Virus record (IMG/VR): IMGVR_UViG_3300031251_000970
Coordinates: 1 to 64,000 of that record
From: a virus
Reading direction: 5' to 3' (one strand)
Length of the DNA: 64,000 nt
Under the pieces are notes generated by a model. The model searched no databases, was not told the DNA's origin, and saw only the letters and a list, made by a program, of their open reading frames with translations. The position numbers and the translations under genes are program-made. This document shows, one piece after another, positions 1 through 64,000 of this stretch. Each line of letters starts with the position of its first letter. Positions within the stretch are counted from its first letter, which is position 1.

Positions 1-357
1 CTGAATCGCTCCGGCGATATTCACGCCGTCCGCGACCGTCACCATGAACATTCGACCCGCTTCGACTTTTGTTCCGATAACCTGATTCGTTGCGACGTCC
101 GTAATTGTCACATTATTCGCGGGAATTGGAACCGGCTGCGGATCGATTGGCGTCGGAGGATTGACGACCGGCTTTACCGGATCGACTGGAGGAGTCACGA
201 CATTTGGCGTCGGCGTGACGATTACTGTCGGAGTCACCGGACCGGGCTTGATCGCACTTCCGCCAAGCATTGCGGCGATAATCAGTACGATGGTATTGAA
301 AATCTTATTCCAGTCGGTTTTCGCTGGAACGACCGGAACTGGATTTACTTGACTCAT
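1..357 (-). CDS. Partial membrane-anchored Pro-rich protein (runs off the window start)
   Basis: Manual translation from ATG 357: MSQVNPVPVVPAKTDWNKIFNTIVLIIAAMLGGSAIKPGPVTPTVIVTPTPN...; hydrophobic helix then P/V/T linker; GGA-type RBS; not in the ORF track because it has no stop in the window. Confidence 0.75.
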   Translation of the reverse strand, partial: MSQVNPVPVVPAKTDWNKIFNTIVLIIAAMLGGSAIKPGPVTPTVIVTPTPNVVTPPVDPVKPVVNPPTPIDPQPVPIPANNVTITDVATNQVIGTKVEAGRMFMVTVADGVNIAGAIQ

Positions 358-395
358 TTCCCGCTCCGCAATGTGTCTTTCGAGGCTCAGTACAA

Positions 396-656
396 TCACG
401 CAGCTTGTGGGTTCAGAATAGCCTCGATACGTTTCAACATCGGCAGTAACTTTGGGAGCCATCCCACTGCCTCGACAACCAGAGGATTCGCGAGCAGATT
501 GAACGGCGGAGGAAGTTCCGCCGAAATCGGAGCGAGATTCGCCATGATCGCGATAATTTCAGGCTCCGCGTCGATGATTTCCTTGAGAATCAGAGCGATT
601 CCATTCGCATCGAATGCCGGATTTGTCGGAACTGCTGGAGTTTCGCCGCTTGACAT
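396..656 (-). CDS. Hypothetical hydrophobic protein (possibly lysis or envelope associated)
   Basis: 86 aa ORF with AAGGGA RBS, co-oriented with neighbours. Confidence 0.6.
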   Translation of the reverse strand: MSSGETPAVPTNPAFDANGIALILKEIIDAEPEIIAIMANLAPISAELPPPFNLLANPLVVEAVGWLPKLLPMLKRIEAILNPQAA

Positions 657-665
657 GAGAATCCC

Positions 666-1049
666 TTAGCTGTTTGAGGCTTCAATCAATGCCGCTGCGA
701 TCGTCGGAGTGTCGGTCGTGCGGGCTTTCATCAGAGTTGCCGTTGAAATCGCGTCGAGTTTGTCGCGACCGAGCCGAACTTCTCCTCGTTGCCGTGCCGC
801 TCGCCTGGCTTGCGGACGCATTTGATTCAGGATCGACTGATCGAAGGTTTGGCTCGGCACATCGAAATGATCGTTCAGATGTTCCTGCAATGCATCTGCG
901 GTCGCCGTTGAGGGGATCATGGAATTGATCCAGCATTTGAGCACAATCGGCAGAAGTGTTTCTACGAGAGCCGCGATGATAACCTCGGCAATCCCAAGGT
1001 TCTGAGCGGAATCAGAGGCGATTGAAGCGGAGAATTCTTTAATCGCCAT
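666..1049 (-). CDS. Hypothetical protein with N-terminal hydrophobic segment
   Basis: 127 aa ORF, LGIAEVIIAALVETLLPIVL segment. Confidence 0.65.
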   Translation of the reverse strand: MAIKEFSASIASDSAQNLGIAEVIIAALVETLLPIVLKCWINSMIPSTATADALQEHLNDHFDVPSQTFDQSILNQMRPQARRAARQRGEVRLGRDKLDAISTATLMKARTTDTPTIAAALIEASNS

Positions 1050-1093
1050 GATTTGATTCCAAATGGTTGATTTCGCGGAACTCCGATCCGAAT

Positions 1094-1396
1094 TTACTTT
1101 CCGCAGTCGCAGTTTTTACGATTGCAGCCGCACGAACAGCGAGTTTTGGTTCGAGTACGGGTCGTCGAGACGGTCGTTCTCGTGGCCGATACGCAGCGTT
1201 CGACCTGCGAGGTTCGAACGGGAGTGACGGTTTCGACGGTTCGCGTTTCCACGATCGTCGGGCGAGAGACGGTTTCTTCGACGACGACGGTTCGAGGAGT
1301 GATTTCGCGAACGACTGTTTTCGTTCGAGTGACCCCGGCGTCGACCGTAAGGCAAGAGAAAATGCAGGCAGAAACGGTCAAATAATGGAATCGCAT
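1094..1396 (-). CDS. Small secreted Thr/Val/Arg-rich protein with Cys-rich tail
   Basis: Signal-peptide-like MRFHYLTVSACIFSCLTVDA; C-terminal CSCGCNRKNCDCGK; start moved to ATG 1396. Confidence 0.6.
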   Translation of the reverse strand: MRFHYLTVSACIFSCLTVDAGVTRTKTVVREITPRTVVVEETVSRPTIVETRTVETVTPVRTSQVERCVSATRTTVSTTRTRTKTRCSCGCNRKNCDCGK

Positions 1397-1508
1397 TGAT
1401 ATCTTTCTGAATTCGCGGAAGTCGAAAATCTGAAGCAAGTTTGGGATTCCTGCTTCAGATTGTCAATATCATCGCTCAATTCAGAAGTTACGATTCGCTC
1501 CGCGTCGG

Positions 1509-2105
1509 TTATTCGGCGAACGATAATCCGAGTTCTTTCGCTCGAATCGACCACATCGTTTCGGCTTCGCGATAATCCCAGCAGCGGAAATCGACATGGA
1601 TTCGCGGAACTTCGTCTTCGCCGGTCCAATGCTCGTTATCGGCGGAAAACAATCGCCGTCTTTCCGCAATCAGCATTGCTCGGTCAATTTTCTTGACGTC
1701 CCCGAATTCCGCATTGAAATCGATTTGGAACTTCTCTGCGATCACCCGCATGATTCGAGATTCGATCAAATCATATCCGCTGATCATTTCCTTGAGTGGC
1801 TTCTGCAAATCGCAAATGAAGGCTTCCGCCGCGTCATGCATCAAGGCCGCAATCTGAGTTTCAGTCGTCAGTCCCGCATCCAGAGCGACTCTCGCACAAT
1901 GATAGGAATGCTCTGCGACTGAATAAAATGACTCGATTTGACCTCCGAATCGGCATTGTCTCGCCAATCCGCAAGCGATGTCGCCGAGCGTGATTTGATC
2001 AGGCTGCGGATCGAGCAGGTCGAGATATTTCCCGCTGCGAAGTCGGATTGTGTCGCCTCGACAGCCGAACGCTCGTTTGATTTCTACGGATTCAATTTCA
2101 GTCAT
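1509..2105 (-). CDS. HD-domain phosphohydrolase (YfbR/YfdR-like nucleotidase)
   Basis: RFGGQ...YSVAEHS...ALMHDAAEAFICD motifs. Confidence 0.9.
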   Translation of the reverse strand: MTEIESVEIKRAFGCRGDTIRLRSGKYLDLLDPQPDQITLGDIACGLARQCRFGGQIESFYSVAEHSYHCARVALDAGLTTETQIAALMHDAAEAFICDLQKPLKEMISGYDLIESRIMRVIAEKFQIDFNAEFGDVKKIDRAMLIAERRRLFSADNEHWTGEDEVPRIHVDFRCWDYREAETMWSIRAKELGLSFAE

Positions 2106-2367
2106 GAATGATTCCTTTTCTGCTATCGAGGTATTCTTGTCCCTTATCGGTCAATTCAAAGTCGCCGCTACATCCGCAGCAACATCCGTCTATGAGTCCA
2201 CGCCCCATCAGTTGTCGCATTTTCGCGAGCACGAGTTTATCAGAGACCCCTATCGGCATTGCCCTGCGGACGGAATTTTCAAATGTGTCTTCAAACCAAT
2301 TCGCCCACGGATCACAGGTTCGAAGGAATTCGAGAATCGGAACATCCGGGATGTCCTTGCATTGCAT
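2098..2367 (-). CDS. Hypothetical phage protein
   Basis: 89 aa, RGLIDGCCCGCSGDFELT motif; overlaps the next gene's start. Confidence 0.7.
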   Translation of the reverse strand: MQCKDIPDVPILEFLRTCDPWANWFEDTFENSVRRAMPIGVSDKLVLAKMRQLMGRGLIDGCCCGCSGDFELTDKGQEYLDSRKGIIHD

Positions 2368-2389
2368 AGGTGATTCACTTTCGCGTTCT

Positions 2390-2623
2390 TCATTGAGATT
2401 GCTCGCGAAAGGCCCAGACGCACTTCGCGATTCGGAATTTGATATTTGGATACTCCTTACGATAAATCCCCAAAAGCATCGATGCCTCTGCCAAATCTCG
2501 TATCAGACACGTGACGACCTCCCAGTCGTTTTCGCCATCGGATTCTTGGATTACGATATCCTGTTTAATCTGCCACCCGAGACGTTGAATCATCCATGCC
2601 CACCACGGTATTGATTCGCTCAT
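2390..2623 (-). CDS. Probable independent 77 aa hypothetical protein (MSESIPWWAW...)
   Basis: GGAGA RBS and ATGA overlap with the stop of the 2620..2820 frame. Confidence 0.55.
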   Translation of the reverse strand: MSESIPWWAWMIQRLGWQIKQDIVIQESDGENDWEVVTCLIRDLAEASMLLGIYRKEYPNIKFRIAKCVWAFREQSQ

Positions 2624-3559
2624 AGAGATTCTCCGGTGACAATAGAAACGGTCGTTTTGATTTTCTCGATCAAGGACTCTCGGCTTTTCGTCGGAATCCA
2701 TCCGTCCACATTGCGTTTTATGCCTGGCCTCCAAAGTGAACGCGATACCGTCGTCGCTCCATCCTTTTCCGCCAGGGCCGGATGTAAGATTTTCGGACTC
2801 CATCCGTTCCTGCATCGCAATTATCCTGCCCGAGTACGCGTCCTGACCCGAGTATGATCCCGGATGCGAATCGGCACATAGAGCACCGACAACCTCGACT
2901 ATATGACCGTCGCAGGCTCCGTCTGTGCCCGGAAAACCTCCTGCTGAAGTGCGAGCTTCAAGTGTTCCGGCAACTCTTTCCCCCGCTTTTCTGCTCGGCG
3001 CAGGATGCCCGCGCAAGCCTTCGCGGAGAGAAAGTATTTCTGAGCCACAACCGGTTCCAGAATGTCCGCGAGCGAACACGCCGAACCACCTTCTTCGACG
3101 CTGAGCCAGTCCGAAGTATTGAGCGTCCACAAGCCTTCCGCATCCGAAATAACCGCAGTCTCGAAGCGAAAAGAGGACTCTTGCGAAATCTCGTCCGCAG
3201 TCAGAGCTTGATAGTCCGGCCACATTTTCCCAGACAACAATTGAGGGTTTAAGTTCATTGATGACACGCAGCATTTCCCAATAGAGTCCAGAACGAGCAC
3301 CATCCATCAATCCGGCTCGTTTTCCTGCAACTGATAAGTCCTGACACGGAAACCCGCCACAGACGACATCGACTTTTGGAAGGTTTTCGCTTCCGCAGTC
3401 GCGGATATCTTTTCTACGCAGCACACCAGGCCAACGAACCGAAAGCACCTTGTTAGCCGAAGGATCAATCTCGACCTGCCATGCGCTGGACATCCCGGAT
3501 TGTTCGAATCCAAGATCGAAACCTCCCATGCCAGCGAAAAACGATCCAAATGTCAGCAC
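2390..3559 (-). CDS. C5 cytosine DNA methyltransferase, apparently lacking C-terminal motifs IX-X and running in frame into an unrelated small ORF
   Basis: Motif I FAGMGG, motif IV GGFPCQD, motif VI ENV, motif VIII QRRRR; no recognisable motif X. Confidence 0.85.
   Translation of the reverse strand: MLTFGSFFAGMGGFDLGFEQSGMSSAWQVEIDPSANKVLSVRWPGVLRRKDIRDCGSENLPKVDVVCGGFPCQDLSVAGKRAGLMDGARSGLYWEMLRVINELKPSIVVWENVAGLSSSDCGRDFARVLFSLRDCGYFGCGRLVDAQYFGLAQRRRRWFGVFARGHSGTGCGSEILSLREGLRGHPAPSRKAGERVAGTLEARTSAGGFPGTDGACDGHIVEVVGALCADSHPGSYSGQDAYSGRIIAMQERMESENLTSGPGGKGWSDDGIAFTLEARHKTQCGRMDSDEKPRVLDRENQNDRFYCHRRISMSESIPWWAWMIQRLGWQIKQDIVIQESDGENDWEVVTCLIRDLAEASMLLGIYRKEYPNIKFRIAKCVWAFREQSQ
2899..3303 (-). 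CDS. Nested alternative-frame methyltransferase accessory polypeptide (M.EcoHK31I beta-like arrangement); exact start uncertain
   Basis: CSLADILE...KYFLSAKACAGILRRAEKRGKELP motif lying wholly inside the C5-MTase gene in another frame. Confidence 0.7.
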   Translation of the reverse strand: MVLVLDSIGKCCVSSMNLNPQLLSGKMWPDYQALTADEISQESSFRFETAVISDAEGLWTLNTSDWLSVEEGGSACSLADILEPVVAQKYFLSAKACAGILRRAEKRGKELPEHLKLALQQEVFRAQTEPATVI

Positions 3560-3569
3560 GCCATCCCCC

Positions 3570-3965
3570 TCAACTGTTGCCGGGTTTTGATTTCAGATCA
3601 GACTTATCAATCCGCATCGCATTACACTCGATCGCAGGCGGTTTACTCTCAATCCTCTGTGCCTCGATCGCCGAAAGCCTTCCGAGTTCCGTTCTCAATC
3701 GTTCGTGCGATTTGATCAAATGGAAAATCTGAGTTCGCACTGATGCTCCAATATATCCGTCTAAGGCTCTGTCGACGGCAACGTTAATCCTCGCTACCTG
3801 CTCAGATTCCATAATCGGCGTCTGCATTTTCTTGGCATCATTGAACGCTAAATGACCTTCGACACAAGCACGGTCATCCCAATTGTCTTCCGGCATCTCA
3901 CCGATAATTAGCTTCCGGTCATTGTCGCGGAAACTCATAGTTTCACCGCTTTCCTTTGCCGTCAC
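3570..3965 (-). CDS. Hypothetical protein
   Basis: 131 aa ORF; start may be the internal ATG after a GGTGA RBS. Confidence 0.55.
   Translation of the reverse strand: MTAKESGETMSFRDNDRKLIIGEMPEDNWDDRACVEGHLAFNDAKKMQTPIMESEQVARINVAVDRALDGYIGASVRTQIFHLIKSHERLRTELGRLSAIEAQRIESKPPAIECNAMRIDKSDLKSKPGNS
3572..3597. repeat. 26-bp dispersed direct repeat, copy 1
   Basis: aactgttgccgggttttgatttcaga, identical to 26703..26728. Confidence 0.9.
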
Positions 3966-4033
3966 TCCGGCAGTAAGTCAAAACTCCGCACTAATCAGAC
4001 TCCTAACAGTTTCGGCGAACGATTGCAAATGCT

Positions 4034-4285
4034 TCACGTCACCATAAATGAACCAACTTCGACGTCGAAATAGAAATCCCTGGTCTTCCTGAACCTCAAA
4101 ACAATCCTGAACCCCTTCCACCGCTTAGGAACAACTCGACTTACCGAGTATTTGCCGCCTCCTTTAGTAAAGACGCTCACAACAAACTCGTTCTGCCTAT
4201 GACCCATAAATGTTATCGAGACAAACCACTTCCGGAGGCGTAGCTTTTGAAATAGCGAATCCATTGCTTCCTTGGGACTACCCAT
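4034..4285 (-). CDS. Hypothetical basic protein
   Basis: 83 aa ORF with GAGGAG RBS. Confidence 0.55.
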   Translation of the reverse strand: MGSPKEAMDSLFQKLRLRKWFVSITFMGHRQNEFVVSVFTKGGGKYSVSRVVPKRWKGFRIVLRFRKTRDFYFDVEVGSFMVT

Positions 4286-4289
4286 AATC

Positions 4290-4568
4290 TTACTCCTCTT
4301 CCCGCATCCGCTCGATCGCGGCGTTTAGTGTGGTTTGCTCGATCGTTGTCAGCGGACCGTCTGGCGTGTGCTCCCGAGTAACGAGCTTGACCGGAATTTC
4401 TTCGCCGGATTCGAGCCGCTCACTGAAACGTTTTAGGGCAGTGAGCGTCTGACGCTCTGCCTTCCGCCGCTTGAACTCGTAACGGATCGCATCAATAACC
4501 ACATAGGCGACTTTGCCGAGTGCACAACCAACCAGTAACGGAACCGCGTAATTGATGATGACGCTCAT
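4290..4568 (-). CDS. Hypothetical membrane-anchored protein
   Basis: N-terminal hydrophobic segment, GGAG RBS. Confidence 0.6.
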   Translation of the reverse strand: MSVIINYAVPLLVGCALGKVAYVVIDAIRYEFKRRKAERQTLTALKRFSERLESGEEIPVKLVTREHTPDGPLTTIEQTTLNAAIERMREEE

Positions 4569-4744
4569 TTAATTCGACTCCGGAAACGTGCTTTTCCCGC
4601 TCTTGATCCAATTCTTAATCCGCCGCTGAACAGCCTCCGATTCCGGCTTGCTCAAAAAACCGTGCAGCGACAACAGCGTCTTGCAATATTTGACGCGGTC
4701 GATCGCCGTCTCGGGTTTCACTTCTGTCAGTCGTGTGCCAGGCG

Positions 4745-4963
4745 TCAAGTTGCATACCTTTCATTCACAGTGAATTCCCTCCAGTGCCGCCCATTGCAGA
4801 TGTTGCCGACATGTTTGACGCTGACTCCGAACAGCGCCGCAATCTCGCGACGGTCGACTCCGTTGCGCACGCACCGCACGATATGCCGAACCTCCTGCCG
4901 CGTCAGTTTGGATTGCGGGTTCAGTTCGCCAACCGTAGGCTGGATGTGGATGTATGTTTTCAA
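4745..4963 (-). CDS. Small helix-turn-helix DNA-binding protein
   Basis: GELNPQSKLT...RREIAALFGVSVKHVGNI, resembling the C-terminal HTH of phage HNH proteins. Confidence 0.75.
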   Translation of the reverse strand: MKTYIHIQPTVGELNPQSKLTRQEVRHIVRCVRNGVDRREIAALFGVSVKHVGNICNGRHWREFTVNERYAT

Positions 4964-5149
4964 AATGGAACGTCGCCTTCCCCTCGCTCGAAGTATTCGG
5001 CAAGTTCCGTCACCTGCACGTCAGATTTCGAATAGGCCGCGATCGGACCGAGGACGACGAACTGATGTCCAGGTTTCTCTTTCGCGAGCCGATCGGCCTT
5101 CATTGTATATCTGTTCGCGGTCCGCTTTGGATATTTTCGTTTTTGCCAT
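4960..5149 (-). pseudogene. Probable chimeric remnant: an N-terminal fragment joined out of frame to a copy of the C-terminus of the 17223..17939 protein
   Basis: ADRLAKEKPGHQFVVLGPIAAY...GDVPF resembles AKRLAKQYPGVTFTVLGPVSSY...SDIPF; ATG 5149 is in a different frame. Confidence 0.45.
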
Positions 5150-5173
5150 GTTGCTCTACTTTCAAAATGAAAT

Positions 5174-5211
5174 AAAAACGGGAGCCGCACATTCGTACGG
5201 CTTAATCCCGT
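5174..5211 (-). terminator. Rho-independent terminator-like hairpin
   Basis: Minus strand ACGGGA-TTAAGCCGTAC-GAAT-GTGCGGCT-CCCGT followed by TTTT. Confidence 0.55.
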
Positions 5212-5277
5212 CTCCTCGCATCGGCAAACGGACTGGCGATAAATCGACAGTTATTCCGCAGCCCCTGCGACGCTTGC

Positions 5278-6330
5278 CTACAATTCGCTTGGTTCTAATT
5301 CGGTCTCTTCGGTCGAATGCGGCTCGTCATCGCCGAATAGCGTTTCTTGTTCCTCGGATGTGAGATTGATCGATGCGAGATTTTTTACGGCCTGCCGATA
5401 GTAAGACGGCTTTAATTCCACACCGATTCCGAGTCGGCCATTCATGACCGCACCGGCGATTTCGCTTCCGACGCCCATGAATGGCGAGAAGACTTTCTCT
5501 CCAGGATTCGTCCACATTTCTACGCCGCGTTCGATGACATCGAGTTGCAAGGGATGTTGATGACGCTCGTCTTCCGCGTCGCGAGCTTCCTTATATTTCA
5601 GGACTCGCGATAGTCTGATGTCGTCCCACACGCACGACGCATAGTGTCGCCAAATCCAATGCGAGAAACGATTCTCCGTCTGCTTTCCTTTCCAATTCTT
5701 GAACCGATGCAGTTCCCTTGGGACTTCGCGTTCGCCGCAGTATTTCAGAAATCCATTCTCATGAGTCACCGGGATTGGATTCTCGCCTCGCTTGCGGAAT
5801 GGAATCAAATAATCCCCTGCCGCGACATTCGTTTTTGTAGAATCTTCCGTAATCTGCCGATGTGCCAACGCCTTCGCCATTGTACGGTTTCGAACTTCAA
5901 GCGGTTCTTTCCAAATGCTGATTCGCGGCAAATAGTCGAATCCGATCTTCTGATGCAGCCGAATGATGTCTCCGGGGAAATCGGAATACCCGCAGATGTT
6001 CGCACCTCCACAGGGGATGTCGGTACAATGAACCGCAGAGATTCGACCGGGAATCATGATCCGATGAATCTCTCGCACGAGAAACTCATAATGCTCGAAA
6101 AACTCCGCATACGATCGTGAATTCGAGAAGTCGCGGTCCGAACTGCTGTAATTGTAGAGGCACGATCCGCCGCCGGCTCCGCTCACGGTTCCAGCCGCTC
6201 CATCTACAGCGAACGGCGGAGAATAGATCGACATGTGAATCGATTCTGCGGGAATCGTTTGGATCATTTCCACGCAATCGCCGTTGTACAAAGCGTATTG
6301 ATCGGTGATCACTTGTTTCTTCACAGCCAT
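5278..6330 (-). CDS. DNA amino-methyltransferase (N4C/N6A family)
   Basis: GDC...YSPPF catalytic motif, HPLQLDVIER, VFSPFMGVGS SAM-binding motif. Confidence 0.9.
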   Translation of the reverse strand: MAVKKQVITDQYALYNGDCVEMIQTIPAESIHMSIYSPPFAVDGAAGTVSGAGGGSCLYNYSSSDRDFSNSRSYAEFFEHYEFLVREIHRIMIPGRISAVHCTDIPCGGANICGYSDFPGDIIRLHQKIGFDYLPRISIWKEPLEVRNRTMAKALAHRQITEDSTKTNVAAGDYLIPFRKRGENPIPVTHENGFLKYCGEREVPRELHRFKNWKGKQTENRFSHWIWRHYASCVWDDIRLSRVLKYKEARDAEDERHQHPLQLDVIERGVEMWTNPGEKVFSPFMGVGSEIAGAVMNGRLGIGVELKPSYYRQAVKNLASINLTSEEQETLFGDDEPHSTEETELEPSEL

Positions 6331-7679
6331 GCTGGCAACTCCTCTTTGATTGGGAAAATGTCTTCGTGATTGATGCGATTTGATTCGTTCATGAATTCAA
6401 CGAGTTGCGAAAACATCTCGTCAGCCTGAACTGCTTTTCGCTGATAATTCGCCCAGACTCGTTCTTCACCTTCGGTCGAAATGAAGTCACAGCGAACCGT
6501 TCGTTTTTGACCGTATCGCCAACATCGGCGAATCATTTGGTACGTCTGCTCAAACGAATGGCTGAGAAATGCAGCCATGTAGTTGCAATGCTGAAGATTC
6601 AATCCCCAGCAAGCGATCGTCGGTTTCGTCACTAACTTCGAATAGGTTCCATCGAGAAATCCGAGAAGTTTCCTTTCCTTCTCATCATCGGAATCCGCTC
6701 CGCTGACCTGCACGCATCCTTTGATCATCTTTTCGAGTAAATCGCCTTCATCGTTTAGATGACACCATGCGATTCCGAAATCATGCGGGTCGATCAGTTC
6801 GGCAACTCGCTCGCAGCGTTCTTGAATCGTTGCCCGTCGTTCCTCTCGTTGTTCTTCCAGCGTTACGGCCGGAACATCGAACAATCGTCCTTTCTGAGCA
6901 TTTCGCCGCTTGATGATCTCTTGTTCGACAACAAGCGGCGGAAGATCGAATCCTTCATCTGAGAATCCAAGATCGGAGGGTTTGCGACAGGCTCTCGCCC
7001 ACGAACAAACCCATCGCCAAAATGCTTTCTTCGCATGTTCGCGGAATCGATATTTTGATCGTCCCCATGCGTGATGACCGCCTTGTTGCTCTTGCTTGAA
7101 AAACATCGTGATCATGTCGCGATAGCCGAGTTCTCCGAGCACTTCGGAGGATGTGCCGAGTTCATGATAATCGTTTGGAGCCGCTGTCGCGGTCGCCAAT
7201 AACCGATAGGGAATCTTTCGAGTGAACTCCTTGACGATCGCTTTCGTTGCAGAATCCGCGTCTTTAAGGCGGCTCGATTCGTCGGCTACGAATCCACTGA
7301 AATCGTTCGGACTGAAATATCCTAGTCGCTCATAGTTCGTGATGACGATCTTTTGATTGATTTTGCCTTCTCTCGATACTTCGGCATTCAATCCAAACTT
7401 GCTCGCTTCTTTCGAGAATTGATGGCCGACGGCAAGAGGCGTCGAAATGAGTACGGGCTTGTTCGTATGCTCTATGACATTTTGTGCCCACACGAGCGAC
7501 TGAATACTTTTCCCCAACCCGCAATCTTCAAGTAAAGCCGATCGCCCTTTTCGGATTGACCAGCCTGTCAAACTCGACTGAAACGGAAACAAAAACTCCG
7601 GCATCCAAATCGGTTCGAAGCCGCTATCGTTGTCGATCTGGCCTTTCCGCCGAATAAACTCTTCATAATCGTCCGACAT
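6321..7679 (-). CDS. SNF2-like superfamily 2 helicase
   Basis: DCGLGKS Walker A, DESS Walker B, TATAAPND, GLNLQHC, QMIRRCWRYGQ; start moved to ATG 7679. Confidence 0.9.
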   Translation of the reverse strand: MSDDYEEFIRRKGQIDNDSGFEPIWMPEFLFPFQSSLTGWSIRKGRSALLEDCGLGKSIQSLVWAQNVIEHTNKPVLISTPLAVGHQFSKEASKFGLNAEVSREGKINQKIVITNYERLGYFSPNDFSGFVADESSRLKDADSATKAIVKEFTRKIPYRLLATATAAPNDYHELGTSSEVLGELGYRDMITMFFKQEQQGGHHAWGRSKYRFREHAKKAFWRWVCSWARACRKPSDLGFSDEGFDLPPLVVEQEIIKRRNAQKGRLFDVPAVTLEEQREERRATIQERCERVAELIDPHDFGIAWCHLNDEGDLLEKMIKGCVQVSGADSDDEKERKLLGFLDGTYSKLVTKPTIACWGLNLQHCNYMAAFLSHSFEQTYQMIRRCWRYGQKRTVRCDFISTEGEERVWANYQRKAVQADEMFSQLVEFMNESNRINHEDIFPIKEELPAWL

Positions 7680-7691
7680 TTCGATCATTCC

Positions 7692-7813
7692 AAAAAATAG
7701 ACGCCGATGATCAGTCAGCGAATTCCGCTGTCGCAAGCGACGAATCGATGCGGCAAAAGAGGCGGAATTCATGCTGGATGACTTGACCGGCAGTAACCCC
7801 GGCTCGGCGTCTA
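7692..7813 (-). ncRNA. Putative structured RNA (branched fold ending in a U-tract)
   Basis: Outer stem TAGACGCCGA/TCGGCGTCTA, arm GCCGG-GGTTACTG-CCGGT, arm GAATTCCGC/GCGGAATTC, then T6. Confidence 0.6.
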
Positions 7814-7859
7814 AGTTCACAAATATTGGGATCGCTTGTTACTGCGGAAGCGATGGATG

Positions 7860-7888
7860 TTTGTACTCGATTGCTGCTGATTGTGCAA
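7860..7888 (-). promoter_or_regulatory. Sigma70-like promoter
   Basis: TTGCAC-17-TACAAA, followed by a CAGTAAC-loop hairpin at 7831..7854. Confidence 0.5.
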
Positions 7889-7899
7889 GAACTTTCGAA

Positions 7900-8994
7900 C
7901 TATTCTTGAGCGAACGGCATGATCAGATGTTGATAGTCGCCAGAGATGAACATTGCCCGATTATCGCCGTCGATCAATTTGACTTCGACCGATGATCCTT
8001 GATCCAAATTCTTCAGCAGATCGGCGACGTATGATCCTCCGAATATGATCGTCAATGGTTCGCCGTCATCGGGAATCGGCATATCGGATTGAGCCTTTCC
8101 AATGTCTTGATCCTTGCTTTCGATGATCAACTTTCCGCCGCCGAAGATGAATGTCAATCCGGTTGATTCGGGAGTTTCCAAAACTCGCACTTGACGCACG
8201 AGAGCGGAGAATTGATTCACCGGAATCATGACCGTTCGTTTCGACTCTTCGGGCTTGACCAGAACCTTGCGATAATCCGGTAACCGCCCCTGAACTGTCT
8301 GAGACGTAATCGACACGTTGCCGATCTTGAACACGACATTGTTATTCGCACTTGCGATCCAACATGGTTCGGTATTCAAAACGCCAGCAATAATTCGCAT
8401 TGCCGCGACCGGAACAACCGGATTGACGATCGGCCATTCGGGATTATTGACCTTCGAAGCGGCCGCTTTCGCGAGCGACAATCGTCGAGAATCCGTTGAT
8501 GCGAGTGAGAGAGTTTCGCCCTCGAATTCGACCTGAATTCCGCCTAATGCGTATCGAGTCGTTTTTTCATCGACGCTGAATGATGTTCGTTTGATCCCAT
8601 CGCGAAGCGGAGTTGCCGCAACGGTGAAATAAGCATCGGCATTGAAAATCGGAATGTCCGGGAACTCTTCGGCATCCTCCAGCCCAAGATTGTAATTCGC
8701 CGATCCGCATTTGATCCGCAGCTTTTTGTCAGTGACTGTCAATGTCAATTCATCGCCGCTCGCCTCTCGCAGAATTGCCAACATCCGCGAGGAGGGAATC
8801 AGGATTTGTTCTGGTTCCCCGATGTAGGGAACATCGACCTGCATGTGAATTTCGGTATCTGACGCACTGAGAGCGATGTTTGTTCCGTCTGCGATCATGC
8901 GAACGTTCATCAAAACGGGCTTCGTCGTCTTGCTCGGCACGACCGCTGAAACGGCCGTAAAGGCATCGCTGAAAACTTTCCGACTGATCTTCAT
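7900..8994 (-). CDS. dnaN: DNA polymerase III beta sliding clamp
   Basis: 364 aa; ASDTE, EEFPDIP, RYALGG, ASTDSRRL, GRLPDY, LIMP motifs. Confidence 0.93.
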   Translation of the reverse strand: MKISRKVFSDAFTAVSAVVPSKTTKPVLMNVRMIADGTNIALSASDTEIHMQVDVPYIGEPEQILIPSSRMLAILREASGDELTLTVTDKKLRIKCGSANYNLGLEDAEEFPDIPIFNADAYFTVAATPLRDGIKRTSFSVDEKTTRYALGGIQVEFEGETLSLASTDSRRLSLAKAAASKVNNPEWPIVNPVVPVAAMRIIAGVLNTEPCWIASANNNVVFKIGNVSITSQTVQGRLPDYRKVLVKPEESKRTVMIPVNQFSALVRQVRVLETPESTGLTFIFGGGKLIIESKDQDIGKAQSDMPIPDDGEPLTIIFGGSYVADLLKNLDQGSSVEVKLIDGDNRAMFISGDYQHLIMPFAQE

Positions 8995-9006
8995 GTGTTC
9001 CCTTTG

Positions 9007-9216
9007 TTATTCGATCACAAATCCCATCGCGATCAGTCGCGGAGATTCATCATCAATCTTGCTTCGACTCCTGACCTGTTTTTTTGTGCGGCCGCAGAAT
9101 ATGCACTTTCCGCCGCCATTCTTCCAGCGATGCTTTGACCCCACTCGCTTTCCTGTTCGCGGATTAACTCCATTGAACTCGGAGCACGGGCGAACATAGA
9201 GTTTTTTCGCGTTCAT
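9007..9216 (-). CDS. Small basic Cys/His protein
   Basis: C...H...CIFCG; ATGA-coupled. Confidence 0.55.
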   Translation of the reverse strand: MNAKKLYVRPCSEFNGVNPRTGKRVGSKHRWKNGGGKCIFCGRTKKQVRSRSKIDDESPRLIAMGFVIE

Positions 9217-9599
9217 GATTGCGGATTGATTTCTTGGATTTTCATGACCTGCTCATGAATTTTCATGATCTGCGGGAGAACTTCTCCGAGGATTGATTTA
9301 CCGTGCTCCCAGGAATCACATTCCGCATTTTCCATCAGCAATCGATTGTCGATGGTTCGAATCCCGCAGATGAATGATATTTGCCCATCTAAATCAAATC
9401 GCATCACTGCGAGCACAACATCTTCCCATCTCGCCACAATGCTCGAAACTCTTGAGTCTCCGCCAAAATGCGTCTCATCGCTCCATTCCAGTTTTTCATC
9501 AGCCATCGAATCTTCCCTTTCAATTGTGTCAAACTCATCGTCATAGAAATCCTCGAACTCGAACGCCGATGCTTCCATCTTTTCGAATGATCGCGACAT
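9213..9599 (-). CDS. Hypothetical acidic protein
   Basis: 128 aa ORF with RBS. Confidence 0.6.
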   Translation of the reverse strand: MSRSFEKMEASAFEFEDFYDDEFDTIEREDSMADEKLEWSDETHFGGDSRVSSIVARWEDVVLAVMRFDLDGQISFICGIRTIDNRLLMENAECDSWEHGKSILGEVLPQIMKIHEQVMKIQEINPQS

Positions 9600-9612
9600 G
9601 ATTTCCCCTCAT

Positions 9613-9837
9613 TCACGGATTCTGCATATCGTCTACGATTTGATCGGATACTGAATCTCCGTCCGCGATCTTAAACGCACATCCCGTGCAAAAACATCGA
9701 AGGGAATTGTCCCACGGGTATACCCATCCCTGATCCGGCTCAAGATTCTTGCCGCACACGCTGCAAGCATTTTCGGTATTGATTGATCGTTTATCGAAGC
9801 ACCTGCGTATCGCGATTTTCTTAACTGAGTTTCTCAT
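9613..9837 (-). CDS. Small zinc-finger-like protein
   Basis: CSVC...CTGC. Confidence 0.6.
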   Translation of the reverse strand: MRNSVKKIAIRRCFDKRSINTENACSVCGKNLEPDQGWVYPWDNSLRCFCTGCAFKIADGDSVSDQIVDDMQNP

Positions 9838-9847
9838 TATCGATCTT

Positions 9848-10417
9848 TCACGGAGCGAATCGCTTTTTCTTGGTCACTTTCACTTTCGGGACCGTAATCG
9901 TCTGGATGCATTCCGATTGATAGTCGGTCGCCGATGTCTCGAACTTGGCAATCTGCATCGCGATCCGAGCGAGGGCATAGGCGTCGTACTCGTCATCGGT
10001 TTCCAGTTCGATTCCGTAGCGGCGAGTCAAACCGACAATGACACCGGTCTTGCCTTCACCTTTCCCTGAACCCGTCGCGAATTTTTTGAGCGTTAACGGA
10101 GCGACCTCGTAAATTGGAACCTTCTCCCAAACGATCGCATATCGCAGCAGTCCGCCGAATTCGATCCGCGACCATGCCTGACCTGACATGCTGCCCATTG
10201 AATAGGATTCGATGCAGCAACATTCCGGCTTCCATCGCTCAATCAATTCAATGACCTGCGAAACGATTGATTTGTTACGCACCATTCGATCGGCGACGGT
10301 CGATCCGAGCGGCTTGGAGATGATCGCGGACTTCTCCATGATCGATCCCGCATCGTCAAGCACGATTACGCCGGTTCGGGTCAATGAAGGATCGATTCCG
10401 ATTACTGTGCGAAGCAT
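9848..10417 (-). CDS. RuvC-like Holliday junction resolvase
   Basis: IGIDPSLTRTG, CIE, LKKFATGSG, DDEYDAYALA. Confidence 0.88.
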   Translation of the reverse strand: MLRTVIGIDPSLTRTGVIVLDDAGSIMEKSAIISKPLGSTVADRMVRNKSIVSQVIELIERWKPECCCIESYSMGSMSGQAWSRIEFGGLLRYAIVWEKVPIYEVAPLTLKKFATGSGKGEGKTGVIVGLTRRYGIELETDDEYDAYALARIAMQIAKFETSATDYQSECIQTITVPKVKVTKKKRFAP

Positions 10418-10612
10418 GACTTCCCCAAATTACGACTTTCCTCGAATGTCCGTACCATCCTCCGAAAATCTATCCAAGTAAGCCCGAGTTCGGTCGACTC
10501 AAAAAATGTCTCGATTCGAATCCGATCGATTAGCCAACGTTCCGATGCGGTTTCGCGGCTGAACTCTGAAAGATCGCTGAACGTTCCATCATTCATGGTT
10601 GATTCCTTTCCT

Positions 10613-10801
10613 TTAACGACTACTCATCAATACGACCTTGATGATCAGCAGCACAATAACCACGACTAAATTCAGCATTGCCGCTCCGAGCAGAGCCGAT
10701 ATTCGCTGAAAATTATCTTTCATCATTACGATGCCGACCGCGAGAAGGATCCAAAATACCCACAGGGCTCCCCACAAAAAACCGCAGGCGAATTCACTCA
10801 T
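10613..10801 (-). CDS. Small two-TM membrane protein
   Basis: Two hydrophobic helices in 62 aa; ATGA-coupled. Confidence 0.65.
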   Translation of the reverse strand: MSEFACGFLWGALWVFWILLAVGIVMMKDNFQRISALLGAAMLNLVVVIVLLIIKVVLMSSR

Positions 10802-11673
10802 TTCGTCATCCTCGATTCTGCCATCGCGATATGAGCTTTGATTTGATCGAGGGCGTCATGATCGAATGTGTTCACGCAGTTCAGTCCTTTCGCATGATCT
10901 CCAATCGTCAATATTTCCTCACTCGGCAACACGAATCGGAATCCTGTTTCCGAAGATGAAATCGCTCGCATGTTTCCATCTTCCATTCGTCGTTGCAGAA
11001 AACCGATGCATTTGTCTAGCTGCGACTTCGGCGGTTCATCAACTGGCCGAATGATCGGCTTCCGAATCAGGTCGAGAGCGGATTGATACTTCCGCAGAAA
11101 CTTTTCCAGCTCGCCTTGCAGAGTCGCCGTGAAATCATCGGGATAGACTCGGATGATCAGTGAATCGATTTCATCGCTTGGCGAATAGCTGATGAAGTCG
11201 CACCATTCGCGGCGAGTTACCAATAGCGATCCGTGAACTTGGCACTTGTATTCGCTCGGCAGAGTTCCGTTTCGGACATAGCGAATATGTGTTTTCAAAT
11301 CTGGGCACTTGACTTCGATCATCCCGTTTTCGCCGACAAGAGCATCAGGCGAGCAGCCGTATCTGCCGCAGTCTGATAAGCAGAAACCGACCTCGGTCAG
11401 TTCTTGATCCGTTCGCATCGCATACCAGGACCGGGCTTCCGGCTCAGTATCGATTCCGTTTTGCATCGATTTAGAAACGTACGAATCTTCCGGTTCGCAC
11501 GAGTAAACTTGATCGATCGATTCTGCGATCAGTGAGTCAATGAAACCGTCTTGAGATGTCGACGGAACGCACTTCACCGGACTCATGATCTTGTCGAATG
11601 AACTTGCCGTAGGAATCCCCCTTCGAAGCCGCCACCATTCAGCGGACCGTTGCTCAACATTGAACAATTTCAT
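10798..11673 (-). CDS. YqaJ / lambda-exonuclease family recombination nuclease
   Basis: QRSAEWWRLRRGIPTAS, GCSPDALV, IEVKCP, YKCQVHG. Confidence 0.92.
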   Translation of the reverse strand: MKLFNVEQRSAEWWRLRRGIPTASSFDKIMSPVKCVPSTSQDGFIDSLIAESIDQVYSCEPEDSYVSKSMQNGIDTEPEARSWYAMRTDQELTEVGFCLSDCGRYGCSPDALVGENGMIEVKCPDLKTHIRYVRNGTLPSEYKCQVHGSLLVTRREWCDFISYSPSDEIDSLIIRVYPDDFTATLQGELEKFLRKYQSALDLIRKPIIRPVDEPPKSQLDKCIGFLQRRMEDGNMRAISSSETGFRFVLPSEEILTIGDHAKGLNCVNTFDHDALDQIKAHIAMAESRMTK

Positions 11674-12518
11674 AATCCGCCTCCGACATCAGACATCGAC
11701 TTCTTAAATCGCTTGTCCAATTCACTGACCGCTTTCGAAAAGACAGATTGCGGCAGGTCTTCATAGACTCTGAATTCCCCATTCGCTTTCGAGGCTTTCG
11801 CGAGCCAGTCGATAAATGCGGCTTCTCGTACTGGAGAACCCGCTCGTTCGCAGTCGGTCGCCATTTTGCGAATCTGCTCGCACTGGTCCTCGGTCCATTT
11901 GGCGGAATCGGAATTGCCGTCATTATCCTCATCGGCGACAACAATATTAAATATCATCAGAGTCAAATATCGCCGCAAATAGGTAATCATCGATCCGAGA
12001 CCCTGAACGGCGGTCTTGTTCGCGACTCCCTTTGCTCCCACATCGTCAATCGGAGAATCGAGGAATCGAGTCTTGGAGAATCCGCCAGTATGCTGAACTT
12101 CGCAAATGATCCGCCGATGATTCGGCAGGTCTGATTTGTCCTCGCCGAACTCTAGAGCGAATCCTTCCTCCGTATAGATCGGCCGAATCAGATTCGCGAC
12201 GGTTTCGAGGCGAGCGTACATACTGCCCGTCGATTTGTTTTGCGAATCTCGCACGACAACCGGCATTCGCTTCTGGCAGCGATTCATCGCTTCCGCATAT
12301 TGCTGTTCTGCGGCCTTCTTTTCCATGCGGTCCTGCAAATCCATGAACTGTGCGATCCGCTCCGCATCGAGGTTCTTTTCGAGGGCCATTTGCAGCAGCG
12401 AATAAGGATTCGCGACCTGCACGATTGCCGTCGATGAATTCTCTTCCACGATCGTCGGCTTCCAGTTCGGAGGCTCGTCTACATTGACAACGGTTTCGGC
12501 TTCGGCTTCGTCGCTCAT
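11670..12518 (-). CDS. ERF-family ssDNA annealing protein
   Basis: YARLE, QGLGSMITYLRRYLTLMIFNI...DEDNDG signature. Confidence 0.9.
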   Translation of the reverse strand: MSDEAEAETVVNVDEPPNWKPTIVEENSSTAIVQVANPYSLLQMALEKNLDAERIAQFMDLQDRMEKKAAEQQYAEAMNRCQKRMPVVVRDSQNKSTGSMYARLETVANLIRPIYTEEGFALEFGEDKSDLPNHRRIICEVQHTGGFSKTRFLDSPIDDVGAKGVANKTAVQGLGSMITYLRRYLTLMIFNIVVADEDNDGNSDSAKWTEDQCEQIRKMATDCERAGSPVREAAFIDWLAKASKANGEFRVYEDLPQSVFSKAVSELDKRFKKSMSDVGGGL

Positions 12519-12730
12519 GATTGTCCCTTACATTGCAAGATTTCGGTTTTCAGTTGATGCCCGCAAAACGGACAAAACGCAATTTCTACCTGTTCGACGA
12601 TCGATTCGATCAGTTCGTCGTCGCTCCAGTCGAAGCGAAAATCACTGCCGATTGCGAATATCCCATTACCTCGACCGACAATGATTCGATCGGCAATCGA
12701 TCGCCTGAGTTCATCGCAACATTCGGCCAT
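12515..12730 (-). CDS. Small Cys protein
   Basis: MAECC...IAFCPFCG, GGAGG RBS; start moved to 12730. Confidence 0.65.
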   Translation of the reverse strand: MAECCDELRRSIADRIIVGRGNGIFAIGSDFRFDWSDDELIESIVEQVEIAFCPFCGHQLKTEILQCKGQS

Positions 12731-12788
12731 GATTTTCCTCCAGACTGCAAAAGAAAAACGCGGGACTCCGTTCCCGCTGTATTTGAGA

Positions 12789-13055
12789 TCATTCCTTGTT
12801 CGCGAATTCCTCGAGCGATTCCTTGATGATGCTGACATCGCCGCAGACGCTCAGAGCATAGACGATTCGGCAACATGCGGCCTCGCTGATGAGGGCACAT
12901 TGTTCTCCGATGCAGACTTCCCAATCTCCACCGTCGTCGATGAACATGACTTCCTGCATCCAGTAGATTCGATCATCCGTTTTGGATTGTTTTCCATATG
13001 CGGCAAGAATCGTTTTGGTGTTTTCATAAAGGCAAAAGACTGGTTTCGTTGACAT
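12789..13055 (-). CDS. Hypothetical protein
   Basis: First ORF after the 13.1 kb promoter, AGGA RBS. Confidence 0.6.
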   Translation of the reverse strand: MSTKPVFCLYENTKTILAAYGKQSKTDDRIYWMQEVMFIDDGGDWEVCIGEQCALISEAACCRIVYALSVCGDVSIIKESLEEFANKE

Positions 13056-13098
13056 GATTGATTCCTGAGTTTGCGGTTACTGATTCGCACTGAGAAGA

Positions 13099-13127
13099 AT
13101 GTTACTCAAGATTTAATCGACTGTCAA
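13099..13127 (-). promoter_or_regulatory. Sigma70-like promoter
   Basis: TTGACA-17-TAACAT in an intergenic region. Confidence 0.75.
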
Positions 13128-13160
13128 TCGATTGTTCTGCAATTTTTGTGAGCTGCGGAT

Positions 13161-13343
13161 TTATTTTTCGCCGTCATCAATTTCCTTCCGCCGCACGACG
13201 ATTTCCGAATTAGCGATGACTCCGATTCTGGCCGATCTGAGCGAGCGAATGTTCAGCAGCATGACTTCGATCGGTCCATCGAGCACATCGCCTTTTTTGC
13301 CGATTAGAATCGATTCCTTCGAGTTTCGCGTCAGAACTAGCAT
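13161..13343 (-). CDS. csrA: Carbon storage regulator CsrA/RsmA homolog
   Basis: MLVLTR..ESILIG...IEV...RIGVIA...VRRKEI. Confidence 0.85.
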   Translation of the reverse strand: MLVLTRNSKESILIGKKGDVLDGPIEVMLLNIRSLRSARIGVIANSEIVVRRKEIDDGEK

Positions 13344-13770
13344 TCGTTTCCCTTTCCTTGAGATTGCGGACTTTCAACTTCTTGCATTACGCGACAGATG
13401 ACCCGCTGTCGCACCGGGATTTAATCTGTATCCTCCGGACTTTGACAAATCATAGCTAACCGTACGAGGATGCTTTTTGACCGGGACGTCGAACTTCGGC
13501 TTTTTGGAAATCAACGCCCGTTGCATCGGTCGGGCGAAACCGACTAATAAACCGCCAGCCGCAAGAAGTATGCTTCCAAATGTACCACATTCGCTTCCTC
13601 GCGAATCTCCAGCGGTCCCCTCGGTACTCGCTGAATTGCGGATAGCATTCGCAGAATCCGATCATCGAAACCGACAACAATTTCAATCGATAATTGAGAC
13701 TGTGATCCATTCTTGATTTTACCATTTACTCGCAAGCAAACCGCAAACTCTCCGAATCGTTTAATCCCAG

Positions 13771-13863
13771 AAACGTCGGCGGGATTCGAACCCGCAATTG
13801 CCAGCAATCTAAGGTTTTGGCGTCCTCTTAATTGCTTGCGTCTACCAGTTCCGCCACGACATT
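13771..13863 (-). tRNA. tRNA-like gene (Leu-type D arm) with an enlarged 24-nt anticodon loop; isotype undetermined
   Basis: Acceptor AATGTCG/CGACGTT, D arm GCGGAACTGGTAGACGC, anticodon stem AGCAA/TTGCT, T arm GCGGG-TTCGAAT-CCCGC; no encoded CCA. Confidence 0.75.
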
Positions 13864-13966
13864 TCGACTGTCGGTTCCGCATTGTCGTTGCCGAGATTTC
13901 TCTCACTCTGCCATCTATCGCAGATTCTGATCGGGTTTCCGACTTCCGCACCAAACAAACCGGCCT

Positions 13967-14617
13967 TCACTCTGTTTGGTTGACAACCTTTTCCTCGGTT
14001 TCCCGAGCGGCCTTCGTTCTTTCTGAATGTTCTCGAATGGATTGCATTGCCTGCAGAACCCATTCGTTGCGTTCAGCACAGTGTTTGATCTCTTCCAAAT
14101 TCTTCTCGTAATGATAACTCATCTCACGCATGAGATATTCAATCCTGCCTTCTCTCCACTCGGCCGGTGTTTTGGCTTTCGGATAGATTAACTCCGTCAT
14201 CCTGCAATCGTGCTCAATGGAATCGCCCAATTGCTCGATCATGAACTGTCGGAATTTAGAGTGCTCTTTAGTAGGAGCGATATAGGATTTCGCGATGGAC
14301 ATCATGGCCGAATATCGTTCGAGTTCTCTCGTTTTCCCTGCTTTGCGATCCGCTATTTCCTTTTCGGCCAGCTCAGTTTCGGCTTTGAGTGCCAATTCAA
14401 TTTGTTCGTCAGTCATATCGCGAATATCGGCGAGTTGGTTCGAGCATCGCCAAAACTCCTTCGAATGATAATCGGACGGCTCGATCGCTTCGATTGGATC
14501 GCTCAGTCCTGATTCTTTCATGTCTACCAAAAATGCTCTCATGCATCCAATCGCGTATTGCTCGAACGTCGTGATCTTGCCGTTCTGAACTCCACTCGTA
14601 TATCCCGTTGGCATCAT
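13967..14617 (-). CDS. Phage hypothetical protein (MPTGYT N-terminus)
   Basis: AAGGAG RBS before MMPTGYT; helical; start moved to 14617. Confidence 0.75.
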   Translation of the reverse strand: MMPTGYTSGVQNGKITTFEQYAIGCMRAFLVDMKESGLSDPIEAIEPSDYHSKEFWRCSNQLADIRDMTDEQIELALKAETELAEKEIADRKAGKTRELERYSAMMSIAKSYIAPTKEHSKFRQFMIEQLGDSIEHDCRMTELIYPKAKTPAEWREGRIEYLMREMSYHYEKNLEEIKHCAERNEWVLQAMQSIREHSERTKAARETEEKVVNQTE

Positions 14618-14624
14618 GTCTCCT

Positions 14625-15632
14625 TTATTGCTTGGATTGCAGCCGAGCCTGAACCGACTCGATAACCGTGACGAGCGTTTTGAATTGAGTCTCGACCAGT
14701 CGTTGCTCGAAAAAGTTCGCATCCGACAGTTTGAGCGAACCGAGTTGATTCAATTCTTCCAAATAGCTGCCGATTAACTCCAGGTCTGTCTTGAGTTCAA
14801 ACGTCACGACCTCGGTTGCCGCCGCCTTCTTTTCCGGTTCCTGAAATCTCCAGGACGTTCCGACGTTTCCGCGATAGGGCGAAACTGATGCTCGTTCGAC
14901 TGATTCGCGTTCGAGTCGTTCGTTTTCCGCTGCGGCGTCGGCTTTGTCTTTCTCGGCTTTCGCGTTCAGTTCGTCGATTCGCTTGTTTTCAGCGTCGATT
15001 TTGGCTTGTTGTTCGTCGATCTTCCGCTGCTTTTCGGCGAGTTCGTCGCTGATTCGTTTTTGTTCCGCTGCGATCTCGGCCAATCGATCGGCTTCGGCCT
15101 TTTGTTCCGCCGCGAGTTTTGCATCGGCTTCGGCTTTCTCCCGTCGCTGGCGATGATATTCGGCCGTTCTGACAAGCAAATCGGCGAATGCTTCGTCCGT
15201 CCAATCGCGAATATTCTCGGGAAACATGAATCCGCCCAGTTCTTCGATCTTCGATTTGCGGATGTGCTCGCGGATATCGAGTCGTTGCTTTTCGATCGCT
15301 TCTTTTTCGGCCTCGACGGCATCTTCCATCTTTTTCAATCGCTGTTCAGTCGGATTGATTTTCGATTGGAGTTTCTCAGCGGCCGCGTCGACTTTCTTGA
15401 TCTTGTCGCGGAAGAATCGACCGGCGTTCAATCGTTCATCCTCGATCGTCGTGCGAATATCTCGGCAGGCGAGGCGAGCCCTCTTGACGGCTGCGAATCC
15501 CTCCTTGTCGTCGATTCCGTCGATCTTCAATCCCGAATATTTCGCGACGGTCTCTTCGATCGTCTTTTCGGTGATCGTAATCAGTTCTGGTGTTTTTGCT
15601 TCGGCGTTCGGATCGATCAGTTCGGTGATCAT
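14625..15632 (-). CDS. Coiled-coil phage protein
   Basis: E/K/A/R-rich heptads; [15 protein letters not shown]-terminus. Confidence 0.75.
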
Positions 15633-16369
15633 GCGGTTTCCTTTGTTTGCTTTTCGAGTTCAGCCAAACGTTTCATATCTGCCATCGCTACATCGTCGCT
15701 GTCGAAGAATCGACGTGGCGAGATTTCATAGCCAGACTTTTTATAAATCTGCATCGCCGCGAACAGCGTCGACGTTTTTTCTTCGAGTTCTTTACCCTCT
15801 TTACCGGCGAGAACCACGGTCCAGCCCGCTCGGCAATGAACGGTCTTGCATTTGTGCCAGCTCGACATGCAGAAAGCATCGGGTTTCGATGCGGCCTCGT
15901 AAATTTTCTGATGAATATTGTCGATCGCTGGAATAGAAAAAGCCTCAGTTTTCTGCGGCGACAAATCGGAGCAACGGAAGCAACCGGAGCAATCGTAGCA
16001 ACCGGAGCAATCGGAGCAATCGGAGCAATCGGAGCAACGGGAGCAACCGTAGCAACCGGAGCAATCGGAGCAACGGGAGCAACCGTAGCAACCGGAGCAA
16101 CGGAAGCAACCGGAGCAACGGGAGCAACGGGAGCAACGGGAGCAATCGGAGCAACGGGAGCAACCGGAGCAATCGTAGCAACCGGAGCAACCGGAGCAAT
16201 CGGAGCAATCGGAGCAACGGGAGCAACCGTAGCAACCGGAGCAACTCAATAATGCGAGAATTGCATTTTCTTCCGATCCGAACCAATTCACAGCGGCTCG
16301 GTTGTTTCTTTCATCGATTGCGACTCCATTTTCGATCTTGATTAGTTTTCGGCGTTCCTCGTTTGTCAT
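15629..16369 (-). CDS. Cys-rich (CxxCxx)n repeat protein
   Basis: 31 C-x-x triplets followed by a [13 protein letters not shown] domain. Confidence 0.8.
15965..16243. repeat. Coding tandem repeat, 31 x 9 bp
   Basis: Minus-strand unit TGC-TNC-NNT repeated 31 times. Confidence 0.95.
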
Positions 16370-16399
16370 TGGATTTCCTTTGATTGTTGAGATTCGGAT

Positions 16400-16951
16400 T
16401 TATCCCCACTGGGCGGCCATTGCTTCCGCGATTCCAATGAAGGTTCTACTGCGGTCCGTTGACCGGTTTTTTCCGGGAGCCATTCGGTGAATTCTGTTTT
16501 CGCGTCCCTCGACGATATTTGTTGGAATCAATTGCGGTAGATTCTTCAACCAAAGGCATGTAGCCTTCGTTTCTCCGTGCCCGAATTGCCACGGTTGAAT
16601 GATTTGATCCGGCTTTCTCCAAATTGTCGATATAATGCCGATCGGATTCTCAATCGCGATTCGTGGTATCTCGCTCTCGGCTAATCGCATGAAAAATTCG
16701 ATCGCTTTTTTTTGGCGTCCATCGGCCCGTTTTTCCGCAAAGTGCCGAGCCCCTGATACGCAAATATGCGTACATTCCGGATGGGCAACCATCAAATCCC
16801 ATTCCTGATCCAAAAGATACGTTACATCGCATTGCAAATGCGGACCTTCTCGCTCGCTGGGCTTAATATCGCACGACCATGCATCGTGTCCGCGAGCGAT
16901 GAATGCATCACGAACAATTCCCGAGCATTCGCAAGCAATCAAGACTCGCAT
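16400..16951 (-). CDS. Short phage C5 cytosine methyltransferase-like protein
   Basis: MRVLIACECSG, AHPECTH, IENP, QPWQFGH, RSRTFIGIAEAMAAQWG. Confidence 0.8.
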   Translation of the reverse strand: MRVLIACECSGIVRDAFIARGHDAWSCDIKPSEREGPHLQCDVTYLLDQEWDLMVAHPECTHICVSGARHFAEKRADGRQKKAIEFFMRLAESEIPRIAIENPIGIISTIWRKPDQIIQPWQFGHGETKATCLWLKNLPQLIPTNIVEGRENRIHRMAPGKNRSTDRSRTFIGIAEAMAAQWG

Positions 16952-17146
16952 TTATCGCATCCATTCGCGAAGTTCGGATTCGTAACTCCAATCAGAACCC
17001 ACACATTTCCATATTTGAGCGGTTTTACATTGATCCGAGATTTCAAATATCGTGTGCGATTCAATTTATCGGCTCTTACGATGGCTTCGGCTTCGGTCTT
17101 CATTTCAATCCTCGCTTCGTGGTTACTGTTTCACGTCACAGCAGCA

Positions 17147-17175
17147 ATGATATCGGCATTTTTATTGTTCTGCAA
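17147..17175 (-). promoter_or_regulatory. Sigma70-like promoter
   Basis: TTGCAG-17-TATCAT upstream of a small ORF starting at ATG 17103. Confidence 0.6.
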
Positions 17176-17222
17176 TATTAAACCGATTCGATTTGACATT
17201 TTTATGGAAGTTTTCCATCGGC

Positions 17223-17939
17223 TTAGAATGGAATGTCCGATTTGTAGTCTTCTCCGGCTTCCAGGAATGGCATCAGATCGTGCCGCTGAAACTCTGAAAC
17301 GCAATAGGACGACACCGGCCCGAGAACCGTGAATGTTACTCCAGGATATTGCTTCGCCAGTCGCTTGGCCTCGGCTTCGGCATATTCGACGCATGTGTGT
17401 TCGTAGTTCGCAGGTCCGTGATCGCTCTTGACGATCCAGAATGCTCGTGGTCCGCGAGGTTCCTTTATGATCGATTGCGGTTCTGCGGGTTTCTCGGGAC
17501 GCCTCACGAATTCGAATAGGCTTGGGATGAATCGCGATTTATCCACACCGCTCGAAATCTCAATAAATCCGCAAGCCGATATTCCCGTAATTCGATATTC
17601 TTTCCCGATGATTGGAGCATCCGGCGGAAGGATAATTGTGCGGCCATGAATTTCTTGACGAATTTCTGCAATGCATTTTACGATATCGCCGACCTTCCAT
17701 TGATTCGGCGGAAGTGGACCGATGACAACTTTTTCGAATATCGACTCCGGATAATGCCGATGGAATCCATAATCATTTCTCACGACAACTCGCGGACTCT
17801 CATGCCCCTCCGCACATCGCACAACGATGTATCTTTTGAGCGACGTCAACCCGCTTTCCTTATGCTGGTCGATGCATTCGACCATGTCTCCCTCGTGGAA
17901 CTTTCGTCCCAGTGCCGCAGATTCATTTTGCGAACTCAT
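17223..17939 (-). CDS. Hypothetical protein with two SH3/KOW-like repeats and an acidic DIPF tail
   Basis: FHEGDMVECI and WKVGDIVKCI repeats; ends in SDIPF. Confidence 0.7.
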   Translation of the reverse strand: MSSQNESAALGRKFHEGDMVECIDQHKESGLTSLKRYIVVRCAEGHESPRVVVRNDYGFHRHYPESIFEKVVIGPLPPNQWKVGDIVKCIAEIRQEIHGRTIILPPDAPIIGKEYRITGISACGFIEISSGVDKSRFIPSLFEFVRRPEKPAEPQSIIKEPRGPRAFWIVKSDHGPANYEHTCVEYAEAEAKRLAKQYPGVTFTVLGPVSSYCVSEFQRHDLMPFLEAGEDYKSDIPF

Positions 17940-17951
17940 TTTCGGTTCCTT

Positions 17952-18656
17952 TCAAAGTCCTGATTGCCATTGATGAGCGGGATGCTGATTTGCTTTCCGC
18001 CAGAAAAACGCTTCTCTTGCTCGGATCATGATGAGATGAGCGATGACTTCATCCGTCGGCACCATTGCTCCATATGTGGTCCCTTCGTAGTACCCGAGCG
18101 GATGCAGACACAGAGCACAGAGAATCTTCATTTCTCCGTTCTGATCGGGAGCAAGAGCGATCGTCGGCTTTCCCTTTCGCAGCCAATAGGTCACGCCCGA
18201 TTTCTTTGATGATTCGAGAATCATTCCATGCAGCACATATGCCGCGAACAAATGCGGCTTGATCATCTGCCGCAGAGTATCCATCGCAATCAATTCGGCT
18301 TCCATGTCCTGCACTTCGGCGACTTCGAATACCGCGAGTTGTCTTTTTATTCCGCCTCCCAGTCGTTCGCGGCATTCCAGTTCAATGCCATGTCCGCGTT
18401 TTCCATTGTGCTCGAAAATCACGACGGTTCCGCCGCGTCGCGGACACCACCAGGAGTTGATGATTTTCCATTCGCCGAGCTCGTCACTTATTGCTGATTC
18501 CTCGGCTCCGAGAGTCGCTCCATTCAATGTCGGAATCCCATACCCTTCCGCGATTGAAAGCGGGAAACTTGCGATCGGAACTGGAGCACCACACCATTCG
18601 CCACGTTCAGCCGCGATCTCGCTTGCGACCTTCGATATTTGCAGCATTGTGACCAT
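17952..18656 (-). CDS. Hypothetical protein with CxxCxHP motif (partner of the GG-ending protein)
   Basis: LCALCLHP...PTDEVIAHL...EAFFWRKANQH; its ATG abuts the upstream TGA. Confidence 0.75.
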   Translation of the reverse strand: MVTMLQISKVASEIAAERGEWCGAPVPIASFPLSIAEGYGIPTLNGATLGAEESAISDELGEWKIINSWWCPRRGGTVVIFEHNGKRGHGIELECRERLGGGIKRQLAVFEVAEVQDMEAELIAMDTLRQMIKPHLFAAYVLHGMILESSKKSGVTYWLRKGKPTIALAPDQNGEMKILCALCLHPLGYYEGTTYGAMVPTDEVIAHLIMIRAREAFFWRKANQHPAHQWQSGL

Positions 18657-18962
18657 TCAACCACCTGCCGTTCGAGGGACGCCAATTGCCTTCGTTTTGT
18701 CCATCGCGACGCGGCGAGATTTGTATCCTCCCCGCTTCGCCGGAGTCGTCGCCGGTTCTGTGATGATGTATTCATCGCGATCGGGGTCGAACTTTTTGAC
18801 CGGATGAAGTTCTCCGTCAACTTCAATCGCAAGCAGATACCCGCGTTTCAGCATGTCGTTAATCATCGTTTTTGCTTTTTTGATGTCATCCGGTTTCGAC
18901 TTGTCGATCTTCACTCGGATGTCACCCGCAGAGCAGTTCAAGATTCTCAATTCTCCAGACAT
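18657..18962 (-). CDS. Small protein ending in Gly-Gly
   Basis: 101 aa from ATG 18962 (AAGGA RBS), ending VPRTAGG-stop. Confidence 0.75.
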   Translation of the reverse strand: MSGELRILNCSAGDIRVKIDKSKPDDIKKAKTMINDMLKRGYLLAIEVDGELHPVKKFDPDRDEYIITEPATTPAKRGGYKSRRVAMDKTKAIGVPRTAGG

Positions 18963-18964
18963 CT

Positions 18965-19273
18965 TCAATTCCTTTCGGGGTCGTTTTCGAGCATGAATTC
19001 TTCCACGTATTCCTCCAAATTGCAGCCCAGATTTAATCCGATTCTCAGGCATTCTCTCGATTCAACGCTGTGAAGTTTATCTTTCGCACACACCGCTACG
19101 AATACTGCCGCAGAGAGCAGAGCTTGAACGGCGACCATCGCATCGACGTCTGACATTCGCCATTGCTCCAGAACGCCGTTAATCAACTCATCCGAGTATT
19201 CAGCGATTTGAGCGAGAAGTTTTTCGAAATCCTCATCGCTCATTTCGTCGCCGATGTTGTCCGCCTGTTTCAT
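18965..19273 (-). CDS. Hypothetical acidic protein
   Basis: GGGGA RBS before MKQADN; start moved. Confidence 0.55.
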   Translation of the reverse strand: MKQADNIGDEMSDEDFEKLLAQIAEYSDELINGVLEQWRMSDVDAMVAVQALLSAAVFVAVCAKDKLHSVESRECLRIGLNLGCNLEEYVEEFMLENDPERN

Positions 19274-19422
19274 TTTCCAATCCCCAGCAAAATAAACCCG
19301 TAGGTCGCGAATCCGAATCCGGCAACAATCGCCGAATCCATTAAAAGTCCTGACAGATATTTGTGCATGAGTCGACTCCTTGAATGAGATATTCAATCAT
19401 CGACAAAATGCATCTCCATTCT

Positions 19423-19941
19423 TCAGCTTATCGCCGTCAGCATGGAATCCGATCGCAGATAGAGCGGATGCTTCGGCTCGCCTGATTTCGTCAAGCCAAA
19501 ATGATAAACCGTCCTGCCGAACAAAATTCTCTTCACGTCTCTTGATCGATTCTCGTGCGATCCATGATTACCCCAAGCGATGATTGTGCGGCCTGCTCGT
19601 GAAACAACGAATTGAATTGCTCGATCATTGTCAGGTCCGATCGGATGCGGATGATTCCTCATCGCGATTGGGCACGTCGATCGAAACGCGAACGCATTGA
19701 GCATGATCAATCCGTTGTATCCCCATCGTTTTGCGAACCCGATGCAGCGAGTGATTGTTGGATCGTTTTTGGTTTCATCGGCCGTCGACGGATTCAATCC
19801 GATGACGCAGAGCATGTCGGAACAAATCGACTTATTGAACATATCCGGCTTTTCCCAGCGTCGCCATAGCGTGTATCGATAGATTCGATCCTCGCTGAAT
19901 ACCGCTCCTGAATCGTCGTCGCCAATCCATTCCGAGACCAT
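19423..19941 (-). CDS. DUF1643-family protein
   Basis: YRYTLWRRW, IGLNPSTAD..DPTI.RC, AWG, PKHPLY; start moved to 19941. Confidence 0.88.
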   Translation of the reverse strand: MVSEWIGDDDSGAVFSEDRIYRYTLWRRWEKPDMFNKSICSDMLCVIGLNPSTADETKNDPTITRCIGFAKRWGYNGLIMLNAFAFRSTCPIAMRNHPHPIGPDNDRAIQFVVSRAGRTIIAWGNHGSHENRSRDVKRILFGRTVYHFGLTKSGEPKHPLYLRSDSMLTAIS

Positions 19942-20225
19942 CACGATACAACCTCGACTTCCGCTTTCGGCTTGGGTTTTCCGTCGGCATCCCACTGTGC
20001 GGAGAACAGTTCTTTCTTCGAACCGTAACGCATGGATAATTTTCCGAGCTTGTCGATGGATGCATCGATCGCGGCCATGTCGACGGTTCCCGGTCCGCCG
20101 AGTTTCATCAGGGCGATGGCTTCCGTGAAAACATCCATTCGGCATTTCGCGACTTCGGCTCCCATCTCGATGAATGTTTTTTGAGCCTTGCTCAATTTCT
20201 TGGATTTCGGTTTTTCTTCCGTCAT
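19941..20225 (-). CDS. Hypothetical protein
   Basis: 94 aa, AGGA RBS, TGATG-coupled. Confidence 0.6.
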   Translation of the reverse strand: MTEEKPKSKKLSKAQKTFIEMGAEVAKCRMDVFTEAIALMKLGGPGTVDMAAIDASIDKLGKLSMRYGSKKELFSAQWDADGKPKPKAEVEVVS

Positions 20226-20234
20226 TTTTTCTTC

Positions 20235-21596
20235 CTAAAACTGTCGGTCCACATAGTCTGAGAATTCACGTTGATTCCCATCGACTGGCAAAATCCGCTG
20301 CCGTTTGAAATCGCAAACCATCTCGATCGATTGTCCGCGACCCTCTCGATTTCGATTCTTGTCGCACAAGATTCGATATTCGTTTTTGTTGGCGTAGGTC
20401 GGATCAAGCATGCTCGGAATGTATGGCAGCAAGATCACATCCGCATCGGCTTCGAGCGACCCCGAGCCTTTCAAATCGCTCGACTGCGGTACGAGATTGT
20501 TTCGACCCTGAACTTGTCGATTGAGTTGAGCCAGCAACAAAATCACGATCTCGTGACGACCCGCGACCTGCTTCAATCTCATCGATACGTTGCCGATTTG
20601 TTGTTCGAGCGTATCGCCTTTCCCCTCGACCATCTGAGCATAATCGACCGCGACGATCTGAACTCGGTGCGATTTCACAGCCCGAGCGATTGTTCGTTCG
20701 ACTTTCGCAATCGTTCGACATTTCTCCGAGACCAGTACCGGAGCCCGAACGCTGAAATGTTGCTTCACTTCGTCCACGAGTGTTGTGATGTTGTCCCGCC
20801 AAGTTTCTTTCGGCATTTTCGACAAATAGGCGATTGTCCGACTGGCGACATTTTGCGTCGACATCTCCTCGCTGATCATCAATCCCGCGATCCCCTTCCG
20901 CGAGGCTTCGTCGAGCCATTGCAACGCGACGCACGATTTCCCATGCGATGGTCTCGCCCCAATGACGATCAAATCTCCTTTGCTGACGCCCTGAATCAAA
21001 TCGTCGATCTCTCGGATTCCCCACCAGAGCGAGGGCAACGCGCCGGTCGCGAGCGAATTCACTTCTGCCTGAGTGTGATCCTGCAAAGTTCGCGGACGTG
21101 ATCTCTTGACCGACAACGACTCGGCCATTCGCATCGCGGCATCGTGAGCGTTTTCGATGATTTCCTGATCGTCCTTGGTCACGTCAAATGCCGATTGAAC
21201 GAGTTGTTCGCCGATTGCGATCATTTTCCGACGCCTCGCACGCGAAACGACGATTGCGGCATAGCTGAGCATGTGCGATGAGTCGAATTCGGCCTCAAGA
21301 ATCTCCAATAACGCATGCGGACCGCCAATTTCTGCCAAATCTCCGTTCGATTCCAGTTGATCTCCAACCAGGATCACGTCCACATTGCCGTCATTCGCGT
21401 CGTAAACCTGCCAGATCGCTTTCTGAACCTTTCGACTCAAATCCGAGTAATAATCCTCGAGCGAGAGCGTTTCACGCAGTTTGACGACATCCTCGATGAA
21501 TTTTGACGCTCCAAACTTGCCAGTGAGCATCTGCGAAGCCAAGAGGCTTTTCTCGGCTGCGAGGTTCTGAGGAGGGATGCGGAGTTTTTGATTCAT
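20235..21596 (-). CDS. dnaB: Replicative DnaB-like helicase
   Basis: PPQNLAAE, GARPSHGKS, SEEM, VDYAQ, LLAQLNR, DLKGSGSLEADAD, KNRN. Confidence 0.93.
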   Translation of the reverse strand: MNQKLRIPPQNLAAEKSLLASQMLTGKFGASKFIEDVVKLRETLSLEDYYSDLSRKVQKAIWQVYDANDGNVDVILVGDQLESNGDLAEIGGPHALLEILEAEFDSSHMLSYAAIVVSRARRRKMIAIGEQLVQSAFDVTKDDQEIIENAHDAAMRMAESLSVKRSRPRTLQDHTQAEVNSLATGALPSLWWGIREIDDLIQGVSKGDLIVIGARPSHGKSCVALQWLDEASRKGIAGLMISEEMSTQNVASRTIAYLSKMPKETWRDNITTLVDEVKQHFSVRAPVLVSEKCRTIAKVERTIARAVKSHRVQIVAVDYAQMVEGKGDTLEQQIGNVSMRLKQVAGRHEIVILLLAQLNRQVQGRNNLVPQSSDLKGSGSLEADADVILLPYIPSMLDPTYANKNEYRILCDKNRNREGRGQSIEMVCDFKRQRILPVDGNQREFSDYVDRQF

Positions 21597-22615
21597 GATA
21601 CGAACTTCTCAGCCGCTGTCAGGGGTTTCATTTTGGGAACTTCCTGCGAGTGTGAATCTCTGACATTTTCCCACGCTTCCGCCGAATCGGTGTCGTGGCG
21701 ATTCTTAAAAAAAGACTTGAGTTCAATGCGACCTTTGGTCGATCTACCGTGGGGAGATTTCAAATAGTCCATTACTCGTTGAATCAAATATTCTCCGGCC
21801 TCGAATTCATCGCATTTCATCTCGAGCGATAATTCAAACCTCGCAACGTTGAATTCCTGAAAAACTCCCCGAGACCCTTTCTGAAGTTCCAGAGGAACCG
21901 TTTTCCAAAATTCGTCGAATTGATCATCAGTCGCGGTCGGAAATATCCTTTGAGCGGCTTCGAACCGTCTTCGTTTTTCTTCATCAGTTTCGAGAGAAAT
22001 CGCCGGATCTTCTTTCTTTTCTTTAGTTCTTAAATTCTTAAATTCTTTAGATGTGCCGGTTAGCTGTTCATGTCTTAAACAGTCCGCTGCCGGTTTACTG
22101 TTCATGTCTGAAGCAGTGCACTGTTCAATAGGTTGTTCATTCTCAGAATCGTATTTTCCATTAACTGATTCTGAATAACCATTTATGCAAATATCATCCT
22201 GTTCATTAGCTTGTGCAGACCGCTGTTCAAATTTCTGGTATTTCTCGTAGTTGCAAATCGTGATTATTGAAAAAAGGTTGTTCACATTTTCAATATTCAG
22301 AAAACCGGCTTTTTCGAGTTTTTCGAGCCTTCTCCAGAGCGTCGACTCGCTTGGAATGAAGTCGTGCTTGATCCGAAAACCGGCGTCGTCGTGAGTCCGG
22401 TAAAGTTTCTTATGGAGAGCGGATCGGCCCGTAATAAACGACCCTCGCGGAATCATCATTTTCGCCGTTGATCCGGAAACTCGCATCTCCGCATCTTTCC
22501 AGTTCGCTGACATGCAGCAGAAACACCATAGACGGCACATGCAGTCGCTCTCCCAAATGAGCGGCTTTTCCATTACCGATCGATATATCTTGATCCAGGA
22601 ACCGTTCTCGCTCAT
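21593..22615 (-). CDS. Phage replication initiator / replisome organizer
   Basis: WIKIYRS, ANWKD, IPRGSFITG, IITICNYEKYQ; directly upstream of DnaB. Confidence 0.85.
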   Translation of the reverse strand: MSENGSWIKIYRSVMEKPLIWESDCMCRLWCFCCMSANWKDAEMRVSGSTAKMMIPRGSFITGRSALHKKLYRTHDDAGFRIKHDFIPSESTLWRRLEKLEKAGFLNIENVNNLFSIITICNYEKYQKFEQRSAQANEQDDICINGYSESVNGKYDSENEQPIEQCTASDMNSKPAADCLRHEQLTGTSKEFKNLRTKEKKEDPAISLETDEEKRRRFEAAQRIFPTATDDQFDEFWKTVPLELQKGSRGVFQEFNVARFELSLEMKCDEFEAGEYLIQRVMDYLKSPHGRSTKGRIELKSFFKNRHDTDSAEAWENVRDSHSQEVPKMKPLTAAEKFVS

Positions 22616-22618
22616 TGG

Positions 22619-23149
22619 TCAATCCGCAAGTTGATTTTCCGAGAGAGATCGAATCTCTTTGAAAATGATTCGTCGATATTTCATCGCAAGTCGGTCTCGC
22701 GGTTTTCCATGCAGGAAATTTCCGCCATTGCGATCGATGTGAATTCGTTCGAGGACGATCATAAAATAAAGTAGGGATGCACTCGCCAAAATGTCCAAAT
22801 TGGAGCAACCTTCGATCTGGAGGAGATCATTTATCGAGTCGCAGATTCTGCCTTCGAGAGCATAAATCTCCTTCCAGTTTTCTGAAAACCATTTTTCGTC
22901 AGAAGTCGCCTTTCTGCGATTCAATATCGAATCTACTTCGGATTCGTCTAACGAGATTCCGATTCTCCCTTGATTGCATTCTCTGCAAACCGCGATCAAA
23001 TTATCGAAGTACTCTCCTCCGCCGCTGGTCATCGGGCGAATATGGCCACACTCAAGTACAATTTCTGGACTTTTCCTGCCGCAAAATTGGCAGGTAAATG
23101 AATCTCGACTTAGAACTCGAAATCGCTCGGCTTTTGTTCTCCAAACCAT
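22619..23149 (-). CDS. HNH endonuclease-like protein
   Basis: RDSFTCQFCG...HIRP..GG...NLIAVCRECN; GGAGG RBS before ATG 23149. Confidence 0.85.
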   Translation of the reverse strand: MVWRTKAERFRVLSRDSFTCQFCGRKSPEIVLECGHIRPMTSGGGEYFDNLIAVCRECNQGRIGISLDESEVDSILNRRKATSDEKWFSENWKEIYALEGRICDSINDLLQIEGCSNLDILASASLLYFMIVLERIHIDRNGGNFLHGKPRDRLAMKYRRIIFKEIRSLSENQLAD

Positions 23150-23166
23150 CGGTCGACCTCCAAAAC

Positions 23167-23214
23167 GAACAACCCGCATCTCTCAGGGAACGTCTGAAAA
23201 ATGCGGGTCGTTGT
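23167..23214 (-). promoter_or_regulatory. Long leader hairpin upstream of the replication genes (possible attenuator)
   Basis: AACGACCCGCAT/ATGCGGGTTGTT stem followed by CGTTTT; TTGACA at 23306..23311 upstream. Confidence 0.45.
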
Positions 23215-23532
23215 ATGGGCATGCCCACGATCTAATTGTATCGCATCGCAAACGGTCGTTCCTCCGAATGCGTTGAGCCGCTGATTATTCAATTGCCGGT
23301 CGGATTGTCAATCGATGATTGCTTAGAATTTCCGCCATTCTATTTCTGAGTTATTCATGAAATTGTGAATAACTCGGTTTTGTCAATCGAGACTTTTCGC
23401 ATCGACCGTTTTCCGTGGACGACCCATTGCAGGCCGATCCGACCAGGATTTGATCGCAAGTTCACGACTACTTTCGACTATCGTCAATAAGTAGGCGTAC
23501 AGTTTTTCGAGAATTCGGAAAGATTGGGGATT

Positions 23533-23790
23533 TTAGTCGTCGTCATTGCATCGACATCGAGTATCCAGGCTTCCGCAGTGACGGCAGCATTCGAATCGGT
23601 CGAGGAACGCCAATCGCTCAGAATCAGTGAGTTTAGTGAAGGCTAATGGGAGTTGTTCGACGGCAGCAATGGCGACGGCATTAGCTGCGGCTTCCCATCG
23701 ATCAATTGCATCGGGTATTGATAAATTGCAACCTGGAATGTTTTTCCAAAAAGCCTCGTACGCGATTTGCCCCGGTGTCTTTTCACTCAT
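23533..23790 (-). CDS. Hypothetical protein (KTPGQIAYEA N-terminus)
   Basis: AAGGA RBS; C-terminal Cys cluster. Confidence 0.7.
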   Translation of the reverse strand: MSEKTPGQIAYEAFWKNIPGCNLSIPDAIDRWEAAANAVAIAAVEQLPLAFTKLTDSERLAFLDRFECCRHCGSLDTRCRCNDDD

Positions 23791-23800
23791 TGCTGATTCC

Positions 23801-24085
23801 TTATGGATTCTTAACCGTCACAGTTGGATTTTGTACGGTCACGTTCGGAAAATACAGATGAGACCAATTGCCGGTATGCTGGTCTCCCGACAACTCCCAA
23901 GATGAGGGGCTGCACAACTCTTTCAAGAACTCATCGCGAATTGCCTCTGCGACCACTTCCCACATCGAACGACTAAGGGCCGTTCTCAGGCTCCAGCGAG
24001 AAGTTCCATCGCTCATTTCAAGGGGCTCTCCTTCAAATGTCAGCGATGCCTCGTACGCGATCTGTCCCGGCGTTTTCTCGGTCAT
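23801..24085 (-). CDS. Hypothetical protein (KTPGQIAYEA N-terminus)
   Basis: AAGGA RBS; start moved to 24085. Confidence 0.7.
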   Translation of the reverse strand: MTEKTPGQIAYEASLTFEGEPLEMSDGTSRWSLRTALSRSMWEVVAEAIRDEFLKELCSPSSWELSGDQHTGNWSHLYFPNVTVQNPTVTVKNP

Positions 24086-24551
24086 TTTGTTAGGTTCCTT
24101 TTCATTATTTCGATCGAGACTGCTGAAGGTTTTTGACCTTTTTCCGCAAGTGACGAATTTCATCGATCGAACAACTCGAACAAAAATCCAATGACCGTGA
24201 TTCCGGCCATTCGTGCCCGTCCTTCAAGAAAATCGATACGTTACACCGGCAGCAATAGTGATCATCATCTGACAATTTCGGTTTTTTCATGCTGTAATCC
24301 TTACTCCAATCTCGTCACTCACCTTGTGTTGGATTTGCCGACCAGTCTTCCCTCGATCTCATCCGGTGCTCCGGAATCCTGACCGTACACCAACCCAGAA
24401 TCCCCGGAAATTTCTTGCAATAACGATTCATCGCCGCCGACAATCGTCCCGCTGGCAATTTCGGTCCACTTTGCCGCCGACGCTTATCGCTTCCAAGAGC
24501 GTTTCCGAAGAACGTCTCCGCAATTTTCTTCGCCTGCCTGAGTCGCATTGT

Positions 24552-24782
24552 TCAACCTCTTTGAATTTTGGGTTCAACCGTCGTGATTTCGCCCGGTTCC
24601 ACACCAAAGCTCTTGTCTGTAATTTCCGGATGTGAAACGTAGGCCGAGAAAAAATCACTTTCGGTCTTGCGAACGATTAGCTTTTCACCACGACGGGCAA
24701 GAAGTTGTTCCGGCCAATCTCCGGATGCGTCATGAATGATGTCTCGTGTTGCATAAACTGTTTGACCTACTTGAATACTCAT
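24552..24782 (-). CDS. Small SH3-like hypothetical protein
   Basis: GAGGA RBS; ATGA-coupled. Confidence 0.6.
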   Translation of the reverse strand: MSIQVGQTVYATRDIIHDASGDWPEQLLARRGEKLIVRKTESDFFSAYVSHPEITDKSFGVEPGEITTVEPKIQRG

Positions 24783-24979
24783 GATTCCTCATTCGCAAAG
24801 TCGCTATCAAAACTGACATCTTCGGGTTCGCACGCTTCGCCGTTTGGGCCTTTGAAACGAACGAATACATATTTGGAATTCCAGGACGACAGCTTGCCAA
24901 ATTCAATCCGGCAGAATTGGCGATGGTAGGTCACGTTTCGGCCGATGTCTTTTTCTGTAAGTTTCGCGATCTCGATCAT
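24779..24979 (-). CDS. Small hypothetical protein
   Basis: DIGRNVTY..EFGKLSSWN..VFVRF. Confidence 0.65.
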   Translation of the reverse strand: MIEIAKLTEKDIGRNVTYHRQFCRIEFGKLSSWNSKYVFVRFKGPNGEACEPEDVSFDSDFANEES

Positions 24980-24980
24980 T

Positions 24981-25262
24981 TCATCGCCCCTTCAAATTAT
25001 CAAACTGTTCTTTGATTGCAGTTCTGGCGACTTTGATATGACTCAGACCAGGACGAACCACCTCCGTAATGCTGGCGAGAAACCGGCGAAGACCTTGTTC
25101 GTGACGAGACATATATCCTTCGCCAAGTTTTTCGTAAAAGGCTTTGATGAACGAATCGACTCCATACCCAGCAAGATCAACAAGAGCCTCGGCCTCCTCT
25201 TCGTCGACCGTAAATGTGATCGCGACATCGATCGTTGGTTTACAATTTACTTTCGCCATCAC
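24981..25262 (-). CDS. Hypothetical protein
   Basis: LAGYGVDSFIKAFYEKLG motif; RBS. Confidence 0.65.
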   Translation of the reverse strand: MMAKVNCKPTIDVAITFTVDEEEAEALVDLAGYGVDSFIKAFYEKLGEGYMSRHEQGLRRFLASITEVVRPGLSHIKVARTAIKEQFDNLKGR

Positions 25263-25268
25263 TTCCCC

Positions 25269-25565
25269 TCATTTACGAAACCAGTTGTGCAAAAACTTTC
25301 TGAGCGGTTCGCATCGCCGATCAAGTTCGTCGCACCATTTCGATTTGTCACTCGCGATTTGCAGAATCGTGCAATCAAAACTCAGTGATTCACGCCATGT
25401 GATCCATGATTGGCAGGCACGCTCAAGGTTGTGATACCTGCGGAGTTCTTCGCGTAGACTTTCAATTGTGCGAGCGTCTTCGCAGTTTTTGCAGACGCAA
25501 TCCGCTTTATGTTTCGTCACTTCACTTCCCCCTGCCGCTATTCGGCTGAATTGGTTCTTCGCCAA
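25269..25565 (-). CDS. Hypothetical protein
   Basis: 98 aa ORF tiling the minus strand. Confidence 0.45.
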   Translation of the reverse strand: MAKNQFSRIAAGGSEVTKHKADCVCKNCEDARTIESLREELRRYHNLERACQSWITWRESLSFDCTILQIASDKSKWCDELDRRCEPLRKFLHNWFRK

Positions 25566-25910
25566 TCGATCTTGTTTTGAAATTCCGCGAACGCTTCGCC
25601 AATAGTGTTGAATTTTTTCTCAGCGGAAAGGCATCCCCAGCTTTCTCCAAGCCATGCTCGTTTTTCGCGATCGTCCCAAATGATGTATTTTCCTCTGCTC
25701 TTACCGACAGTCTGAAGGCATATTTGGATAGTTGACCCGTCGTAGACTTCCCGTGAAATCGGTCGAGGATATGCCGGACCTCCGACGCCGTTTATGCCAG
25801 TTCTTCGGGTATAATCCGCACCCGTTTCTCCGGGCAACGGCGGCGGAACCGGAGCGATCGGTCTCGCATTCCGATATGAATTTTCTTAGCTCATATTCAA
25901 ACCTTCCACA

Positions 25911-26261
25911 TCAGTCCAAATCGATTAACTCTTGGATCGACTCATCGAACCACTCTTGGTCTTGGATCCACCACACGGCTACGTCGACGAGAATGAAGTT
26001 TGTCCTGGCTGCCGATCTCAGTTTTTGCAACGTGACTTCACGATCGAAGTCGTCTTCTTCGATACACTTTTTTGGAACCCAGATTTGCATGTTGACGTCA
26101 TTATCTTCGTCATCCCAGTGCAACTGGATTGCCTTTTCGGTTTCCCTGACCAAGTGGCAGAGAATCGTCAAAAAGCGTGATGAGTCAGCCACGATCAATT
26201 CCCTCCATTCGCCGTTTAGCCTGTTTTCAAAGTTGGCCGTCTCTCCGGCCTGCCGCACCAC
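25911..26261 (-). CDS. Hypothetical acidic protein
   Basis: RETEKAI...WVPK motif; true start probably internal. Confidence 0.6.
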   Translation of the reverse strand: MVRQAGETANFENRLNGEWRELIVADSSRFLTILCHLVRETEKAIQLHWDDEDNDVNMQIWVPKKCIEEDDFDREVTLQKLRSAARTNFILVDVAVWWIQDQEWFDESIQELIDLD

Positions 26262-26431
26262 TGAAACTTTCGTTTCAACTGCCTGCTTCTACTGGGAGGT
26301 GTCACCATCGACTCGACGTGTGGCAGATTCCGGGGGCCGGTAGCCAGCGTGCGGTACCCCATGAACTTTTACTGGCGTTCAACGACTCATCAAATTTCCT
26401 TATTCATTCGCCCGTGCAGCGGCATACAGCG

Positions 26432-26638
26432 TTAGATCGAATATTGAACGATTACATTGCCATCGGGTGACAGCCTCACGCGGTGGTTATCACTGTCGAT
26501 TTCAAGCAACTTTTTTTCGTCGAATGATTCGACGAGCGGCCAGCATGCCTTCGACACATTTCGCCATCCATCGCCTGAGTCTCGCGATCGCATCAGCAGC
26601 AATAAAATTTCACGGTCTTTTTTCGTAATCATTTTCAT
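26432..26638 (-). CDS. Small hypothetical protein
   Basis: 68 aa, AAAGG RBS. Confidence 0.6.
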   Translation of the reverse strand: MKMITKKDREILLLLMRSRDSGDGWRNVSKACWPLVESFDEKKLLEIDSDNHRVRLSPDGNVIVQYSI

Positions 26639-26702
26639 CCTTTCTCGGTAGCGGCTGGCTACCTGTTTGCGGTTTCAACTAAGTGTTTCCCATGCGAGAG
26701 CA

Positions 26703-26728
26703 AACTGTTGCCGGGTTTTGATTTCAGA
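26703..26728. repeat. 26-bp dispersed direct repeat, copy 2
   Basis: Identical to 3572..3597. Confidence 0.9.
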
Positions 26729-26961
26729 CTCCGCACTATTTCTGCTTCTCAATTTCCACGAGAATCTTTTCCATCTCTATGTCTTGCGAGATATCCGTCA
26801 GCAGTGACTCGATCACCTTCGAGATAAACTCAGAATCAGACATGCCCGGCTGCCATCCCTTTCGATTGAATTGCTTGATGCATTGTCTCAGAACTCTGCG
26901 AGTCCGCTTTCGAAGCTCATCAAGCGGCATGATTCTTTTGCGAAGCGGTGGTACTGACATT

Positions 26962-27396
26962 TCACGACTCCTCTTCCGAACCGGCCGCAATTTGTTCCAC
27001 GATTTCATCGACGTTGATTACCGGCTTCATTTGCATCTTCCGTCTTGCCTTCGCGGCTGATTGCTGTCGATCGCGAATATAGGCCGGATGTTCGACGAAA
27101 TTCTTTTGCGGAACGAATGACATCTTCAAAATCTGCCGTCTCGGGATCGGCAACGATTGATGCAGGAATAGCCATTTGTTCCAGTCCAATCCGCGATGTG
27201 CGAATTCGACATGAGAGACCTGCGGAATATCGTGATCGTGATCTTTCCATACGATGCGGAAATGGAACGGACCTTTCCCGATTGTTTTGGCCGTATGCTC
27301 TTCAATCGCGTCGAGTCGCTTTTGAATTTCGGCATTGAGAGTGAATTCGCCCGCTGTATGTCTTGCGAGTCTTGATTGCTGTCGTCGAAAACCCAT
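26962..27396 (-). CDS. Hypothetical protein
   Basis: 144 aa, AAGGA RBS. Confidence 0.6.
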   Translation of the reverse strand: MGFRRQQSRLARHTAGEFTLNAEIQKRLDAIEEHTAKTIGKGPFHFRIVWKDHDHDIPQVSHVEFAHRGLDWNKWLFLHQSLPIPRRQILKMSFVPQKNFVEHPAYIRDRQQSAAKARRKMQMKPVINVDEIVEQIAAGSEEES

Positions 27397-27574
27397 TGTT
27401 AATCCTTTTCAGTTAGTTGCCGCACATGCCCGTGCATTTCATCTTGCCATAACAGTTTTTGACCGTTGTCGACATCATAAGTCGCGAGTTTGACTATTAT
27501 GGCGACTATTACCGCGAGCAGACATATCCAAAACGATACCGTCAGGAACACATCCAGCCAATTCTTCATTGCAT

Positions 27575-28312
27575 TCACCTCTGATTGAGAAATGTTTTGG
27601 CCGTATGAATCACATCTCGATCAGCATCTTCCATGCTGCGGAGAATCCATTGAAGATAATCCTTCGGAACTTCGCTCCACTTTCGGCCCTTGTGTTTTCC
27701 AAATCGTACGGTCGTCAACAGCATCGGTTCATTGACCCAGTGGATTAATTTTCGGATGTCGATTGTATCGGGCTCCCTAGATCGGCTGATGACCTCGTTC
27801 AACTCATGAATCAATAAAGTCGCCGTGACGATCGCATCTGGCAAAGCCCGATGAATTGGAGCATTCCTTTCGATCGGCGGGTTCAGTTTCAACTGATAGC
27901 GAAGAAACTGATTCGAGTGACTTTCGAAGTCCGGCCAGAGTTTTTGAGCGAGCCGCATCGTGCAGAGTGCCGGATATTTCGGATTCAAAAACGCACCGTC
28001 TAATTCCGCATTATGAAACACGTTCACGATCGGTCCATATGAACCGGTTTCCAGATAGGATGATTCGAACTGCGGACGATCGGCGACATCCTCATCGACG
28101 ATATGGTGAATCGCGGAAGCAGATGCCGGAATCGGCATTCCCGGATTGAACAACCACGATCGGCTATTTTGGATTCCGTCCAGAGTGCAGGTCACGATTG
28201 CCAGTTCGACGATCTTGTCCTTCTCGGGCTCCAATCCGGTTGTTTCGACGTCACATACCTCGAAGGATACCCCTCGAATATTGAACAATGATGAAAATTC
28301 CGCTTGACTCAT
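27575..28312 (-). CDS. DEDDh 3'-5' exonuclease (exodeoxyribonuclease X-like)
   Basis: DVETTG, FHNAELD, HRALPDA, C-terminal FGKHKG..W.EVP.DYL.W. Confidence 0.9.
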   Translation of the reverse strand: MSQAEFSSLFNIRGVSFEVCDVETTGLEPEKDKIVELAIVTCTLDGIQNSRSWLFNPGMPIPASASAIHHIVDEDVADRPQFESSYLETGSYGPIVNVFHNAELDGAFLNPKYPALCTMRLAQKLWPDFESHSNQFLRYQLKLNPPIERNAPIHRALPDAIVTATLLIHELNEVISRSREPDTIDIRKLIHWVNEPMLLTTVRFGKHKGRKWSEVPKDYLQWILRSMEDADRDVIHTAKTFLNQR

Positions 28313-28581
28313 CGCTTCTCCTTTTTCACTTCACCCGCTGGTCGACCCCGCTTGCCGCGTTCCGGAAGTTCGATCTTCAATTCCTTGATCGCTTCCAAAA
28401 TCTGGCCATTCAGCCGCAAGGATTCCTCGATCACTCCGCCAATTACGATTCCTCGCGTTTTGTGCAGGTGATCCAAACATTTCGCGATTTCATTCGTCAA
28501 CGTAATCGACAGTTTGACCCATGATCGTTGAGCAGTTTTCGTTTTCTTTTTCATTTTCGCCTTCAATTTCCAGAGACTCAA
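28309..28581 (-). CDS. Small basic DNA-binding protein (RHH-like, with AT-hook-like RGRP)
   Basis: KLSITLT...VIEESL...GKRGRP. Confidence 0.5.
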   Translation of the reverse strand: MSLWKLKAKMKKKTKTAQRSWVKLSITLTNEIAKCLDHLHKTRGIVIGGVIEESLRLNGQILEAIKELKIELPERGKRGRPAGEVKKEKR

Positions 28582-28592
28582 TCAGTTGCAAA

Positions 28593-29147
28593 TTACGATT
28601 TGTATTTGGGCAACTCCTTCAAAACATGGTCGCAATAGGTCTCGAACACGGTTCCACGCAGCTTGGGGAGCAATATCCCCTCAATCCGGCCTTCGATCGT
28701 CGGGCTGCCGCAAACCTTCGCCATTGCGGTTTGATTGACATGCAAGCGATTTGGTGCGATTTCACGATCGATGATGCCGCCTTCCGAGAGCAGTAGGTAT
28801 TTCTCGTGGCGTTCCAGTTTTGCCATCAGGCTGCAAATCTCCAATGCGGGAGGATTCACATCGTGGCCGTAATTGTGGCTTGACTTGAAAATCTGCACGA
28901 GCGAGCAAAACCATTCGTGCTCCGATGGTCGACCGCGTCCCCAAATGTGATGGATTTCTGTTCGAGTCGCCATCCAGTTATTTGCCAATTCTTGCTTGCG
29001 AATCCAGGCTTTCGCGTCGTCGTCCTTTTTCAGGAAGTCTTCGACCTCGCAAACGTAGGCGGAGATTTGCGAACGATATTCCGCACATTCCAGAGCGACT
29101 TCGGTCGGTTGTTTCGGCAATCGAGGTTTTGAGGATCGTTTTTTCAT
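28593..29147 (-). CDS. Hypothetical protein, degenerate HNH-like
   Basis: EIHHIWGRG...H...H; start moved to ATG 29147. Confidence 0.55.
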   Translation of the reverse strand: MKKRSSKPRLPKQPTEVALECAEYRSQISAYVCEVEDFLKKDDDAKAWIRKQELANNWMATRTEIHHIWGRGRPSEHEWFCSLVQIFKSSHNYGHDVNPPALEICSLMAKLERHEKYLLLSEGGIIDREIAPNRLHVNQTAMAKVCGSPTIEGRIEGILLPKLRGTVFETYCDHVLKELPKYKS

Positions 29148-29482
29148 TTCGATGACCGTTCCCGAATTTGATCCATAATCTCTTGTGCCCGCATCGATCC
29201 GGGAGCACATCGGAAAAACTCGTTCCATAACGCATCTTTCGACGGTTTCGCCGCTTGAGTTTCAGCGATTGATTGCGGAGTTCTGCCTCTCCGCAACCAT
29301 TGAGCAACCTGCTGAGTTTCGATGCCGATTCGCTCACCGGCCGCAAACGGGTCTTCGCCGGAAGACACACACGCTGACCACAACTTATAAGCCGTCACGA
29401 ACCATTTTCGCCGCAGATGCGGATGCTTTTTCGGAGGAATCTCTCCGAAATCGGCAGGAATCGGAATCAAACCTTCTAGCAT
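29144..29482 (-). CDS. Putative HTH protein
   Basis: AAGERIGIETQQVAQWLRRG. Confidence 0.55.
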   Translation of the reverse strand: MLEGLIPIPADFGEIPPKKHPHLRRKWFVTAYKLWSACVSSGEDPFAAGERIGIETQQVAQWLRRGRTPQSIAETQAAKPSKDALWNEFFRCAPGSMRAQEIMDQIRERSSK

Positions 29483-29784
29483 GATTGTTCCTCTCGATGA
29501 GATTTGTTTTCAGCATCAGCGAGCATGTGTTGAGCGAGACGCATTTCATCCACCGGAGTCAATTCTCGCAGAAGTCCAGCGATCATCTCGACGGCCAGCA
29601 AGGAATCGAAACGAATCATCCATTCATCAATCTTCTCGGACGATGGGAATGGAATCACCGCTTCCGAATCGCGTGCCCATCCGTGACAAATCGGACAGAC
29701 TTCCATCAGCGGCGATCTACTCGCACAATGCGGACAGGCTCCAAACCACGCTCGCACAATTCCGATGATCTTTCGCCAAAGCAT
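29476..29784 (-). CDS. Hypothetical Zn-finger-like protein
   Basis: CPHC...CPIC. Confidence 0.55.
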   Translation of the reverse strand: MLWRKIIGIVRAWFGACPHCASRSPLMEVCPICHGWARDSEAVIPFPSSEKIDEWMIRFDSLLAVEMIAGLLRELTPVDEMRLAQHMLADAENKSHREEQSC

Positions 29785-29793
29785 TTCGTTCCC

Positions 29794-30027
29794 CTATTTA
29801 ACGAGAGCGATTCCTCGAAACTTTGTCGCACTTCTGAACCATGTCGTCCTGCCGGTCCGCAGATTCGTCACCTGATATTTCGTTTGAGCCTTGATCACTC
29901 GGCGAGCATAGGTCGACTCCAGAACTCGCCCATCAATCTCTTCGATCGAATCCACTCGCACCGTCACGATGATTCCGCTGATCTTGGCGAGATATTCGCC
30001 ACCGACTTTGATTTCAGATTTCTTCAT
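29794..30027 (-). CDS. Small basic hypothetical protein
   Basis: First ORF after the 30.08 kb promoter; AAGGGA RBS. Confidence 0.7.
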   Translation of the reverse strand: MKKSEIKVGGEYLAKISGIIVTVRVDSIEEIDGRVLESTYARRVIKAQTKYQVTNLRTGRTTWFRSATKFRGIALVK

Positions 30028-30060
30028 GATCAGTCCCTTTCTATGTTCGTCGCTGCATTA

Positions 30061-30108
30061 AATATACTGAACTTTAACTTTACTTGTCAACAATTGTTCT
30101 GTATATTT
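30061..30108. promoter_or_regulatory. Overlapping divergent sigma70-like promoters
   Basis: Minus TTGACA-18-TATATT; plus TTTACT-17-TATATT; AT-rich gap between divergent genes. Confidence 0.6.
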
Positions 30109-30147
30109 GTTTCGTTCGGAAACTTTTTCTTAATTGGAGTAGATCAA

Positions 30148-30609
30148 ATGTCAACCGTCGAGATCATTCAAAAGCATCTGCCTACCTTGGATGAGGCGAT
30201 AACAAGATTCCTCAAATTGGATCGAAGCATTCTCGACGATAGAGACACACTTCGCCTCGCAGCATTTCTCTCATCCGATCAACTGAGCAAACTTGATTTT
30301 GCGGTGATCGAAGGTGAAATTCATAATCCGCTTGAATGGACGGCGGATAATGTCTCAAAGGAATTGGCGGAAGACGTCGCGTTTGCTTTCGAGAAAGCAC
30401 TCAATCGACGGGGAATCTCCGCCTACTTGATGGCTGGTGTTTTAGAAATGTGGCACGCGATTCTTCAACCGCCGTTCGACTTGCCAAAGTATCGCCATTA
30501 TGGATTGCCGATTGCGAAGTCGATGGCCGTTTATTTCGAACTCGACAATCAAATCGGCGATAAGAATGGCGACGAGTTCGAGTTCTCAACTGAAGCGGAG
30601 GGAATTTAA
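30148..30609 (+). CDS. Hypothetical protein (plus-strand moron-like)
   Basis: GGAG RBS before MSTVEIIQ; AFAFEKALNRRGISA motif. Confidence 0.75.
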   Translation: MSTVEIIQKHLPTLDEAITRFLKLDRSILDDRDTLRLAAFLSSDQLSKLDFAVIEGEIHNPLEWTADNVSKELAEDVAFAFEKALNRRGISAYLMAGVLEMWHAILQPPFDLPKYRHYGLPIAKSMAVYFELDNQIGDKNGDEFEFSTEAEGI

Positions 30610-30926
30610 TGCGACTTTCAGCGATGACGACCACAGAGAGAGATCGATTGACGCCGCATGTCATGAAGCGATGGGATGATCTGATCGCTTTATTTCAGAG
30701 TTTTGGCATTACATCGAGCACGATTATCGGCAGCGATACGGATCGACAAATTGTCGTTTGGTTAATGGAGGACAAGGACATCATCGTCGACGACAGCAGG
30801 ACCGTAATCAGCGAGGAAACTCTCTCTCGACGGGCGGAAGCCTACGATCTCGATGTCGAAATTCTGCGTCAATGGTATATCAATTGGCACATTCTGAAAC
30901 TGCCACCAAAAAACGCATCACAATAG
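30609..30926 (+). CDS. Hypothetical protein
   Basis: TAATG-coupled, GGAGG RBS. Confidence 0.65.
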   Translation: MRLSAMTTTERDRLTPHVMKRWDDLIALFQSFGITSSTIIGSDTDRQIVVWLMEDKDIIVDDSRTVISEETLSRRAEAYDLDVEILRQWYINWHILKLPPKNASQ

Positions 30927-32024
30927 TCCGCGTCGATTCAGTTCGTCGGTCAGATTCGAATAGGCTTTATCCGTCGGAAGCCGCTCGGATGCGAATGTTC
31001 TCGCATTCGCTTCGAATTGCTTTCGTCGCTTTCCATCCTGCAAAACGCTTACGACAGCCATCGCGAACTCATCCGGACTATCCGTTATGATCGCACAATA
31101 TCCGCTCGTTTCCTCAAATCCATCGATTCCATGAGTATTCGCAACTACGGCTTTCCCGTGCGAGAGAGCCGCGATGAACTTGAGTTTCGAACCACCGCCG
31201 TGAAATGTCGGAACGATGCAGACCCGAGTTTCCGCATATTCTTGCGTCAAATCTTCGACTCGGCCAAGCAGCTTGACTCCCTGATATTGACCGACGTTGA
31301 TTCCGTTGCAGACGTTCCCGGCAATATGCAGAGTCGCTCCGATCGAATATCGTCGAATCGTGGACCAGCAGTTTTCCAGGAACCTTTCAATCGCGATGCA
31401 GTTCTCGCGGACGCCTGACGCAACGTAGAAGATTCGGCCAGGATGCTGAAGCGATTCGTCCGTGAAGTTCAGTTCCGATGAGAGATTGACCCGCACGACG
31501 GAGGTTCCGTTTGTCATCCGCAGACATTCGAGTCGGTCTTGTTCCTGAATCGTGACGATCAAATCGGCTTTTTGCAGACATTCCGATTCTTCGGCTTCTG
31601 TCCATTGATGATGATGGTGATGGAATCCGTGCTTTTCGAAATCGGCGAGAACTCGTATTCGTAAATCCGGAACGAGGATTATTTTCCACGATCGCCAGTC
31701 GAGATAATCATGAACCGCAGCGATCCATGAATAATTCGCGACGACGATTTCAGGATTGATTCGCTCGAAAACCCATTGAGTTATTCTGCATTCCCCTTCA
31801 GTCGCCGGAGAATCATAATGAGGCGGCTGCTGATTTCCGATGACCACCTTGGCGATGGATTCCAATTCGGGCGAGATTGGCCGCGACATTCCCAAAAACA
31901 GATAGGTGATCTCGAATCCGACCGACTTCAGATACCGGCAGAAGTCCAGAATCATCGTATCGATGCCGCTTGATCCGGGCTCCGCGAGATTTCTCGCCAC
32001 AAATAATGCCTGATTGATGATCAT
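30918..32024 (-). CDS. GT-B fold glycosyltransferase (GT4-like)
   Basis: LHIAG, LLGRVEDL, VPTFHGGGSKLKFIAALSHGKAVV..GIDG. Confidence 0.85.
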   Translation of the reverse strand: MIINQALFVARNLAEPGSSGIDTMILDFCRYLKSVGFEITYLFLGMSRPISPELESIAKVVIGNQQPPHYDSPATEGECRITQWVFERINPEIVVANYSWIAAVHDYLDWRSWKIILVPDLRIRVLADFEKHGFHHHHHQWTEAEESECLQKADLIVTIQEQDRLECLRMTNGTSVVRVNLSSELNFTDESLQHPGRIFYVASGVRENCIAIERFLENCWSTIRRYSIGATLHIAGNVCNGINVGQYQGVKLLGRVEDLTQEYAETRVCIVPTFHGGGSKLKFIAALSHGKAVVANTHGIDGFEETSGYCAIITDSPDEFAMAVVSVLQDGKRRKQFEANARTFASERLPTDKAYSNLTDELNRRGLL

Positions 32025-32731
32025 TCCTTTCGCAAAATGAGATGGAATCCCTTGTGCGGTTCCTCCGCTACATCGACATCAGAACCGCGACCGTTTCCGC
32101 GAACGAAATCGGTATGTCGAAACTGATGAGAAGCGACTTCGATCAATCCATTTTCGCAAAATCGATCGATCCACCATTGCTTACTTCTTACGGTTTGATG
32201 GTAGATGATCTCGGGAGTGTCGGATTGATTTTCCATGCTGACCGATGCGACGAAAAGCCCGTTATTCGCCAAATGAGACTTGATGTTCTCGATCAATCCA
32301 AACAGGTCTGATTCGGCGATATGCTCCAGAACTTCCCACGCCGTTATGATCTTGAATTTCCGCTGGTTCGATAATTCGTCGACAATTTGAAATGGTTTCG
32401 TGATGTCGGCCGTGAAAAGATGATCCGCGAATTGTCCGCCCCATTCGGCTCGCTTCGTTTTTTGATTGATATCACTTCCTTCGACGCCGATCGAGTCGAT
32501 TCCGGTTTGACACATCAATGCGACCATTCCGCCGCCAGCACATCCCAAATCGAGCATTCGTGGACGCGGAAAATGGCGAAGACACGCATCGACGAACAAT
32601 GGATTGACCGAATTATCGTTGATCGTTCCGCGAGGGAATCGATGATCGATACTGTTGACCGCGACCGGATGCTTTGTGCGGATGAAAGACTTTTGAAGCA
32701 TTTGACTCATTCCGTGATTACGGGTTCCCAT
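32021..32731 (-). CDS. Class I SAM-dependent methyltransferase
   Basis: LDLGCAGG, GVEGS, ADIT, WEVLEHI. Confidence 0.88.
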   Translation of the reverse strand: MGTRNHGMSQMLQKSFIRTKHPVAVNSIDHRFPRGTINDNSVNPLFVDACLRHFPRPRMLDLGCAGGGMVALMCQTGIDSIGVEGSDINQKTKRAEWGGQFADHLFTADITKPFQIVDELSNQRKFKIITAWEVLEHIAESDLFGLIENIKSHLANNGLFVASVSMENQSDTPEIIYHQTVRSKQWWIDRFCENGLIEVASHQFRHTDFVRGNGRGSDVDVAEEPHKGFHLILRKE

Positions 32732-34392
32732 TCAATTTTCCGGCCACGAGCAACCCATGCTCGATAATTGGATTCGTCATTGATTCCGCGTTGCTTTCCG
32801 AGTTCGGCGGTTTCGTCCCAGTGAGCGAGTCCCATAGTGGCTTGGCGGTGGAGTATTTTCGACTTGAAACATTGATGAGCACACGAGTTTTTGACAGCCA
32901 AATCGAACGTCGCCACATCATTAAACCATCGCTTGAAGAGATTGATACACAAAACTCCTCCAAGAACGTTTAGGCAAAATGGTCTCGTGACGATCGTTCT
33001 CGTAAATATCTGACCGCCGATGACTCTTAAATCCGGATCGTAAAGCCCGAAACAGGCGACGTCGGGATTTCCGATTTCCGCATGTTTCTCCAAAACCTTG
33101 TCGAACCAGTCGGCATGATCGTAAACCAAATCATCATCGGCGATTTTCAGCCAGAATCCTTTCGAATGCATCAATCCGACATTCCAGCAAGTGATCGGAT
33201 CGGCATCATGGAAGACGACCTGCAATCCTGGATACGACTCCTGATCCTTTGCCATTTCCACCAGAATCGATGCAGCGTCTTCCGGATGGCTGATGCAGAT
33301 GAATTCTCGATCGTGACCGCGAGTCGTCTCGTAGAAGCCCTTAATCGATTCCGCTGCTTGTGCCGAACGTCCACGAGTCGGCATGATTCCCGAAAGAATC
33401 GGCCGATTTGTTGTTTTGACATCTCGTCGCGAAAGCACATCTTGCCGGGTTTTCTTCAGCCATTTTTCATTGTGCGACAATGGGCGAAGCTCGCATCCCT
33501 CGCAAATGAGTTGCGTTTGATCGCTGGAATGCTTCCACGGCGTGGCGAAACCGACTGGATTCTGCGGTTCCTTGCACTCGAATATCGGGGTTTTCATGTC
33601 CAAAACATCGACAATCGAGCCGCGATAAACGCATGGCAATTGCTGCATCACCTTCGCTGTTCTGTCGAGCGGGACTTGTTCGCCGAAATCCCACCATTCC
33701 TCCGGCTTTAGAACTTGTTCTTCGCTGCCAGCACGTCTTGAAACGTCTGAAGCCCCCCCCCGTTGACCGATCAGCCATCGCGTCGGAGCGTATGCATTAA
33801 AATCCGCGATCCAATGAGCGATCATCACGTCACAGTCACCGTGCTGCCATTGATGCCAGAATTTGTAGAGTTCTGTCATTCCTCGACCGAATGCCGCATA
33901 GGCATGACAACGATCAATTTGCGTGAGTTTGACCACATGCGGATTGATCGGAATCGGAGGTTGCATATGGTTTCCGCCAAGCCATACAAATTCGCGATCC
34001 GGCGGAAGAAATCGAAAGAACTCTTCGGCTGCTTCGGTGAAATCCGGTCTTAGAATCGCATCGTCTTCGAGTATCAACACCGATTCGCAACCGTCATTTA
34101 ACGCATCCTCCAATGCTCGCCGATGACTCTGCAAACAACCCCACACCCCGGCCGTTCGAACGAATCTCACGTTCACGGAAACATTCATGCCGTTGTGTTC
34201 CGGCAATTGAATCTGATGTTCATCCGGAGGAGGGCATCTCTGACCGTCGATTGCTTTCATGAAGATCGGCGATTTGAAGGGCCAATTCAGCAATTCCGCT
34301 TCGATCGCTTCCCGTCGGTCGGTTCTGCGTTCGAGATTGATGACTACGACTCGATCGAAAATGTCAAACAGATTCAATTTTCGCCCTTTCAA
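32707..34392 (-). CDS. Two-domain glycosyltransferase (GT25-like plus GT2-like)
   Basis: VINLERRTDRR, AIDG, GCLQSH, LILEDD, HAY; second domain IMPTRGR...ADDD. Confidence 0.88.
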   Translation of the reverse strand: MKGRKLNLFDIFDRVVVINLERRTDRREAIEAELLNWPFKSPIFMKAIDGQRCPPPDEHQIQLPEHNGMNVSVNVRFVRTAGVWGCLQSHRRALEDALNDGCESVLILEDDAILRPDFTEAAEEFFRFLPPDREFVWLGGNHMQPPIPINPHVVKLTQIDRCHAYAAFGRGMTELYKFWHQWQHGDCDVMIAHWIADFNAYAPTRWLIGQRGGASDVSRRAGSEEQVLKPEEWWDFGEQVPLDRTAKVMQQLPCVYRGSIVDVLDMKTPIFECKEPQNPVGFATPWKHSSDQTQLICEGCELRPLSHNEKWLKKTRQDVLSRRDVKTTNRPILSGIMPTRGRSAQAAESIKGFYETTRGHDREFICISHPEDAASILVEMAKDQESYPGLQVVFHDADPITCWNVGLMHSKGFWLKIADDDLVYDHADWFDKVLEKHAEIGNPDVACFGLYDPDLRVIGGQIFTRTIVTRPFCLNVLGGVLCINLFKRWFNDVATFDLAVKNSCAHQCFKSKILHRQATMGLAHWDETAELGKQRGINDESNYRAWVARGRKIEWEPVITE

Positions 34393-34646
34393 ATTCGTTC
34401 GAAGATGTGCCAGACGACCACGCCATTTTGAACGGTTCCGCGATAATAGGTTTCGGTTGTATCGAATTCTTGCCCCGTGCCGATTATCAAAAATTCACGA
34501 TCGACTTCGATTCGATCAGGATTGCAAATTGCCCACATGCAAATCTGGCCATTTTGCACTTGAACATCGACAATCACCGAGTCTCTCGGCATTCGAATTC
34601 GCTGTTCCATTCGCACTTCAAGAGGAAACTTCCAAATAACCGACAT
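34389..34646 (-). CDS. Small phage protein
   Basis: IWKFPL...GTG...GTVQ..VVWHIFE. Confidence 0.75.
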   Translation of the reverse strand: MSVIWKFPLEVRMEQRIRMPRDSVIVDVQVQNGQICMWAICNPDRIEVDREFLIIGTGQEFDTTETYYRGTVQNGVVVWHIFERI

Positions 34647-34695
34647 GATTGATTCCTTTCCAAAATAAGAAATGCTGCTTTATCGCCGATGATCA

Positions 34696-35012
34696 TCAGG
34701 CGGTCATATATTCGATTTCGTCTATCAGTTGCAGAGATTCCGCACCATCGTATTCTTCGATTACGAACCGCTTTCCTTTCTCGATCCATACAACATAAAG
34801 GCCATGGGAGCCGCCGGTATAAAAATACATCCGCATTTTCTTTCGGCGATTTCTACCGCCTTATCGATATCCTCGTCGATTACCGCTTGGACAATTTCCG
34901 AATCCATCGTCAATAACTCTTGAATGTCATCGTCGGCCCATGTACTCCATCCGGCTCCGAATCCCGCAGAAATGAGTACGCCGATCTTTCCATCTTTCTC
35001 GATTTTTTCCAC
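34696..35012 (-). pseudogene. Frameshifted phage gene (GFGAGWSTW ... EYDG type)
   Basis: The N-terminal half is in the 34761..35012 frame; a plausible C-terminus YTGGSHGLYVVWIEKGKRFVIEEYDGAESL lies in the -1 frame after about 34825. Confidence 0.6.
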
Positions 35013-35060
35013 TTAACCACTCCTTATTTTCAATGAGTTCTCTGTCGACCGTGCTTCGCG

Positions 35061-35095
35061 ATATTATTGTTACTGAATATTTGATTCAATTGCAA
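35061..35095 (-). promoter_or_regulatory. Sigma70-like promoter
   Basis: TTGAAT-17-TAATAT or TTGCAA-17-TAACAA in an AT-rich gap. Confidence 0.5.
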
Positions 35096-35101
35096 GAGCA
35101 C

Positions 35102-35139
35102 AAACGAACAAACCTCGACTGATCAAACAATCGAGGCTT
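35102..35139 (-). terminator. Terminator-like hairpin after the tail/GT25 genes
   Basis: AGCCTCGATTG...CAGTCGAGGTT followed by TGTTCGTTT. Confidence 0.5.
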
Positions 35140-35182
35140 ATCCGCGTCAAGTTGTCACCGAGACATCGGCATCGTATCTCGG

Positions 35183-36997
35183 CTATCCGGCGTTTCCAAG
35201 CATCTTGGCAACGTATTCTTGCTCAGTCATCTCCAATTGGTCGCGAACGGTTTGAATCGCCAAATCGAGCAATCCGGGACACGGGTCGAACCAGTTGATT
35301 TTGAATGCGAGACCTGTTTGAACCGCTTTTGTCGCCGCAATTCGATAGGTCTCCCAAGAAGTTTCCTTCATCTTTTCCCGCAACCGAAACACGATATCGT
35401 TTCGATTCTCCTCGCAGCCTGTCGGCCCCCACTGATTCATTTTCTGAATCCAGTCGATGCAGCCGAAACAGGCTTCGATACCGATGGACTTCAATATTTT
35501 CGCAACCTCTGTTCCGACTCCCTGCGAGATCGGAATGCTTGCCTTATGAACTGGCTGAAACGGCAAAACCTGAACTGGATGTTTTTTCGCGTACGATTCC
35601 GGGTCGACGATTTGATCGGCATCTTGCCAATACGATTCGGGATTGATTCGACCGTTGATCGACGAAAGTCCGCTCGCTTGGCCGCACATCCATTCGCCGG
35701 GAATGCGAACTTTGATTCCGCCGATTTCGTGCAAATGTCCCATGTGATGATCTATGTGAGACGGACTGCCATCGCTGTTCGGCGGGAAGGGAGTATTCAG
35801 AAAATGCTTGTACAGTTTCTCGAATCCGCTCCGATGAACCGCATAGGCGTGAGTTCGATTCACATTGTAGGGGATGAATGATTCCGACGAGAATCGTTTC
35901 GGCGGGAATTGTTGTTCGGCGAGCATCTGCCCTCCGAGATACGCCTGCTCCCAATTACTCTGAATATCCGACATGAATCGGTCGAGTCGATCTTCGAATT
36001 GATCTCGGAAAATGACGTCATCTTCGAGGATCAAAACCGATTCGACGCCGTCACTGAAACATCTTTCGATGATCGCCAAATGGCTTCGATAACAGCCAAA
36101 TGCACCTCCGCCCGCTTTCCACCAATCTGGAATCGCGATCTTGTCCGCATCGATCGCCGAGAAAACTTCGTATTTCATCCATTTCGGACATCTCGATTTG
36201 AAGGCTTCCAAACGCTCAGGCCGCGATTTCAGATTGATGACAAACGTTTTCTCGAACGGCGATTTGAACTCGGTTCCTTCTCCGAGAAACTTGAGATTCT
36301 GAAAGAAGTCGATCGATTTGTCTTGTCCATTGATGTCGGAGACTCCGCCCCGTTGTCCGACCAGCCATTTCTCGTGGGCGTAGACCTTGAATTCGCTCAA
36401 ATGGCGATTCAACGCCCAATCGCAATGATCCCGATGACCCTTCGACCAAATCGTTTCAAGTTTTTCCATCCCGCTTCGAGAGAGGGCGTAGGCATGAAGC
36501 CGGTCGGTTGAAATTGGCCGCACGAGTCCGGATTCGATTCGATAGGGTCGCTGTCGATGTTCGCCGCCAAAAAAGGCGAGTTCCCAATCTGTCGGCAGGT
36601 TTTCAATAAACCGCTCCGCCTTGAACTCGAAGCTGTCGCAAAACGTCGCGTCGTCCTCCAAGATGAGGATTCGCTCGCAACCCTCCCGCAATGCCTTCCT
36701 GACGCATCCTAGATGACTTTGGCCGCACGCATAGGCGGCAGAACCATGATCGAAGTTCTGAACTTGAACCGTTTCGCCATCGATTGCCGTGAAAAACTCT
36801 GGATCGGCATAGAACGGCCATCCTTTCGCGAATTCGGCTTTCATCTGTTCGCGACGATCCGAACGTCGAGCGAGATTGATGACGAAAACTCGGTCGAAAA
36901 AGTTCGCAATCTTCATTTTCTCGATTCCGTCATCATTATCTTGCCAATCGTCGAAGTCATCGCTCCAAATATCGCGGGGAGGTTCGTCATCTGGCAT
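35183..36997 (-). CDS. Tandem GT25-like glycosyltransferase with a Cys-containing C-terminal domain
   Basis: Two copies of FVINL..R..R / C..SH / LILEDD / HAYA; C-terminal GVGTEV...CFGC...MNQWGPTGC; AAGGAG RBS before ATG 36997. Confidence 0.88.
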   Translation of the reverse strand: MPDDEPPRDIWSDDFDDWQDNDDGIEKMKIANFFDRVFVINLARRSDRREQMKAEFAKGWPFYADPEFFTAIDGETVQVQNFDHGSAAYACGQSHLGCVRKALREGCERILILEDDATFCDSFEFKAERFIENLPTDWELAFFGGEHRQRPYRIESGLVRPISTDRLHAYALSRSGMEKLETIWSKGHRDHCDWALNRHLSEFKVYAHEKWLVGQRGGVSDINGQDKSIDFFQNLKFLGEGTEFKSPFEKTFVINLKSRPERLEAFKSRCPKWMKYEVFSAIDADKIAIPDWWKAGGGAFGCYRSHLAIIERCFSDGVESVLILEDDVIFRDQFEDRLDRFMSDIQSNWEQAYLGGQMLAEQQFPPKRFSSESFIPYNVNRTHAYAVHRSGFEKLYKHFLNTPFPPNSDGSPSHIDHHMGHLHEIGGIKVRIPGEWMCGQASGLSSINGRINPESYWQDADQIVDPESYAKKHPVQVLPFQPVHKASIPISQGVGTEVAKILKSIGIEACFGCIDWIQKMNQWGPTGCEENRNDIVFRLREKMKETSWETYRIAATKAVQTGLAFKINWFDPCPGLLDLAIQTVRDQLEMTEQEYVAKMLGNAG

Positions 36998-37231
36998 GCA
37001 ATCCACTCCTTTAACCGCGAGATTCACTCGTGCGACCAACCGACATAGAGTTCGATGGCGTAACTCAGCTTTCGCATTTCAATGGATTCGCTGATGTCGA
37101 AATACGCATTGGAAGCGGAATTGATCATGGGACTGACATTGCTGCCGACTACCAGGATCACCCACAAGATAAATACCTCCGCGACGGGAATGGATTTCAA
37201 CATTTGATTGACCTTTCTGAGAAAATGAGTT

Positions 37232-37894
37232 CTATCCGAGACTAGAACAATAATACACAGTTACTCTCGCTCCGAAAATGCTCGGCGTTCGCGAAGACAG
37301 TGCCGTTGCATGAACTACGATTGCGAAACCGAAATTGCTTGCATTCACCTGAGCCCCGGTTACCGCCGTTCCCCACAGTTCCGAACTATTTCCGAACGAG
37401 ACGATCGCCGGCGGATTCGGAACGGAAACGATTAGCTTCGGTGTTGATGCGAGATTTGTTCCCGTTGTTGACCCGCCGATGACTAGATTCGCATGAGTGA
37501 CGTTCGTCGCCGTGCTGCTCGATTGGCCCATGATTTCTGCCATGATGCCCGTAACCGCTGCATCGGCTGGCAGTGCAAATCCGAAATTCGTGAAATAGAG
37601 CCAATCGGAATCCGATAGAGCCGGAATTGTTACCGTTGCAGCTGCCGCCAATCCGAACCAGTTCGTTGATCCTTCAGCATTCGTGACGTTGCTCCATGCT
37701 GTTCCACCAGCGAAAACGACATCCGCGGCGGTTCCGCAATAATCCGGACCGGCCGATAGTCCACATATTAACGGAATTGGAGCCATGCATGGAAAGCAAT
37801 CGAGACCTGATGGAGCAGGGATCGTCGAACGATGGATCACAGCCAGCACTGACGGACAGACCGGCGAAAATCCTTTTTCTGAGATGATTCGCAT
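37232..37894 (-). CDS. Putative distal tail / receptor-binding protein with shared Cys N-module
   Basis: N-terminal C..TIPAPSGLDCFPC; beta-rich TNFGFALP domain. Confidence 0.65.
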   Translation of the reverse strand: MRIISEKGFSPVCPSVLAVIHRSTIPAPSGLDCFPCMAPIPLICGLSAGPDYCGTAADVVFAGGTAWSNVTNAEGSTNWFGLAAAATVTIPALSDSDWLYFTNFGFALPADAAVTGIMAEIMGQSSSTATNVTHANLVIGGSTTGTNLASTPKLIVSVPNPPAIVSFGNSSELWGTAVTGAQVNASNFGFAIVVHATALSSRTPSIFGARVTVYYCSSLG

Positions 37895-37897
37895 GGT

Positions 37898-38476
37898 TTA
37901 CCACCAGAATTCCACAACGGAAGGGACTGGCGTTCCGAAAGGATAGGTAACTCCGTCAACTGTTACAGAGAAGGTATAGGTCGAATAATTTGTGTCTTTA
38001 ATATAGTTTTCTGCATAAATACAAGTTCCGCTGAATGTAGGGTCTATGAAATATTGTGATCCAAATCGAGTCCCCAAATAACAAGTGAAACACTGCGGGG
38101 GATTAGGAGTGTATGCGAAATATATGTAGAATCCCAATCCTGTCGGAACCTGAAAGGCATTCGCATCCAATTGTGCTCTAAATACGTTCCCCGTACTGAA
38201 AGGCAAATCATTCGCCCCATATGTGAGATAGTATATCGTTGATGCTGGAGCAATACTCGGATTGGCAGACGCAATATTGCTGAAGACTGTTGTCCTGCAT
38301 TTCAAGGTCTGCCAAGTCGCTGGTGGAACAATCTGATCGCACGCTAATAATGGCGGCGGCCGACTCATGCAAGGCCTGCATGACAAACCGCTTGGAACTG
38401 GTATCGTCTGTGCGTTCGCGATCTCTAGCGGAGATTCGCAAAGTGGGTCGAAATCGAATCCGCTGATTAACCTCAT
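37898..38476 (-). CDS. Putative distal tail protein with shared Cys N-module
   Basis: MRLISG...PLCES...TIPVPSGLSCRPC; ATGA-coupled; start moved to 38476. Confidence 0.65.
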   Translation of the reverse strand: MRLISGFDFDPLCESPLEIANAQTIPVPSGLSCRPCMSRPPPLLACDQIVPPATWQTLKCRTTVFSNIASANPSIAPASTIYYLTYGANDLPFSTGNVFRAQLDANAFQVPTGLGFYIYFAYTPNPPQCFTCYLGTRFGSQYFIDPTFSGTCIYAENYIKDTNYSTYTFSVTVDGVTYPFGTPVPSVVEFWW

Positions 38477-38622
38477 GATGAACTGCTCGAACTTGATGGA
38501 CCGACAGGAGTCACGCACGGTTTGCAATTCAATCCGGTAGGAGACGGAACGGTCTCGCGATTCATCATAACGAGCCGCGATTCGCAAAGCGGATTGAATG
38601 TTCCGAGGTTTTCCATTCGCAT
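38473..38622 (-). CDS. 49 aa peptide made of the Cys N-module plus poly-Ser
   Basis: MRMENLGTFNPLCESRLVMMNRETVPSPTGLNCKPCVTPVGPSSSSSSS; coupled at both ends. Confidence 0.65.
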   Translation of the reverse strand: MRMENLGTFNPLCESRLVMMNRETVPSPTGLNCKPCVTPVGPSSSSSSS

Positions 38623-39593
38623 CACAGCGTCTCCGCGATGCCAAGCCAGTCTGTTCCGCTGATCAGAACTGGAACGCACTTGAACGCCGGATTCCCCGAC
38701 CCGTCGGTATAAATCTGCCCTTGGAATTGATAGCAACCCGTGGCAGGCGATCCGCTCGAGGATGAGGAACTCGACGAAGATGATGATTGAGTCACGCAAT
38801 AAATACACGACACCCACGTACAAGCATCGGCCACGCAGCCCGTACTTGACGACGATGACGACGAACTTCCGCATCCGGTCGGGCATTGATACGTCAGCGT
38901 CACATATCCGCTTGGCGTAAAAATCGGATACGCCGTCCATGCTCCCGTGTTGATCGTGTATTGATAAGCCGCCCCATCCGGAGCCGATGAACATCCTCCG
39001 ACAGTCGCTTGGCTCGGAGTCAGGCAATTGAAGCAGTTGCAACATCCGCAACCCGTTCCACCTCCTCCTCCGCTTCCGCTTCCGCCCGTTGATGCGGTTC
39101 CTCGCATGAATATCGCGAAAACTCCGTCTGGAACGGACGTGTCTGAACTACTTGACCCGGCGAAGGAAGTTCCCGTAGGAAATCCATCCGCGAAGAACCC
39201 GCTGCCGCCGCGAGTGATGTACCACTTTCCAGACTTCGGTCCCCATTGTTCTCCGGGAGTAGGAACCGCAATCGTCTGATCAATCGCGACTTGAATTCTC
39301 GCATCGGCATAGGCTCGCCCATAGGATTTTCCAGAACTCCACCATCCGCTTGCCGCCGCTGAGGATGAGCTGGAACTCGATACGGTTGCTTTATCGATCG
39401 TTTCGTCCGATGTGACGAGAATATTCCCGCTGCTGCCGTCGTATTGTTTGACGTGTACGATTTGAACGGTCTCGCTTGTATCGGTTTCGGGAGTGTTCTC
39501 AACGTATGTGACCATCACGACTGAATAGGGCGGGATATCCATGCCGCTGTCGTTTTGGATGAGAACTGCGATCTCTGGTGTTTCCGCCGTCAT
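38622..39593 (-). CDS. Cys- and poly-Ser-rich tail-associated protein
   Basis: Several Ser tracts, a Gly linker and a Cys-rich C-terminal half; follows the hub-like gene. Confidence 0.7.
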   Translation of the reverse strand: MTAETPEIAVLIQNDSGMDIPPYSVVMVTYVENTPETDTSETVQIVHVKQYDGSSGNILVTSDETIDKATVSSSSSSSAAASGWWSSGKSYGRAYADARIQVAIDQTIAVPTPGEQWGPKSGKWYITRGGSGFFADGFPTGTSFAGSSSSDTSVPDGVFAIFMRGTASTGGSGSGGGGGTGCGCCNCFNCLTPSQATVGGCSSAPDGAAYQYTINTGAWTAYPIFTPSGYVTLTYQCPTGCGSSSSSSSSTGCVADACTWVSCIYCVTQSSSSSSSSSSSGSPATGCYQFQGQIYTDGSGNPAFKCVPVLISGTDWLGIAETL

Positions 39594-41512
39594 TCTGGGA
39601 ATCCCGTAAAGCCCGTACTGATACCGCCTCTCGCCATCGCTCCACGCTGACTCATCAACTCCTTGATGAGATTGAGTCGTTGATCGATGTTTCGCCTGCC
39701 ATCGCGTTGACGTCGTTCTGCATAAGGCGGAATGTCGAAATCGTGCTCGGTATTCACGGAGGCAATCGTATCGTATCCCTGTTTTCCAAGTCGATAGCTC
39801 ACTTGCTGAATCGCCCCATCCATGTCGATCGGGAACAATCCGTAATAGGTTCGGCTCCCCGTCGATTGCGTGATGAATTGCTGCGAAATCTGCTGAGCGT
39901 AATAAAGCGATTGCCTTTCCACTTCGTCCGCATTATTTGTAGTTTTTCCGACTGTCAAATCTTGATCGTACCGATAGATGTCAGGCTTCAGCGGATAGCT
40001 GGTAATGTACCACGGAAGGATATCGTTTTTCACGACTTCGAGGCAGAAATCTCTGTCGCCGCCACCGCCAAGTGGGTAGTAGTATTCGTTTCGAACCGGT
40101 TGCCATGTCACCAAATCGCGAATCTGAACAGCACACATCAACCACAATCGAGCGGGCTGATACGGATAGTCGGCCACGTTGTAGCCGGGACTGTTCGGAA
40201 CAGGGCGATAGATCATGATGTCCGAAAATGTGATGATCGTTCGATCGGAATCAATCGGATTGCATTGAAGATTAAAGCTCCGTTGCTCCTCCTTGCTGAT
40301 CTGAAGCGAGTTTCTGACCTGAGCATCGATTCGCGTGCCGAATGGGTAGTTATTACTCGGCCTTTGAGCTTTTTGGCCTCGGAATTGACCGAATACGAAG
40401 GCACTTCGCTTGTGCAGTTCTCCGTAGGGATCGGTATAGGATGTGACGAGTTCATTCGACAAGATCATCTGCTTGCGAAAGACTTTGCCGTATCCCGGAA
40501 CGAGGATTGATGCTTGATTCGGTTTTGGTGTTTTCGAAGATTGTCCGGTTTTCGGCGTAGAGCCTTGAGTCGTGAATTTCCCATACGGCTGCGGATCATA
40601 AATCCGAAATGCCTTAAAGATCGTTTCTACCGCGAGTTCTCGCGGGCTTTTCAGTGTTCCATCAGCCAAGGTTCGGCGATTCGCATCAATGGATTGAAAT
40701 CCGCCGAACATTCCCTGATTGAATCCCCATGCGGGCGGCACGTAATATTGCGTTCCAGGGCCGCGACCATTGTTGCTATAACTCAGTTCGTCGAGTTCTA
40801 CCCATGCTAAATCGGTATCTTTAGCGACAGGAGAGAGCCGAACGGCCATTTGAAATCGCACGGGAGCCGATACGATCTTGATGAAATCGGGAATCTCTTT
40901 CGGATCGATTCCGTCTCCCGCATCATTGAAGGGGAACGTCTCCGGCAGATTCGCTCCGACGCCAGTCACGCAAATCGTCCAAACTCCGGTCGATCGAATG
41001 GGAACGATTCGGCATCCGAGATCGTCACAAATCTTCGCCATTTCCTCCGCCGGATTCGCGTGATCCCAGTCAATGTCCGGTCTCGCATCATTCGGCAATT
41101 GCGATACGTCGTAGGCTTGAACTCCGAGAGCATCGAAGCACATCGAGACGAGCGTCTGCGGGTCTCTCTCATGGGCAGGGTCGACGAAATTATCCGGGAA
41201 TCGAATGTTGTACCGACCCGTGATATTCGCGTATTTCCATGACCACCGCTCATCCAGAAAACTAACCGTTACGATCTTTCCGCCGGAGTTTCGCTGATAC
41301 GAAAAGCTGTCCAATCGGCAATTCGGAAAGGTAATTTGATATTGATTGTATGTCAGTACGATGTCGCCATTGACGTCGGGAATCCCATACTGCGGATACA
41401 TTTCCAAGACGCCGCGAGAAGGCGTGATTCCGCTCACATCCGTAATCGAAAACGATTCGTACGCGACGACTCCCGGATACGAAAACTTTCCGAAATTTCC
41501 TCCGCTTGACAT
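39590..41512 (-). CDS. Putative baseplate hub / tail tip protein
   Basis: 640 aa, downstream of the tape measure gene; position-based call. Confidence 0.6.
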   Translation of the reverse strand: MSSGGNFGKFSYPGVVAYESFSITDVSGITPSRGVLEMYPQYGIPDVNGDIVLTYNQYQITFPNCRLDSFSYQRNSGGKIVTVSFLDERWSWKYANITGRYNIRFPDNFVDPAHERDPQTLVSMCFDALGVQAYDVSQLPNDARPDIDWDHANPAEEMAKICDDLGCRIVPIRSTGVWTICVTGVGANLPETFPFNDAGDGIDPKEIPDFIKIVSAPVRFQMAVRLSPVAKDTDLAWVELDELSYSNNGRGPGTQYYVPPAWGFNQGMFGGFQSIDANRRTLADGTLKSPRELAVETIFKAFRIYDPQPYGKFTTQGSTPKTGQSSKTPKPNQASILVPGYGKVFRKQMILSNELVTSYTDPYGELHKRSAFVFGQFRGQKAQRPSNNYPFGTRIDAQVRNSLQISKEEQRSFNLQCNPIDSDRTIITFSDIMIYRPVPNSPGYNVADYPYQPARLWLMCAVQIRDLVTWQPVRNEYYYPLGGGGDRDFCLEVVKNDILPWYITSYPLKPDIYRYDQDLTVGKTTNNADEVERQSLYYAQQISQQFITQSTGSRTYYGLFPIDMDGAIQQVSYRLGKQGYDTIASVNTEHDFDIPPYAERRQRDGRRNIDQRLNLIKELMSQRGAMARGGISTGFTGFPE

Positions 41513-41520
41513 CGCGAATC

Positions 41521-42762
41521 CTACGTAAAGACGATCGTTGTATTTCCGCCATGAGCAACGTTGACGCCGACTAACGAAGATGTCGCGAGGCTGAGAGTTC
41601 CGGAATTGACCGTCTTTTCAGGATCGTTGATCGTCACATTCTCCGAATAAACCTTGATTGGATTCGTAACAGTTTTTCCCCGCGTATCCCGTGAGCAATC
41701 GAGCGTTGCGGAACCATAGAGATTGATCGTTCCGATTGTGCCGGTCGTGCTCATGATCACAGTGCCGTTCAGAGCATTGACGGTTGTCGCCGTGATGTCT
41801 CGCAGCGTGAGCGTGCCCCCCGCAACTCCCAAACTGATCGTAGTCACATTCGATCCGATGGTCGCTGTCCCGCCGTTTTGCGTGATCGTCGTCAATGTGC
41901 ATCCCGAACCGCAATTCAGAATGACGTCCGTCTGCGGACTGTTGTTGTACCCGGTGTTGATGATCGGGAAAGTGGCCGTTGTCCCCTGATAATAGGCGAC
42001 TCCCACATCGCCCTGCGAAATATCGATTTCGCTCGAACCGTTTCCGCCGATGATCAACACCACGGGAGTATAGGTATCAACTCGCCTTCCCGTCGAAATC
42101 ACTCGAATCGTTGCCGTGTTCGCTCCGAATGCGAAATTTGCTTTCGTAATTGTCGGACTGTTTATCGTGACGGTCCCGCCCGCGAGCGTTAAGGATGTTG
42201 TTCTGTATTCCGCGTAGGACGTCTGGTTGTCGGTATTGATGAAGGAAAGGCCAATGTCGCCCGAGAATCCCGGCGACACGAGAACAGTCACTCCCGTTAA
42301 ACTCGAACCGAGATTGTATTTGCAATCGACATTTCCATTGTCGAATACGAGCGTGTCTGAATTCGCGGGAGCCGAGCCACCGGACCAGTTCTGAGCGTTC
42401 GTGAAATCGTTCGGACCGGTCGCCGATGTCGTGTGAGTAATCGCATACGTCGCACCGCCGCCGGTCGATACGGAAATCGTAGATGGCCTGCCCGCGAGAT
42501 TTCCCGTCGCTACGATCGTCGTAGAAACGATGACTGGAGTCAGTTCCGAGAATTCGGGAGGCGGCGGAACTGAGACCGATGTCCATGCCGCAAGAATTCC
42601 CGCCAGGACGGATGCGACAGTATCCCCGCCTCCGGCCGTATAGGTGATGGATTTACTGTTGATCGTCACGGAGTATGTTTGACTTGTGACGGTTCCGGAA
42701 AGTGTGATTGTCCAGACATCAAATGTTCCAGCGGCATTTCCGAGCCAACGCTTTACGGACAT
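41521..42762 (-). CDS. Thr/Gly-rich beta-strand virion protein
   Basis: GPNDFTNAQNWSGG..P..DT motif; located in the tail module. Confidence 0.65.
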   Translation of the reverse strand: MSVKRWLGNAAGTFDVWTITLSGTVTSQTYSVTINSKSITYTAGGGDTVASVLAGILAAWTSVSVPPPPEFSELTPVIVSTTIVATGNLAGRPSTISVSTGGGATYAITHTTSATGPNDFTNAQNWSGGSAPANSDTLVFDNGNVDCKYNLGSSLTGVTVLVSPGFSGDIGLSFINTDNQTSYAEYRTTSLTLAGGTVTINSPTITKANFAFGANTATIRVISTGRRVDTYTPVVLIIGGNGSSEIDISQGDVGVAYYQGTTATFPIINTGYNNSPQTDVILNCGSGCTLTTITQNGGTATIGSNVTTISLGVAGGTLTLRDITATTVNALNGTVIMSTTGTIGTINLYGSATLDCSRDTRGKTVTNPIKVYSENVTINDPEKTVNSGTLSLATSSLVGVNVAHGGNTTIVFT

Positions 42763-42771
42763 GTTCGATTC

Positions 42772-43494
42772 CTATCCTAATGCATTCGGCGAACCGATGA
42801 GGGGCGTGGCACTGATAAAATTGTAGGACCAAGTGATTCCGTATTTAATCGGATAACCCTTGATCGTCGTCGGGCTTCTCGTGACAACATTTGAGGCTGC
42901 ATTTCCGGACGTTTGCAACAGGTTCAGCCCAAATATCGGAGCCATTGGCGTCGGATTAGGACCGGACTGCTCCAGGATTCCCGATTGGGTGGCTTTGTAC
43001 CATGACGCCTGCGTGACCTGCTGCAACAGCGGAAGTCCGATTGCGGGAATGCGTTCGACATAGATCGGCAGCCCGAGATTGTCGGTGAACGAGATTTGTT
43101 CGTTGAAATTCAGAACATCCTGAGCCTTCGACCAGAGGAAATCCGCTTCCAATCCAAACGTATATCGCAGATAGGTGATTCCCTCTGCTCCAGCTAATCC
43201 CTCGTGACTCACTGGATTGGTGACTCTGCATCCTCCGAGAGCGTTTTGGCCTCCGAGTTGAAAAGGAGTTCCATTGAATCCGGCATTCGATCCGTCGACA
43301 TACAGAGCATTCTGGATCGCGGTGTATTCCGCCCAGATGTCGGATTGCAAGTTTCGGACGATCTTCCCTCGCATCTGCCAATTCACATGCAGCAGGTGTA
43401 AACGCTGAGTCTGACCGCGAGTGAATGTGCGATTGATGCTCGCATAATTCACCGAGTTGTCGTCGAACGTAAATGACCCGTAATAAAACTGCAT
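42772..43494 (-). CDS. Putative distal tail protein
   Basis: 240 aa immediately after the tape measure gene. Confidence 0.6.
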   Translation of the reverse strand: MQFYYGSFTFDDNSVNYASINRTFTRGQTQRLHLLHVNWQMRGKIVRNLQSDIWAEYTAIQNALYVDGSNAGFNGTPFQLGGQNALGGCRVTNPVSHEGLAGAEGITYLRYTFGLEADFLWSKAQDVLNFNEQISFTDNLGLPIYVERIPAIGLPLLQQVTQASWYKATQSGILEQSGPNPTPMAPIFGLNLLQTSGNAASNVVTRSPTTIKGYPIKYGITWSYNFISATPLIGSPNALG

Positions 43495-43506
43495 ATTTGA
43501 CTTGCT

Positions 43507-45843
43507 CTAAAGAACCCGGTTTTGATTCATCCGGAAAGTTTCGAACTCTCGCTGCTTTTCCTCGAATGCTTGCTTAAATTTCTCGAACAGAACATCAAAT
43601 TTGAATGCGTTTTTGAATCCTTCTACGATATTGTCGGCCGTCTCCTCGTTTTCTTTCTGGAGTTCCGAAATTTTATCGATCGCGCCCGCCGCATGTCCTC
43701 CAACTTTTCCGTTTGCTGCATCTGCGCGATAGGCCTTGCTCTTTACGTCTAGATCATCCTTGAGAACGGAGATATCGCTCACCATTTCTATGCCAAGATT
43801 TCCGCCTCTTTTATGACCTTCTCGGTCGGCATATTCCGCGAGTTTCGTACCTCGACCGGCCGATGCAGCTCGCTGAAGTTCCCATTGAGATAGCTCATCA
43901 ACGGGAAGAAGGTCGGCTCGCCCCGCTTTCTTGCGTTGCTCATTTTCGGCCTCTTTCGCCTCAATATCCTTTCGCTTTTCGTCGATCTCTTTCAGTATCG
44001 ATTGGTCGCCTTCGTTCAGTAATCCGTGCGAAATCTGCGTGCGATCGTGTGCCTCTTTTTCTTCTTCATAGGCCTTTCTAGCCGCGTCGTAGGCCTCTTT
44101 TGAGACCTTGACCTGCTGCTCCGTATTTGCGACCTTCGCCTGTCCGATCTGAAGGCTTTGTTGTTGCAGCCGAATTGTTTCTTCTTCCTCAGCCTTCAGT
44201 TCTTTTTTCCGATCGGCCAAGGCCTGGGCGAGATCAACTTTAACTTTCTCGTTATTGATCTCTGCATCGGCGACGCTGATCCCTCCGGCGGCACTGATGA
44301 CTTTTCCCTGAGCCTTATGCAGCGGATTGGTGCTGTCGTAATCGGTCTTCGGCTCTAGAACTCCGGCACCCCCGCTTGCCAGAAGTGAACCCATCCCCGC
44401 TGGCCCCGTAGATGCGACAAAGGCAGCGGTAAGAAGTTCCTTTGCTCCGAAAACTTTGCCGGAGGCCTTCTGTCGGCTTGATCCCGGAACATCGGTTTCG
44501 CCATTTCCGGGAATCGCGATCTTTCTCTTTTCAATTGCGGCGATCTTGCCATCATAGGCCAACTCGCTGGCCTTCTGCAGATCGGGCAACTTTTTGAGAG
44601 TTTTTTTATTGATTTCGGATTGCTTGTCGAGATGTTCTGATCTTACCTGCAATGCCTCCTGCATATGCTCAGTCCTGAGATTCTGTTCCGCTCTTTCTCT
44701 AACCGAATGCCGACGCTGCCAATTGACTCCATATTCTTCCTGTCGCCGCTGAATGCCCTTCTCTTCATTCGCCGTTTCGTATACTTGTCTAGCCGTAAAT
44801 CTATGGACATTTTCAGGAAGCTCGGCTGCCATTCGATGCCCGGATTGCATTGCCGCAATGCCGATTTTATGAATCGCTGAATACGATCCGGCTGAAGTCG
44901 CAGCGGCATCTTCCAGCATCTTTTTGAAACTGTCTCTCGTAAATACCAGCGATTCTCGAAGGATAGCGAGTCCAGCGACAACGCCGGTAATCGCAATCGC
45001 CCACGGCGTTCCAAATGCCGCCGAAGCATTTTTCGCGATATTCGCGAATCCTTCGATTGCGACAACGCCATGAACCATTTCGTTGGTCATCAGTCCGGTT
45101 GACGCGGCGACCTGAGCGATTCCCTTGGCCGTTTGAATTGCGGCTTGGTTTTGATCATTCAGAGCCGATGTTTCCTCTTTGATTCGCTTCGTGGTTTCTG
45201 CGTCTTCTTTTTTAGCTTTTCTTTCCGCAACTTTTTTCCCACGCGACCATTCGCGAACGCCCGACTGAGCCTCTTTACGAGCTTCGTCTTCCTTTTTCTT
45301 CTGAGCCCGCTCTGATGCGGCGACCTCTGCATCCGCAACTTTATTCGCTCTTTCAATGGCTCGCTGAGCGGCAGACTCTTCCCGGTCCTGTTCTCGAATC
45401 AGCAATGCGGCCTTTTTCGCGAGTTTTTCTTGCAGTTTCCCCATTTCCGCATCAGAAAATCCAACATCTTGCCCTTCGGCCGCCATCTTCTCTAATGCCG
45501 CTTTTTCCTCGGCCTGCATCTTCCCATGAAGAGCTTCCAGTTTCTGAATCGCACTCATTCCAGTCATCTGGCTTTTCGCAGCATCGGCCGCACGATCTCG
45601 CACGCTTTGGCCGTATCCCGGCATCCCGACATTAACCATTGATGACGAGATCGAACGTTGGGCACTAGAGGATGCCGGACGATAACTCGAGCCGGAATTG
45701 CTGATTCCACCGAGAGACGACCTGATATCGTCCTGAATTGATTTCACGGCAGACTTGACCGCCGACGTGTCAACGGGACCGATCTTCATGTTTCCGCTTT
45801 CCAGCGAAATCCGAATCAGAACGTCTCTCGTTACGTCGACCAT
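43507..45843 (-). CDS. Tail tape measure protein
   Basis: 778 aa, A/K/E-rich helical with a hydrophobic segment; follows the chaperones. Confidence 0.75.
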   Translation of the reverse strand: MVDVTRDVLIRISLESGNMKIGPVDTSAVKSAVKSIQDDIRSSLGGISNSGSSYRPASSSAQRSISSSMVNVGMPGYGQSVRDRAADAAKSQMTGMSAIQKLEALHGKMQAEEKAALEKMAAEGQDVGFSDAEMGKLQEKLAKKAALLIREQDREESAAQRAIERANKVADAEVAASERAQKKKEDEARKEAQSGVREWSRGKKVAERKAKKEDAETTKRIKEETSALNDQNQAAIQTAKGIAQVAASTGLMTNEMVHGVVAIEGFANIAKNASAAFGTPWAIAITGVVAGLAILRESLVFTRDSFKKMLEDAAATSAGSYSAIHKIGIAAMQSGHRMAAELPENVHRFTARQVYETANEEKGIQRRQEEYGVNWQRRHSVRERAEQNLRTEHMQEALQVRSEHLDKQSEINKKTLKKLPDLQKASELAYDGKIAAIEKRKIAIPGNGETDVPGSSRQKASGKVFGAKELLTAAFVASTGPAGMGSLLASGGAGVLEPKTDYDSTNPLHKAQGKVISAAGGISVADAEINNEKVKVDLAQALADRKKELKAEEEETIRLQQQSLQIGQAKVANTEQQVKVSKEAYDAARKAYEEEKEAHDRTQISHGLLNEGDQSILKEIDEKRKDIEAKEAENEQRKKAGRADLLPVDELSQWELQRAASAGRGTKLAEYADREGHKRGGNLGIEMVSDISVLKDDLDVKSKAYRADAANGKVGGHAAGAIDKISELQKENEETADNIVEGFKNAFKFDVLFEKFKQAFEEKQREFETFRMNQNRVL

Positions 45844-46242
45844 TTATCGCCCCACGACTAATCGGCACAAAATATTTTCAAATTCTACTTGCCGATGCCT
45901 CGCAATTCCGTCTTCCGCCTCGCGGATGATTGCAGCGTTTCTCCGCACGATTGGATCATCTGGAAAACTCCCGACCGCCTTGCATTCCATATAATGACGA
46001 TAGCAGTTTTCGTTTTCCGGCGTTAGAGAGAGTTGTTCCTCGGGAGCTCCCTTTTTGCATCCTATTCTCGTGCGACATGGCGGCAGGCAGGATTCTCCGA
46101 ACAGGGACCGCAGTTCGGGCTTTCCATCGCGACCCTTCGTCATTTGCCCGGTTTTCTCATCGAACAAATACAACTGGCACAATTCGCACGATCTCGTAGC
46201 CACAAGCGGGTATCTGAACAGAGTCCAAATACCCGTTCTCAG
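45844..46242 (-). CDS. Tail assembly chaperone C-terminal extension (lambda gpGT-like, -1 frameshift product)
   Basis: The -1 frame is open from slippery A-AAA-AAC at 46242..46248 (LRTGIWTLFRYPLVATRSCELC...). Confidence 0.75.
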   Translation of the reverse strand: MRTGIWTLFRYPLVATRSCELCQLYLFDEKTGQMTKGRDGKPELRSLFGESCLPPCRTRIGCKKGAPEEQLSLTPENENCYRHYMECKAVGSFPDDPIVRRNAAIIREAEDGIARHRQVEFENILCRLVVGR

Positions 46243-46661
46243 TTTTTTTCTTGATCCGAATCGCTGATTTTTGGCTCGGCTTTTGGCTTGGGGTCGCTAG
46301 TCTGAACCCCTCGAATAATCCGGTAGAGCCTTCCGAGCAATGCATTATTCAGCCGCATGCACGTATCCGCCGAGATCGGAACTTCCGCTTGCTTACGATC
46401 CCTCAAGTCCCACAAAAAGAGATGTTTCGCGACGAATTCGCAAAGGAGCTTTTCCTGTTTGTACGAGCAGTCCGGATCGACCAGTTTCTTCTCTTCGAGA
46501 ATTTCAATTTGATTGTCGAGTCGCAACCATTCGGCTTTCGTCGCGACGCGATAATGAAACGAAAGCGAATCGTAGAGCGTTTCTCCGTTTTCGGATGGTT
46601 CGGCTCCCTTGATGAATCCGTCATCCCGCGTATACCCGTCATCGATAAACTGTGGCATCAA
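46239..46661 (-). CDS. Tail assembly chaperone (gpG-like)
   Basis: Between the tail tube and tape measure genes; ends EKN-stop at a slippery site. Confidence 0.75.
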   Translation of the reverse strand: MMPQFIDDGYTRDDGFIKGAEPSENGETLYDSLSFHYRVATKAEWLRLDNQIEILEEKKLVDPDCSYKQEKLLCEFVAKHLFLWDLRDRKQAEVPISADTCMRLNNALLGRLYRIIRGVQTSDPKPKAEPKISDSDQEKN

Positions 46662-46726
46662 ATAACCCTTTCAAATGTTCCGTACTCGACCTATGATGGA
46701 ATTGTTGCTTAACAATTGGAGCCATC

Positions 46727-46960
46727 ATGTCAGAGCCGGATTTTCTCAAGTTCCATCTCGAAGTCCATGCCGATGGAGTTCCCCGCGAGGTTTTCGAACT
46801 CGCAGTCATGCTCCGAGACGATCCTAATGCCAGTCTTCGAGAGCGTCAAATGGCATGGTTGATCATCAAACTCGCGACAACCGTCAACAAGCTGATTTCC
46901 GAATTGGAAACGGGCACGACGACTTTAGTCGTGCACGAATCCAATATGAGGCGAGATTGA
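46727..46960 (+). CDS. Small plus-strand hypothetical protein
   Basis: 77 aa, GGAG RBS, fills the gap opposite the late operon. Confidence 0.5.
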   Translation: MSEPDFLKFHLEVHADGVPREVFELAVMLRDDPNASLRERQMAWLIIKLATTVNKLISELETGTTTLVVHESNMRRD

Positions 46961-47797
46961 TTATCGTTTTGACTTCTGGCCGCGATAGACCGTCGGAGTT
47001 GTCAATGCTTTTTCGATCGGCCATCCTTTTTGCAATCGAACCGCGAGCGTTCCGAACGCCAGTCCGACCTCTCTGGCCCAATCCGCTACGGATTGCGTTT
47101 TTCCATTAAAGCTGATCATTTTACGATTTGTTTTTCTCTTTTGAATCGGATTCTTAAACGCATCTTCGATCGACCATCCGGATTTCAATCGATTGGAGAC
47201 GGCATTCTCTGTTATTCCGTAAATTTCGCACAATTCGACCAAGCATTTCGTCATTCCATCAATAGTGATCAAGCGATTTACTCGGGTATTGCGGCTCTGT
47301 TCTTTTTGGGTCGCCCATCGCACATTTCCGGGTTCGTAATTTCCATTGTTATTTGGAAATCGGTCTATCGAATGCCGACTTGACGGCCTCGGTCCGATAT
47401 GAGCCAAGAATGCGTCGAAGTCCTCGATCCATTCATCGCAGACGCTAATCCCGCGTCCGCCATAATTGTGCCATTCCTTTGAGTTTTGATTTGAGCACCG
47501 TTTATTCATTGATGCCCAGCATCGATATTCTGCGGTTCTCTTTCCTACCCGATCATGCCCATGTTTAACATTTGACTTTTGGATTTGATCGAGCATAAAG
47601 CAGCCGCATGACTGCGTATGTCCACTTACGAGAAATTGGCTTCGAACATTGACCACATTCCCGCACGAGCATTGGCATTTCCATTCGGTCCTGCCATTCC
47701 GCTTTCCGGCATATTCCAAAACTGTCAATCTGCCAAATGGCGGGGAACCGATAAGATTGCGGAACCGCCAATTTGAAGGTACTTTTATCTCTGTCAT
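46961..47797 (-). CDS. HNH homing-endonuclease-like protein
   Basis: WKCQCSCG..TQSCGC, YGGRGISVC, SIDR..NNGNYEPGNVRWAT, two C-terminal HTH-like repeats. Confidence 0.9.
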   Translation of the reverse strand: MTEIKVPSNWRFRNLIGSPPFGRLTVLEYAGKRNGRTEWKCQCSCGNVVNVRSQFLVSGHTQSCGCFMLDQIQKSNVKHGHDRVGKRTAEYRCWASMNKRCSNQNSKEWHNYGGRGISVCDEWIEDFDAFLAHIGPRPSSRHSIDRFPNNNGNYEPGNVRWATQKEQSRNTRVNRLITIDGMTKCLVELCEIYGITENAVSNRLKSGWSIEDAFKNPIQKRKTNRKMISFNGKTQSVADWAREVGLAFGTLAVRLQKGWPIEKALTTPTVYRGQKSKR

Positions 47798-47799
47798 TT

Positions 47800-47863
47800 C
47801 CGTGTTCCTGTTAAACATGGTTTTGAAAGCGAGGCTCGGAATTTATCAGATTCCGAGCCTTGC
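47800..47863 (-). promoter_or_regulatory. Two-hairpin leader of the HNH gene
   Basis: 14-bp stem with CTGATAA loop, then a CCATGTT/AACACGG hairpin over the AGGA RBS. Confidence 0.6.
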
Positions 47864-47874
47864 GTCTTTTAAGA

Positions 47875-48747
47875 TCAGGAGTTTGTCAAAATCATTTCTT
47901 TGTTCGCACCTACTCCGAAGCAATAGAACTCGAGAGGCAAACGAACATGATCTCTTCCGGGAATCGCAGCACTTCGTGGAGTTGCTACAAGAGCCGCAAA
48001 TGTAAACGAAAGTGTATTCGTCCCATTTGTAAAGGCGATACTCGCCGTGAGAGGAGAACCAATTATCGGACCTGCTCGCTCAATAACTAACAATCCTGAC
48101 TCGGTCGGAGTGTATTTTGTCTGGCATGCGAGAGTAATAACTCTGTCCGAACTTTCCAAATCTGTTGCCGTACGTCCCTGTAGGAACGTGGGGTTAATCT
48201 TATTGTCGCAGGTGAATTCGAACTTGTCGAACGAGTATTGCGTGCCGCCGATCGTGATCCCCGAACCGCTGTCCGAGAACATATATTCTCGCTGCGTTAC
48301 ATCGGCCGCCGTCGAAATCGTTCCACCCGATCCAATTGCGAGCGTTTTTCCGACGAAACTCACCGTCAATTTCATCTTTTCGCCCGGACCGCCCTCATAT
48401 TTCACCATGCTGAATCGGCCGACATATGTATAACCGATATTCGCTCTCGCTCCCAAATCTAGCACGATTGTGACATCGGCCATTTGATCGGTCAGCGTGT
48501 AATTCGCCGATGACGAGTTGAGAGCGTAGGGCAGGATATATCCGAGTTCGACTTGTGTCGGACTGAAGACAATATCTCCTCCGACTTTCGTCTGACCAAG
48601 TGCAACACGTTCCATCTGTCGCGTTCGCGTGCCTCGAAGTCCATCGTCTTGGATGATTTCGCTGACTTCTGTAATCGAACTGCTGATGAACTCAACGACA
48701 TTGCCGTTGATCGTCATTCTCGCTTCCCAGCCGTTAATATCGGTCAT
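47875..48747 (-). CDS. Major tail tube protein
   Basis: 290 aa, beta-rich; GLRGTR, FEFTCDN; position upstream of the chaperones. Confidence 0.8.
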   Translation of the reverse strand: MTDINGWEARMTINGNVVEFISSSITEVSEIIQDDGLRGTRTRQMERVALGQTKVGGDIVFSPTQVELGYILPYALNSSSANYTLTDQMADVTIVLDLGARANIGYTYVGRFSMVKYEGGPGEKMKLTVSFVGKTLAIGSGGTISTAADVTQREYMFSDSGSGITIGGTQYSFDKFEFTCDNKINPTFLQGRTATDLESSDRVITLACQTKYTPTESGLLVIERAGPIIGSPLTASIAFTNGTNTLSFTFAALVATPRSAAIPGRDHVRLPLEFYCFGVGANKEMILTNS

Positions 48748-48848
48748 GTTACGACCTATTCCTTCAAGGCCCCTCGACGATTGTTTGATCGTTTTGCGGC
48801 GGTTTCATTGACCGATACCGGAATTATTCCTGTTAGGCTGACGGTTTT

Positions 48849-49418
48849 TCATTGTCTACTGCGTCGAATTTTCGAAGCCGTATCTCCATGCTCTTTCGCC
48901 ATCTTCTGATGATACTTGTGTTCCTTGCTTTCGGAATCGTGACTCTCCGATGCTCTTAAATGGGCATCCTGAGCCGATTGATGATTAGCGAGAGATGGAG
49001 TTTGTTTTGCATTTTCCGACATCTTTTCCGCATGCGAACTCGCATGTTCCATTTGGTTCTTGGATGCGGCGGCATGATGTGCGAGCGATGCGGAAAACAG
49101 TCGCCCGGCATTCGGATGATTGATGTCGCCAATTTTGGCAATGGCATCGGCGGCTCGCAAGTGGGCTTCGGCGGCTTCTTGATGCTTTCCGTTCTTGGCG
49201 TGGGAAGTTGCCGCAGATGATTCCTTCAAAGCATCCTTAGATTCTTTCATTCCGCCAATCAGTGACTGTGTTCGCTTGTGAGCATCTTCCGACGATTGAG
49301 CCGCAGAAGATGATCCGCTCGTCCATTTTCCATGATCGCGGGCTTCGCTCGGATTAAAAGACTTCAGAACCGTGATTCCATCATCGATTACGGGATAAAG
49401 GAGAGACTTGAATGACAT
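48849..49418 (-). CDS. His/Ala/Ser-rich protein with FNPSEARD.GKW motif
   Basis: Repeated AxxAH helices; motif shared with the MuF-like protein. Confidence 0.7.
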   Translation of the reverse strand: MSFKSLLYPVIDDGITVLKSFNPSEARDHGKWTSGSSSAAQSSEDAHKRTQSLIGGMKESKDALKESSAATSHAKNGKHQEAAEAHLRAADAIAKIGDINHPNAGRLFSASLAHHAAASKNQMEHASSHAEKMSENAKQTPSLANHQSAQDAHLRASESHDSESKEHKYHQKMAKEHGDTASKIRRSRQ

Positions 49419-49419
49419 A

Positions 49420-49680
49420 TTAGACGCTCAATCCTTCTGCGGGCAACTCGGGACTTGAATCGGTTTTTTGAGGATCGATTTTTCCGGTATCGGTTTTTTC
49501 GTCGGAATTCGGCAACGATGGCGGATTTGCTGCATCGATCCATGAACGGGCATACGCGATTGCTTGGGTCGTTCCCAAGATCGGTCCGACCGTCATTTGC
49601 TCGCGAGTCGCCGTGTACGCGAACCCATCTGGCGATTCGCCGTTGAGAGTCGCGATCAGATGCACACCGTTGATATCCAT
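49420..49680 (-). CDS. Hypothetical protein
   Basis: 86 aa, GAGGGG RBS. Confidence 0.6.
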   Translation of the reverse strand: MDINGVHLIATLNGESPDGFAYTATREQMTVGPILGTTQAIAYARSWIDAANPPSLPNSDEKTDTGKIDPQKTDSSPELPAEGLSV

Positions 49681-49682
49681 CG

Positions 49683-50135
49683 CTATCCCCTCAGAAGTTC
49701 TACCGTCGCGTCTGCAACCTGATTTACGATCTTGTCGAGTGTTTCGTCGCTGATGCCAACCGGAGGCCGAGCGGGCATCCTTGACGTTCCCTCTTGAAGA
49801 TACCCAGCATAATCGATTCCGGTTCCGTACACGAGACCAGATCGAGTCGTCTCATGGACATTGCTCGGACCGCCGACAGCCACGAGAGACTCTCGCAATG
49901 CTCCCGTTTCGACCAAAATCCGATCGTGCTTCTTTCGCCGAATCGTCGATTCTTTCAGCGGCTTCCAGTCGACGAGATTCGAATCGTATTCGCCTGCGAA
50001 CATTCCGGCATGCTGTTCGGCGAGCGATTGTTCGCCTTGTTCCATGACTTCGGTGTAATCGGCATTCTGGACAGCCGTTTCGATCGATTCGAAAAGCGAG
50101 TTCAGTTCGCCGATGTCGTCGACAACGAATGTCAC
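49683..50135 (-). CDS. Phage virion morphogenesis / tail completion protein (Mu gpG-like)
   Basis: WKPLKEST..K..IL..TG.L..S, GT..YA..LQEGT..MPARP. Confidence 0.85.
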   Translation of the reverse strand: MTFVVDDIGELNSLFESIETAVQNADYTEVMEQGEQSLAEQHAGMFAGEYDSNLVDWKPLKESTIRRKKHDRILVETGALRESLVAVGGPSNVHETTRSGLVYGTGIDYAGYLQEGTSRMPARPPVGISDETLDKIVNQVADATVELLRG

Positions 50136-50575
50136 AATCTCGGCTCCTGAAAGTTCGCTCGCACCACAAATCCGCTGACGAATCCATCTCGGTCAAAATA
50201 GACTTTCGGCTCAACGACGTTTCCGGGCTCAACCTTCAATCGGTAACACATCGGCAACCCTGAGAGGGCGACGTTATTCAATCGCCGTCGCATAGTCTGA
50301 CGCCATCCAAGCCGTAATTCGAGGCTTTGAATATCCGGCATAGCCATGATCGCAACGAGCGTTCCGTAATAAACTCCGTCTCGATCATTCAATTCGTCGC
50401 CGACTTTTTCCGGTCCATACGGCGAGACCGAAATAAATGGCAGCGGAATCTGCTTATCCTGAAACGTCGCGACTTCCTGAAGCACGACTCCGCCCGTGAT
50501 TCCAAACATTCCCATGCCGTCGATCAGAGCTTTGATCGCAACCATCGTATCGAAATGATTGGAGATTCCCGGCAT
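50132..50575 (-). CDS. Putative tail terminator protein
   Basis: 147 aa, LPFISVSP motif; neck-module position. Confidence 0.6.
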   Translation of the reverse strand: MPGISNHFDTMVAIKALIDGMGMFGITGGVVLQEVATFQDKQIPLPFISVSPYGPEKVGDELNDRDGVYYGTLVAIMAMPDIQSLELRLGWRQTMRRRLNNVALSGLPMCYRLKVEPGNVVEPKVYFDRDGFVSGFVVRANFQEPRL

Positions 50576-50578
50576 TGA

Positions 50579-51196
50579 TTAGCTTACTTTCTGACCGCAG
50601 ACGCACACCCAATCCGTCAAAACCGATTTGAGCGTTGTTCCTGCCGCTTGAACGACGAATGTCTGACCGCCGAAAACAATGATGTCCCTCGATCGAATCT
50701 GCCGACCGTTTGAAGCGGGATTCAGTTCATGATCGGGAATGTGAAGCAAGGTTTCGTCGCCTTGAACGTTCAAATGTCCGTACTCTTTCAGTTTGCCACT
50801 GATCGGCTTCTGCCAAGCGTTGTACACGTTCACAGTCGACGTTCTGTCGGCGTAGAAAACCGCTCCGGCGAAGCTCAGTCCAGTCTGCAAAACGGTTAAT
50901 GACGTATCGGAAGCGACTGAGACGACCGTTAACGCGGTTCCGGCCGTGACTGAGTTGAATCCGCTGGCGACGTAATTCAGCGTTCCGCCCGTCGAATTCG
51001 CGACAATCACACTTCCTGAAACGAGCGGAACCGGTCCGGTTTTGAAGAATGTGCCGACTCCCGTGATTGTCGAACCGGAGCCCGAGATTGTGCCAATTTG
51101 CGGAACGGCTCGTGAATCCGCATCGAGCGTCAGCGTTGCCGGACCCCGCGAAGGAACCAGCCGCATTAACGCTCGTGCTTTTTGATGAGTCATCAC
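50579..51196 (-). CDS. Putative head-closure protein with an inserted fibre-like segment
   Basis: Neck position; GTISGSGSTITGVGT.F insertion. Confidence 0.55.
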   Translation of the reverse strand: MMTHQKARALMRLVPSRGPATLTLDADSRAVPQIGTISGSGSTITGVGTFFKTGPVPLVSGSVIVANSTGGTLNYVASGFNSVTAGTALTVVSVASDTSLTVLQTGLSFAGAVFYADRTSTVNVYNAWQKPISGKLKEYGHLNVQGDETLLHIPDHELNPASNGRQIRSRDIIVFGGQTFVVQAAGTTLKSVLTDWVCVCGQKVS

Positions 51197-51208
51197 GATC
51201 GATTTGCC

Positions 51209-51865
51209 TTAAATCACCGGCATCGTATAGGCTGCAAGATTGTTCTCGATCGAACCGAAAATCGACGCGAATACATCCGGCGAGAAATAGGATTCCGCCG
51301 CATCTTCGTAGGAATTGCTCTGAGCGGGTAACCCACTTGCCGACATCGCAATCATCCGCATCACGGCCATGTTGACCGTCATCTGAATATCCGCCGGAAC
51401 CACCGCATATCCGGCCGTGTAAACGACCTTCACGTTTCCATTGTTGATCGGTGGCTGTCTCGCCACCTTGCCATATTGTCGCGATGGATATTGATAAAAT
51501 CCGCCGTTGATTCTGCGGATGAGACCGGCCGATCCAACGCCATTGAATCCCGATTCCAAAACCCAATCGACTCCCTGAACCAACTGAGTCGCCGATGCAA
51601 AAGCGTTCGAGGCCTGTCCGAAAAAGCCTTGCGGATCAGACCAGAGACTCGTCACCGAAATGACCGGGAATTGATTCAAATAGAACGCGACGCAGTTATT
51701 GACGGAATAGTATTCGGTATAGATAGTCGCTTCGATGTCGCGATTCAATTGCCGCTTGACTCTGCTCGTCAATCCAACGATGAACCCGTCGATTTGCGCA
51801 TCCATCGAAGTATCCGTCGAAGCGATTCCCGCTTGCGATTTCACGGAATTTCGAGTGGTCAACAT
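51209..51865 (-). CDS. Head-tail adaptor protein
   Basis: MLTT...VK, LNQFPVISVTS, VKVVYTAGY.VVPADI. Confidence 0.85.
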   Translation of the reverse strand: MLTTRNSVKSQAGIASTDTSMDAQIDGFIVGLTSRVKRQLNRDIEATIYTEYYSVNNCVAFYLNQFPVISVTSLWSDPQGFFGQASNAFASATQLVQGVDWVLESGFNGVGSAGLIRRINGGFYQYPSRQYGKVARQPPINNGNVKVVYTAGYAVVPADIQMTVNMAVMRMIAMSASGLPAQSNSYEDAAESYFSPDVFASIFGSIENNLAAYTMPVI

Positions 51866-52725
51866 GCGGTTTTTGCTTTCTCAGCTTTTCGAGCCTGATG
51901 CCGGTTGTATGTCCTGATTCGATGACAATTCGCACAGACAACTTCGCATTTTTCGATTTCTGCCAGTATCGACTCAATTGATCCCTGCACGCTGGACACA
52001 TGCATCTTCTTCACTCCGTGAACATGATCAAAATCCATTGCCTCCGGAGCTGATTTATATCCACAATCCGCACATCCTCGTTCTATTTTCAGATCGGCGA
52101 TGAATTTCTTCTTTTTATTGCGATTTTCGCGAGACAGAGTATTTCTGCGATCGTTTTTTGGTTTTGTAGCCCATGCATGTTCGCCATTTAGCATCCGTTT
52201 TTTTGTCGCAATTCTGTGACACCGGAGGCATCTGATCTCGCATTTCGCAATTTCTTCTCGAACTCGTTTCAACGAGAATGTTCCCATTGCTCCAACGTTA
52301 ATCGTCTTCTTGCCGATGACATGATCAAAATCGAGAGCGACGGGGTTTTCCTTATATCCGCAATCGATGCATCCCGCTTCCATCTTCAAAGCGGAAATTC
52401 GGCCTTTGTGCCGGAGTGCTCTCCTACGTGATTTCATCACGCTCTTGCATCGAAACGCCGGATTTTCGGAATTCTTTCTCGCCCGCTCTCGAATCTTTTG
52501 TCTTCCGTTTTCCGTCGCACGATGCTTTCGCGAAATATCTCGGTGGTAATTCGGATCGATTTCTTTCCGCTTTCGGACATATCTTCGATAATACGATCTT
52601 CGCTCGGAAACGCACCATTCACATCGGCATCCGCGTCGATAGTTAGACCGCCACGACAATCCATTTTCAGGATGCTTTTCGACTTGTGCAAACAAACCAT
52701 CGAACGTAAGTTGTTTTTCAGTCAT
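51859..52725 (-). CDS. HNH endonuclease-like protein with duplicated HNH domains
   Basis: Two CxDCGY...DFDHV...EIxKCE..CxxCHR units; N-terminal YRRGCRCEWC. Confidence 0.85.
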   Translation of the reverse strand: MTEKQLTFDGLFAQVEKHPENGLSWRSNYRRGCRCEWCVSERRSYYRRYVRKRKEIDPNYHRDISRKHRATENGRQKIRERARKNSENPAFRCKSVMKSRRRALRHKGRISALKMEAGCIDCGYKENPVALDFDHVIGKKTINVGAMGTFSLKRVREEIAKCEIRCLRCHRIATKKRMLNGEHAWATKPKNDRRNTLSRENRNKKKKFIADLKIERGCADCGYKSAPEAMDFDHVHGVKKMHVSSVQGSIESILAEIEKCEVVCANCHRIRTYNRHQARKAEKAKTAC

Positions 52726-52726
52726 T

Positions 52727-52790
52727 TCAGCCTCTCGCAAAGGTTGATTGTGATTAGAGCCAGAGAACCGTATCAGCAGTTCTCTGGCTC
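52727..52790 (-). promoter_or_regulatory. Two-hairpin leader of the HNH gene
   Basis: 12-bp stem with TGCTGATACG loop, then a TCAACCT/AGGCTGA hairpin over the GAGG RBS. Confidence 0.6.
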
Positions 52791-52815
52791 GAATTTTAAC
52801 ATCTTCGGATGAAAA

Positions 52816-53727
52816 TCAGAATGTGGAAGCGGTTCCTGCGGTTACCCCAGCGGCTGCGGAATATTTATTCCCAGCGACGAACCCAGCCGCCGCCGTAATT
52901 GGCGTTGTACCGCTCGGAACGTTGATGGCATTGTTCGTAATAAACGGCGTTGATGCGGCCGCCATCGTAATGGCCACCGTCCCAGTCCCAATGACGAATC
53001 GATTGTTGTCGATCGATCCACGAAGCACGGTTCCGACATTCAAAATCGCCTGAGTCATCTTGCCGCAAAAATAATTATTTTGAATTAAATAGTCGACACC
53101 CGATTCGTGTCCGATTTGGCAAGTCGTTGTCGTACCGGAGTTGATGGCTGGCCCAAGGAATCGGCAGTTCGTGACAGTGAATCTGTCTGCGGTCGCAGCC
53201 GTCAAGATTCCCTTGACAACTCCCGCCGCAGCGGCATTGCAGATGAAGTCGCACTGGTCGAATTTGACATCGACCCCGGTCACGCTGATTGCCGCGACGA
53301 TCGCATCGATCCCCGTAAAGTCGAACACGAAGTTCTGAAACATCACGGCCGCACCAGTGATGATCATCTGAGCGGCTGTCGAGGTTGAAAACGTGATCTT
53401 CGGTCGCTGTCGACCGTTGCCCATGCCGATATAGCTGACGCCGGGTTTGCTGAAGGTCATACCAGCCGCACCGACGATCGTTTCCGCATGACCAGCCCCG
53501 ACGAAAACGATATCGCCGTAGTTCGTCAGAAACGTGGGAGCATTGCAGAGAGCTTGAGCATTGATCAGCGTATCGACGGGAACGTCTGCACAATATCCGC
53601 CATTGCTCGAAGAGTTCGTACTGGCATTGTTTGCGAAATAGACATCGCCCATGATTGGGTGAGTCGTGAATCGCAATGCTCCACGAGCACGATTGAAATT
53701 GCTGGCATTGGTCGCTTGAGAGGTCAT
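52816..53727 (-). CDS. Right-handed beta-helix virion protein (possible head fibre)
   Basis: GDIVFVGAGHAET, repeated V.NC.F / I.NN.F coils. Confidence 0.75.
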   Translation of the reverse strand: MTSQATNASNFNRARGALRFTTHPIMGDVYFANNASTNSSSNGGYCADVPVDTLINAQALCNAPTFLTNYGDIVFVGAGHAETIVGAAGMTFSKPGVSYIGMGNGRQRPKITFSTSTAAQMIITGAAVMFQNFVFDFTGIDAIVAAISVTGVDVKFDQCDFICNAAAAGVVKGILTAATADRFTVTNCRFLGPAINSGTTTTCQIGHESGVDYLIQNNYFCGKMTQAILNVGTVLRGSIDNNRFVIGTGTVAITMAAASTPFITNNAINVPSGTTPITAAAGFVAGNKYSAAAGVTAGTASTF

Positions 53728-53771
53728 TCAGCACACTCCGTCTCAGGTGGTGTAAAAGTTCGAAACTTGAA

Positions 53772-54221
53772 TCAGTTGACCGATGCGGCAGGTTTCAGGA
53801 TGCCCGCTCGCTCGAGCACGGCCGGGAACAGTGCCCGTGCCTTATTGCATTCGTCGAGGTTCCAATCGTATTTCTCGTACGATTGGACTCCCGGCGATTT
53901 GATCATCTCATATGTTTCCTGAACGAGTTTCACGCTGCCGAGTTCTCGTGAAATCATGTTGCAGGGATGCGTCTTTTTCAGATTCGGAGCATAGGCTTCG
54001 TCGAGAGGATTGTTGTCGATGGCAACAATATCGATCGAACCATTCATGATCTGATCGGCGGTTTCCAGAAACGCGGCCGCATCTCGGAAGCAGCGAATCG
54101 CCACTTGCTTCGGCGAGTTATTGTTCTGCCGAGCATTCTGGAACAATTGGAACGCGGTCTTTTCCAGCCGAGCCGAGTCAGACGATGACTCGACATCCGG
54201 CCTTTTCTTTTCTTCTGCCAT
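53772..54221 (-). CDS. Hypothetical protein in the head module
   Basis: 149 aa, AGGA RBS. Confidence 0.65.
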   Translation of the reverse strand: MAEEKKRPDVESSSDSARLEKTAFQLFQNARQNNNSPKQVAIRCFRDAAAFLETADQIMNGSIDIVAIDNNPLDEAYAPNLKKTHPCNMISRELGSVKLVQETYEMIKSPGVQSYEKYDWNLDECNKARALFPAVLERAGILKPAASVN

Positions 54222-54266
54222 GACAACTTTCCTGAGTGAACTCTATTCCGATCCGAACGATCCGGA

Positions 54267-54779
54267 TCAGGCTAAGAAATCGATACCGGTCTGCTGTGGC
54301 TGCTTGAGTCCGACAGCGATATAGATCGCCGTTCCCAACTGGGCATTCGTGCCAGTATCGGGAATCGTGATTTGCACATAGGCGAAGCCGTTCGCGAGGT
54401 CCAGGTCTTTCCCTTGAATCTCGACGACGACGATCGCGGCCGATGCCGCAGCACCGGTCAGAGTCGCCGTACCGGCCGCTGCCTGAGTCGTGATCGTCCA
54501 GATTCGATTCGCTGCCGTCGCGATAGCACCGATCTTGCTTCGGTATTTCGTGAACGTCAGAGCCTTGGAACTGCCACCGGCATTGTCCTTGGCTTGATTC
54601 ACGGTGAAAACCGGATCGTCACCGGCCGTCCCTGCCGCCTTGAGCAGAACCAAAGCAACCCGGTCACACATGGCCATTTTGTGCCAGTTGGCACCATTGT
54701 TGCCAGTCTGCATATCGACCGGAATGAATGCGAAATTGATATCACAAGATTCCGTGAATTCCTGATTCAGTGTCGTCAT
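54267..54779 (-). CDS. Putative capsid decoration protein
   Basis: A/T/G-rich, directly after the capsid gene; QAKDNAG, DLDLANGF.YV. Confidence 0.7.
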   Translation of the reverse strand: MTTLNQEFTESCDINFAFIPVDMQTGNNGANWHKMAMCDRVALVLLKAAGTAGDDPVFTVNQAKDNAGGSSKALTFTKYRSKIGAIATAANRIWTITTQAAAGTATLTGAAASAAIVVVEIQGKDLDLANGFAYVQITIPDTGTNAQLGTAIYIAVGLKQPQQTGIDFLA

Positions 54780-54821
54780 AATCGTTTTCCCGAAAAAGAG
54801 TTGAAATCATGCCGACAAAAA

Positions 54822-56165
54822 TCAGCGAGCGGCCACGCCCACGAAACTGGATTGGGTATTCGTACCCTGATAAGGAGTCGTCGGAGCGTTTTCCCAAGGA
54901 ATCGCGTTCATTCGCATCGTGAACCGCAACGCCATCTGATCCGTCAGGAATTCGACGTGCATCGAGACGGCTTGCTGAATTCCACCCTTGGAGATCGACA
55001 GCACCTGCCCGAGATCGGCGAGCACGATATCGCCAGCGGTTCCCAGCGTGGACGCGAATTCGATCGGTTTCATCGGCAGTCCGCACAGCGTTCCGAACGG
55101 CGTCCCGGACATTCCACCAGGAGGCATGTAGGTTGCCACACCGGCCGCACCGATGCCCAAGGTCATCAGCATCAATTGCTGTTGAATGTCCTGATTGTGA
55201 TACCACTTGGCGTTGTTGAGGAACGGAGCGAAGAACCGTCCGAAAATTTTGGCAATATTCTCCGTGACGACCGTTTTCGGAGTTTGTCCGACTTCGGCCG
55301 AGATCGAGAGATAGCTCGGGGCGTTGATGATCCCCAGCGGTTTCGCCACGCCATCACCACGGAAGAGGGCCGCACCGATCAGGAAGTTGAATTCCTCGGA
55401 GGCCTTCCGGGTCACATATTGTTCGAGAGCGGCCGAATTGTCATTGATCAGTTCGTCGGTCAGATAGACGACAACGGCGACTTTTTGCAGTTTCAATTGG
55501 ACTTCGCGAAGGGTCGGTTTGCTGGCGGTGATCGTATTGCCTTCACCCGTCCAATAGCCTCGCAGTCCACCATGACGAGAACCGTCAACACGGCTCGTTT
55601 CGGCGTTCGCCCAAAACGTCATGTTGTTCCCGGCAACCGTGTAGGCGTCGGTCGAGTTGACCAAATCGTTCGAGTAGATTCGGCTGAAAATCTTGGTCGA
55701 GAACTCGGGCAAAACCGTAAAGCCGCCGTCCGCTCCGATACCTTCCGACATCCCTTGGACGGCTTTCATGGCCGAACAGGATTTGTAATGGTTGCGAACC
55801 CGCTCTTGGAATCCGTTCGAGGCATGACCGTCGAGACCTGCTCGAACGAAGTCGTTCAGTGACTTGAATTCGGACTTGGGAACATATCCATCCTTAATCA
55901 GAGCGGCCATTTGCGATTTGCGGCTGGAAATGCGATTTGCGACCGGTCCGCGAATCTCGTTCGGAGATTGCACGATTGTGACCGTGTCATCGTCGTCGCC
56001 TTCCGACCATTCGCCAACGATTCGGCCCTGTGCGTCGCGATGAACGCCGCCAAAGTTCGGAGTTGATCCGAGAATCGACTTGAGAGATTTCAATTCGGCC
56101 GACTGCTCGTCATTTTTCTTGATCAGTTCGGCTTGGAGTTTTTCGAGAGTGGCGATGTCAGCCAT
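54822..56165 (-). CDS. Major capsid protein, HK97 fold
   Basis: ADGGFTVLPE, WTGEG, TDELIND, GDGVAKPLGI, GDIVLADL; N-terminal delta-like region. Confidence 0.93.
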   Translation of the reverse strand: MADIATLEKLQAELIKKNDEQSAELKSLKSILGSTPNFGGVHRDAQGRIVGEWSEGDDDDTVTIVQSPNEIRGPVANRISSRKSQMAALIKDGYVPKSEFKSLNDFVRAGLDGHASNGFQERVRNHYKSCSAMKAVQGMSEGIGADGGFTVLPEFSTKIFSRIYSNDLVNSTDAYTVAGNNMTFWANAETSRVDGSRHGGLRGYWTGEGNTITASKPTLREVQLKLQKVAVVVYLTDELINDNSAALEQYVTRKASEEFNFLIGAALFRGDGVAKPLGIINAPSYLSISAEVGQTPKTVVTENIAKIFGRFFAPFLNNAKWYHNQDIQQQLMLMTLGIGAAGVATYMPPGGMSGTPFGTLCGLPMKPIEFASTLGTAGDIVLADLGQVLSISKGGIQQAVSMHVEFLTDQMALRFTMRMNAIPWENAPTTPYQGTNTQSSFVGVAAR

Positions 56166-56222
56166 GTTAAAAATCCCTTTAAGAGCGTGGTACAAAACAG
56201 ATGGCCGCTTTGGCCACGGTCC

Positions 56223-57659
56223 TCAACTTGCCGACAGTCGCCGCTGAAGTTCCTCGGCGAGTTTCCTCATTTTCTCATCTTCCGGAGCCATCGCGGGTTT
56301 CGATTCCTCGACTTTCGGAGTCATCGATTTCATTTTCGCCCCGTGAATCTCGGCTTGTCGCACGAGTCGCTCGGCATGATCGATCGTCGATTGCAACGAT
56401 TTCCGCTGCGATCCGTTCAAATTCTTGTCGGACTGCAACGATTTCAGACGATGAATGATTCCGTACATCTCGTTTTGCCGACCGCTCGACGCGGCGAGAA
56501 ACGATTTCATCTCGGTATTGTCGTCGTCGCTGGAATCTTCGGTTTCGTCGCCCATGTCTTCCGACTTGAGATCGCATTTCATCTTGGGGTAACACTTTAC
56601 GTGTAATCCTTCGAGTTGCGTCATCCCGGCTTTCATCATGTCGTTGACGTCACCAACGCCTTTCTTGACCGCCTCATTCTCTAGGTGATCCCCGAGGCAT
56701 GAATTGGTCGACTTGACGCCCGATTTGATGTGAGCGTGAAGGCATTTGATGACCTGCGAGCCGTACGGCTGTTTTGCAGGATCGACGCCCGGTTCGTTTT
56801 CTGGAGCCTGCATCGTCGCCCCGTTGTTCACATTCGATTCCGTCGCTTGATCGGCGGGAATCGTCGCGGGATTTTGATTGTCGGTTTTTCCGGAACCCGT
56901 TGAACCGGTCTCGGAGTTTTCTTTGTCTTCAGGCACGTTATCGTCGCCCATATCGTCTTTTTTCATTTTCGACTCCTCGAATCCGGTTCCGTATTTTTTG
57001 GGCTTCGGAGCAATGGCAGTGAGTGATTTGTAAATCGACTCGTGGATCGGTCGTCCGTCCAATCGATTTTTTGAGAGGCATTTCGTGATCGCTTGCGGAT
57101 TGACTCCGAGAACGGTGAATGACCATTCCTCCAAGTCCCACAAGCTGACTTCGGTGATCGTCCGACCGTTTTTGAACACCGGACGTGACTTCAAGGGAGT
57201 TTCCCGAACCGAAACGCCGCGAATGACTCCGTCTGCGATCAGTTCGAAAACTTGCATCGCGGTCTGGTCTTTTTGTGCGAAAAAGCATGTCCCATAGACC
57301 GAATCGTCGATGATTTGGATTGCGAGGTTTCCATCCGGGTCGCTGCTGGTTCCCATCGGCAACGGAATTCCTTCCGTCAGTCCGTGATTCCAGAGCACGA
57401 CCGGATTCAGGCGATAATTGTCGAGCTTGCAGCCCGATGCCAAAAGTACATCGCCGACGCGGTCCGGTTCGGCATTCGAGATTCTCGCTCGGACACTGAC
57501 CGCCGATCGATCGACATACGGCGGATCGTTATCCACCGAATCCAGCATGAGCGATGGAGAATCAACCCCGAGAGCTTTCGTCGAATACAACCAATTCATT
57601 CCTCGATTGGTCGAGAGAATGTCGTCGAGGGATTCGAGGAATGGTTGTTCGGCTGGCAT
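56223..57659 (-). CDS. Prohead maturation protease (HK97-type) with long C-terminal extension
   Basis: DRVGDVL, NYRLNPVVLWNH, GVSV, LEEWS...NPQA. Confidence 0.88.
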   Translation of the reverse strand: MPAEQPFLESLDDILSTNRGMNWLYSTKALGVDSPSLMLDSVDNDPPYVDRSAVSVRARISNAEPDRVGDVLLASGCKLDNYRLNPVVLWNHGLTEGIPLPMGTSSDPDGNLAIQIIDDSVYGTCFFAQKDQTAMQVFELIADGVIRGVSVRETPLKSRPVFKNGRTITEVSLWDLEEWSFTVLGVNPQAITKCLSKNRLDGRPIHESIYKSLTAIAPKPKKYGTGFEESKMKKDDMGDDNVPEDKENSETGSTGSGKTDNQNPATIPADQATESNVNNGATMQAPENEPGVDPAKQPYGSQVIKCLHAHIKSGVKSTNSCLGDHLENEAVKKGVGDVNDMMKAGMTQLEGLHVKCYPKMKCDLKSEDMGDETEDSSDDDNTEMKSFLAASSGRQNEMYGIIHRLKSLQSDKNLNGSQRKSLQSTIDHAERLVRQAEIHGAKMKSMTPKVEESKPAMAPEDEKMRKLAEELQRRLSAS

Positions 57660-57686
57660 ACCCGACGATTAGACGGGCGAAAGAAT

Positions 57687-57703
57687 ATTGACGTAATGTC
57701 AAT
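57687..57703. promoter_or_regulatory. Palindromic site upstream of the protease gene
   Basis: ATTGAC-gtaat-GTCAAT. Confidence 0.4.
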
Positions 57704-57737
57704 GCCGAGAAGTTTTACAGACGTCTAGAAAACTTTC

Positions 57738-57956
57738 TCACTTCAATTCCGACTGAGGCGGAATCGGAATTTTGATCGAATGCGGGCATTCCGAGCAGTA
57801 GCGATGCTGGATGCGTGATCCGTCGGAAAGCTGTTCAACGGTGCCGACTTTGCAGATTGTGCCACACTTTGGGCAGATCGGAACCGGTTTCAGATTGTAC
57901 CAGTTGACATACTTTCGCTTCGATAATCCGTTTTCCGAATCCTTCACGAATGTCAT
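57738..57956 (-). CDS. Small zinc-ribbon protein (Ogr/Delta-like)
   Basis: CPKCG...RYCSEC. Confidence 0.55.
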   Translation of the reverse strand: MTFVKDSENGLSKRKYVNWYNLKPVPICPKCGTICKVGTVEQLSDGSRIQHRYCSECPHSIKIPIPPQSELK

Positions 57957-58033
57957 CCGAGATTTCCTGAGAGCGAATTAACCGCGACTCGGATTGTTAT
58001 CGCGAATTCGACGGGATTTGACAACATGAAATG

Positions 58034-58068
58034 AAAAAGCCGATCCGGTTTTGATGCCGGATCGGCTT
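58034..58068 (-). terminator. Rho-independent terminator
   Basis: AAGCCGATCCGG/CCGGATCGGCTT stem with a T5 tail on the minus strand. Confidence 0.85.
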
Positions 58069-58100
58069 CGCATTCCACTGTCGAATATCAATCAGCGACG

Positions 58101-58496
58101 TTAGTCGTTCATATCCAATTCCGCTCCGCTGATTTGCTTTTCGAACAAATCAAACAGTCGTCGTCCGATTTCGTCGGGAATATTCGCGACATGCTCCCCT
58201 TTCGCCAGCAATTCGGCAGACTCGAACAATCGCTCGTCATCGCCTTCGGGTGCCCATCCGAGATTCTCCCAGCCGCCGTACATTGATCCGGGGTCGTAAT
58301 AGCCCGTCGATGTGAAATGGATTGCGAGTTCCAAGCAGGGAGTCGAATCGAAATCCATCGGCAAATAGGGTCGCAAGAATTCGAGAGCGTCGCTTCCGCA
58401 GCCGATCTCGGTTTGCAGGTCGCAGATGAAGCCGTCTTCATCGCTGTCGAGTTCCAGGTAAATCACTCCGGCGACATTTGACCAACTGTTTTTCAT
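58101..58496 (-). CDS. Acidic hypothetical protein
   Basis: AAGGAG RBS; GYYDPG...PEGDDER. Confidence 0.7.
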   Translation of the reverse strand: MKNSWSNVAGVIYLELDSDEDGFICDLQTEIGCGSDALEFLRPYLPMDFDSTPCLELAIHFTSTGYYDPGSMYGGWENLGWAPEGDDERLFESAELLAKGEHVANIPDEIGRRLFDLFEKQISGAELDMND

Positions 58497-58536
58497 TTTA
58501 TAACTCCTTCGTTGCGGTTACTGATCGCACGAACAA

Positions 58537-58565
58537 ATATTACAGAACAATTTATCGGCTGTCAA
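58537..58565 (-). promoter_or_regulatory. Sigma70-like promoter
   Basis: TTGACA-17-TAATAT. Confidence 0.75.
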
Positions 58566-59065
58566 CTCGCAATCGATTGACCCTCATTCGCCCATAGTCC
58601 TGACATTCCGCCATATCGTGATCCGGTCGTTCGAAATTCAGCGGTCCATTCCCAAACATCGCGAACGAAACACTGAAACTCGGCTCCGGAGAGTTCAAGT
58701 TCTGGACGCGTGTCGAACTCCGCCATGTCAATCGCGGCGTCATACGCATCGCGATAACTTTTCGGGACGACCAACTGAACGGATATTCCATTCAAAATCG
58801 TCAGATGATCGCTGAACTGATCGGCCGTATCGGCTGTGAAGGAATTGATCTTCGCGATGATCCTGGATTTCTGTTCGGCGATTTGCGAATCCAGATTGCG
58901 AAATGTGGCCTCCACTTTTTCGAGTGATTGAGCGACATAGCCTTTCATCGCCTCGTCGAACAGCAGTACGTGCCGTTCGCGATTTGCCTTGAGTGTTTCG
59001 ATCAGTCTCAGCCGGTCAACGACGACGGTTCTATTCATCTGATTGCTTAATGCTCGGTTTGCCAT
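58562..59065 (-). CDS. Phage hypothetical protein
   Basis: L..L..NR..H...P.SY..AYD..I.M...F..FVRD.W.W; AAGGA RBS. Confidence 0.7.
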   Translation of the reverse strand: MANRALSNQMNRTVVVDRLRLIETLKANRERHVLLFDEAMKGYVAQSLEKVEATFRNLDSQIAEQKSRIIAKINSFTADTADQFSDHLTILNGISVQLVVPKSYRDAYDAAIDMAEFDTRPELELSGAEFQCFVRDVWEWTAEFRTTGSRYGGMSGLWANEGQSIAS

Positions 59066-59099
59066 GTTCGATTCCTTTGATCTGTTTGAGAAAGCGGAT

Positions 59100-59300
59100 T
59101 CAATCAATCATGCATGATCGGTCGTAGGCATCTTCGAGGCACGAATCGACGATGCGTTTATTCTCTTCGGCTGTTACGTTCAGTTCTGATTTTTCGTAGC
59201 CGATCTCGTCGAAGTCCCATTCGATCTCGCATTCGTACATTGCGATGACTTTGTTGTGATATTCGATTTCAACTTGTTTGCCGCGAAAGTCGACGATCAT
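59100..59300 (-). CDS. Small acidic protein
   Basis: AAGGA RBS; ATGA-coupled. Confidence 0.6.
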   Translation of the reverse strand: MIVDFRGKQVEIEYHNKVIAMYECEIEWDFDEIGYEKSELNVTAEENKRIVDSCLEDAYDRSCMID

Positions 59301-59764
59301 TTGGATTCCTTTGTGAGTTCGGCCAGCAAACGATCTGCGGACTCAATAGCCATTGCTGCACAATTTCCAGAGCCGAACCGCTCATAACCATCACAGGAGA
59401 GCAATCCGCTTAACGCCGCCGTTGCAATCGTTTCTCGTGTCGCTCGTCCTAATGCAACTAATTGCAACTTTTTCAAGTTATCGGCGATGTTTTCGAGCAG
59501 TGAATCCGTCTTACTGTATGGACCCTGGCCGATCGCCCACAGTTCCACCAACGCGAATTCGGCTGACTCACGTTCGATTGGTCGACCATCCGCCTCAGTG
59601 ATGATTTTTCCAGAAGATGAAAACGCAGTCCAAATGCCGACTTTGCAGGTTATTGGATTTTGCACCCGAACAATCCGACTTCCATCCCGAAACACGTATG
59701 AACCGTTGGACAGCAGCTTGCCAAGGTCTTTCTTCAACTGCTTGATAGAGGGCTGTCTATTCAT
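59297..59764 (-). CDS. Hypothetical protein, paralog of the adjacent gene
   Basis: C-terminal TRETIATAALSGLL...ADRLLAEL. Confidence 0.65.
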   Translation of the reverse strand: MNRQPSIKQLKKDLGKLLSNGSYVFRDGSRIVRVQNPITCKVGIWTAFSSSGKIITEADGRPIERESAEFALVELWAIGQGPYSKTDSLLENIADNLKKLQLVALGRATRETIATAALSGLLSCDGYERFGSGNCAAMAIESADRLLAELTKESK

Positions 59765-60215
59765 TTGATCCCTTTTTGAGTTCTGCAATGAGGACATCGG
59801 CCATTTGAACGGCCATCTGAGATAGAAACTTGAAGTCGCAGTCGAAGTCTTTTCCGACGGTCGTCGCGAATCCTTGCAATGCCATTGCCGCGAAATGCTC
59901 TCGCTTCGTGAGATTGGATGCGAGTTCGGGAATCGGTTCTGTGGGTTTCGGCCGAGCGTTGCTTTCGCGGTATGATGCGAATGGTCCTTCTCCCGCTTCC
60001 CAATAGCACATCAAGACGTCCTCGATATGATCGAAGAATTTTGGCGTCTTTCCATCATCGTCTAGCATGAACGATCCGTCATCCCAGGTTGCGACCCATT
60101 TTCCGTCTTCTTTCTCGACGATTGAGCATCGATCCGGAAAAGAGTAATACGACCCCTCGTCGCTTTCGTGAAGTTCACCTAGTTTTTCTCGAAGTTCTCC
60201 CATTCCCGGCTTCAT
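59757..60215 (-). CDS. Hypothetical protein
   Basis: C-terminal LTKREHFAAMALQG...ADVLIAEL. Confidence 0.7.
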   Translation of the reverse strand: MKPGMGELREKLGELHESDEGSYYSFPDRCSIVEKEDGKWVATWDDGSFMLDDDGKTPKFFDHIEDVLMCYWEAGEGPFASYRESNARPKPTEPIPELASNLTKREHFAAMALQGFATTVGKDFDCDFKFLSQMAVQMADVLIAELKKGSNE

Positions 60216-60763
60216 CGCGTTTTTCCTTTCTCTTGTTCAGTCAAGTCGATCTCGACTAGCCTGTCGAGAAGTTTTTGAAACGTGTCATTCAGATATGGCA
60301 GGTTCTTCGGATCGCGTTCTTTTGCGATCAGAGATTCGATGTAATCGAGGCGGGTTTCGAGCTGTTCTTTTGTCATGAGTCTCTCGCTTCGCGTGCCAGT
60401 TCGTCGCGTTGTTCTTCGGTCAGCTTGAATCGGTCGCACAGGATTTCTCGTTCAAGATTCGCTTGATGGAATCGTTCTTGGAAATCATTTGACCTTCTTC
60501 GGCTTCGTTCGAGTTCATTCTTGAGACTGTCGATTTCTTGCTGATCTTTTTTCGTTCGCATGGATCACCTTTCCACGATCATCAGAGCGAAATTCTCTCT
60601 ACGACAATCGGACGTCTCGATTGGCGTTCCGTCGATCGTGCTGAGGATGACCCCGCGATGCAGAATCGTTGCCGCCGTTACTGTTCTGTCGTCGTAATAC
60701 GAGTCCTGCATAACGACATACGGATCAATCCCATTCGCCAATTCATCGCCCAGTTTCTTGAAC

Positions 60764-61165
60764 TCAGACCATCTCATCGGAACCGCCTTCCTGCTGAGAC
60801 TTCGCGATTTGTTCTCGCTCGTAGGCTTCGTCGAGCAATCTGTTTTCTTGGTCCGACAGGTCGATAAAGTGTTGAGCGGCATCGTCGAAAATGTCCTTCA
60901 GACCATCGGTCTCGCCGTCGCAAACGACGCAGATCGCATCATCCTCCGGCCAATTTCCTTCGGCGACAACAATTCCGACAATCTCGCCGCACAATGCGAT
61001 TAGCTCGTGAGCCGCCTTCAGTTCATCCTTTTCGAGAACAGTATTGTGGTCGGCCTTTCCTGACTTCGACATGATCGCTTTGATCACGTCTCGACAATCT
61101 TTCAGATCAGTGAGCGTATAGCGGAAGCGGTTTGTATAACGGTGAGACATGGTTTTTCCTTTCAA
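60764..61165 (-). CDS. Acidic hypothetical protein
   Basis: 133 aa; likely start MSHRY after an AAGGA RBS. Confidence 0.6.
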   Translation of the reverse strand: MKGKTMSHRYTNRFRYTLTDLKDCRDVIKAIMSKSGKADHNTVLEKDELKAAHELIALCGEIVGIVVAEGNWPEDDAICVVCDGETDGLKDIFDDAAQHFIDLSDQENRLLDEAYEREQIAKSQQEGGSDEMV

Positions 61166-61226
61166 AAGTCTTTCGATTCACAACAGTCCCCGCCGATCCA
61201 TCAACGGGGAGAGCAGTGAACCGCGA

Positions 61227-61970
61227 CTAGATTGCAGAATACTTCGTTTCAGCGTCGATCAATCCATACAGTTTCATCGTCAACAAGGTGAACTTCGTTG
61301 GATTCGATTCGCGGGCTTTCATGGCGAATGTTCCGGCGTTGAACAAGCTCCAAGCCGTTCGCGGTTCGAACGCTGAGAATGATGGCTTCCGCCATTCCGC
61401 AATCGCTTGCGGCAGAAGTGTTGAACTCAGGATTCCTTGCTCGTAGGCGTGAAGCAAACAACTTGCGGCCTGCTGTTCGGTCAGTTCGCATGCCTGATAA
61501 TGTTCGATGCGTTTCGCTTCGACCTGCTGAAACTGAGCGAGAGCGACGATCGACTTTGAAATCCCTTCGTCGAATCGATTCATACCGAATCGTGTGTGAC
61601 GCTTGCTGACATAGATTTCCGAGTTGAATGAGAGATTGTCGCATACGAATACTCGGGAACCGGCCGTCATGCCGATTGGGAACACTTTGTCGACTGAATT
61701 GCGAACGCCAACAGCGAGAGAAACTCCTTCGACAATTGGACTCGCCAAATCGAGCGTCGCGAAGAACTGAGCATTGTCGGCCGACAGAGCGAACTGCGAT
61801 TTGCGGATCGAGAACCCCGCATTCGTCAGCGATCCTTCAACCGTTTCCAAAACCGTCTTGTGTGGCGTCGGAAACCATGTCGATGTGCCTTCGACGTGTT
61901 CGCAGGATTCGACTTCCGAACGTTCGACTTTTCGTGATCCGCGATGAAGGATGAGAGTTGATTCGGTCAT
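61227..61970 (-). CDS. DUF932-like protein
   Basis: P.PH, RNS.DK, RVFVCDNL, RHT, TAWSLFNA.T. Confidence 0.8.
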   Translation of the reverse strand: MTESTLILHRGSRKVERSEVESCEHVEGTSTWFPTPHKTVLETVEGSLTNAGFSIRKSQFALSADNAQFFATLDLASPIVEGVSLAVGVRNSVDKVFPIGMTAGSRVFVCDNLSFNSEIYVSKRHTRFGMNRFDEGISKSIVALAQFQQVEAKRIEHYQACELTEQQAASCLLHAYEQGILSSTLLPQAIAEWRKPSFSAFEPRTAWSLFNAGTFAMKARESNPTKFTLLTMKLYGLIDAETKYSAI

Positions 61971-62047
61971 TCTGTTTTCCCTGTTCAGGAGTCTCACGCA
62001 ATTCGTCGAGCACGGTTACTGTTTCGTGTTCGCGTCGTGATGAAATA

Positions 62048-62076
62048 ATGTTATCGAAGTTTATCGGATTTGTCAA
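62048..62076 (-). promoter_or_regulatory. Sigma70-like promoter
   Basis: TTGACA-17-TAACAT. Confidence 0.75.
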
Positions 62077-63425
62077 ACGTATTCTTCTGGAATTTTCTCG
62101 AATAGTGAGCAGAATTCCAAATGATCATCGACGCTTGTTCCGGTTTCGATGCAATAGGCTCGCCATTCTGCGGCCTCGGGAACTGTGCGATACCATGCTT
62201 TGAGGTCGAATGATTTAATCGATTTCTTCTCGGGATCGCGGATAATCGACTCGCTGACAGACAAATCTGCCGATCTTCCCTTATTTTCTCGAAATCCGAA
62301 TTGCTTATAGAACTCAATAAGTCGTTTTCGGCTCGACGCCCCGAAATCCGTACTCGGCGACAATGCGATTCTCTGCCCTGTATGATCAGCGTATTCGATA
62401 ATCTCTCGCATCGCCGTACTTCCAATTCCTGTCCCTCGATTTTCCTTCGGAACGACGATCTTATCCAACTTGATCAGGCCATTCTTCTCGTGAATCCAAT
62501 GACTCACTCCCATGCCCGTCAGTCGTTTTTCTAGATCATCGATCGTTGTCGCCGGATGCGTTCCGCTTCCGCTGCTTGTCCATTTTCCATCCTCCGTTCG
62601 AGGTTCGGATACATTGAACGCCTTCAGGCTTTTCGAATCCGAATCGATGATTCGGCCGATCGCTTCGAAGACGGGGACCAGGGCGTAGTCAACCCAACAG
62701 CGGTCATGCGGGTGGCAAGGCGGTCCCTCACTTAGTCTCCAAGGCCAATCTTTCCGCTTCACTCGATTGACGGATCGGCACAGCGGACAGACTTTTCCGT
62801 CCGGAACGCCTGGCGAAATCTCAGTAACCCGCCATAAATCATCCTCGCTGATTCCAACTGTTTCTTCGACAGCCGATTCACCTCCGGCGTGCCTCGCCCG
62901 CGTCGTCTCATCCACCGCATTGACCTCAATTCGCTTCGGACCGAACGCATCGAAAAGGATGTCTTTCAATTCCTCTTTCGTCGGTTCGTAGTATCGATCG
63001 ATCGTTCGATTTGCGGGAATCATCCGATTCGATTCGCGAGCCGCCTCGATCGTTTCTTCCTCCGCATCGCGTTTTTCCTGATCCAACTTAGCGAATGCTT
63101 TTTCCAGTCGCTCTTTTGTCGACGTCGCCCAATACTTCGAGAACTCTGCCGATCGCTTGTGTGCCCAGCCAAAAGCCGCGAGGTTCGCTTGTGGACCGCT
63201 CCAGCCATGATACTCGGCAGAATCATCGAAGATCAGCAGCAAGAGGACATACATCGTCGAATCGACTTCCCGCTGAACTTTGTCCCAAAATGACTGCGGG
63301 ACATTGTCCATGTCGGGAGGATCGCCAAGCAGTTCCTCGAACTCTCGCATGTGCCGGCGAGCGACTGCCCCGAACTTTCGGGCAAATCTTGCTTCCAGGT
63401 CATCGCGATTCGGTAACTCTGCCAT
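62073..63425 (-). CDS. MuF-like minor head protein with C-terminal GNAT-like domain
   Basis: ETTRA...VCPLC...PPCHPHDRC MuF motifs; IVVPKENRGTGIGS...L.EFYKQFGF GNAT motifs; start moved to 63425. Confidence 0.8.
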   Translation of the reverse strand: MAELPNRDDLEARFARKFGAVARRHMREFEELLGDPPDMDNVPQSFWDKVQREVDSTMYVLLLLIFDDSAEYHGWSGPQANLAAFGWAHKRSAEFSKYWATSTKERLEKAFAKLDQEKRDAEEETIEAARESNRMIPANRTIDRYYEPTKEELKDILFDAFGPKRIEVNAVDETTRARHAGGESAVEETVGISEDDLWRVTEISPGVPDGKVCPLCRSVNRVKRKDWPWRLSEGPPCHPHDRCWVDYALVPVFEAIGRIIDSDSKSLKAFNVSEPRTEDGKWTSSGSGTHPATTIDDLEKRLTGMGVSHWIHEKNGLIKLDKIVVPKENRGTGIGSTAMREIIEYADHTGQRIALSPSTDFGASSRKRLIEFYKQFGFRENKGRSADLSVSESIIRDPEKKSIKSFDLKAWYRTVPEAAEWRAYCIETGTSVDDHLEFCSLFEKIPEEYV

Positions 63426-63427
63426 TT

Positions 63428-63703
63428 TCAATCCCTTGAGCATTTGCAGAGAGCGATCACAAGATAACCCTCGCTGGATTCCATCATCGCCGCGAATGTC
63501 ACTCCGTCTGGAGTTTCGCAAACCTTCAATGGAATTCCATCGAATTGCGTCTCATCATCAGCGAGTTCGAGTTGATTGAAAATCGATCTTACCGCAAAAA
63601 TTCTATCCGGCCGCTTATGATGTCGCTTCTCGACTTCGGCAATGGAGGCCAAAACCGCATCTCGCACGGAACCAGACTCCAATACAAATCGGCCTGTTTC
63701 CAT
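63428..63703 (-). CDS. Hypothetical protein
   Basis: GGAGAG RBS; TAATG-coupled. Confidence 0.6.
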   Translation of the reverse strand: METGRFVLESGSVRDAVLASIAEVEKRHHKRPDRIFAVRSIFNQLELADDETQFDGIPLKVCETPDGVTFAAMMESSEGYLVIALCKCSRD

Positions 63704-63999
63704 TATTGCTCTCCGATCGCACGTTCTACAAGATAATCGCCGAGCGTAATTTTGCGTTTTAGTTGAGGGATTACGGAACCGGTCGGAACAATTGCAAATG
63801 ATTCATGTTCCACTCGCAAATACAGTTCATCTTTCAGGGCATTCTGATAAAAACTGATTGCGTCAATTACCGTTCCCGCCGGAAGCTCTGCCGTGATTGG
63901 TAATTTCACTTTGCACGAATCCCTATTCTCTAACAAATCGACGATCAGCCCGCTCAACTCCTCATCGCAGATCGCAATTTTCAGCCGTCGTGATTTCAT
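63703..63999 (-). CDS. Hypothetical protein
   Basis: 98 aa; LPAGT...VEHESF..VP.G..IP. Confidence 0.6.
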   Translation of the reverse strand: MKSRRLKIAICDEELSGLIVDLLENRDSCKVKLPITAELPAGTVIDAISFYQNALKDELYLRVEHESFAIVPTGSVIPQLKRKITLGDYLVERAIGEQ

Positions 64000-64000
64000 T

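What the first reader, a model, noticed from the sequence alone, without database searches (positions are those of the whole stretch)
7692..7854. Structured ~120-nt RNA displays the complement (GGTTACTG) of the leader loops: candidate antisense or kissing-loop regulator
Seen: between dnaN and the helicase gene, the minus strand can fold into a branched RNA with a 10-bp outer stem TAGACGCCGA/TCGGCGTCTA followed by U6. One arm is GCCGG-GGTTACTG-CCGGT, whose loop is complementary to CAGTAACC in four distant leaders and to the CAGTAAC loop about 40 nt upstream in its own leader. Established: P1/P7 C4 RNA and P4 CI RNA are branched RNAs whose unpaired segments pair with short leader targets to control termination and immunity. 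Inference: this may be an analogous but sequence-distinct RNA switch acting in cis on the helicase-methylase genes and in trans on several operons. No CI-type repressor is evident in this window.
Basis: partly seen in the sequence, partly recalled or inferred. Interest (0 to 1): 0.85.

Follow-up and report, generated by a model that had tools for sequence, protein, structure and literature searches.

The report
Conserved anti-loop RNA in phage leader
The untranslated stretch in front of this soil phage's helicase gene folds into a three-armed RNA, also present in one distant relative, and one of its loops is the exact mirror of a tag hairpin found at the start of six to eight phage transcripts, so it may control them all by RNA-RNA pairing, though no transcript has been seen.

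Summary
Window 7692..7854 (minus strand) lies in a 220-nt non-coding spacer between dnaN and an SF2 helicase gene. It holds a leader hairpin with a CAGTAAC loop, followed by a three-way junction. P1 is TAGACGCCGA/TCGGCGTCTA plus U6. P2 is GCCGG-GGTTACTG-CCGGT. P3 is a long arm.

The CAGTAAC hairpin is a real family: 6 promoter-proximal copies in this 81.9-kb provirus.

The key new result is a distant syntenic phage, G001 (DnaN 44%, helicase 49% identity). It has the same spacer layout: a CAGTAAC leader hairpin, a three-way junction and a GTTACTG loop in P2. It also has 7-8 CAGTAAC leader hairpins of its own. Loop and anti-loop are the best-conserved segments of a spacer that is otherwise about 42% identical. 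Stems differ but keep pairing, and G·U pairs make the fold specific to the sense strand.

The U6 'terminator' is not conserved. Rfam gives no hit, so this is not a C4 family member.

Both phages have the same loop pair, so loop/anti-loop covariation could not be tested. No RNA data exist.

Best reading (about 0.5): a kissing-loop regulatory RNA that works like P4 CI or P1 C4. The scan has noted analogous anti-leader RNAs in other phages. Interest is moderate to high.

The parts
7900..8994 (-). dnaN (DNA polymerase III beta clamp), the gene upstream of the spacer
   Evidence: Pfam DNA_pol3_beta N-terminal, central and C-terminal domains, E 6.7e-25 to 1.4e-12.
7860..7888 (-). Weak promoter-like hexamers TTGCAC (7888..7883), 17-nt spacer, TACAAA (7865..7860), read by eye
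   Evidence: Read. It does NOT pass the consensus scan, which found 0 promoter-like sites in 7500..8100. The equivalent site in L252 (TTGACA at 7096) also fails the scan. The leader may therefore be read through from the dnaN operon, whose promoter ends at 13099.
7831..7854 (-). P0: leader hairpin ATCGCTT-ccgCAGTAAC-AAGCGAT, a member of the CAGTAAC-loop hairpin family
   Evidence: In the 81.9-kb record, 7 of 8 minus-strand CAGTAAC copies sit in loops of hairpins with at least 4 bp.
7804..7813 (-). P1 5' strand, TAGACGCCGA
   Evidence: It aligns with the inner P1 of L252: 11 pairs, of which 3 changed on both sides, 3 on one side and 0 are broken.
7786..7803 (-). P2: anti-loop hairpin GCCGG-GGUUACUG-CCGGU. 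The loop at 7798..7791 is complementary to CAGUAAC(C).
   Evidence: It is conserved in L252 as GCGGG-AGTTACTG-CCTGT. It is the best-conserved 12-mer of the spacer, 11 of 12. Loop P(unpaired) is 0.92.
7710..7782 (-). P3: long third arm, including the 9-bp stem GAATTCCGC/GCGGAATTC
   Evidence: MFE fold. L252 has a long arm in the same position with a different sequence.
7698..7707 (-). P1 3' strand, TCGGCGTCTA
7692..7697 (-). U6 tract directly after P1. With P1 it looks like a terminator, but only in this phage.
   Evidence: It is absent in L252. The consensus scan calls only an alternative 6-bp hairpin plus this T-run.
6321..7679 (-). SF2/SNF2-like helicase, 452 aa, true start ATG 7679
   Evidence: The closest homologues are 452 aa, and most listed homologues cover about 90-91% of the GTG-7820 ORF. 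Weak SNF2-rel_dom hit.
5278..6330 (-). N6/N4 DNA methylase, overlapping the helicase stop
   Evidence: Pfam N6_N4_Mtase, E 1.1e-14.
13072..13089 (-). Leader hairpin TGCG-aatCAGTAAC-CGCA, 10 nt after a TTGACA-17-TAACAT promoter
17118..17135 (-). Leader hairpin CGTG-aaaCAGTAAC-CACG, followed by GAGGA and then ATG 17103
58513..58529 (-). Leader hairpin TGCG-atCAGTAAC-CGCA, 8 nt after a TTGACA-17-TAATAT promoter and upstream of the 131-aa gene
   Evidence: The orthologous gene in G001 carries the hairpin too.
62011..62028 (-). Leader hairpin CACG-aaaCAGTAAC-CGTG after a TTGACA-17-TAACAT promoter, upstream of the MTESTLILH... gene
   Evidence: The G001 gene beginning MSESTLILH also carries the hairpin.

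Best explanation
The 220-nt spacer between dnaN and the helicase gene encodes a conserved sense-strand RNA domain. It has a 5' hairpin (P0) whose loop carries the phage's 'tag' CAGUAAC, followed by a three-way junction (P1-P2-P3). The 8-nt P2 loop displays the exact complement, GUUACUG.

The same tag hairpin sits at or near the 5' end of at least 5 other transcripts in this phage, directly after sigma70-like promoters. It is also found on 7-8 leaders in the only known relative.

The most likely mechanism (inferred, not shown) is as follows. The P2 loop forms a 7-8-bp loop-loop ('kissing') complex with CAGUAAC hairpins. The partner may be its own P0 in cis, the other tagged leaders in trans after release of the junction RNA, or both. 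Release could be by termination at U6 in this phage, or by cleavage in the long P1 duplex in the relative. This would couple or shut down the tagged early/replication operons. The logic is that of P4 CI RNA and P1/P7 C4 RNA, but the RNA is unrelated to either.

Shown: the fold, its conservation, its strand specificity, the tag family, and the conservation of both complementary loops.

Inferred: transcription of the domain, the pairing itself, action in trans, and the regulatory outcome.
For: 1. The fold is as described, z = -3.0. The spacer is non-coding.
2. Distant syntenic relative L252/G001. ERF, YqaJ, RuvC, DnaN, helicase and methylase are 32-56% identical and in the same order. Its 216-nt spacer has the hairpin TCGTG-acaCAGTAACa-CACGA, then a long P1, then P2 as GCGGG-AGTTACTG-CCTGT, then a long P3. 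Its fold is -84.9 kcal/mol, z = -5.4, with 0 of 200 shuffles as good.
3. RNAalifold on the two spacers recovers P0, P1 and P2. Of 21 pairs, 5 changed on both sides, 4 on one side, and 0 are broken.
4. The two best-conserved 12-mers of the spacer are the anti-loop (11 of 12) and the leader loop (10 of 12). The rest is 42% identical.
5. The tag family is real.
   - In G000, 7 of 8 minus-strand CAGTAAC copies lie in hairpin loops. No 7-mer exceeds 4-5 in 10 block-shuffled genomes.
   - Six copies have covarying stems upstream of start codons.
   - Three follow 10/12 sigma70-like promoters.
   - In G001, 7 clear and 1 imperfect hairpins are found among 10 forward CAGTAAC copies.
   - At least three orthologous positions are tagged in both phages.
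6. The anti-loop is predicted to be unpaired: P = 0.92 in G000 and 0.84 in G001, against a mean of 0.38 and 0.34.
7. G·U pairs in P2 and P1 of G001 become C·A mismatches on the other strand, so the fold is specific to the sense strand (read).
8. If an 8-nt loop were conserved for unrelated reasons, it would contain the complement of a given 7-mer with probability about 2 x 4^-7, roughly 1e-4 (own arithmetic).
Against: - There is no covariation test of the pairing. Both phages have the same CAGTAAC/GTTACTG pair, and only two members of the lineage could be found.
- The position next to the 7-mer does not co-vary. The loop is G-GUUACUG in G000 and A-GUUACUG in G001, while the base after CAGTAAC in G001 leaders is A, C or T.
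- The P2 stem and its flanks are also conserved in sequence (GAGC.GG.GTTACTGCC.GT.AAG). A pure kissing loop does not require this, so a protein partner or a tertiary contact is possible.
- U6 is not conserved.
- No promoter passes the consensus scan in either spacer.
- Tag stems in G000 are only 4 bp with 9-10-nt loops, so they are marginally stable on their own.
- In G001, P0 sits at the far end of a roughly 30-bp P1. Cis kissing and a fully formed P1 therefore look mutually exclusive (inference).
- Under loose criteria, loop/anti-loop 7-mer pairs occur in 15 of 239 in-gene control windows and in 27 of 204 helicase-upstream windows of unrelated phages.
Confidence: 0.5

Rival explanations
1. 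The element is a cis-only leader: a processing, stability or translation-control structure for the helicase-methylase genes. One possibility is an RNase III-type site in the long P1 duplex. Another is an attenuator that occludes the GGAA ribosome-binding region. In this reading the CAGUAAC tag hairpins are read by a phage protein, for example an antiterminator or an mRNA-stabilising or translation factor. The P2 loop then masks only its own P0, or is conserved for a tertiary or protein contact.
For: - The element lies inside a polycistronic replication operon (promoter at 13099), with no scan-positive promoter of its own.
- P1 in G001 is a 19 + 11-bp near-perfect duplex, as long as known RNase III substrates (recalled).
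- In G000 the MFE extends P1 over the U-run and GGAAUG just upstream of the start codon.
- P2 stem and flank sequences are conserved beyond what kissing needs.
- In G001 all 8 tagged promoters also carry an AATC-N5-GATT palindrome, so a protein regulator of the regulon exists anyway.
Against: - It does not explain why the conserved P2 loop is the exact complement of the regulon tag. The chance is about 1e-4 if the two are unrelated.
- The ribosome-binding site of the G001 helicase (AGGGA) lies outside P1, so RBS occlusion is not conserved.
- No candidate RNA-binding protein was identified.
Confidence: 0.3
2. The 'anti-loop' is simply an inverted copy of the CAGTAAC hairpin site, read on the opposite strand as DNA (hairpin or cruciform) or as an antisense transcript by the same factor that reads the other copies. 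No RNA-RNA pairing is involved.
For: - On the + strand, 7788..7803 reads CCGG-CAGTAACC-CCGG, a hairpin with the tag in its loop.
- A DNA site and its reverse complement are the same site.
Against: - In G001 the opposite-strand version (ACAGG-CAGTAACT-CCCGC) has two C·A mismatches in a 5-bp stem, whereas the sense strand forms 5 pairs with G·U.
- The tag's register differs from the family. The opposite-strand copy has 0 nt before the motif and 1 after. Family members have 1-8 nt before and mostly 0 after.
- No promoter-like site on the + strand is called in 7500..8100.
- In G001, family copies on both sides of the inverted copy keep the transcription orientation, so there is no polarity switch of the kind expected at a replication origin.
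Confidence: 0.07
3. The element has no function: chance complementarity in a spacer that is structured for trivial reasons, a coding N-terminal extension of the helicase, or a small mobile element with 10-bp terminal inverted repeats.
For: - The GTG-7820 ORF is open through the element.
- One complement 8-mer per strand of a 64-kb window is not rare, and a second GGTTACTG lies in a coding region.
- The loose screen has a 6-13% background.
Against: - Helicase homologues do not cover the extension.
- There is no second copy of any part of the element in the 81.9-kb record. Only the self-hit is found, and all other matches are 13 nt or shorter.
- The fold and both loops are conserved in a relative whose spacer is otherwise about 42% identical.
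Confidence: 0.04

Closest known systems
P4 CI immunity RNA (with its targets seqA and seqC)
   Same: It is an untranslated RNA made from the leader of the operon that carries the phage's replication genes. It carries a segment complementary to a short site located upstream on the same leader transcript. [quoted passage not shown]
   Different: - No sequence or Rfam relationship.
- Only an upstream target is present in the same leader. No CAGTAAC follows the element before the helicase.
- The complementary site is a 7-nt hairpin loop repeated on 5-7 other operons, not two sites in one leader.
- The terminator-like U6 is present in one of the two phages only.
- Processing and termination are untested.
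P1/P7 C4 antisense RNA (Rfam RF01695, 'c4 antisense RNA' with the c4-a1b1 target motif; listed in a table of PMC2864571, passage seen)
   Same: A branched phage RNA encoded in the leader of the operon it controls. Its unpaired segments pair with short target sites in the same transcript. Specificity is set by a few loop nucleotides (the mechanism is recalled, not read here).
   Different: - cmscan finds no C4 match at the gathering threshold in the window or at E <= 10 in 7600..7950.
- The downstream genes are a helicase and a methylase, not icd/ant.
- Targets are dispersed over the genome.
Loop-loop ('kissing') antisense control such as ColE1 RNA I/RNA II and R1 CopA/CopT (recalled, no paper read)
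   Same: Recognition through 6-7 complementary nucleotides displayed in two hairpin loops.
   Different: Those pairs are transcribed from opposite strands of one locus and are fully complementary. Here the complement is on the same strand and limited to 7-8 nt.
Anti-leader or kissing-loop RNAs noted earlier by this scan in other phages (e1-5800342, e1-6070481, e1-3291353; AI notes)
   Same: The concept is the same: one phage RNA whose loop mirrors a motif shared by many leaders, or a 5' hairpin loop pairing with the loop of a downstream terminator hairpin.
   Different: Different genomes and sequences. Their claims were not checked here. In this case the motif is in the loop of a 5'-terminal hairpin rather than at the ribosome-binding site.

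Membership tests
C4 antisense RNA (Rfam RF01695) | Match to the family covariance model | tested here: not met
   cmscan of the whole window at gathering scores finds only a tRNA. cmscan of 7600..7950 at E <= 10 finds only a chance miRNA hit at E 5.2.
C4 antisense RNA (Rfam RF01695) | Encoded in the leader of an icd/ant (antirepressor) operon | tested here: not met
   The downstream genes are an SF2 helicase and an N6/N4 methylase.
C4 antisense RNA / P4 CI RNA (functional class) | Complementary target site on the same leader transcript | tested here: met
   CAGTAAC in the P0 loop lies 47 nt upstream of GTTACTG in the P2 loop. The distance is 50 nt in L252.
C4 antisense RNA / P4 CI RNA (functional class) | Discrete processed RNA species (RNase P-dependent) that causes termination or translational block | not testable with these tools
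   No RNA run holds the sequence. Only DNA contigs could be laid.
P4 CI RNA | Second target (seqC) downstream of the RNA | tested here: not met
   No minus-strand CAGTAAC lies downstream of the element, between 7690 and the window start.
Intrinsic (Rho-independent) terminator | GC-rich stem directly followed by a U-run, conserved in relatives | tested here: inconclusive
   G000 has a 10-bp P1 plus U6, but P1 encloses 95 nt. The scan calls only an alternative 6-bp hairpin. G001 has no U-run after P1 and no terminator-like site.
RNase III processing site (T7 R-site or lambda N-leader type) | About 20 bp or more of near-continuous duplex | tested here: inconclusive
   G001 P1 is 19 + 11 bp with a 1-nt bulge. 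G000 P1 is 10 bp plus 3 + 5 bp extensions separated by 2-nt internal loops. Cleavage is not testable here.
CAGTAAC-loop 5' hairpin family of this phage lineage (for P0) | Stem of 4 bp or more with variable, covarying sequence; loop ending in CAGTAAC; sense strand; upstream of a start codon | tested here: met
   P0 is ATCGCTT-ccgCAGTAAC-AAGCGAT. The G001 counterpart is TCGTG-acaCAGTAACa-CACGA.

The most novel reading that the evidence does not exclude
A previously unseen RNA-based master switch. One about 115-nt three-way-junction RNA, made from the replication-operon leader, addresses a whole regulon of 6-8 phage operons through a 7-nt 'zip code' displayed in 5'-terminal hairpin loops. It would act as the phage's immunity or early-shut-off factor. 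This generalises the single-operon logic of P4 CI and P1 C4 to genome-wide control by kissing loops.
Probability: 0.3. Interest if true: 0.8.

Novelty: new variant of a known kind. Interest (0 to 1): 0.62.

Why it matters
Phage regulatory RNAs that act on several operons at once are known from very few systems, and the classical ones (P1 C4, P4 CI) act on a single leader. This uncultured rhizosphere phage lineage shows three linked features:
- a conserved 'tag' hairpin at the 5' end of many transcripts;
- a single conserved RNA that displays the tag's complement;
- in the relative, a common DNA operator on the same promoters.

If the pairing is real, the system is a compact and testable case of regulon-wide control by a 7-nt loop-loop code. 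The RNA family is not in Rfam.

If the pairing is not used, the tag hairpins still define a new phage cis-element whose reader is unknown.

Tried and rejected
**Search for relatives.** Only G001 shares the element.
- Helicase, single protein, viral contigs: no relative.
- Helicase alignment A1:
  - Genome contigs: at most 56%.
- blastn and nhmmer of the spacer against the 244 loci held at that point (1.7 Mb) gave only the 4 chance pattern hits.
- Exact or degenerate DNA patterns in viral contigs:
  - Leader hairpin 18-mer: 0 hits.
  - P2 18-mer: 4 hits, all in unrelated contexts that look coding by eye.
  - P2 consensus 24-mer: G001 only.
  - Leader loop, gap, then P2: G001 plus 2 hits in unrelated sequence without dnaN or helicase.
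- DnaN alignment A2: 19 loci, of which only L252 has the dnaN-spacer-helicase arrangement.
- G002 has a 48%-identical helicase but no spacer.
- Alignment of the 131-aa orthologues: G001 only.
- INPHARED phages: no DNA match, and DnaN at most 28% identical.

**Closest relatives out of reach.** The nearest helicase relatives are 77% and 73% identical (Logan sources). The nearest DnaN relatives are 39-43% identical.

**Sequencing runs.** No RNA holder is listed. Three DNA rhizosphere runs hold the stretch or part of it: one is probably the source, one holds identical fragments, and one holds a small share. No variants were seen in the spacer.

**Other steps that led nowhere.**
- RNA duplex energies between the junction RNA and the leaders were uninformative, because duplexfold ignores intramolecular structure.
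- The background run of that analysis timed out.
- The literature search for the motif found nothing relevant.
- The phage-sRNA review section that I read does not mention C4.

**Readings rejected.**
- N-terminal extension of the helicase.
- MITE or repeat element.
- Replication-polarity signal.
- Family members with one mismatch: none convincing.

**Not examined.** Whether the phage has a protein repressor; the identity of any protein that reads the hairpins. Supplementary files of papers were not consulted.

Full report
**Setting.** The window is the first 64 kb of an 81,876-bp IMG/VR record classed as a provirus. Three rhizosphere DNA runs hold it. Nearly all genes are on the minus strand. 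Around the finding lie ERF, a YqaJ exonuclease, RuvC, dnaN (7900..8994), an SF2/SNF2-like helicase and an N6/N4 methylase. An in-frame GTG ORF (6321..7820) runs through the element. However, most listed helicase homologues cover only about 90-91% of it, and the closest are 452 aa long. The helicase therefore starts at ATG 7679, and 7680..7899 is a 220-nt non-coding spacer.

**Observation.**
- P0 hairpin ATCGCTT-ccgCAGTAAC-AAGCGAT (7854..7831).
- A 17-nt linker.
- P1, TAGACGCCGA (7813..7804) paired with TCGGCGTCTA (7707..7698).
- P2, GCCGG-GGTTACTG-CCGGT (7803..7786), directly after the P1 5' strand.
- A CAA linker, then a long P3 arm (7782..7710), then CA, then the P1 3' strand.
- T6 (7697..7692), followed by GGAATGATCGAAATG.

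RNAfold gives this three-way junction as the MFE: -59.8 kcal/mol, z = -3.0, with 1 of 200 shuffles as good. CAGTAACC occurs 6 times in the window against 0.36 expected, and CAGTAAC 11 times against 1.5.

**The tag hairpin family.** A script that looks for AGTAAC flanked by a stem of 4 bp or more finds minus-strand hairpins at 64533, 62020, 58522, 17127, 13081 and 7843.
- Their stems differ but keep pairing: CACG/CGTG twice, TGCG/CGCA twice, CGTG/CACG, ATCGCTT/AAGCGAT.
- A seventh site, at 35074, overlaps a promoter-like -10 and is not counted.
- In the whole record, 7 of 8 minus-strand CAGTAAC copies lie in loops of Watson-Crick hairpins with at least 4 bp. No 7-mer exceeds 4-5 such loop occurrences in 10 block-shuffled genomes.
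- Each hairpin is 10-40 nt upstream of a start codon.
- Three hairpins directly follow promoter-like sites matching 10 of 12 consensus positions: TTGACA-17-TAACAT or TAATAT, ending at 62048, 58537 and 13099.
- The other three, including the helicase leader (TTGCAC-17-TACAAA, read by eye), do not pass the scan.

**The decisive comparison.** DnaN has no close homologue among 5.8 billion proteins; the best is 43% identical. An alignment-based scan of IMG/VR found 19 loci. One of them, L252, is syntenic. It belongs to G001, a complete 105,647-bp phage with terminal repeats.
- Shared proteins: ERF 32%, YqaJ 56%, RuvC 48%, DnaN 44%, helicase 49%, methylase 43% identity.
- Its dnaN and helicase are separated by 216 nt.
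- That spacer contains TTGACA at the dnaN stop, the hairpin TCGTG-acaCAGTAACa-CACGA, a long P1 (19 + 11 bp), P2 as GCGGG-AGTTACTG-CCTGT directly after P1, a TAA linker, a long P3, AT, and the P1 3' strand.
- It folds at -84.9 kcal/mol, z = -5.4, with 0 of 200 shuffles as good.

The junction layout is therefore the same in both phages: P1, 0 nt, P2, 3 nt (YAA), P3, 2 nt, P1.
- RNAalifold on the two spacers recovers P0, P1 and P2. Of 21 pairs, 5 changed on both sides, 4 on one side, and none is broken.
- In the MAFFT alignment, the best-conserved 12-mers are the anti-loop (11 of 12) and the leader loop (10 of 12). The remaining 142 columns are 42% identical.
- The anti-loop is predicted to be unpaired with P = 0.92 in G000 and 0.84 in G001.
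- Several pairs in G001 are G·U: three in the inner P1 and two in P2. On the other strand they would be C·A mismatches, so the fold belongs to the sense-strand RNA.

**The regulon is conserved too.** Of 10 forward-strand CAGTAAC copies in G001, 7 are clean hairpin loops with stems of 4-8 bp that all differ. One further copy has an imperfect stem. Orthologous genes carry the tag in both phages: the 131-aa gene (49% identity), the gene beginning M(T/S)ESTLILH, and the helicase.

**What is not conserved or not shown.**
- The U6 tract is absent in G001, and no terminator-like site is called there. Termination at P1 therefore cannot be the conserved function.
- No promoter in either spacer passes the consensus scan. 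The domain may be transcribed as part of the operon that starts at 13099.
- Both phages have the same loop/anti-loop pair, so the pairing cannot be tested by covariation.
- The base next to the 7-mer does not co-vary.
- The P2 stem and flanks are conserved in sequence, which suggests an additional constraint.
- In G001, P0 sits at the distal end of a roughly 30-bp P1. Cis kissing would therefore compete with a fully formed P1 (inference).
- No RNA run holds the sequence, and the DNA runs show no variants.
- A loose screen shows that loop/anti-loop 7-mer pairs are not rare by chance: 15 of 239 in-gene control windows, and 27 of 204 helicase-upstream windows of unrelated phages. The argument therefore rests on the motif being the regulon tag and on its conservation.

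**Mechanism.** The reading I favour (0.5) is a regulatory RNA whose P2 loop kisses CAGUAAC hairpins, in cis on its own leader and/or in trans on the other tagged leaders. The junction RNA could be released by termination at U6 in G000, or by cleavage of the long P1 duplex in G001.

An 8-nt loop conserved for unrelated reasons would carry the complement of a given 7-mer with probability of about 1e-4.

Rivals:
- A cis-only processing or translation-control structure, with a protein reading the tags (0.3).
- An inverted copy of the site read on the other strand (0.07). This is disfavoured by the G·U pairs, the different register and the lack of a + strand promoter.
- No function, a coding extension or a mobile element (0.04). 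This is disfavoured and by the conservation.

**Comparison with known systems.** No Rfam family matches, either at gathering scores over the window or at E <= 10 over 7600..7950. The element is therefore not a member of the C4 family (RF01695, listed in a table of PMC2864571; passage seen).

It works most like P4 CI RNA, as described in a passage of PMC4825925. CI RNA is processed from an untranslated leader of the replication genes and pairs with short sites in the same leader. Three things differ here: the target is a hairpin loop, it is repeated on 5-7 other operons, and no downstream target exists in the same leader.

The scan has earlier noted conceptually similar anti-leader or kissing-loop RNAs in other phages (e1-5800342, e1-6070481, e1-3291353). 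I did not check those notes.

**Verdict.** The element is a new, uncatalogued, conserved phage RNA domain. It is most likely a new variant of leader-encoded antisense control, with an unusually broad predicted target set. Only two members are known, and there are no expression data.

Noticed in passing
G001 loci L271, L273, L275-L278, L280 and L252:7101-7113: All 8 tagged promoters of the relative phage carry a palindrome AATC-N5-GATT 42-71 nt upstream of CAGTAAC. In most it lies just upstream of the -35 hexamer, but in the dnaN-helicase spacer it lies between -35 and -10. The two non-hairpin CAGTAAC sites lack it. This is probably the operator of a DNA-binding regulator of the same regulon. 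No equivalent motif sits at the G000 promoters.
   Followed up: partly
window 13125-13134 and 58570-58579: The palindrome CAATCGATTG lies at or just upstream of the TTGACA -35 of two tagged promoters. It occurs 4 times in the record. It may be an operator.
   Followed up: no
window 62822-62829 (minus strand): A second GGTTACTG, flanked by TGGCG/CGCCA, lies inside the 482-aa ORF 62073..63521 (codons W-R-V-T-E-I-S). No counterpart was found at the other GTTACTG site of G001. It is probably chance.
   Followed up: partly
window 13771-13863 (minus strand): The only Rfam gathering-level hit in the window is a tRNA: 37.1 bits over a 93-nt span.
   Followed up: no
G000 record, about 69374 (+ strand, beyond the window): A hairpin TTTGT-cgcCAGTTAC-GCGAA, one mismatch from the tag, follows a TTGACT hexamer on the opposite strand. 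It may be a diverged tag on a plus-strand operon.
   Followed up: no
Helicase homologues P0010 and P0093: Two homologues of 815 and 839 aa carry PF14528, presumably an intein or homing-endonuclease-type insertion in this helicase family.
   Followed up: no
window 7771-7995 (+ strand): A 74-aa ATG ORF lies antisense to the spacer and the dnaN 3' end. There is no evidence that it is a gene.
   Followed up: no

What the first reader, a model, noticed from the sequence alone, without database searches (positions are those of the whole stretch)
7831..62032. A CAGTAAC-loop hairpin with variable stems sits at the 5' end of five dispersed transcripts
Seen: about 13-26 nt downstream of five predicted minus-strand -10 boxes there is a hairpin with a 9-10 nt loop ending in CAGTAAC, while the stems differ but keep pairing. 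The five copies are ATCGCTT-ccgCAGTAAC-AAGCGAT (7831..7854), TGCG-aatCAGTAAC-CGCA (about 13072..13089), CGTG-aaaCAGTAAC-CACG (about 17118..17135), TTCGTGCG-atCAGTAAC-CGCAACGAA (about 58508..58533) and GAACACG-aaaCAGTAAC-CGTGCTC (about 62008..62031). Inference: a fixed loop on varying stems points to an RNA (or ssDNA) signal shared by a regulon, such as a boxB/nut-like antitermination site, a protein-binding loop or an antisense target. I do not recognise this loop from a described motif.
Basis: partly seen in the sequence, partly recalled or inferred. Interest (0 to 1): 0.85.

Follow-up and report, generated by a model that had tools for sequence, protein, structure and literature searches.

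The report
Shared loop hairpin on phage leaders
An uncultured soil phage starts six of its transcription units with the same small RNA hairpin, whose stem varies but whose loop always reads CAGUAAC, and it carries one mirror-image loop in a folded RNA in front of its helicase gene, so these units are probably controlled together, although nobody has tested this.

Summary
A sixth identical-type copy lies 524 nt past the window end, in the same 81,876-bp phage record.

- **Position.** All six lie on the coding (minus) strand, in noncoding gaps. Their loop word starts 13-26 nt after the -10 box of a sigma70-like promoter.
- **Structure.** The loop word CAGTAAC never changes. All four stem pairs show compensatory changes (23 of 23 cells paired; 0 of 500 shuffles match).
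- **Known families.** No Rfam family matches. No retrievable relative carries the motif.
- **Mirror loop.** The 212-nt dnaN-helicase spacer holds a very stable 126-nt RNA fold (z = -4.6) ending in U6. One of its hairpin loops is exactly GGUUACUG, the complement of CAGUAACC.

Best reading (about 0.38): a regulon tag read by loop-loop pairing with this phage RNA. A protein reader, whether an antiterminator or a translational repressor, is nearly as likely (0.30). The loop matches the P1 loop of a published preQ1-I aptamer, but the PreQ1 model does not hit.

Earlier AI notes of this scan describe similar leader-plus-mirror-loop arrangements in other soil phages; I did not check them. There is no expression data and no close relative, so the mechanism is inferred.

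The parts
7831..7854 (-). Leader hairpin 1: 7-bp stem ATCGCUU/AAGCGAU, loop ccgCAGUAAC
   Evidence: (local MFE -6.0 kcal/mol)
7860..7888 (-). Promoter-like site TTGCAC-17-TACAAA (7 of 12 consensus matches; the weakest of the six)
7690..7815 (-). 126-nt branched RNA fold closed by a 10-bp stem and followed by U6 (7692-7697). It lies between hairpin 1 and the helicase start (ATG 7688 or 7679).
   Evidence: MFE -52.1 kcal/mol, z -4.64, 0 of 200 shuffles as stable, MFE equals centroid.. Terminator-like hit 7720..7702.
7787..7802 (-). Mirror-loop hairpin inside that fold: CCGG/GGUUACUG/CCGG. The whole 8-nt loop is the complement of CAGUAACC.
   Evidence: plus-strand view CCGG/CAGTAACC/CCGG; loop bases unpaired with probability 0.73-1.0; 8-bp duplex -10.0 kcal/mol
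13072..13089 (-). Leader hairpin 2: UGCG/aauCAGUAAC/CGCA. The SD starts 6 nt after the stem and the ATG lies 16 nt after it.
13099..13127 (-). Promoter-like site TTGACA-17-TAACAT (10 of 12)
17118..17135 (-). Leader hairpin 3: CGUG/aaaCAGUAAC/CACG. The ATG lies 14 nt after the stem.
17147..17175 (-). Promoter-like site TTGCAG-17-TATCAT (8 of 12)
58513..58529 (-). Leader hairpin 4: UGCG/auCAGUAAC/CGCA (9-nt loop; extendable with a bulged A to 58508-58533). The ATG lies 16 nt after the stem.
58537..58565 (-). Promoter-like site TTGACA-17-TAATAT (10 of 12)
62011..62028 (-). Leader hairpin 5: CACG/aaaCAGUAAC/CGUG. The ATG lies 40 nt after the stem; the gene encodes a DUF932-like protein.
62048..62076 (-). 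Promoter-like site TTGACA-17-TAACAT (10 of 12)
63996..64000 (-). 3' end (the last 5 nt inside the window) of the GNAT acetyltransferase gene 63996-64496. That gene is headed by leader hairpin 6, which lies OUTSIDE the window at record coordinates 64524-64541 (L009 2524-2541): CACG/aaaCAGUAAC/CGUG, after TTGCTA-17-TACGAT at 64550-64578.
35069..35075 (-). Seventh occurrence of the word. It is not counted as a member because it overlaps a -10-like hexamer (TTGCAA-17-TAACAA), has an A/T-only 4-bp stem and has no 5' spacer.

Best explanation
The six hairpins are one family of promoter-proximal leader RNA elements, a 'regulon tag'. They sit on transcripts started by host-type (sigma70-like) promoters of an uncultured phage of about 82-90 kb. 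The stem only has to pair. The information is in the loop: a 2-3 nt spacer (A-rich in five of six) plus CAGUAAC, followed by C in five of six copies.

The most likely reader is the phage's own folded RNA in the dnaN-helicase spacer (7690-7815). It shows the exact complement, GGUUACUG, as the entire loop of a hairpin. An 8-bp loop-loop ('kissing') contact would tie the fate of five dispersed units to the level of this RNA. That fate could be translation, since the hairpin ends 3-5 nt before the ribosome-binding site in three of them, or 5'-end-dependent stability. In cis, the same contact with hairpin 1 could tune the terminator-like fold that stands before the helicase gene.

Shown here:
- the six copies
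- their covariation
- their promoter context
- the mirror loop
- the stability of the fold

Inferred:
- that the promoters fire
- that the 126-nt RNA accumulates
- that the loops pair
- the direction of the effect
For: Family and structure:
- 7 of 8 minus-strand occurrences lie in loops, p = 6.5e-11 against 3.1e-7 at best in 60 shuffles.
- 23 of 23 stem cells are paired and 4 of 4 pairs have double changes.
- In each predicted leader the hairpin is the minimum-energy structure, at -3.2 to -6.8 kcal/mol locally.

Promoter link:
- 6 of 6 copies follow a TTGnnn-17-TAnnn(T/A) site.
- On the minus strand, 7 of 7 sites with at least 9 of 12 consensus matches fall in the 10.3% noncoding fraction, and 3 of the 4 best carry the hairpin.
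- Outside the promoter hexamers and the loop, nothing is conserved.

Partner RNA:
- The only plus-strand copy of the word that sits in a hairpin gives, on the minus-strand RNA, a loop that is exactly GGUUACUG.
- That loop lies in a 126-nt fold with z = -4.64, which 0 of 200 shuffles match, followed by U6.
- Both loops are predicted unpaired, and the 8-bp duplex is worth -10 kcal/mol.
- All five distant leaders offer CAGUAACC. The neighbouring leader offers GCAGUAAC, which is also 8 nt.
- My estimate is about 0.04 for the complementary 7-mer lying by chance in any noncoding hairpin loop.

Precedent: the P1/P7 c4 RNA acts through loop-displayed complementary sequences, as summarised in PMC12197685 (passage read).
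Against: - No transcript, start site or RNA end has been seen.
- Complementarity is only 8 nt and is cheap in this genome. 19 of 121 control upstream regions have some complement of at least 8 nt somewhere in the 126-nt RNA.
- The mirror loop was noticed after the fact.
- The constant feature of the six copies is distance to the promoter, not to the ribosome-binding site. Distance from stem to ATG is 14, 16, 16, 27, 40 and about 142 nt. This fits a 5'-end or polymerase-linked role at least as well as translational control.
- A model of the 126-nt fold found no homologue in 84 loci of helicase relatives; there were 5 weak hits with E 1.6-7.4, and the three alignments shown are generic terminator-like stems.
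- No relative close enough to test co-variation of loop and mirror loop could be fetched.
Confidence: 0.38

Rival explanations
1. Protein-binding RNA operator. A phage or host protein recognises the invariant loop on a generic stem. It would either make RNA polymerase read through downstream terminators (nut/N-like or put-like processive antitermination) or repress translation or stability of the tagged messages (like the T4 gp43, RegA or coat-protein operators).
For: - Fixed loop on a variable stem.
- Nearly fixed distance to the promoter.
- Terminators follow three of the six units: 12777-12760 after ORF88, 58071-58034 (-24 kcal/mol) after ORF131, and the U6 fold before the helicase.
- The SD starts 4-6 nt after the hairpin (3-5 nt between) in 3 of 6 copies.
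- The T4/RB69 gp43 operator hairpin also carries -UAAC- in its loop, with the 3' AC bases important for binding (PMC3014915, passage read).
- Several small basic ORFs with Arg-rich stretches exist.
Against: - No candidate reader was found. 60 protein scans over 7 calls (about 57 different proteins) against Pfam or PHROGs gave replication, recombination, methylase, packaging and GNAT hits. None gave an RNA-binding or antiterminator family. About half of the ~125 ORFs were not scanned.
- There is no second conserved box next to the hairpin.
- Two units look self-contained (promoter, ORF, strong terminator), which needs no read-through.
- This reading leaves the exact mirror loop as a coincidence (about 0.04) or an add-on.
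Confidence: 0.3
2. Passive 5' element. The hairpin protects the 5' end from 5'-end-dependent RNases or causes a promoter-proximal pause. The loop would be conserved for folding or kinetic reasons rather than for a trans-acting reader.
For: - The stems begin close to the predicted start: 3-16 nt after the -10 box, and 3-11 nt in five of the six.
- Position is tied to the promoter, not to the start codon.
Against: - A protective stem needs no invariant 7-nt loop.
- Stems are short (4 bp in five of six copies) and only -3 to -7 kcal/mol.
- Seven invariant loop positions, set against fully variable stems, indicate sequence-specific reading.
Confidence: 0.1
3. DNA-level site. The word is an asymmetric operator ('stoperator'-like) just downstream of promoters, bound by a phage repressor, or it forms a single-stranded DNA hairpin in the open complex.
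For: - The word lies at about +7 to +20 of the promoters.
- One orientation relative to transcription in six of six copies.
- It also overlaps a -10 box at 35069.
- It occurs in both orientations 47 bp apart in the dnaN-helicase spacer.
Against: - A duplex-DNA binder gives no reason for compensatory changes in flanking inverted repeats.
- Four different stems cannot be half-sites for one protein.
- 7-8 conserved bp is little for an operator.
- No repressor was identified.
Confidence: 0.06
4. Ligand sensor related to preQ1-I riboswitches. Each hairpin would be a reduced aptamer that senses a 7-deazapurine or similar base.
For: - The T. tengcongensis preQ1-I aptamer as printed in PMC10639078 and PMC8494917 is CUGGG/UCGCAGUAAC/CCCAG plus an A-rich tail. 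It has the same 10-nt loop length and the same last seven letters.
- Hairpin 1's loop differs from it by one letter.
- That riboswitch pairs its loop with the first bases of the SD (PMC4735710, passages). Here the SD follows closely in 3 of 6 copies.
Against: - RF00522 gives no match at any of the six sites, even at E up to 10. This held in the 12-kb and whole-record searches and at E up to 1 in the window. The only record hit, 8.3 bits, is elsewhere.
- There is no A-rich 3' tail and no consistent loop-tail pairing.
- The first loop base is not U in any copy.
- No queuosine or deazaguanine gene appeared among the proteins scanned, though that scan is incomplete.
- A literature search on a 7-mer returns 178 papers, so one look-alike is expected.
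Confidence: 0.03

Closest known systems
Loop-displayed antisense immunity RNAs of phages (P1/P7 c4 RNA; review PMC12197685, passage read)
   Same: A phage-encoded structured RNA shows short complementary sequences in loops and acts on phage messages. It is made from the leader of an operon.
   Different: - c4 targets lie around the ribosome-binding site of one operon. Here there are six targets in hairpin loops at 5' ends of dispersed units.
- There is only one 8-nt seed.
- No Rfam family matches at all, so Rfam's C4 family (recalled; no call here named it) does not match either.
- No processing or expression data exist.
Lambda-type nut sites (boxB hairpin plus N protein) and put-type antiterminator RNAs (features recalled, not from a call)
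   Same: A small hairpin with a sequence-specific loop lies just downstream of early promoters and upstream of terminators. It is used more than once per genome.
   Different: - The loop is 9-10 nt, not a five-base GNRA-like loop.
- There is no conserved second box.
- There are six copies.
- No N-like family was found.
- Two units end at their own terminator.
P1 hairpin of the class-I preQ1 riboswitch of T. tengcongensis (sequence as printed in PMC10639078 and PMC8494917)
   Same: - A short stem closes a 10-nt loop whose last seven letters are CAGUAAC.
- It lies just upstream of a ribosome-binding site.
   Different: - No A-rich tail or pseudoknot partner.
- The first loop base differs.
- The stem is 4 bp.
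- RF00522 does not score.
- No que genes were seen.
T4/RB69 gene 43 translational operator (PMC3014915, passages read)
   Same: A hairpin upstream of the ribosome-binding site has a loop containing -UAAC-, read by a replication protein to repress translation.
   Different: - The T4 operator is a single autogenous site.
- It is bound by a family-B DNA polymerase, which was not found among the proteins scanned here.
- Here there are six sites on unrelated genes.
Start-associated sequences of Cluster K mycobacteriophages (PMC3203893; search listing only)
   Same: A short invariant motif repeated in front of many non-structural phage genes, with no known reader.
   Different: - As I recall, SAS abut the start codon and are not defined by a hairpin.
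- Here the motif is a loop tied to the promoter. Its distance to the start codon varies from 14 to about 142 nt.

Membership tests
Lambda-type nut site (boxA + boxB / N) | boxB hairpin with a five-base GNRA-like loop | tested here: not met
   Loops are 9-10 nt in 6 of 6 copies. The definition of the feature is recalled.
Lambda-type nut site (boxA + boxB / N) | Second conserved linear box next to the hairpin | tested here: not met
   Alignment A2 of the six promoter-leader regions has invariant columns only in the -35 hexamer (TTG), around the -10 hexamer and at loop positions (one copy is misaligned by 3 nt).
Lambda-type nut site (boxA + boxB / N) | N-like arginine-rich antiterminator protein encoded by the phage | tested here: inconclusive
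   Small basic ORFs with Arg-rich windows exist. No antiterminator family appeared among the 60 scans over 7 calls. About half of the ORFs were not scanned.
Lambda-type nut site (boxA + boxB / N) | Site lies between an early promoter and a terminator that must be read through | tested here: inconclusive
   A terminator-like structure follows in 3 of 6 units. Whether it is read through is unknown.
PreQ1-I riboswitch (Rfam RF00522) | Covariance-model score at or above 39 bits | tested here: not met
   No match at any of the six sites at E up to 10 or at E up to 1 in the window. The only hit in the record scores 8.3 bits and lies at 78120-78144.
PreQ1-I riboswitch (Rfam RF00522) | A-rich 3' tail that pairs back to the loop (H-type pseudoknot) | tested here: not met
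   The sequences after the stems differ and are not A-rich. No consistent partner for the loop's CAG could be found by inspection.
PreQ1-I riboswitch (Rfam RF00522) | Loop sequence of the P1 hairpin | tested here: inconclusive
   7 of 10 loop letters (9 of 10 in hairpin 1) equal those of the published T. tengcongensis aptamer. The first loop letter differs in all six copies.
c4-type phage antisense RNA | Match to any Rfam family, which would include its C4 model (recalled to be in Rfam; no call named it) | tested here: not met
   No Rfam family matches 7600-7930 at E up to 10 except a spurious miRNA hit at 13.7 bits. Nothing matches in the window at E up to 1.
c4-type phage antisense RNA | Loop-exposed sequence complementary to target messages | tested here: met
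   The GGUUACUG loop is complementary to CAGUAACC in five leaders and to GCAGUAAC in the sixth.
c4-type phage antisense RNA | Targets overlap the ribosome-binding site | tested here: not met
   The target word ends at least 8 nt before the SD, in all six leaders.
c4-type phage antisense RNA | A stable small RNA is made or processed | not testable with these tools
   No RNA run holds the stretch.
T4 gene 43 translational operator | Hairpin loop with -UAAC- upstream of the RBS | tested here: met
   All six loops end in GUAAC. The feature is taken from PMC3014915.
T4 gene 43 translational operator | Single autogenous site on the mRNA of a family-B DNA polymerase | tested here: not met
   The six sites precede unrelated genes: a helicase, a GNAT, a DUF932-like protein and small unknown ORFs. 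No DNA polymerase catalytic subunit appeared among the scanned proteins.

The most novel reading that the evidence does not exclude
The 126-nt fold before the helicase gene is an attenuator whose terminator is set by loop-loop pairing with the leaders of five other operons. The 5' leaders of abundant early messages would then act as trans regulators. They would license read-through into the helicase-methylase genes, while the same RNA marks those early messages for shut-off. In short, one 8-letter loop code would link six transcription units in both directions.
Probability: 0.12. Interest if true: 0.85.

Novelty: new variant of a known kind. Interest (0 to 1): 0.6.

Why it matters
Phage gene timing is mostly explained by promoters, sigma factors and a few antiterminators. 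A short hairpin 'tag' on otherwise unrelated, dispersed transcription units would be a compact way to switch a regulon, and the tag comes with a candidate RNA reader encoded in the same genome.

The idea is easy to test, because both partners are under 130 nt and compensatory loop mutations give a clean answer.

Earlier unchecked AI notes of this scan report similar leader-plus-mirror-loop arrangements in other soil phages. If those hold, this would be one instance of a widespread, uncatalogued class of phage riboregulation.

If instead a protein reads the loop, the element is a new RNA operator that could be used as an orthogonal control part.

Tried and rejected
Relatives
- Helicase, capsid-region, TerL, DnaB and DUF932-like proteins were used as queries in IMG/VR, JGI metagenomes and GTDB genomes. 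GenBank phages were also searched.
- Only relatives with at most 60% helicase identity came back. TerL reached at most 39%.
- In 80 helicase-relative loci (828,486 bases) the word occurs 42 times. 4 of these are in a hairpin layout, at two loci in each of two near-identical contigs (L078, L079) and on both strands. None resembles the family.
- A blind search for loop-enriched 7-mers in the fetched loci of at least 8 kb (L010 onward) found only tandem coding repeats.
- Closer relatives exist as proteins (77%, 73%, 67% and lower), but their DNA could not be fetched.
- The pattern CRYGAAACAGTAACCRYG gave 10 IMG/VR loci. None was similar to this genome, none carried multiple copies, and the number is about what chance gives.

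Expression
- No RNA holder is listed.
- The two DNA runs are the likely source sample and a low-depth run holding identical fragments. There are no variants at the hairpins.

Rfam: nothing matched except a tRNA-like hit.

Other computations
- RNA duplex folding of the 141-nt RNA against the leaders gave long spurious interactions and was dropped.
- By raw count, 'any 7-mer in a loop' is not exceptional.
- The reversed-word control is more frequent than the word itself.
- I checked for a second seed between the 126-nt RNA and the ribosome-binding sites. The matches of at least 6 nt are scattered and are no better than in controls.
- Model R1 of the 126-nt fold found no homologue.
- A scan for reader proteins found no RNA-binding family. 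The atlas look-ups named only DUF932.

Considered and rejected
- N4-type hairpin promoters, because of loop size and the presence of ordinary promoters upstream (recalled features).
- A sigma-dependent pause element, because no T stands at the last position of any -10-like reading of the word.
- A terminator of the upstream gene, because there is no U run.

Supplementary files of papers were not consulted.

Full report
**What the DNA is**

The window is the first 64 kb of an 81,876-bp IMG/VR record classed as a provirus. I found no integrase among the proteins I scanned, and both ends carry phage genes. Nearly all genes lie on the minus strand, according to my own ORF tiling with a codon-usage score.

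Family scans give the following:
- a replication and recombination block: DnaQ-like exonuclease, DnaD-like loader, DnaB, ERF, YqaJ exonuclease, RuvC, DnaN, an SF2 helicase and two DNA methylases
- a large terminase
- a portal-like protein and a head-protease-like protein
- tail-fibre-like proteins

The phage has no close cultured relative. The best helicase match in GenBank phages is 52.6% identical. TerL reaches at most 39% in IMG/VR.

**The observation**

A sixth, CACG/aaaCAGTAAC/CGTG, lies at 64524-64541 of the record, just outside the window.

The word occurs 8 times on the minus strand of the record. Six occurrences are family members. One (35069) overlaps a -10-like hexamer and has only an A/T stem. 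One (60677) has no stem.

The bare word count is a weak argument. It is 11 against 1.5 expected from dinucleotide shuffles. But the reversed word is commoner, and a raw 'any 7-mer in a loop' count of 7 on one strand was reached in 1 of 40 shuffles.

The conditional statistic is decisive. 7 of 8 minus-strand occurrences close a loop on at least 4 Watson-Crick pairs, p = 6.5e-11. The best value for any 7-mer in 60 shuffled genomes was 3.1e-7. One-mismatch variants in hairpins are at chance level (3 minus, 5 plus), and none has a promoter.

**Structure**

On the six-sequence alignment, 23 of 23 stem cells pair. All four pairs show changes on both sides, with 2 or 3 pair types each. 0 of 500 shuffles reach the covariation score, and sliding the partner by 1-3 columns drops pairing to 22-44%.

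Two pairs of copies share a stem (62015 with 64528; 13076 with 58517), so there are four independent stems. Flanks outside the hairpin are unrelated. The stems are short and the hairpins only marginally stable, -3.2 to -6.8 kcal/mol, yet each is the minimum-energy structure of its predicted leader. A signal that keeps pairing but not sequence in the stem, and sequence in the loop, is read in single-stranded form.

**Context**

Every copy follows a TTGnnn-17-TAnnn(T/A) site with 7-10 of 12 consensus matches. The end of the -10 box lies 13-18 nt before the word in five copies and 26 nt in one.

The promoter predictions are credible as a class. On the minus strand, 7 of 7 sites with at least 9 of 12 matches fall in the 10.3% of the record that is noncoding, against 2 such sites on the plus strand. 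Three of the four best (at least 10 of 12) carry the hairpin. The fourth and strongest, at 30090, does not.

Downstream genes are unrelated to one another:
- the SF2 helicase
- an 88-aa ORF
- a 54-aa ORF
- a 131-aa ORF
- a DUF932-like protein
- a GNAT acetyltransferase

The distance from stem to start codon is 14-16 nt in three copies, and 27, 40 and about 142 nt in the others. The element is therefore tied to the 5' end, not to the ribosome-binding site.

Two units look like self-contained cassettes of promoter, hairpin, small ORF and terminator. One ends at 12777-12760 and the other at 58071-58034 (-24 kcal/mol).

**The mirror loop**

The real helicase start is ATG 7688 or 7679. Homologues begin there, and the public protein is 452 aa long. 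The dnaN-helicase spacer is therefore 212-220 nt of noncoding sequence.

After hairpin 1 comes a 126-nt segment (7690-7815) that folds into a branched structure. It is closed by a 10-bp stem and followed by U6. Its MFE is -52.1 kcal/mol with z = -4.64; 0 of 200 shuffles fold as well, and the MFE equals the centroid.

One arm is CCGG/GGUUACUG/CCGG. The entire 8-nt loop is the complement of CAGUAACC, which five leaders display, and 8 nt of it pair with GCAGUAAC in the neighbouring leader. Both loops are predicted open, and the isolated 8-bp duplex is worth about -10 kcal/mol. An earlier first-stage note on this window (e1-6143553) had pointed to the same fold. I re-derived it.

From the loop density and the noncoding length, I estimate about a 0.04 chance that the complementary 7-mer lies in some noncoding hairpin loop. 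That makes the mirror loop suggestive, not proof. Complementarity as such is cheap here: 19 of 121 control upstream regions have some complement of at least 8 nt to the 126-nt RNA.

**Mechanism**

I commit to a regulon tag read through its loop, with the phage's own folded RNA as the most likely reader (0.38). The 126-nt RNA is made from the weak promoter at 7888 and by read-through from the recombination-dnaN genes. It would kiss the 5' hairpins of five units and change their translation or stability. In cis, the contact with hairpin 1 could tune the terminator-like fold before the helicase.

Everything after 'the loops are complementary and exposed' is inference.

A protein reader is almost as likely (0.30). 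The promoter-linked position and the terminators after three units fit antitermination. The closeness to the SD in three units, and the -UAAC- loop of the T4 gp43 operator (PMC3014915), fit translational repression. But 60 scans over 7 calls showed no candidate.

The remaining readings rank lower, for the reasons given under rivals: a passive 5' stabiliser or pause hairpin (0.10), a DNA operator (0.06) and a preQ1-like sensor (0.03).

**Comparison with the known**

No Rfam 15 family matches any site or the 126-nt fold.

A full-text search for the RNA word gave 178 papers. Of the 15 listed I opened two, which print the T. tengcongensis preQ1-I aptamer. Its P1 hairpin is CUGGG/UCGCAGUAAC/CCCAG. 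It has the same loop length and the same last seven letters. Membership fails on the model score, the missing A-rich tail and the first loop base.

A search for 'conserved loop', 'early promoters', 'bacteriophage' and 'hairpin' returned two papers, on N4 polymerases and on T4 post-transcriptional control. Neither title or listed abstract suggests such an element; I read passages of the T4 review only. I therefore found nothing in print on this motif within those searches.

Earlier AI notes of this scan (e1-6085344, e1-6101503 and others) describe similar leader-tag plus mirror-loop arrangements in other soil phages. They are unchecked, and I used them only as a lead.

**Limits**

- There is no RNA data.
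- No relative is close enough for co-variation between loop and mirror loop.
- The gene map and the promoter calls are my own simple scans.
- About half of the ORFs were not scanned against protein families.

Noticed in passing
window 13771-13863 (-): A tRNA-like gene scores 37.1 bits against Rfam tRNA. It has normal acceptor, D and T arms but a 21-nt insertion in the anticodon arm. ARAGORN calls nothing here.
   Followed up: partly
window 15965-16399: A long 9-nt tandem repeat reads V-A-P on the minus strand and Gly-X-Y (collagen-like) on the plus strand. Contigs from many other organisms pile up on it in both sequencing runs.
   Followed up: no
window 30028-30160 and 30121-30926 (+): The strongest sigma70-like promoter of the record (TTGACA-18-TATATT, first base 30090, minus strand) has no CAGTAAC hairpin. 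It faces two plus-strand genes, the first of which is phrog_5706. This looks like a divergent control region.
   Followed up: partly
record 70509-71197 (L009 8509-9197), minus strand: Promoter-like TTGACG-18-TAGATT is followed by a different hairpin (6-bp stem, 10-nt loop). After that comes an uncalled ORF with an Arg-rich N-terminus running into the large terminase gene, probably the small terminase.
   Followed up: no
window 58034-58565 and 12760-13127: Two moron-like cassettes, each made of a strong promoter, a leader hairpin, a small ORF (131 aa or 88 aa) and an intrinsic terminator. One is inserted between the portal and head genes.
   Followed up: partly
window 7679-7820: The longest ORF start of the helicase (GTG 7820) is not the real start. 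Homologues and the public protein begin at ATG 7688 or 7679, which frees about 140 nt for the structured RNA.
   Followed up: yes
window 13099-13104, 62048-62053, 35069-35075: The -10 hexamers TAACAT (twice) and TAACAA share TAAC with the loop word. At 13127 the -10 region reads AGTAAC, and at 35069 the full word overlaps the -10. This could be coincidence or shared ancestry of promoter and loop.
   Followed up: no
L038 3235-3285: In a 55%-identical helicase relative, a terminator hairpin with U7 also sits immediately before the helicase gene. A terminator at this junction may be an older feature than the mirror loop.
   Followed up: no

What the first reader, a model, noticed from the sequence alone, without database searches (positions are those of the whole stretch)
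17952..18962. Coupled gene pair: small protein ending in Gly-Gly plus a Cys/His partner, a candidate ubiquitin-like conjugation module
Seen: a 101 aa protein ends ...GVPRTAGG-stop, and its TGA directly abuts the ATG of a 234 aa protein carrying LCALCLHP...PTD...E.FF..ANQH. Established: a free C-terminal Gly-Gly is the activated end of ubiquitin, ThiS/MoaD, SAMP and bacterial Ubl proteins. Inference: the pair could be a minimal phage modifier and its ligase or peptidase, or a decoy of bacterial Ubl-based defence. No E1/ThiF, E2 or JAB gene is recognisable in the window, so the chemistry would be non-canonical or supplied by the host.
Basis: partly seen in the sequence, partly recalled or inferred. 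Interest (0 to 1): 0.75.

Follow-up and report, generated by a model that had tools for sequence, protein, structure and literature searches.

The report
Phage Gly-Gly-tailed protein with Cys-His partner
This prophage carries a widespread but unnamed two-gene unit, a small protein that almost always ends exactly at Ala-Gly-Gly and a partner with a never-changing Cys-x-His-Pro site predicted to hold that tail, which looks like a stripped-down ubiquitin-style pair without an activating enzyme, though no chemistry has been shown.

Summary
On the minus strand, a 101-aa protein (18657-18962) ends VPRTAGG. Its TGA abuts the ATG of a 234-aa protein (17952-18656) that carries LCALCLHP...PTD...ANQH.

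The pair is a real, conserved cassette.
- A small-protein homolog lies beside the partner in 98 of 115 related loci, and 94 of those 98 end in GG-stop.
- Twelve protein clusters fuse the two genes in frame at ...AGG|MS....
- The partner family has 662 cluster representatives, with Cys183, His185 and Asp202 invariant in 95 of 95 sequences.
- A complex prediction passes its controls (0.78 against 0.12). It puts the GG tail and the small protein's conserved loop on the Cys-x-His face.

What is not established:
- No Pfam, PHROG, NCBIfam, PADLOC or PDB sequence match exists for either protein.
- Fold matches are weak: beta-grasp or Sm-like for the small protein, UBC/RWD-like for the partner's C-domain.
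- Profile comparisons with ThiS/MoaD and Prok-JAB are negative.
- No E1 or JAB is present.

Best reading: an obligate tail-in-pocket complex, possibly doing E1-less Cys/His chemistry at the terminal glycine, as E2-CBASS does. Earlier reports of this scan describe what reads as the same kind of pair in other genomes.

The parts
18657..18962 (-). Gene for the small subunit (101 aa plus TGA): conserved N-terminal alpha/beta domain, variable linker, conserved tail ending AGG.
   Evidence: Translation. Alignments A1 and A3 (61 sequences) give invariant L8, G13, G41, Y65, G100 and G101. The AF2 model has the order bb-a-bbb-bb, pLDDT 71.
18753..18962 (-). N-terminal domain of the small protein (residues 1-70), including the conserved hairpin loop L-N-x-G-x-G-D (residues 8-14).
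   Evidence: Conservation. Residues 6-15, 33-45 and 51-54 lie in the predicted interface. The fold is ambiguous between beta-grasp-like and Sm-like.
18660..18680 (-). Codons for the C-terminal tail V-P-R-T-A-G-G (residues 95-101), followed directly by the stop.
   Evidence: Family motif [VI]-[AGP]-[RP]-[ST]-A-G-G-stop in 94 of 98 adjacent homologs. Residues 93-101 are in the predicted interface.
18654..18659 (-). Junction TGA-ATG: the small gene's stop abuts the partner's start, which suggests translational coupling. Twelve protein clusters elsewhere lack the stop and read ...AGG|MS... in one frame.
   Evidence: Sequence. Fusions.
17952..18656 (-). Gene for the partner (234 aa plus stop), a two-domain protein: N-domain residues 1-115 and C-domain residues 116-234.
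   Evidence: Translation. AF2 pLDDT 90.8. 99 homologs. 662 cluster representatives for the C-domain profile.
17955..18311 (-). C-domain of the partner (residues 116-234). Topology is a-a-bbbb-loop-a-a, weakly UBC/RWD-like, and it holds nearly all the invariant polar residues.
18099..18110 (-). Codons TGT CTG CAT CCG, giving Cys183-Leu-His185-Pro186 at the end of the fourth strand.
   Evidence: Read. C183 and H185 are present in 95 of 95 sequences and P186 in 94 of 95. Residues 183-189 are in the predicted interface.
18051..18059 (-). Codons for Pro200-Thr201-Asp202 at the start of the helix that the small protein packs against.
   Evidence: P200 and D202 are present in 95 of 95 sequences, and position 201 is T in 89 and S in 6. 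D202 contacts L8 and N9 of the small protein with the lowest expected error.

Best explanation
The two genes encode an obligate 1:1 complex. The small protein (compact alpha/beta domain, variable linker, conserved tail) lays its sheet on the partner's helix 200-213. It threads its ...R-T-A-G-G end onto the invariant Cys183-x-His185-Pro loop of the partner's C-terminal domain, which has UBC/RWD-like topology. I think the pocket most likely does Cys/His acyl chemistry on the terminal glycine. It would cut fused or extended precursors after GG, then hold or pass on the tail. That would make it a minimal ubiquitin-type module without its own E1, working like the lone E2 of E2-CBASS. Shown here: conservation, linkage, fusions at GG|M, and a predicted complex that passes its controls. 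Inferred: the fold assignments, the position of the terminal Gly relative to Cys183, and any covalent step. For the majority form, which ends at a free GG-COOH, transfer would need activation supplied in trans, for example by a host MoeB/ThiF-type enzyme. This is a step I could not test.
Confidence: 0.4

Rival explanations
1. A non-catalytic, purely structural heterodimer. The tail is only a docking peptide, and Gly-Gly is kept because the pocket is too tight for side chains. The complex has some other role in early phage functions such as replication, recombination or host takeover.
For: Nearly all conserved residues of the small protein lie in the predicted interface. In-frame fusions fit the rule that fused genes encode interacting partners, without any need for cleavage. 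RWD and UEV relatives of the UBC fold are adaptors without catalysis (recalled knowledge); the fold hits include RWD domains. No activating enzyme is present.
Against: The partner keeps a cluster of invariant polar residues typical of an active site: E121, E148, Y157, T165, C183, H185, D202, R212 and E215, each in 95 of 95 sequences. Ending exactly at GG in 94 of 98 copies, with rare GG+extension forms, is hard to explain by packing alone.
Confidence: 0.3
2. A sulfur-carrier-type pair that works like MoaD-MoaE, ThiS-ThiG or TtuB-TtuA. The host's MoeB/ThiF adenylates and thiocarboxylates the GG end. The tail then delivers sulfur, or an acyl group, inside the partner's pocket, perhaps for a nucleic-acid or cofactor modification.
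Against: There is no profile similarity to ThiS/MoaD: hhalign probability 0.6%. The partner shows no resemblance to MoaE, ThiG or TtuA in any search. No sulfur-transfer or substrate-forming genes travel with the pair.
Confidence: 0.12
3. An anti-defence decoy. The GG-tailed protein mimics the substrate of host ubiquitin-like defence enzymes (Bil, Bub, CBASS Cap2 or E2) and the partner presents or protects it.
For: The pair sits in the early or accessory region of temperate phages, in varied company. Bacterial defence pathways act on C-terminal glycines (PMC11601596, abstract; 10.1101/2022.05.25.493364). The family is overwhelmingly viral.
Against: The tail co-varies with, and is predicted to be occupied by, its own partner rather than left free. 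The pair occurs in prophages of many phyla regardless of any known defence content. No PADLOC hit was found.
Confidence: 0.1
4. A toxin-antitoxin-like enzyme-inhibitor pair. The small upstream protein plugs the active site of a Cys/His (or Cys/His/Asp metal) hydrolase with its C-terminal carboxylate.
For: It is a two-gene cassette with a small upstream gene and an abutting stop and start. The order is occasionally swapped and the context is mobile. The tail sits on the invariant site.
Against: The small protein has no DNA-binding domain. Fusions of the two are fixed in a whole group of sequences. There are no PADLOC or Pfam toxin hits. My JAB-like metal-site idea found no profile support: hhalign probability 0.4%.
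Confidence: 0.05

Closest known systems
E2-CBASS (type II short CBASS): lone bacterial E2 acting on the C-terminal glycine of its CD-NTase (Serratia marcescens; bioRxiv 10.1101/2022.05.25.493364, PMC12948482)
   Same: It is a two-protein unit without an E1. The substrate's C-terminal tail, with a conserved Gly, is inserted in the pocket of an E2-fold protein that uses a Cys plus a His. That E2 cuts after the Gly and forms a thioester and then an isopeptide (sections 4 and 6 read). The fused GG|MS forms of the phage family would offer the same kind of leaving group.
Sulfur-carrier pairs MoaD-MoaE, ThiS-ThiG, CysO-CysM, TtuB-TtuA
   Same: A small subunit ends in Gly-Gly, is encoded next to and sometimes fused with a larger subunit, and inserts its tail into that subunit's pocket. 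The E1-like activator is encoded elsewhere (established knowledge; the MoaD-MoaE fusion comes from the PMC8832034 listing). MoaD chains and a 65-residue sulfurtransferase-entry chain (5ztb_E) align weakly to the whole model.
   Different: There is no profile similarity to ThiS/MoaD. The partner is unlike MoaE, ThiG or TtuA. The small protein has two extra strands and a long variable insert before its last strand.
Bacterial ubiquitination-like operons Bil, Bub and type II CBASS Cap2/Cap3 (PMC11601596; PMC10557695; Iyer et al. 2006, PMC1779556, classes 6a-6e)
   Same: They have a Ubl with a C-terminal Gly, an E2-like protein, and in Bub a fused Ubl precursor that is cut to expose the end (abstract and section headings read).
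   Different: All of these include an E1 and usually a JAB or serine peptidase. None is found with the phage pair. They are host defence systems, whereas this pair is phage-borne.
Lambda and T1 tail assembly protein I (Ubl with C-terminal Gly) with JAB-containing protein K (Iyer et al. 2006, PMC1779556)
   Same: This is a phage-encoded ubiquitin-like domain with a conserved terminal glycine, paired only with a peptidase and without E1 or E2 (passages read).
   Different: That pair sits in tail-assembly clusters and uses a recognisable JAB domain. Here the pair sits among replication and early genes, and the partner shows no JAB profile similarity.

Membership tests
Ubiquitin-like beta-grasp modifiers / ThiS-MoaD superfamily | Beta-grasp fold | tested here: inconclusive
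Ubiquitin-like beta-grasp modifiers / ThiS-MoaD superfamily | Free C-terminal Gly-Gly directly after the last strand | tested here: met
   8 of 8 homologs, and 94 of 98 adjacent homologs end in GG-stop. In the model the last strand (91-95) is followed by RTAGG. A variable insert of roughly 10 to 50 residues (my estimate from the protein lengths) precedes that strand.
Ubiquitin-like beta-grasp modifiers / ThiS-MoaD superfamily | Sequence-profile similarity to ThiS/MoaD (PF02597) | tested here: not met
   No Pfam hit. hhalign of A3 against 26 ORFs taken from ThiS/MoaD loci (one looks spurious) gives probability 0.6%, and the negative control against JAB gives 0.3%.
Ubiquitin-like beta-grasp modifiers / ThiS-MoaD superfamily | Cognate E1/ThiF-MoeB adenylating enzyme | tested here: not met
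   No PF00899 match in the 81,876-bp provirus, which is 78% complete. There is none among the conserved neighbours in 115 loci. A host enzyme acting in trans is not excluded.
Ubiquitin-like beta-grasp modifiers / ThiS-MoaD superfamily | Covalent attachment or thiocarboxylation at the terminal Gly | not testable with these tools
   This needs mass spectrometry or gel-shift assays.
UBC/E2 fold enzymes (including E2-CBASS E2, Prok-E2 families) and RWD/UEV relatives | UBC/RWD fold (a-bbbb-a-a) | tested here: inconclusive
UBC/E2 fold enzymes (including E2-CBASS E2, Prok-E2 families) and RWD/UEV relatives | HPN motif after strand 4 | tested here: not met
   His185 is present in 95 of 95 and Pro186 in 94 of 95 sequences. 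The Asn position is Leu here and Ile in the consensus. Equating this motif with HPN is my own alignment.
UBC/E2 fold enzymes (including E2-CBASS E2, Prok-E2 families) and RWD/UEV relatives | Invariant catalytic Cys downstream of HPN | tested here: not met
   The equivalent position 199 is C 54, V 19, T 14, A 4, P 2, I 1 of 95, and Val in this window. The invariant Cys183 instead lies two residues before the His.
UBC/E2 fold enzymes (including E2-CBASS E2, Prok-E2 families) and RWD/UEV relatives | Sequence match to UQ_con or Prok-E2 Pfam models | tested here: not met
   No Pfam family at E up to 0.1 for the protein. None of 61 family members hits any E2, RWD or UEV model at E up to 5.
JAB/MPN+ metallopeptidases | E...HxH...S-x-x-D zinc motif and JAB profile similarity | tested here: not met
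   There is only a loose likeness: E148...C183-x-H185-P...T201-D202. hhalign of A4 against 21 Prok-JAB sequences gives probability 0.4%. There is no Pfam hit. Structural likeness to JAB was not seen, but a domain-only model was not tried.
Toxin-antitoxin modules | Known toxin or antitoxin domain, or a DNA-binding antitoxin | tested here: not met
   No Pfam, NCBIfam or PADLOC hit for either protein.

The most novel reading that the evidence does not exclude
Temperate phages of many bacterial phyla carry their own minimal ubiquitin-type modifier system. It consists of a GG-tailed tag and a single Cys-His enzyme of UBC-like fold that processes the tag and attaches it to phage or host proteins. 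The enzyme would work either without any E1 (using the peptide bond of fused or extended precursors) or by borrowing the host's MoeB/ThiF. This would be the first phage-borne protein-tagging system, and a new E2-like catalytic arrangement with the Cys two residues before the His on strand 4.
Probability: 0.2. Interest if true: 0.85.

Novelty: new variant of a known kind. Interest (0 to 1): 0.65.

Why it matters
Ubiquitin-like tagging in bacteria is currently known as a host weapon against phages (Bil, Bub, type II CBASS). A phage-encoded counterpart would change that picture. The family here is large (662 cluster representatives), spread over many phyla, and has no activating enzyme. If it tags proteins, it would also widen the range of chemistry known for E2-like folds. 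If instead the pair proves to be a non-covalent complex, it still defines a large, unnamed phage protein family. That family has a clear, testable interface and a very unusual constraint on where the protein must end.

Tried and rejected
Family libraries gave nothing for either protein: Pfam, PHROGs, NCBIfam and PADLOC. Pfam on all 61 members of A2 gave only scattered chance hits.

PDB sequence searches with profiles A2 and A4 gave only chance hits at E 0.23 or higher.

tblastn against deposited phages gave one distant hit for the partner (Virus Rctr197k) and none for the small protein.

Foldseek on PDB found nothing at E 0.001 or better for either model. Foldseek on BFVD found only the Rctr197k relative. 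The ESM Atlas returned only unnamed viral clusters. Its nearest named cluster for the small protein was a ThiS family at 0.77, which is within the chance range.

JAB idea: I noticed that E148...C-x-H-P...T-D resembles the JAMM motif. hhalign of A4 against 21 Prok-JAB sequences gave probability 0.4%, so I dropped it as homology. No JAB, MoaE, ThiG or E2-CBASS chain appeared in the VIA lists.

ThiS/MoaD homology: hhalign probability 0.6%.

Stand-alone C-domain idea: ten or so loci seemed to hold only the C-domain. On inspection they are truncated, frameshifted or at contig edges, so I rejected the idea.

My estimate of the distance between the small gene's stop and the partner's start was unreliable in GC-rich loci. 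I use only the gene order from that call.

The tree of fused forms was not clean: the smallest clade holding the 14 chains that carry both domains (12 full fusions plus 2 deletion derivatives) has 43 tips, 29 of them unfused. I therefore make no claim about one or several origins.

Literature searches found no paper on this family. Supplements were closed and were not consulted; they may hold gene lists of E2-like or Ubl families that I could not check.

I did not use sequencing-run tools.

Full report
WHAT IS THERE. Both genes lie on the minus strand. Window 18657-18962 encodes a 101-aa protein ending ...AIGVPRTAGG. Its TGA (18657-18659) abuts the ATG (18654-18656) of a 234-aa protein (17952-18656) that contains ...KILCALCLHPLGYYEGTTYGAMVPTDEVIAHLIMIRAREAFFWRKANQHP.... 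The pair sits in a tightly packed, co-directional early and replication block: a DnaD-like loader, DnaB, DUF1643, a 143-aa ORF, the pair, a 238-aa ORF and a DNA methyltransferase. The record is an 81,876-bp provirus estimated at 78% complete. Only this one of 564 ORFs of 60 aa or more in the window ends in GG, against an expected 0.56%.

NO KNOWN FAMILY. Neither protein hits Pfam, PHROGs, NCBIfam or PADLOC. None of 61 partner homologs hits a relevant Pfam model at E up to 5. Profiles find nothing in PDB sequences. The only deposited phage with a relative is Virus Rctr197k.

THE FAMILY AND ITS CONSTRAINTS. The partner has 99 homologs in the 5.8-billion-protein set, all unnamed. A profile of its C-domain finds 662 representatives at 50% clustering, 444 of them at E 1e-30 or better, and the domain is always C-terminal. 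The small protein has 7 detectable homologs by single-sequence search, and all 8 sequences end P-x-T-x-G-G.

I fetched 65 viral loci and 50 genome loci by the partner. I searched their ORFs with a profile of the small protein.
- A homolog lies next to the partner on the same strand in 62 of 65 viral loci and 36 of 50 genome loci.
- The 17 misses are contig edges or truncated or frameshifted partner copies.
- The small gene is upstream in 88 loci and downstream in 6.
- 94 of these 98 small ORFs end in GG-stop, usually [VI]-[AG]-[RP]-[ST]-A-G-G.
- Three of the four exceptions keep a GG inside the chain and then add residues: L050 (VAGG+SR), L105 (PTAGG+SAPELLWDP) and L041. L086 differs at its end.

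The small protein has a conserved N-domain, a linker that varies in length and composition, and a conserved last stretch of about 20 residues. Invariant positions in 61 sequences are L8, G13, G41, Y65, G100 and G101. In 95 non-redundant partner C-domains, E121, E148, Y157, P164, T165, C183, H185, Y190, G196, P200, D202, R212, E215 and W219 never change.

The genome loci are labelled as many different phyla, including Verrucomicrobiota, Planctomycetota, Proteobacteria, Acidobacteriota, Chloroflexota and Saccharibacteria. They are mostly MAGs.

FUSIONS. Two of the 150 listed representatives (P0111, P0118) and ten more proteins from a search for longer relatives carry the small protein and the partner in one reading frame. 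The ten are P0254, P0256 and P0258-P0265, found among 16 hits. The junction is always ...AGG|MS.... No extra residue stands at the junction, so these are not read-through translations of TGA. A truncated thirteenth protein (P0255) continues after GG with Cys. P0267 and P0120 are deletion derivatives, and P0222, P0257 and P0266 look like chimeras.

NEIGHBOURS. Clustering all ORFs of the 115 loci and the window shows no third conserved gene. The commonest neighbours are DUF5131 (24 loci), integrases, DUF2303, C5 methyltransferases, RecT and DnaB. No ThiF and no Prok-JAB is present in the provirus.

These values are under the tool's own noise mark, so the fold is a lead and not a result. The strand-4 end C183-L-H185-P186 recalls the E2 HPN motif. 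The Asn is missing, though. The position I align with the canonical E2 cysteine (199) is C in 54 of 95 sequences and Val here.

COMPLEX. With alignments of 61 rows each, the complex prediction scored ipSAE 0.78 (runs 0.70, 0.79, 0.78) against a best control of 0.12. That mark was reached by 58 of 80 solved complexes and 2 of 110 mismatched pairs. The runs agree in at least 95% of contacts, and partner pLDDT is at least 83. The counts hold only roughly, because my own alignments were used.

The interface joins small-protein residues 6-15 (the L-N-x-G-x-G-D loop), 33-45, 51-54 and 93-101 (the tail) to partner residues 8-12, 19-25, 34-39, 116-127, 183-189, 191, 194, 197-199, 202, 205-214, 217, 221-223 and 231. 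So the sheet of the small protein lies on helix 200-213, and the tail reaches the Cys-x-His loop. This supports binding but does not show it. I could not see coordinates, so the distance from Gly101 to Cys183 is unknown.

READING. Three points are firm. The cassette is real, widespread and phage-borne. The two proteins almost certainly form a 1:1 complex. The exact AGG end is under strong selection.

Ending at GG, the rare GG+extension forms and the GG|M fusions are the habits of ubiquitin-type proteins and sulfur carriers. An invariant Cys-x-His beside the tail suggests acyl chemistry. The lone E2 of E2-CBASS shows that an E2-fold Cys/His enzyme can process a tail after a conserved Gly and form a thioester and an isopeptide without any E1 (10.1101/2022.05.25.493364, sections 4 and 6; PMC12948482, abstract). 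That route needs a leaving group. Only the fused or extended forms have one. The majority form would need activation in trans, for example by host MoeB/ThiF as for MoaD or ThiS.

I therefore put about 0.4 on covalent Cys/His chemistry at the glycine, 0.3 on a purely structural heterodimer, and the rest on sulfur-carrier-like, decoy and inhibitor-pair readings.

KNOWN RELATIVES AND NOVELTY. The pair works most like E2-CBASS and like MoaD-MoaE-type tail-in-pocket pairs. It is a demonstrable member of neither: every sequence test failed and the fold tests are inconclusive. Phage precedent exists only for lambda and T1 protein I with the JAB of protein K (PMC1779556, passages). My three literature searches found no description of this family.

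Earlier reports of this scan describe what reads as the same kind of pair in other genomes and reach similar verdicts. One of them gave me the lead to the E2-CBASS papers, which I then read myself.

I class the pair as a new variant of a known kind, with interest 0.65.

Noticed in passing
window 17223-17939 (-): The 238-aa protein just downstream of the pair ends ...EAGEDYKSDIPF. This resembles the acidic C-terminal tip of bacterial SSB (the D-D-D-I-P-F motif, recalled), which recruits replication and repair proteins. It has only weak PHROG hits to families of unknown function and may be a phage protein that competes for SSB-tip binders.
   Followed up: no
window 15629-16369 (-): A 246-aa protein has a long run of Cys-rich repeats of the C-S[10 protein letters not shown] type. 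It matches PHROGs 31265 and 15341, both of unknown function.
   Followed up: no
L116 5171-6426 and 7506-8345 (Virus Rctr197k, KX853510): A distant version of the pair sits in a 197-kb phage. The upstream 143-aa protein looks like two copies of the small domain and ends ...VPSTIPG, so PG rather than GG. The 268-aa partner keeps C-V-H and P-P-T-D-E-V. A second, more diverged protein with a similar C-V-H motif, possibly a partner paralog, lies 1 kb downstream (not compared further). CRISPR arrays flank the region.
   Followed up: partly
loci L037, L032, L029, L071 and others: In other phages the pair often sits beside DUF5131 (phage Gp37/Gp68 family; 24 of 115 loci), integrases, DUF2303, RecT and C5 DNA methyltransferases. 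That is the recombination and DNA-modification end of temperate phage genomes.
   Followed up: partly
proteins P0222, P0257, P0266: Pieces of the pair are fused to what looks like a malic-enzyme N-terminus (my recognition), to a protein with a PF00275 domain, and to a long unrelated C-terminal stretch. These are probably assembly chimeras or prophage-junction artefacts rather than real architectures.
   Followed up: no
loci L106, L108, L110-L113 (Verrucomicrobiota MAGs): Several genomes hold only truncated C-terminal pieces of the partner without the small gene. They look like decaying prophage remnants.
   Followed up: partly
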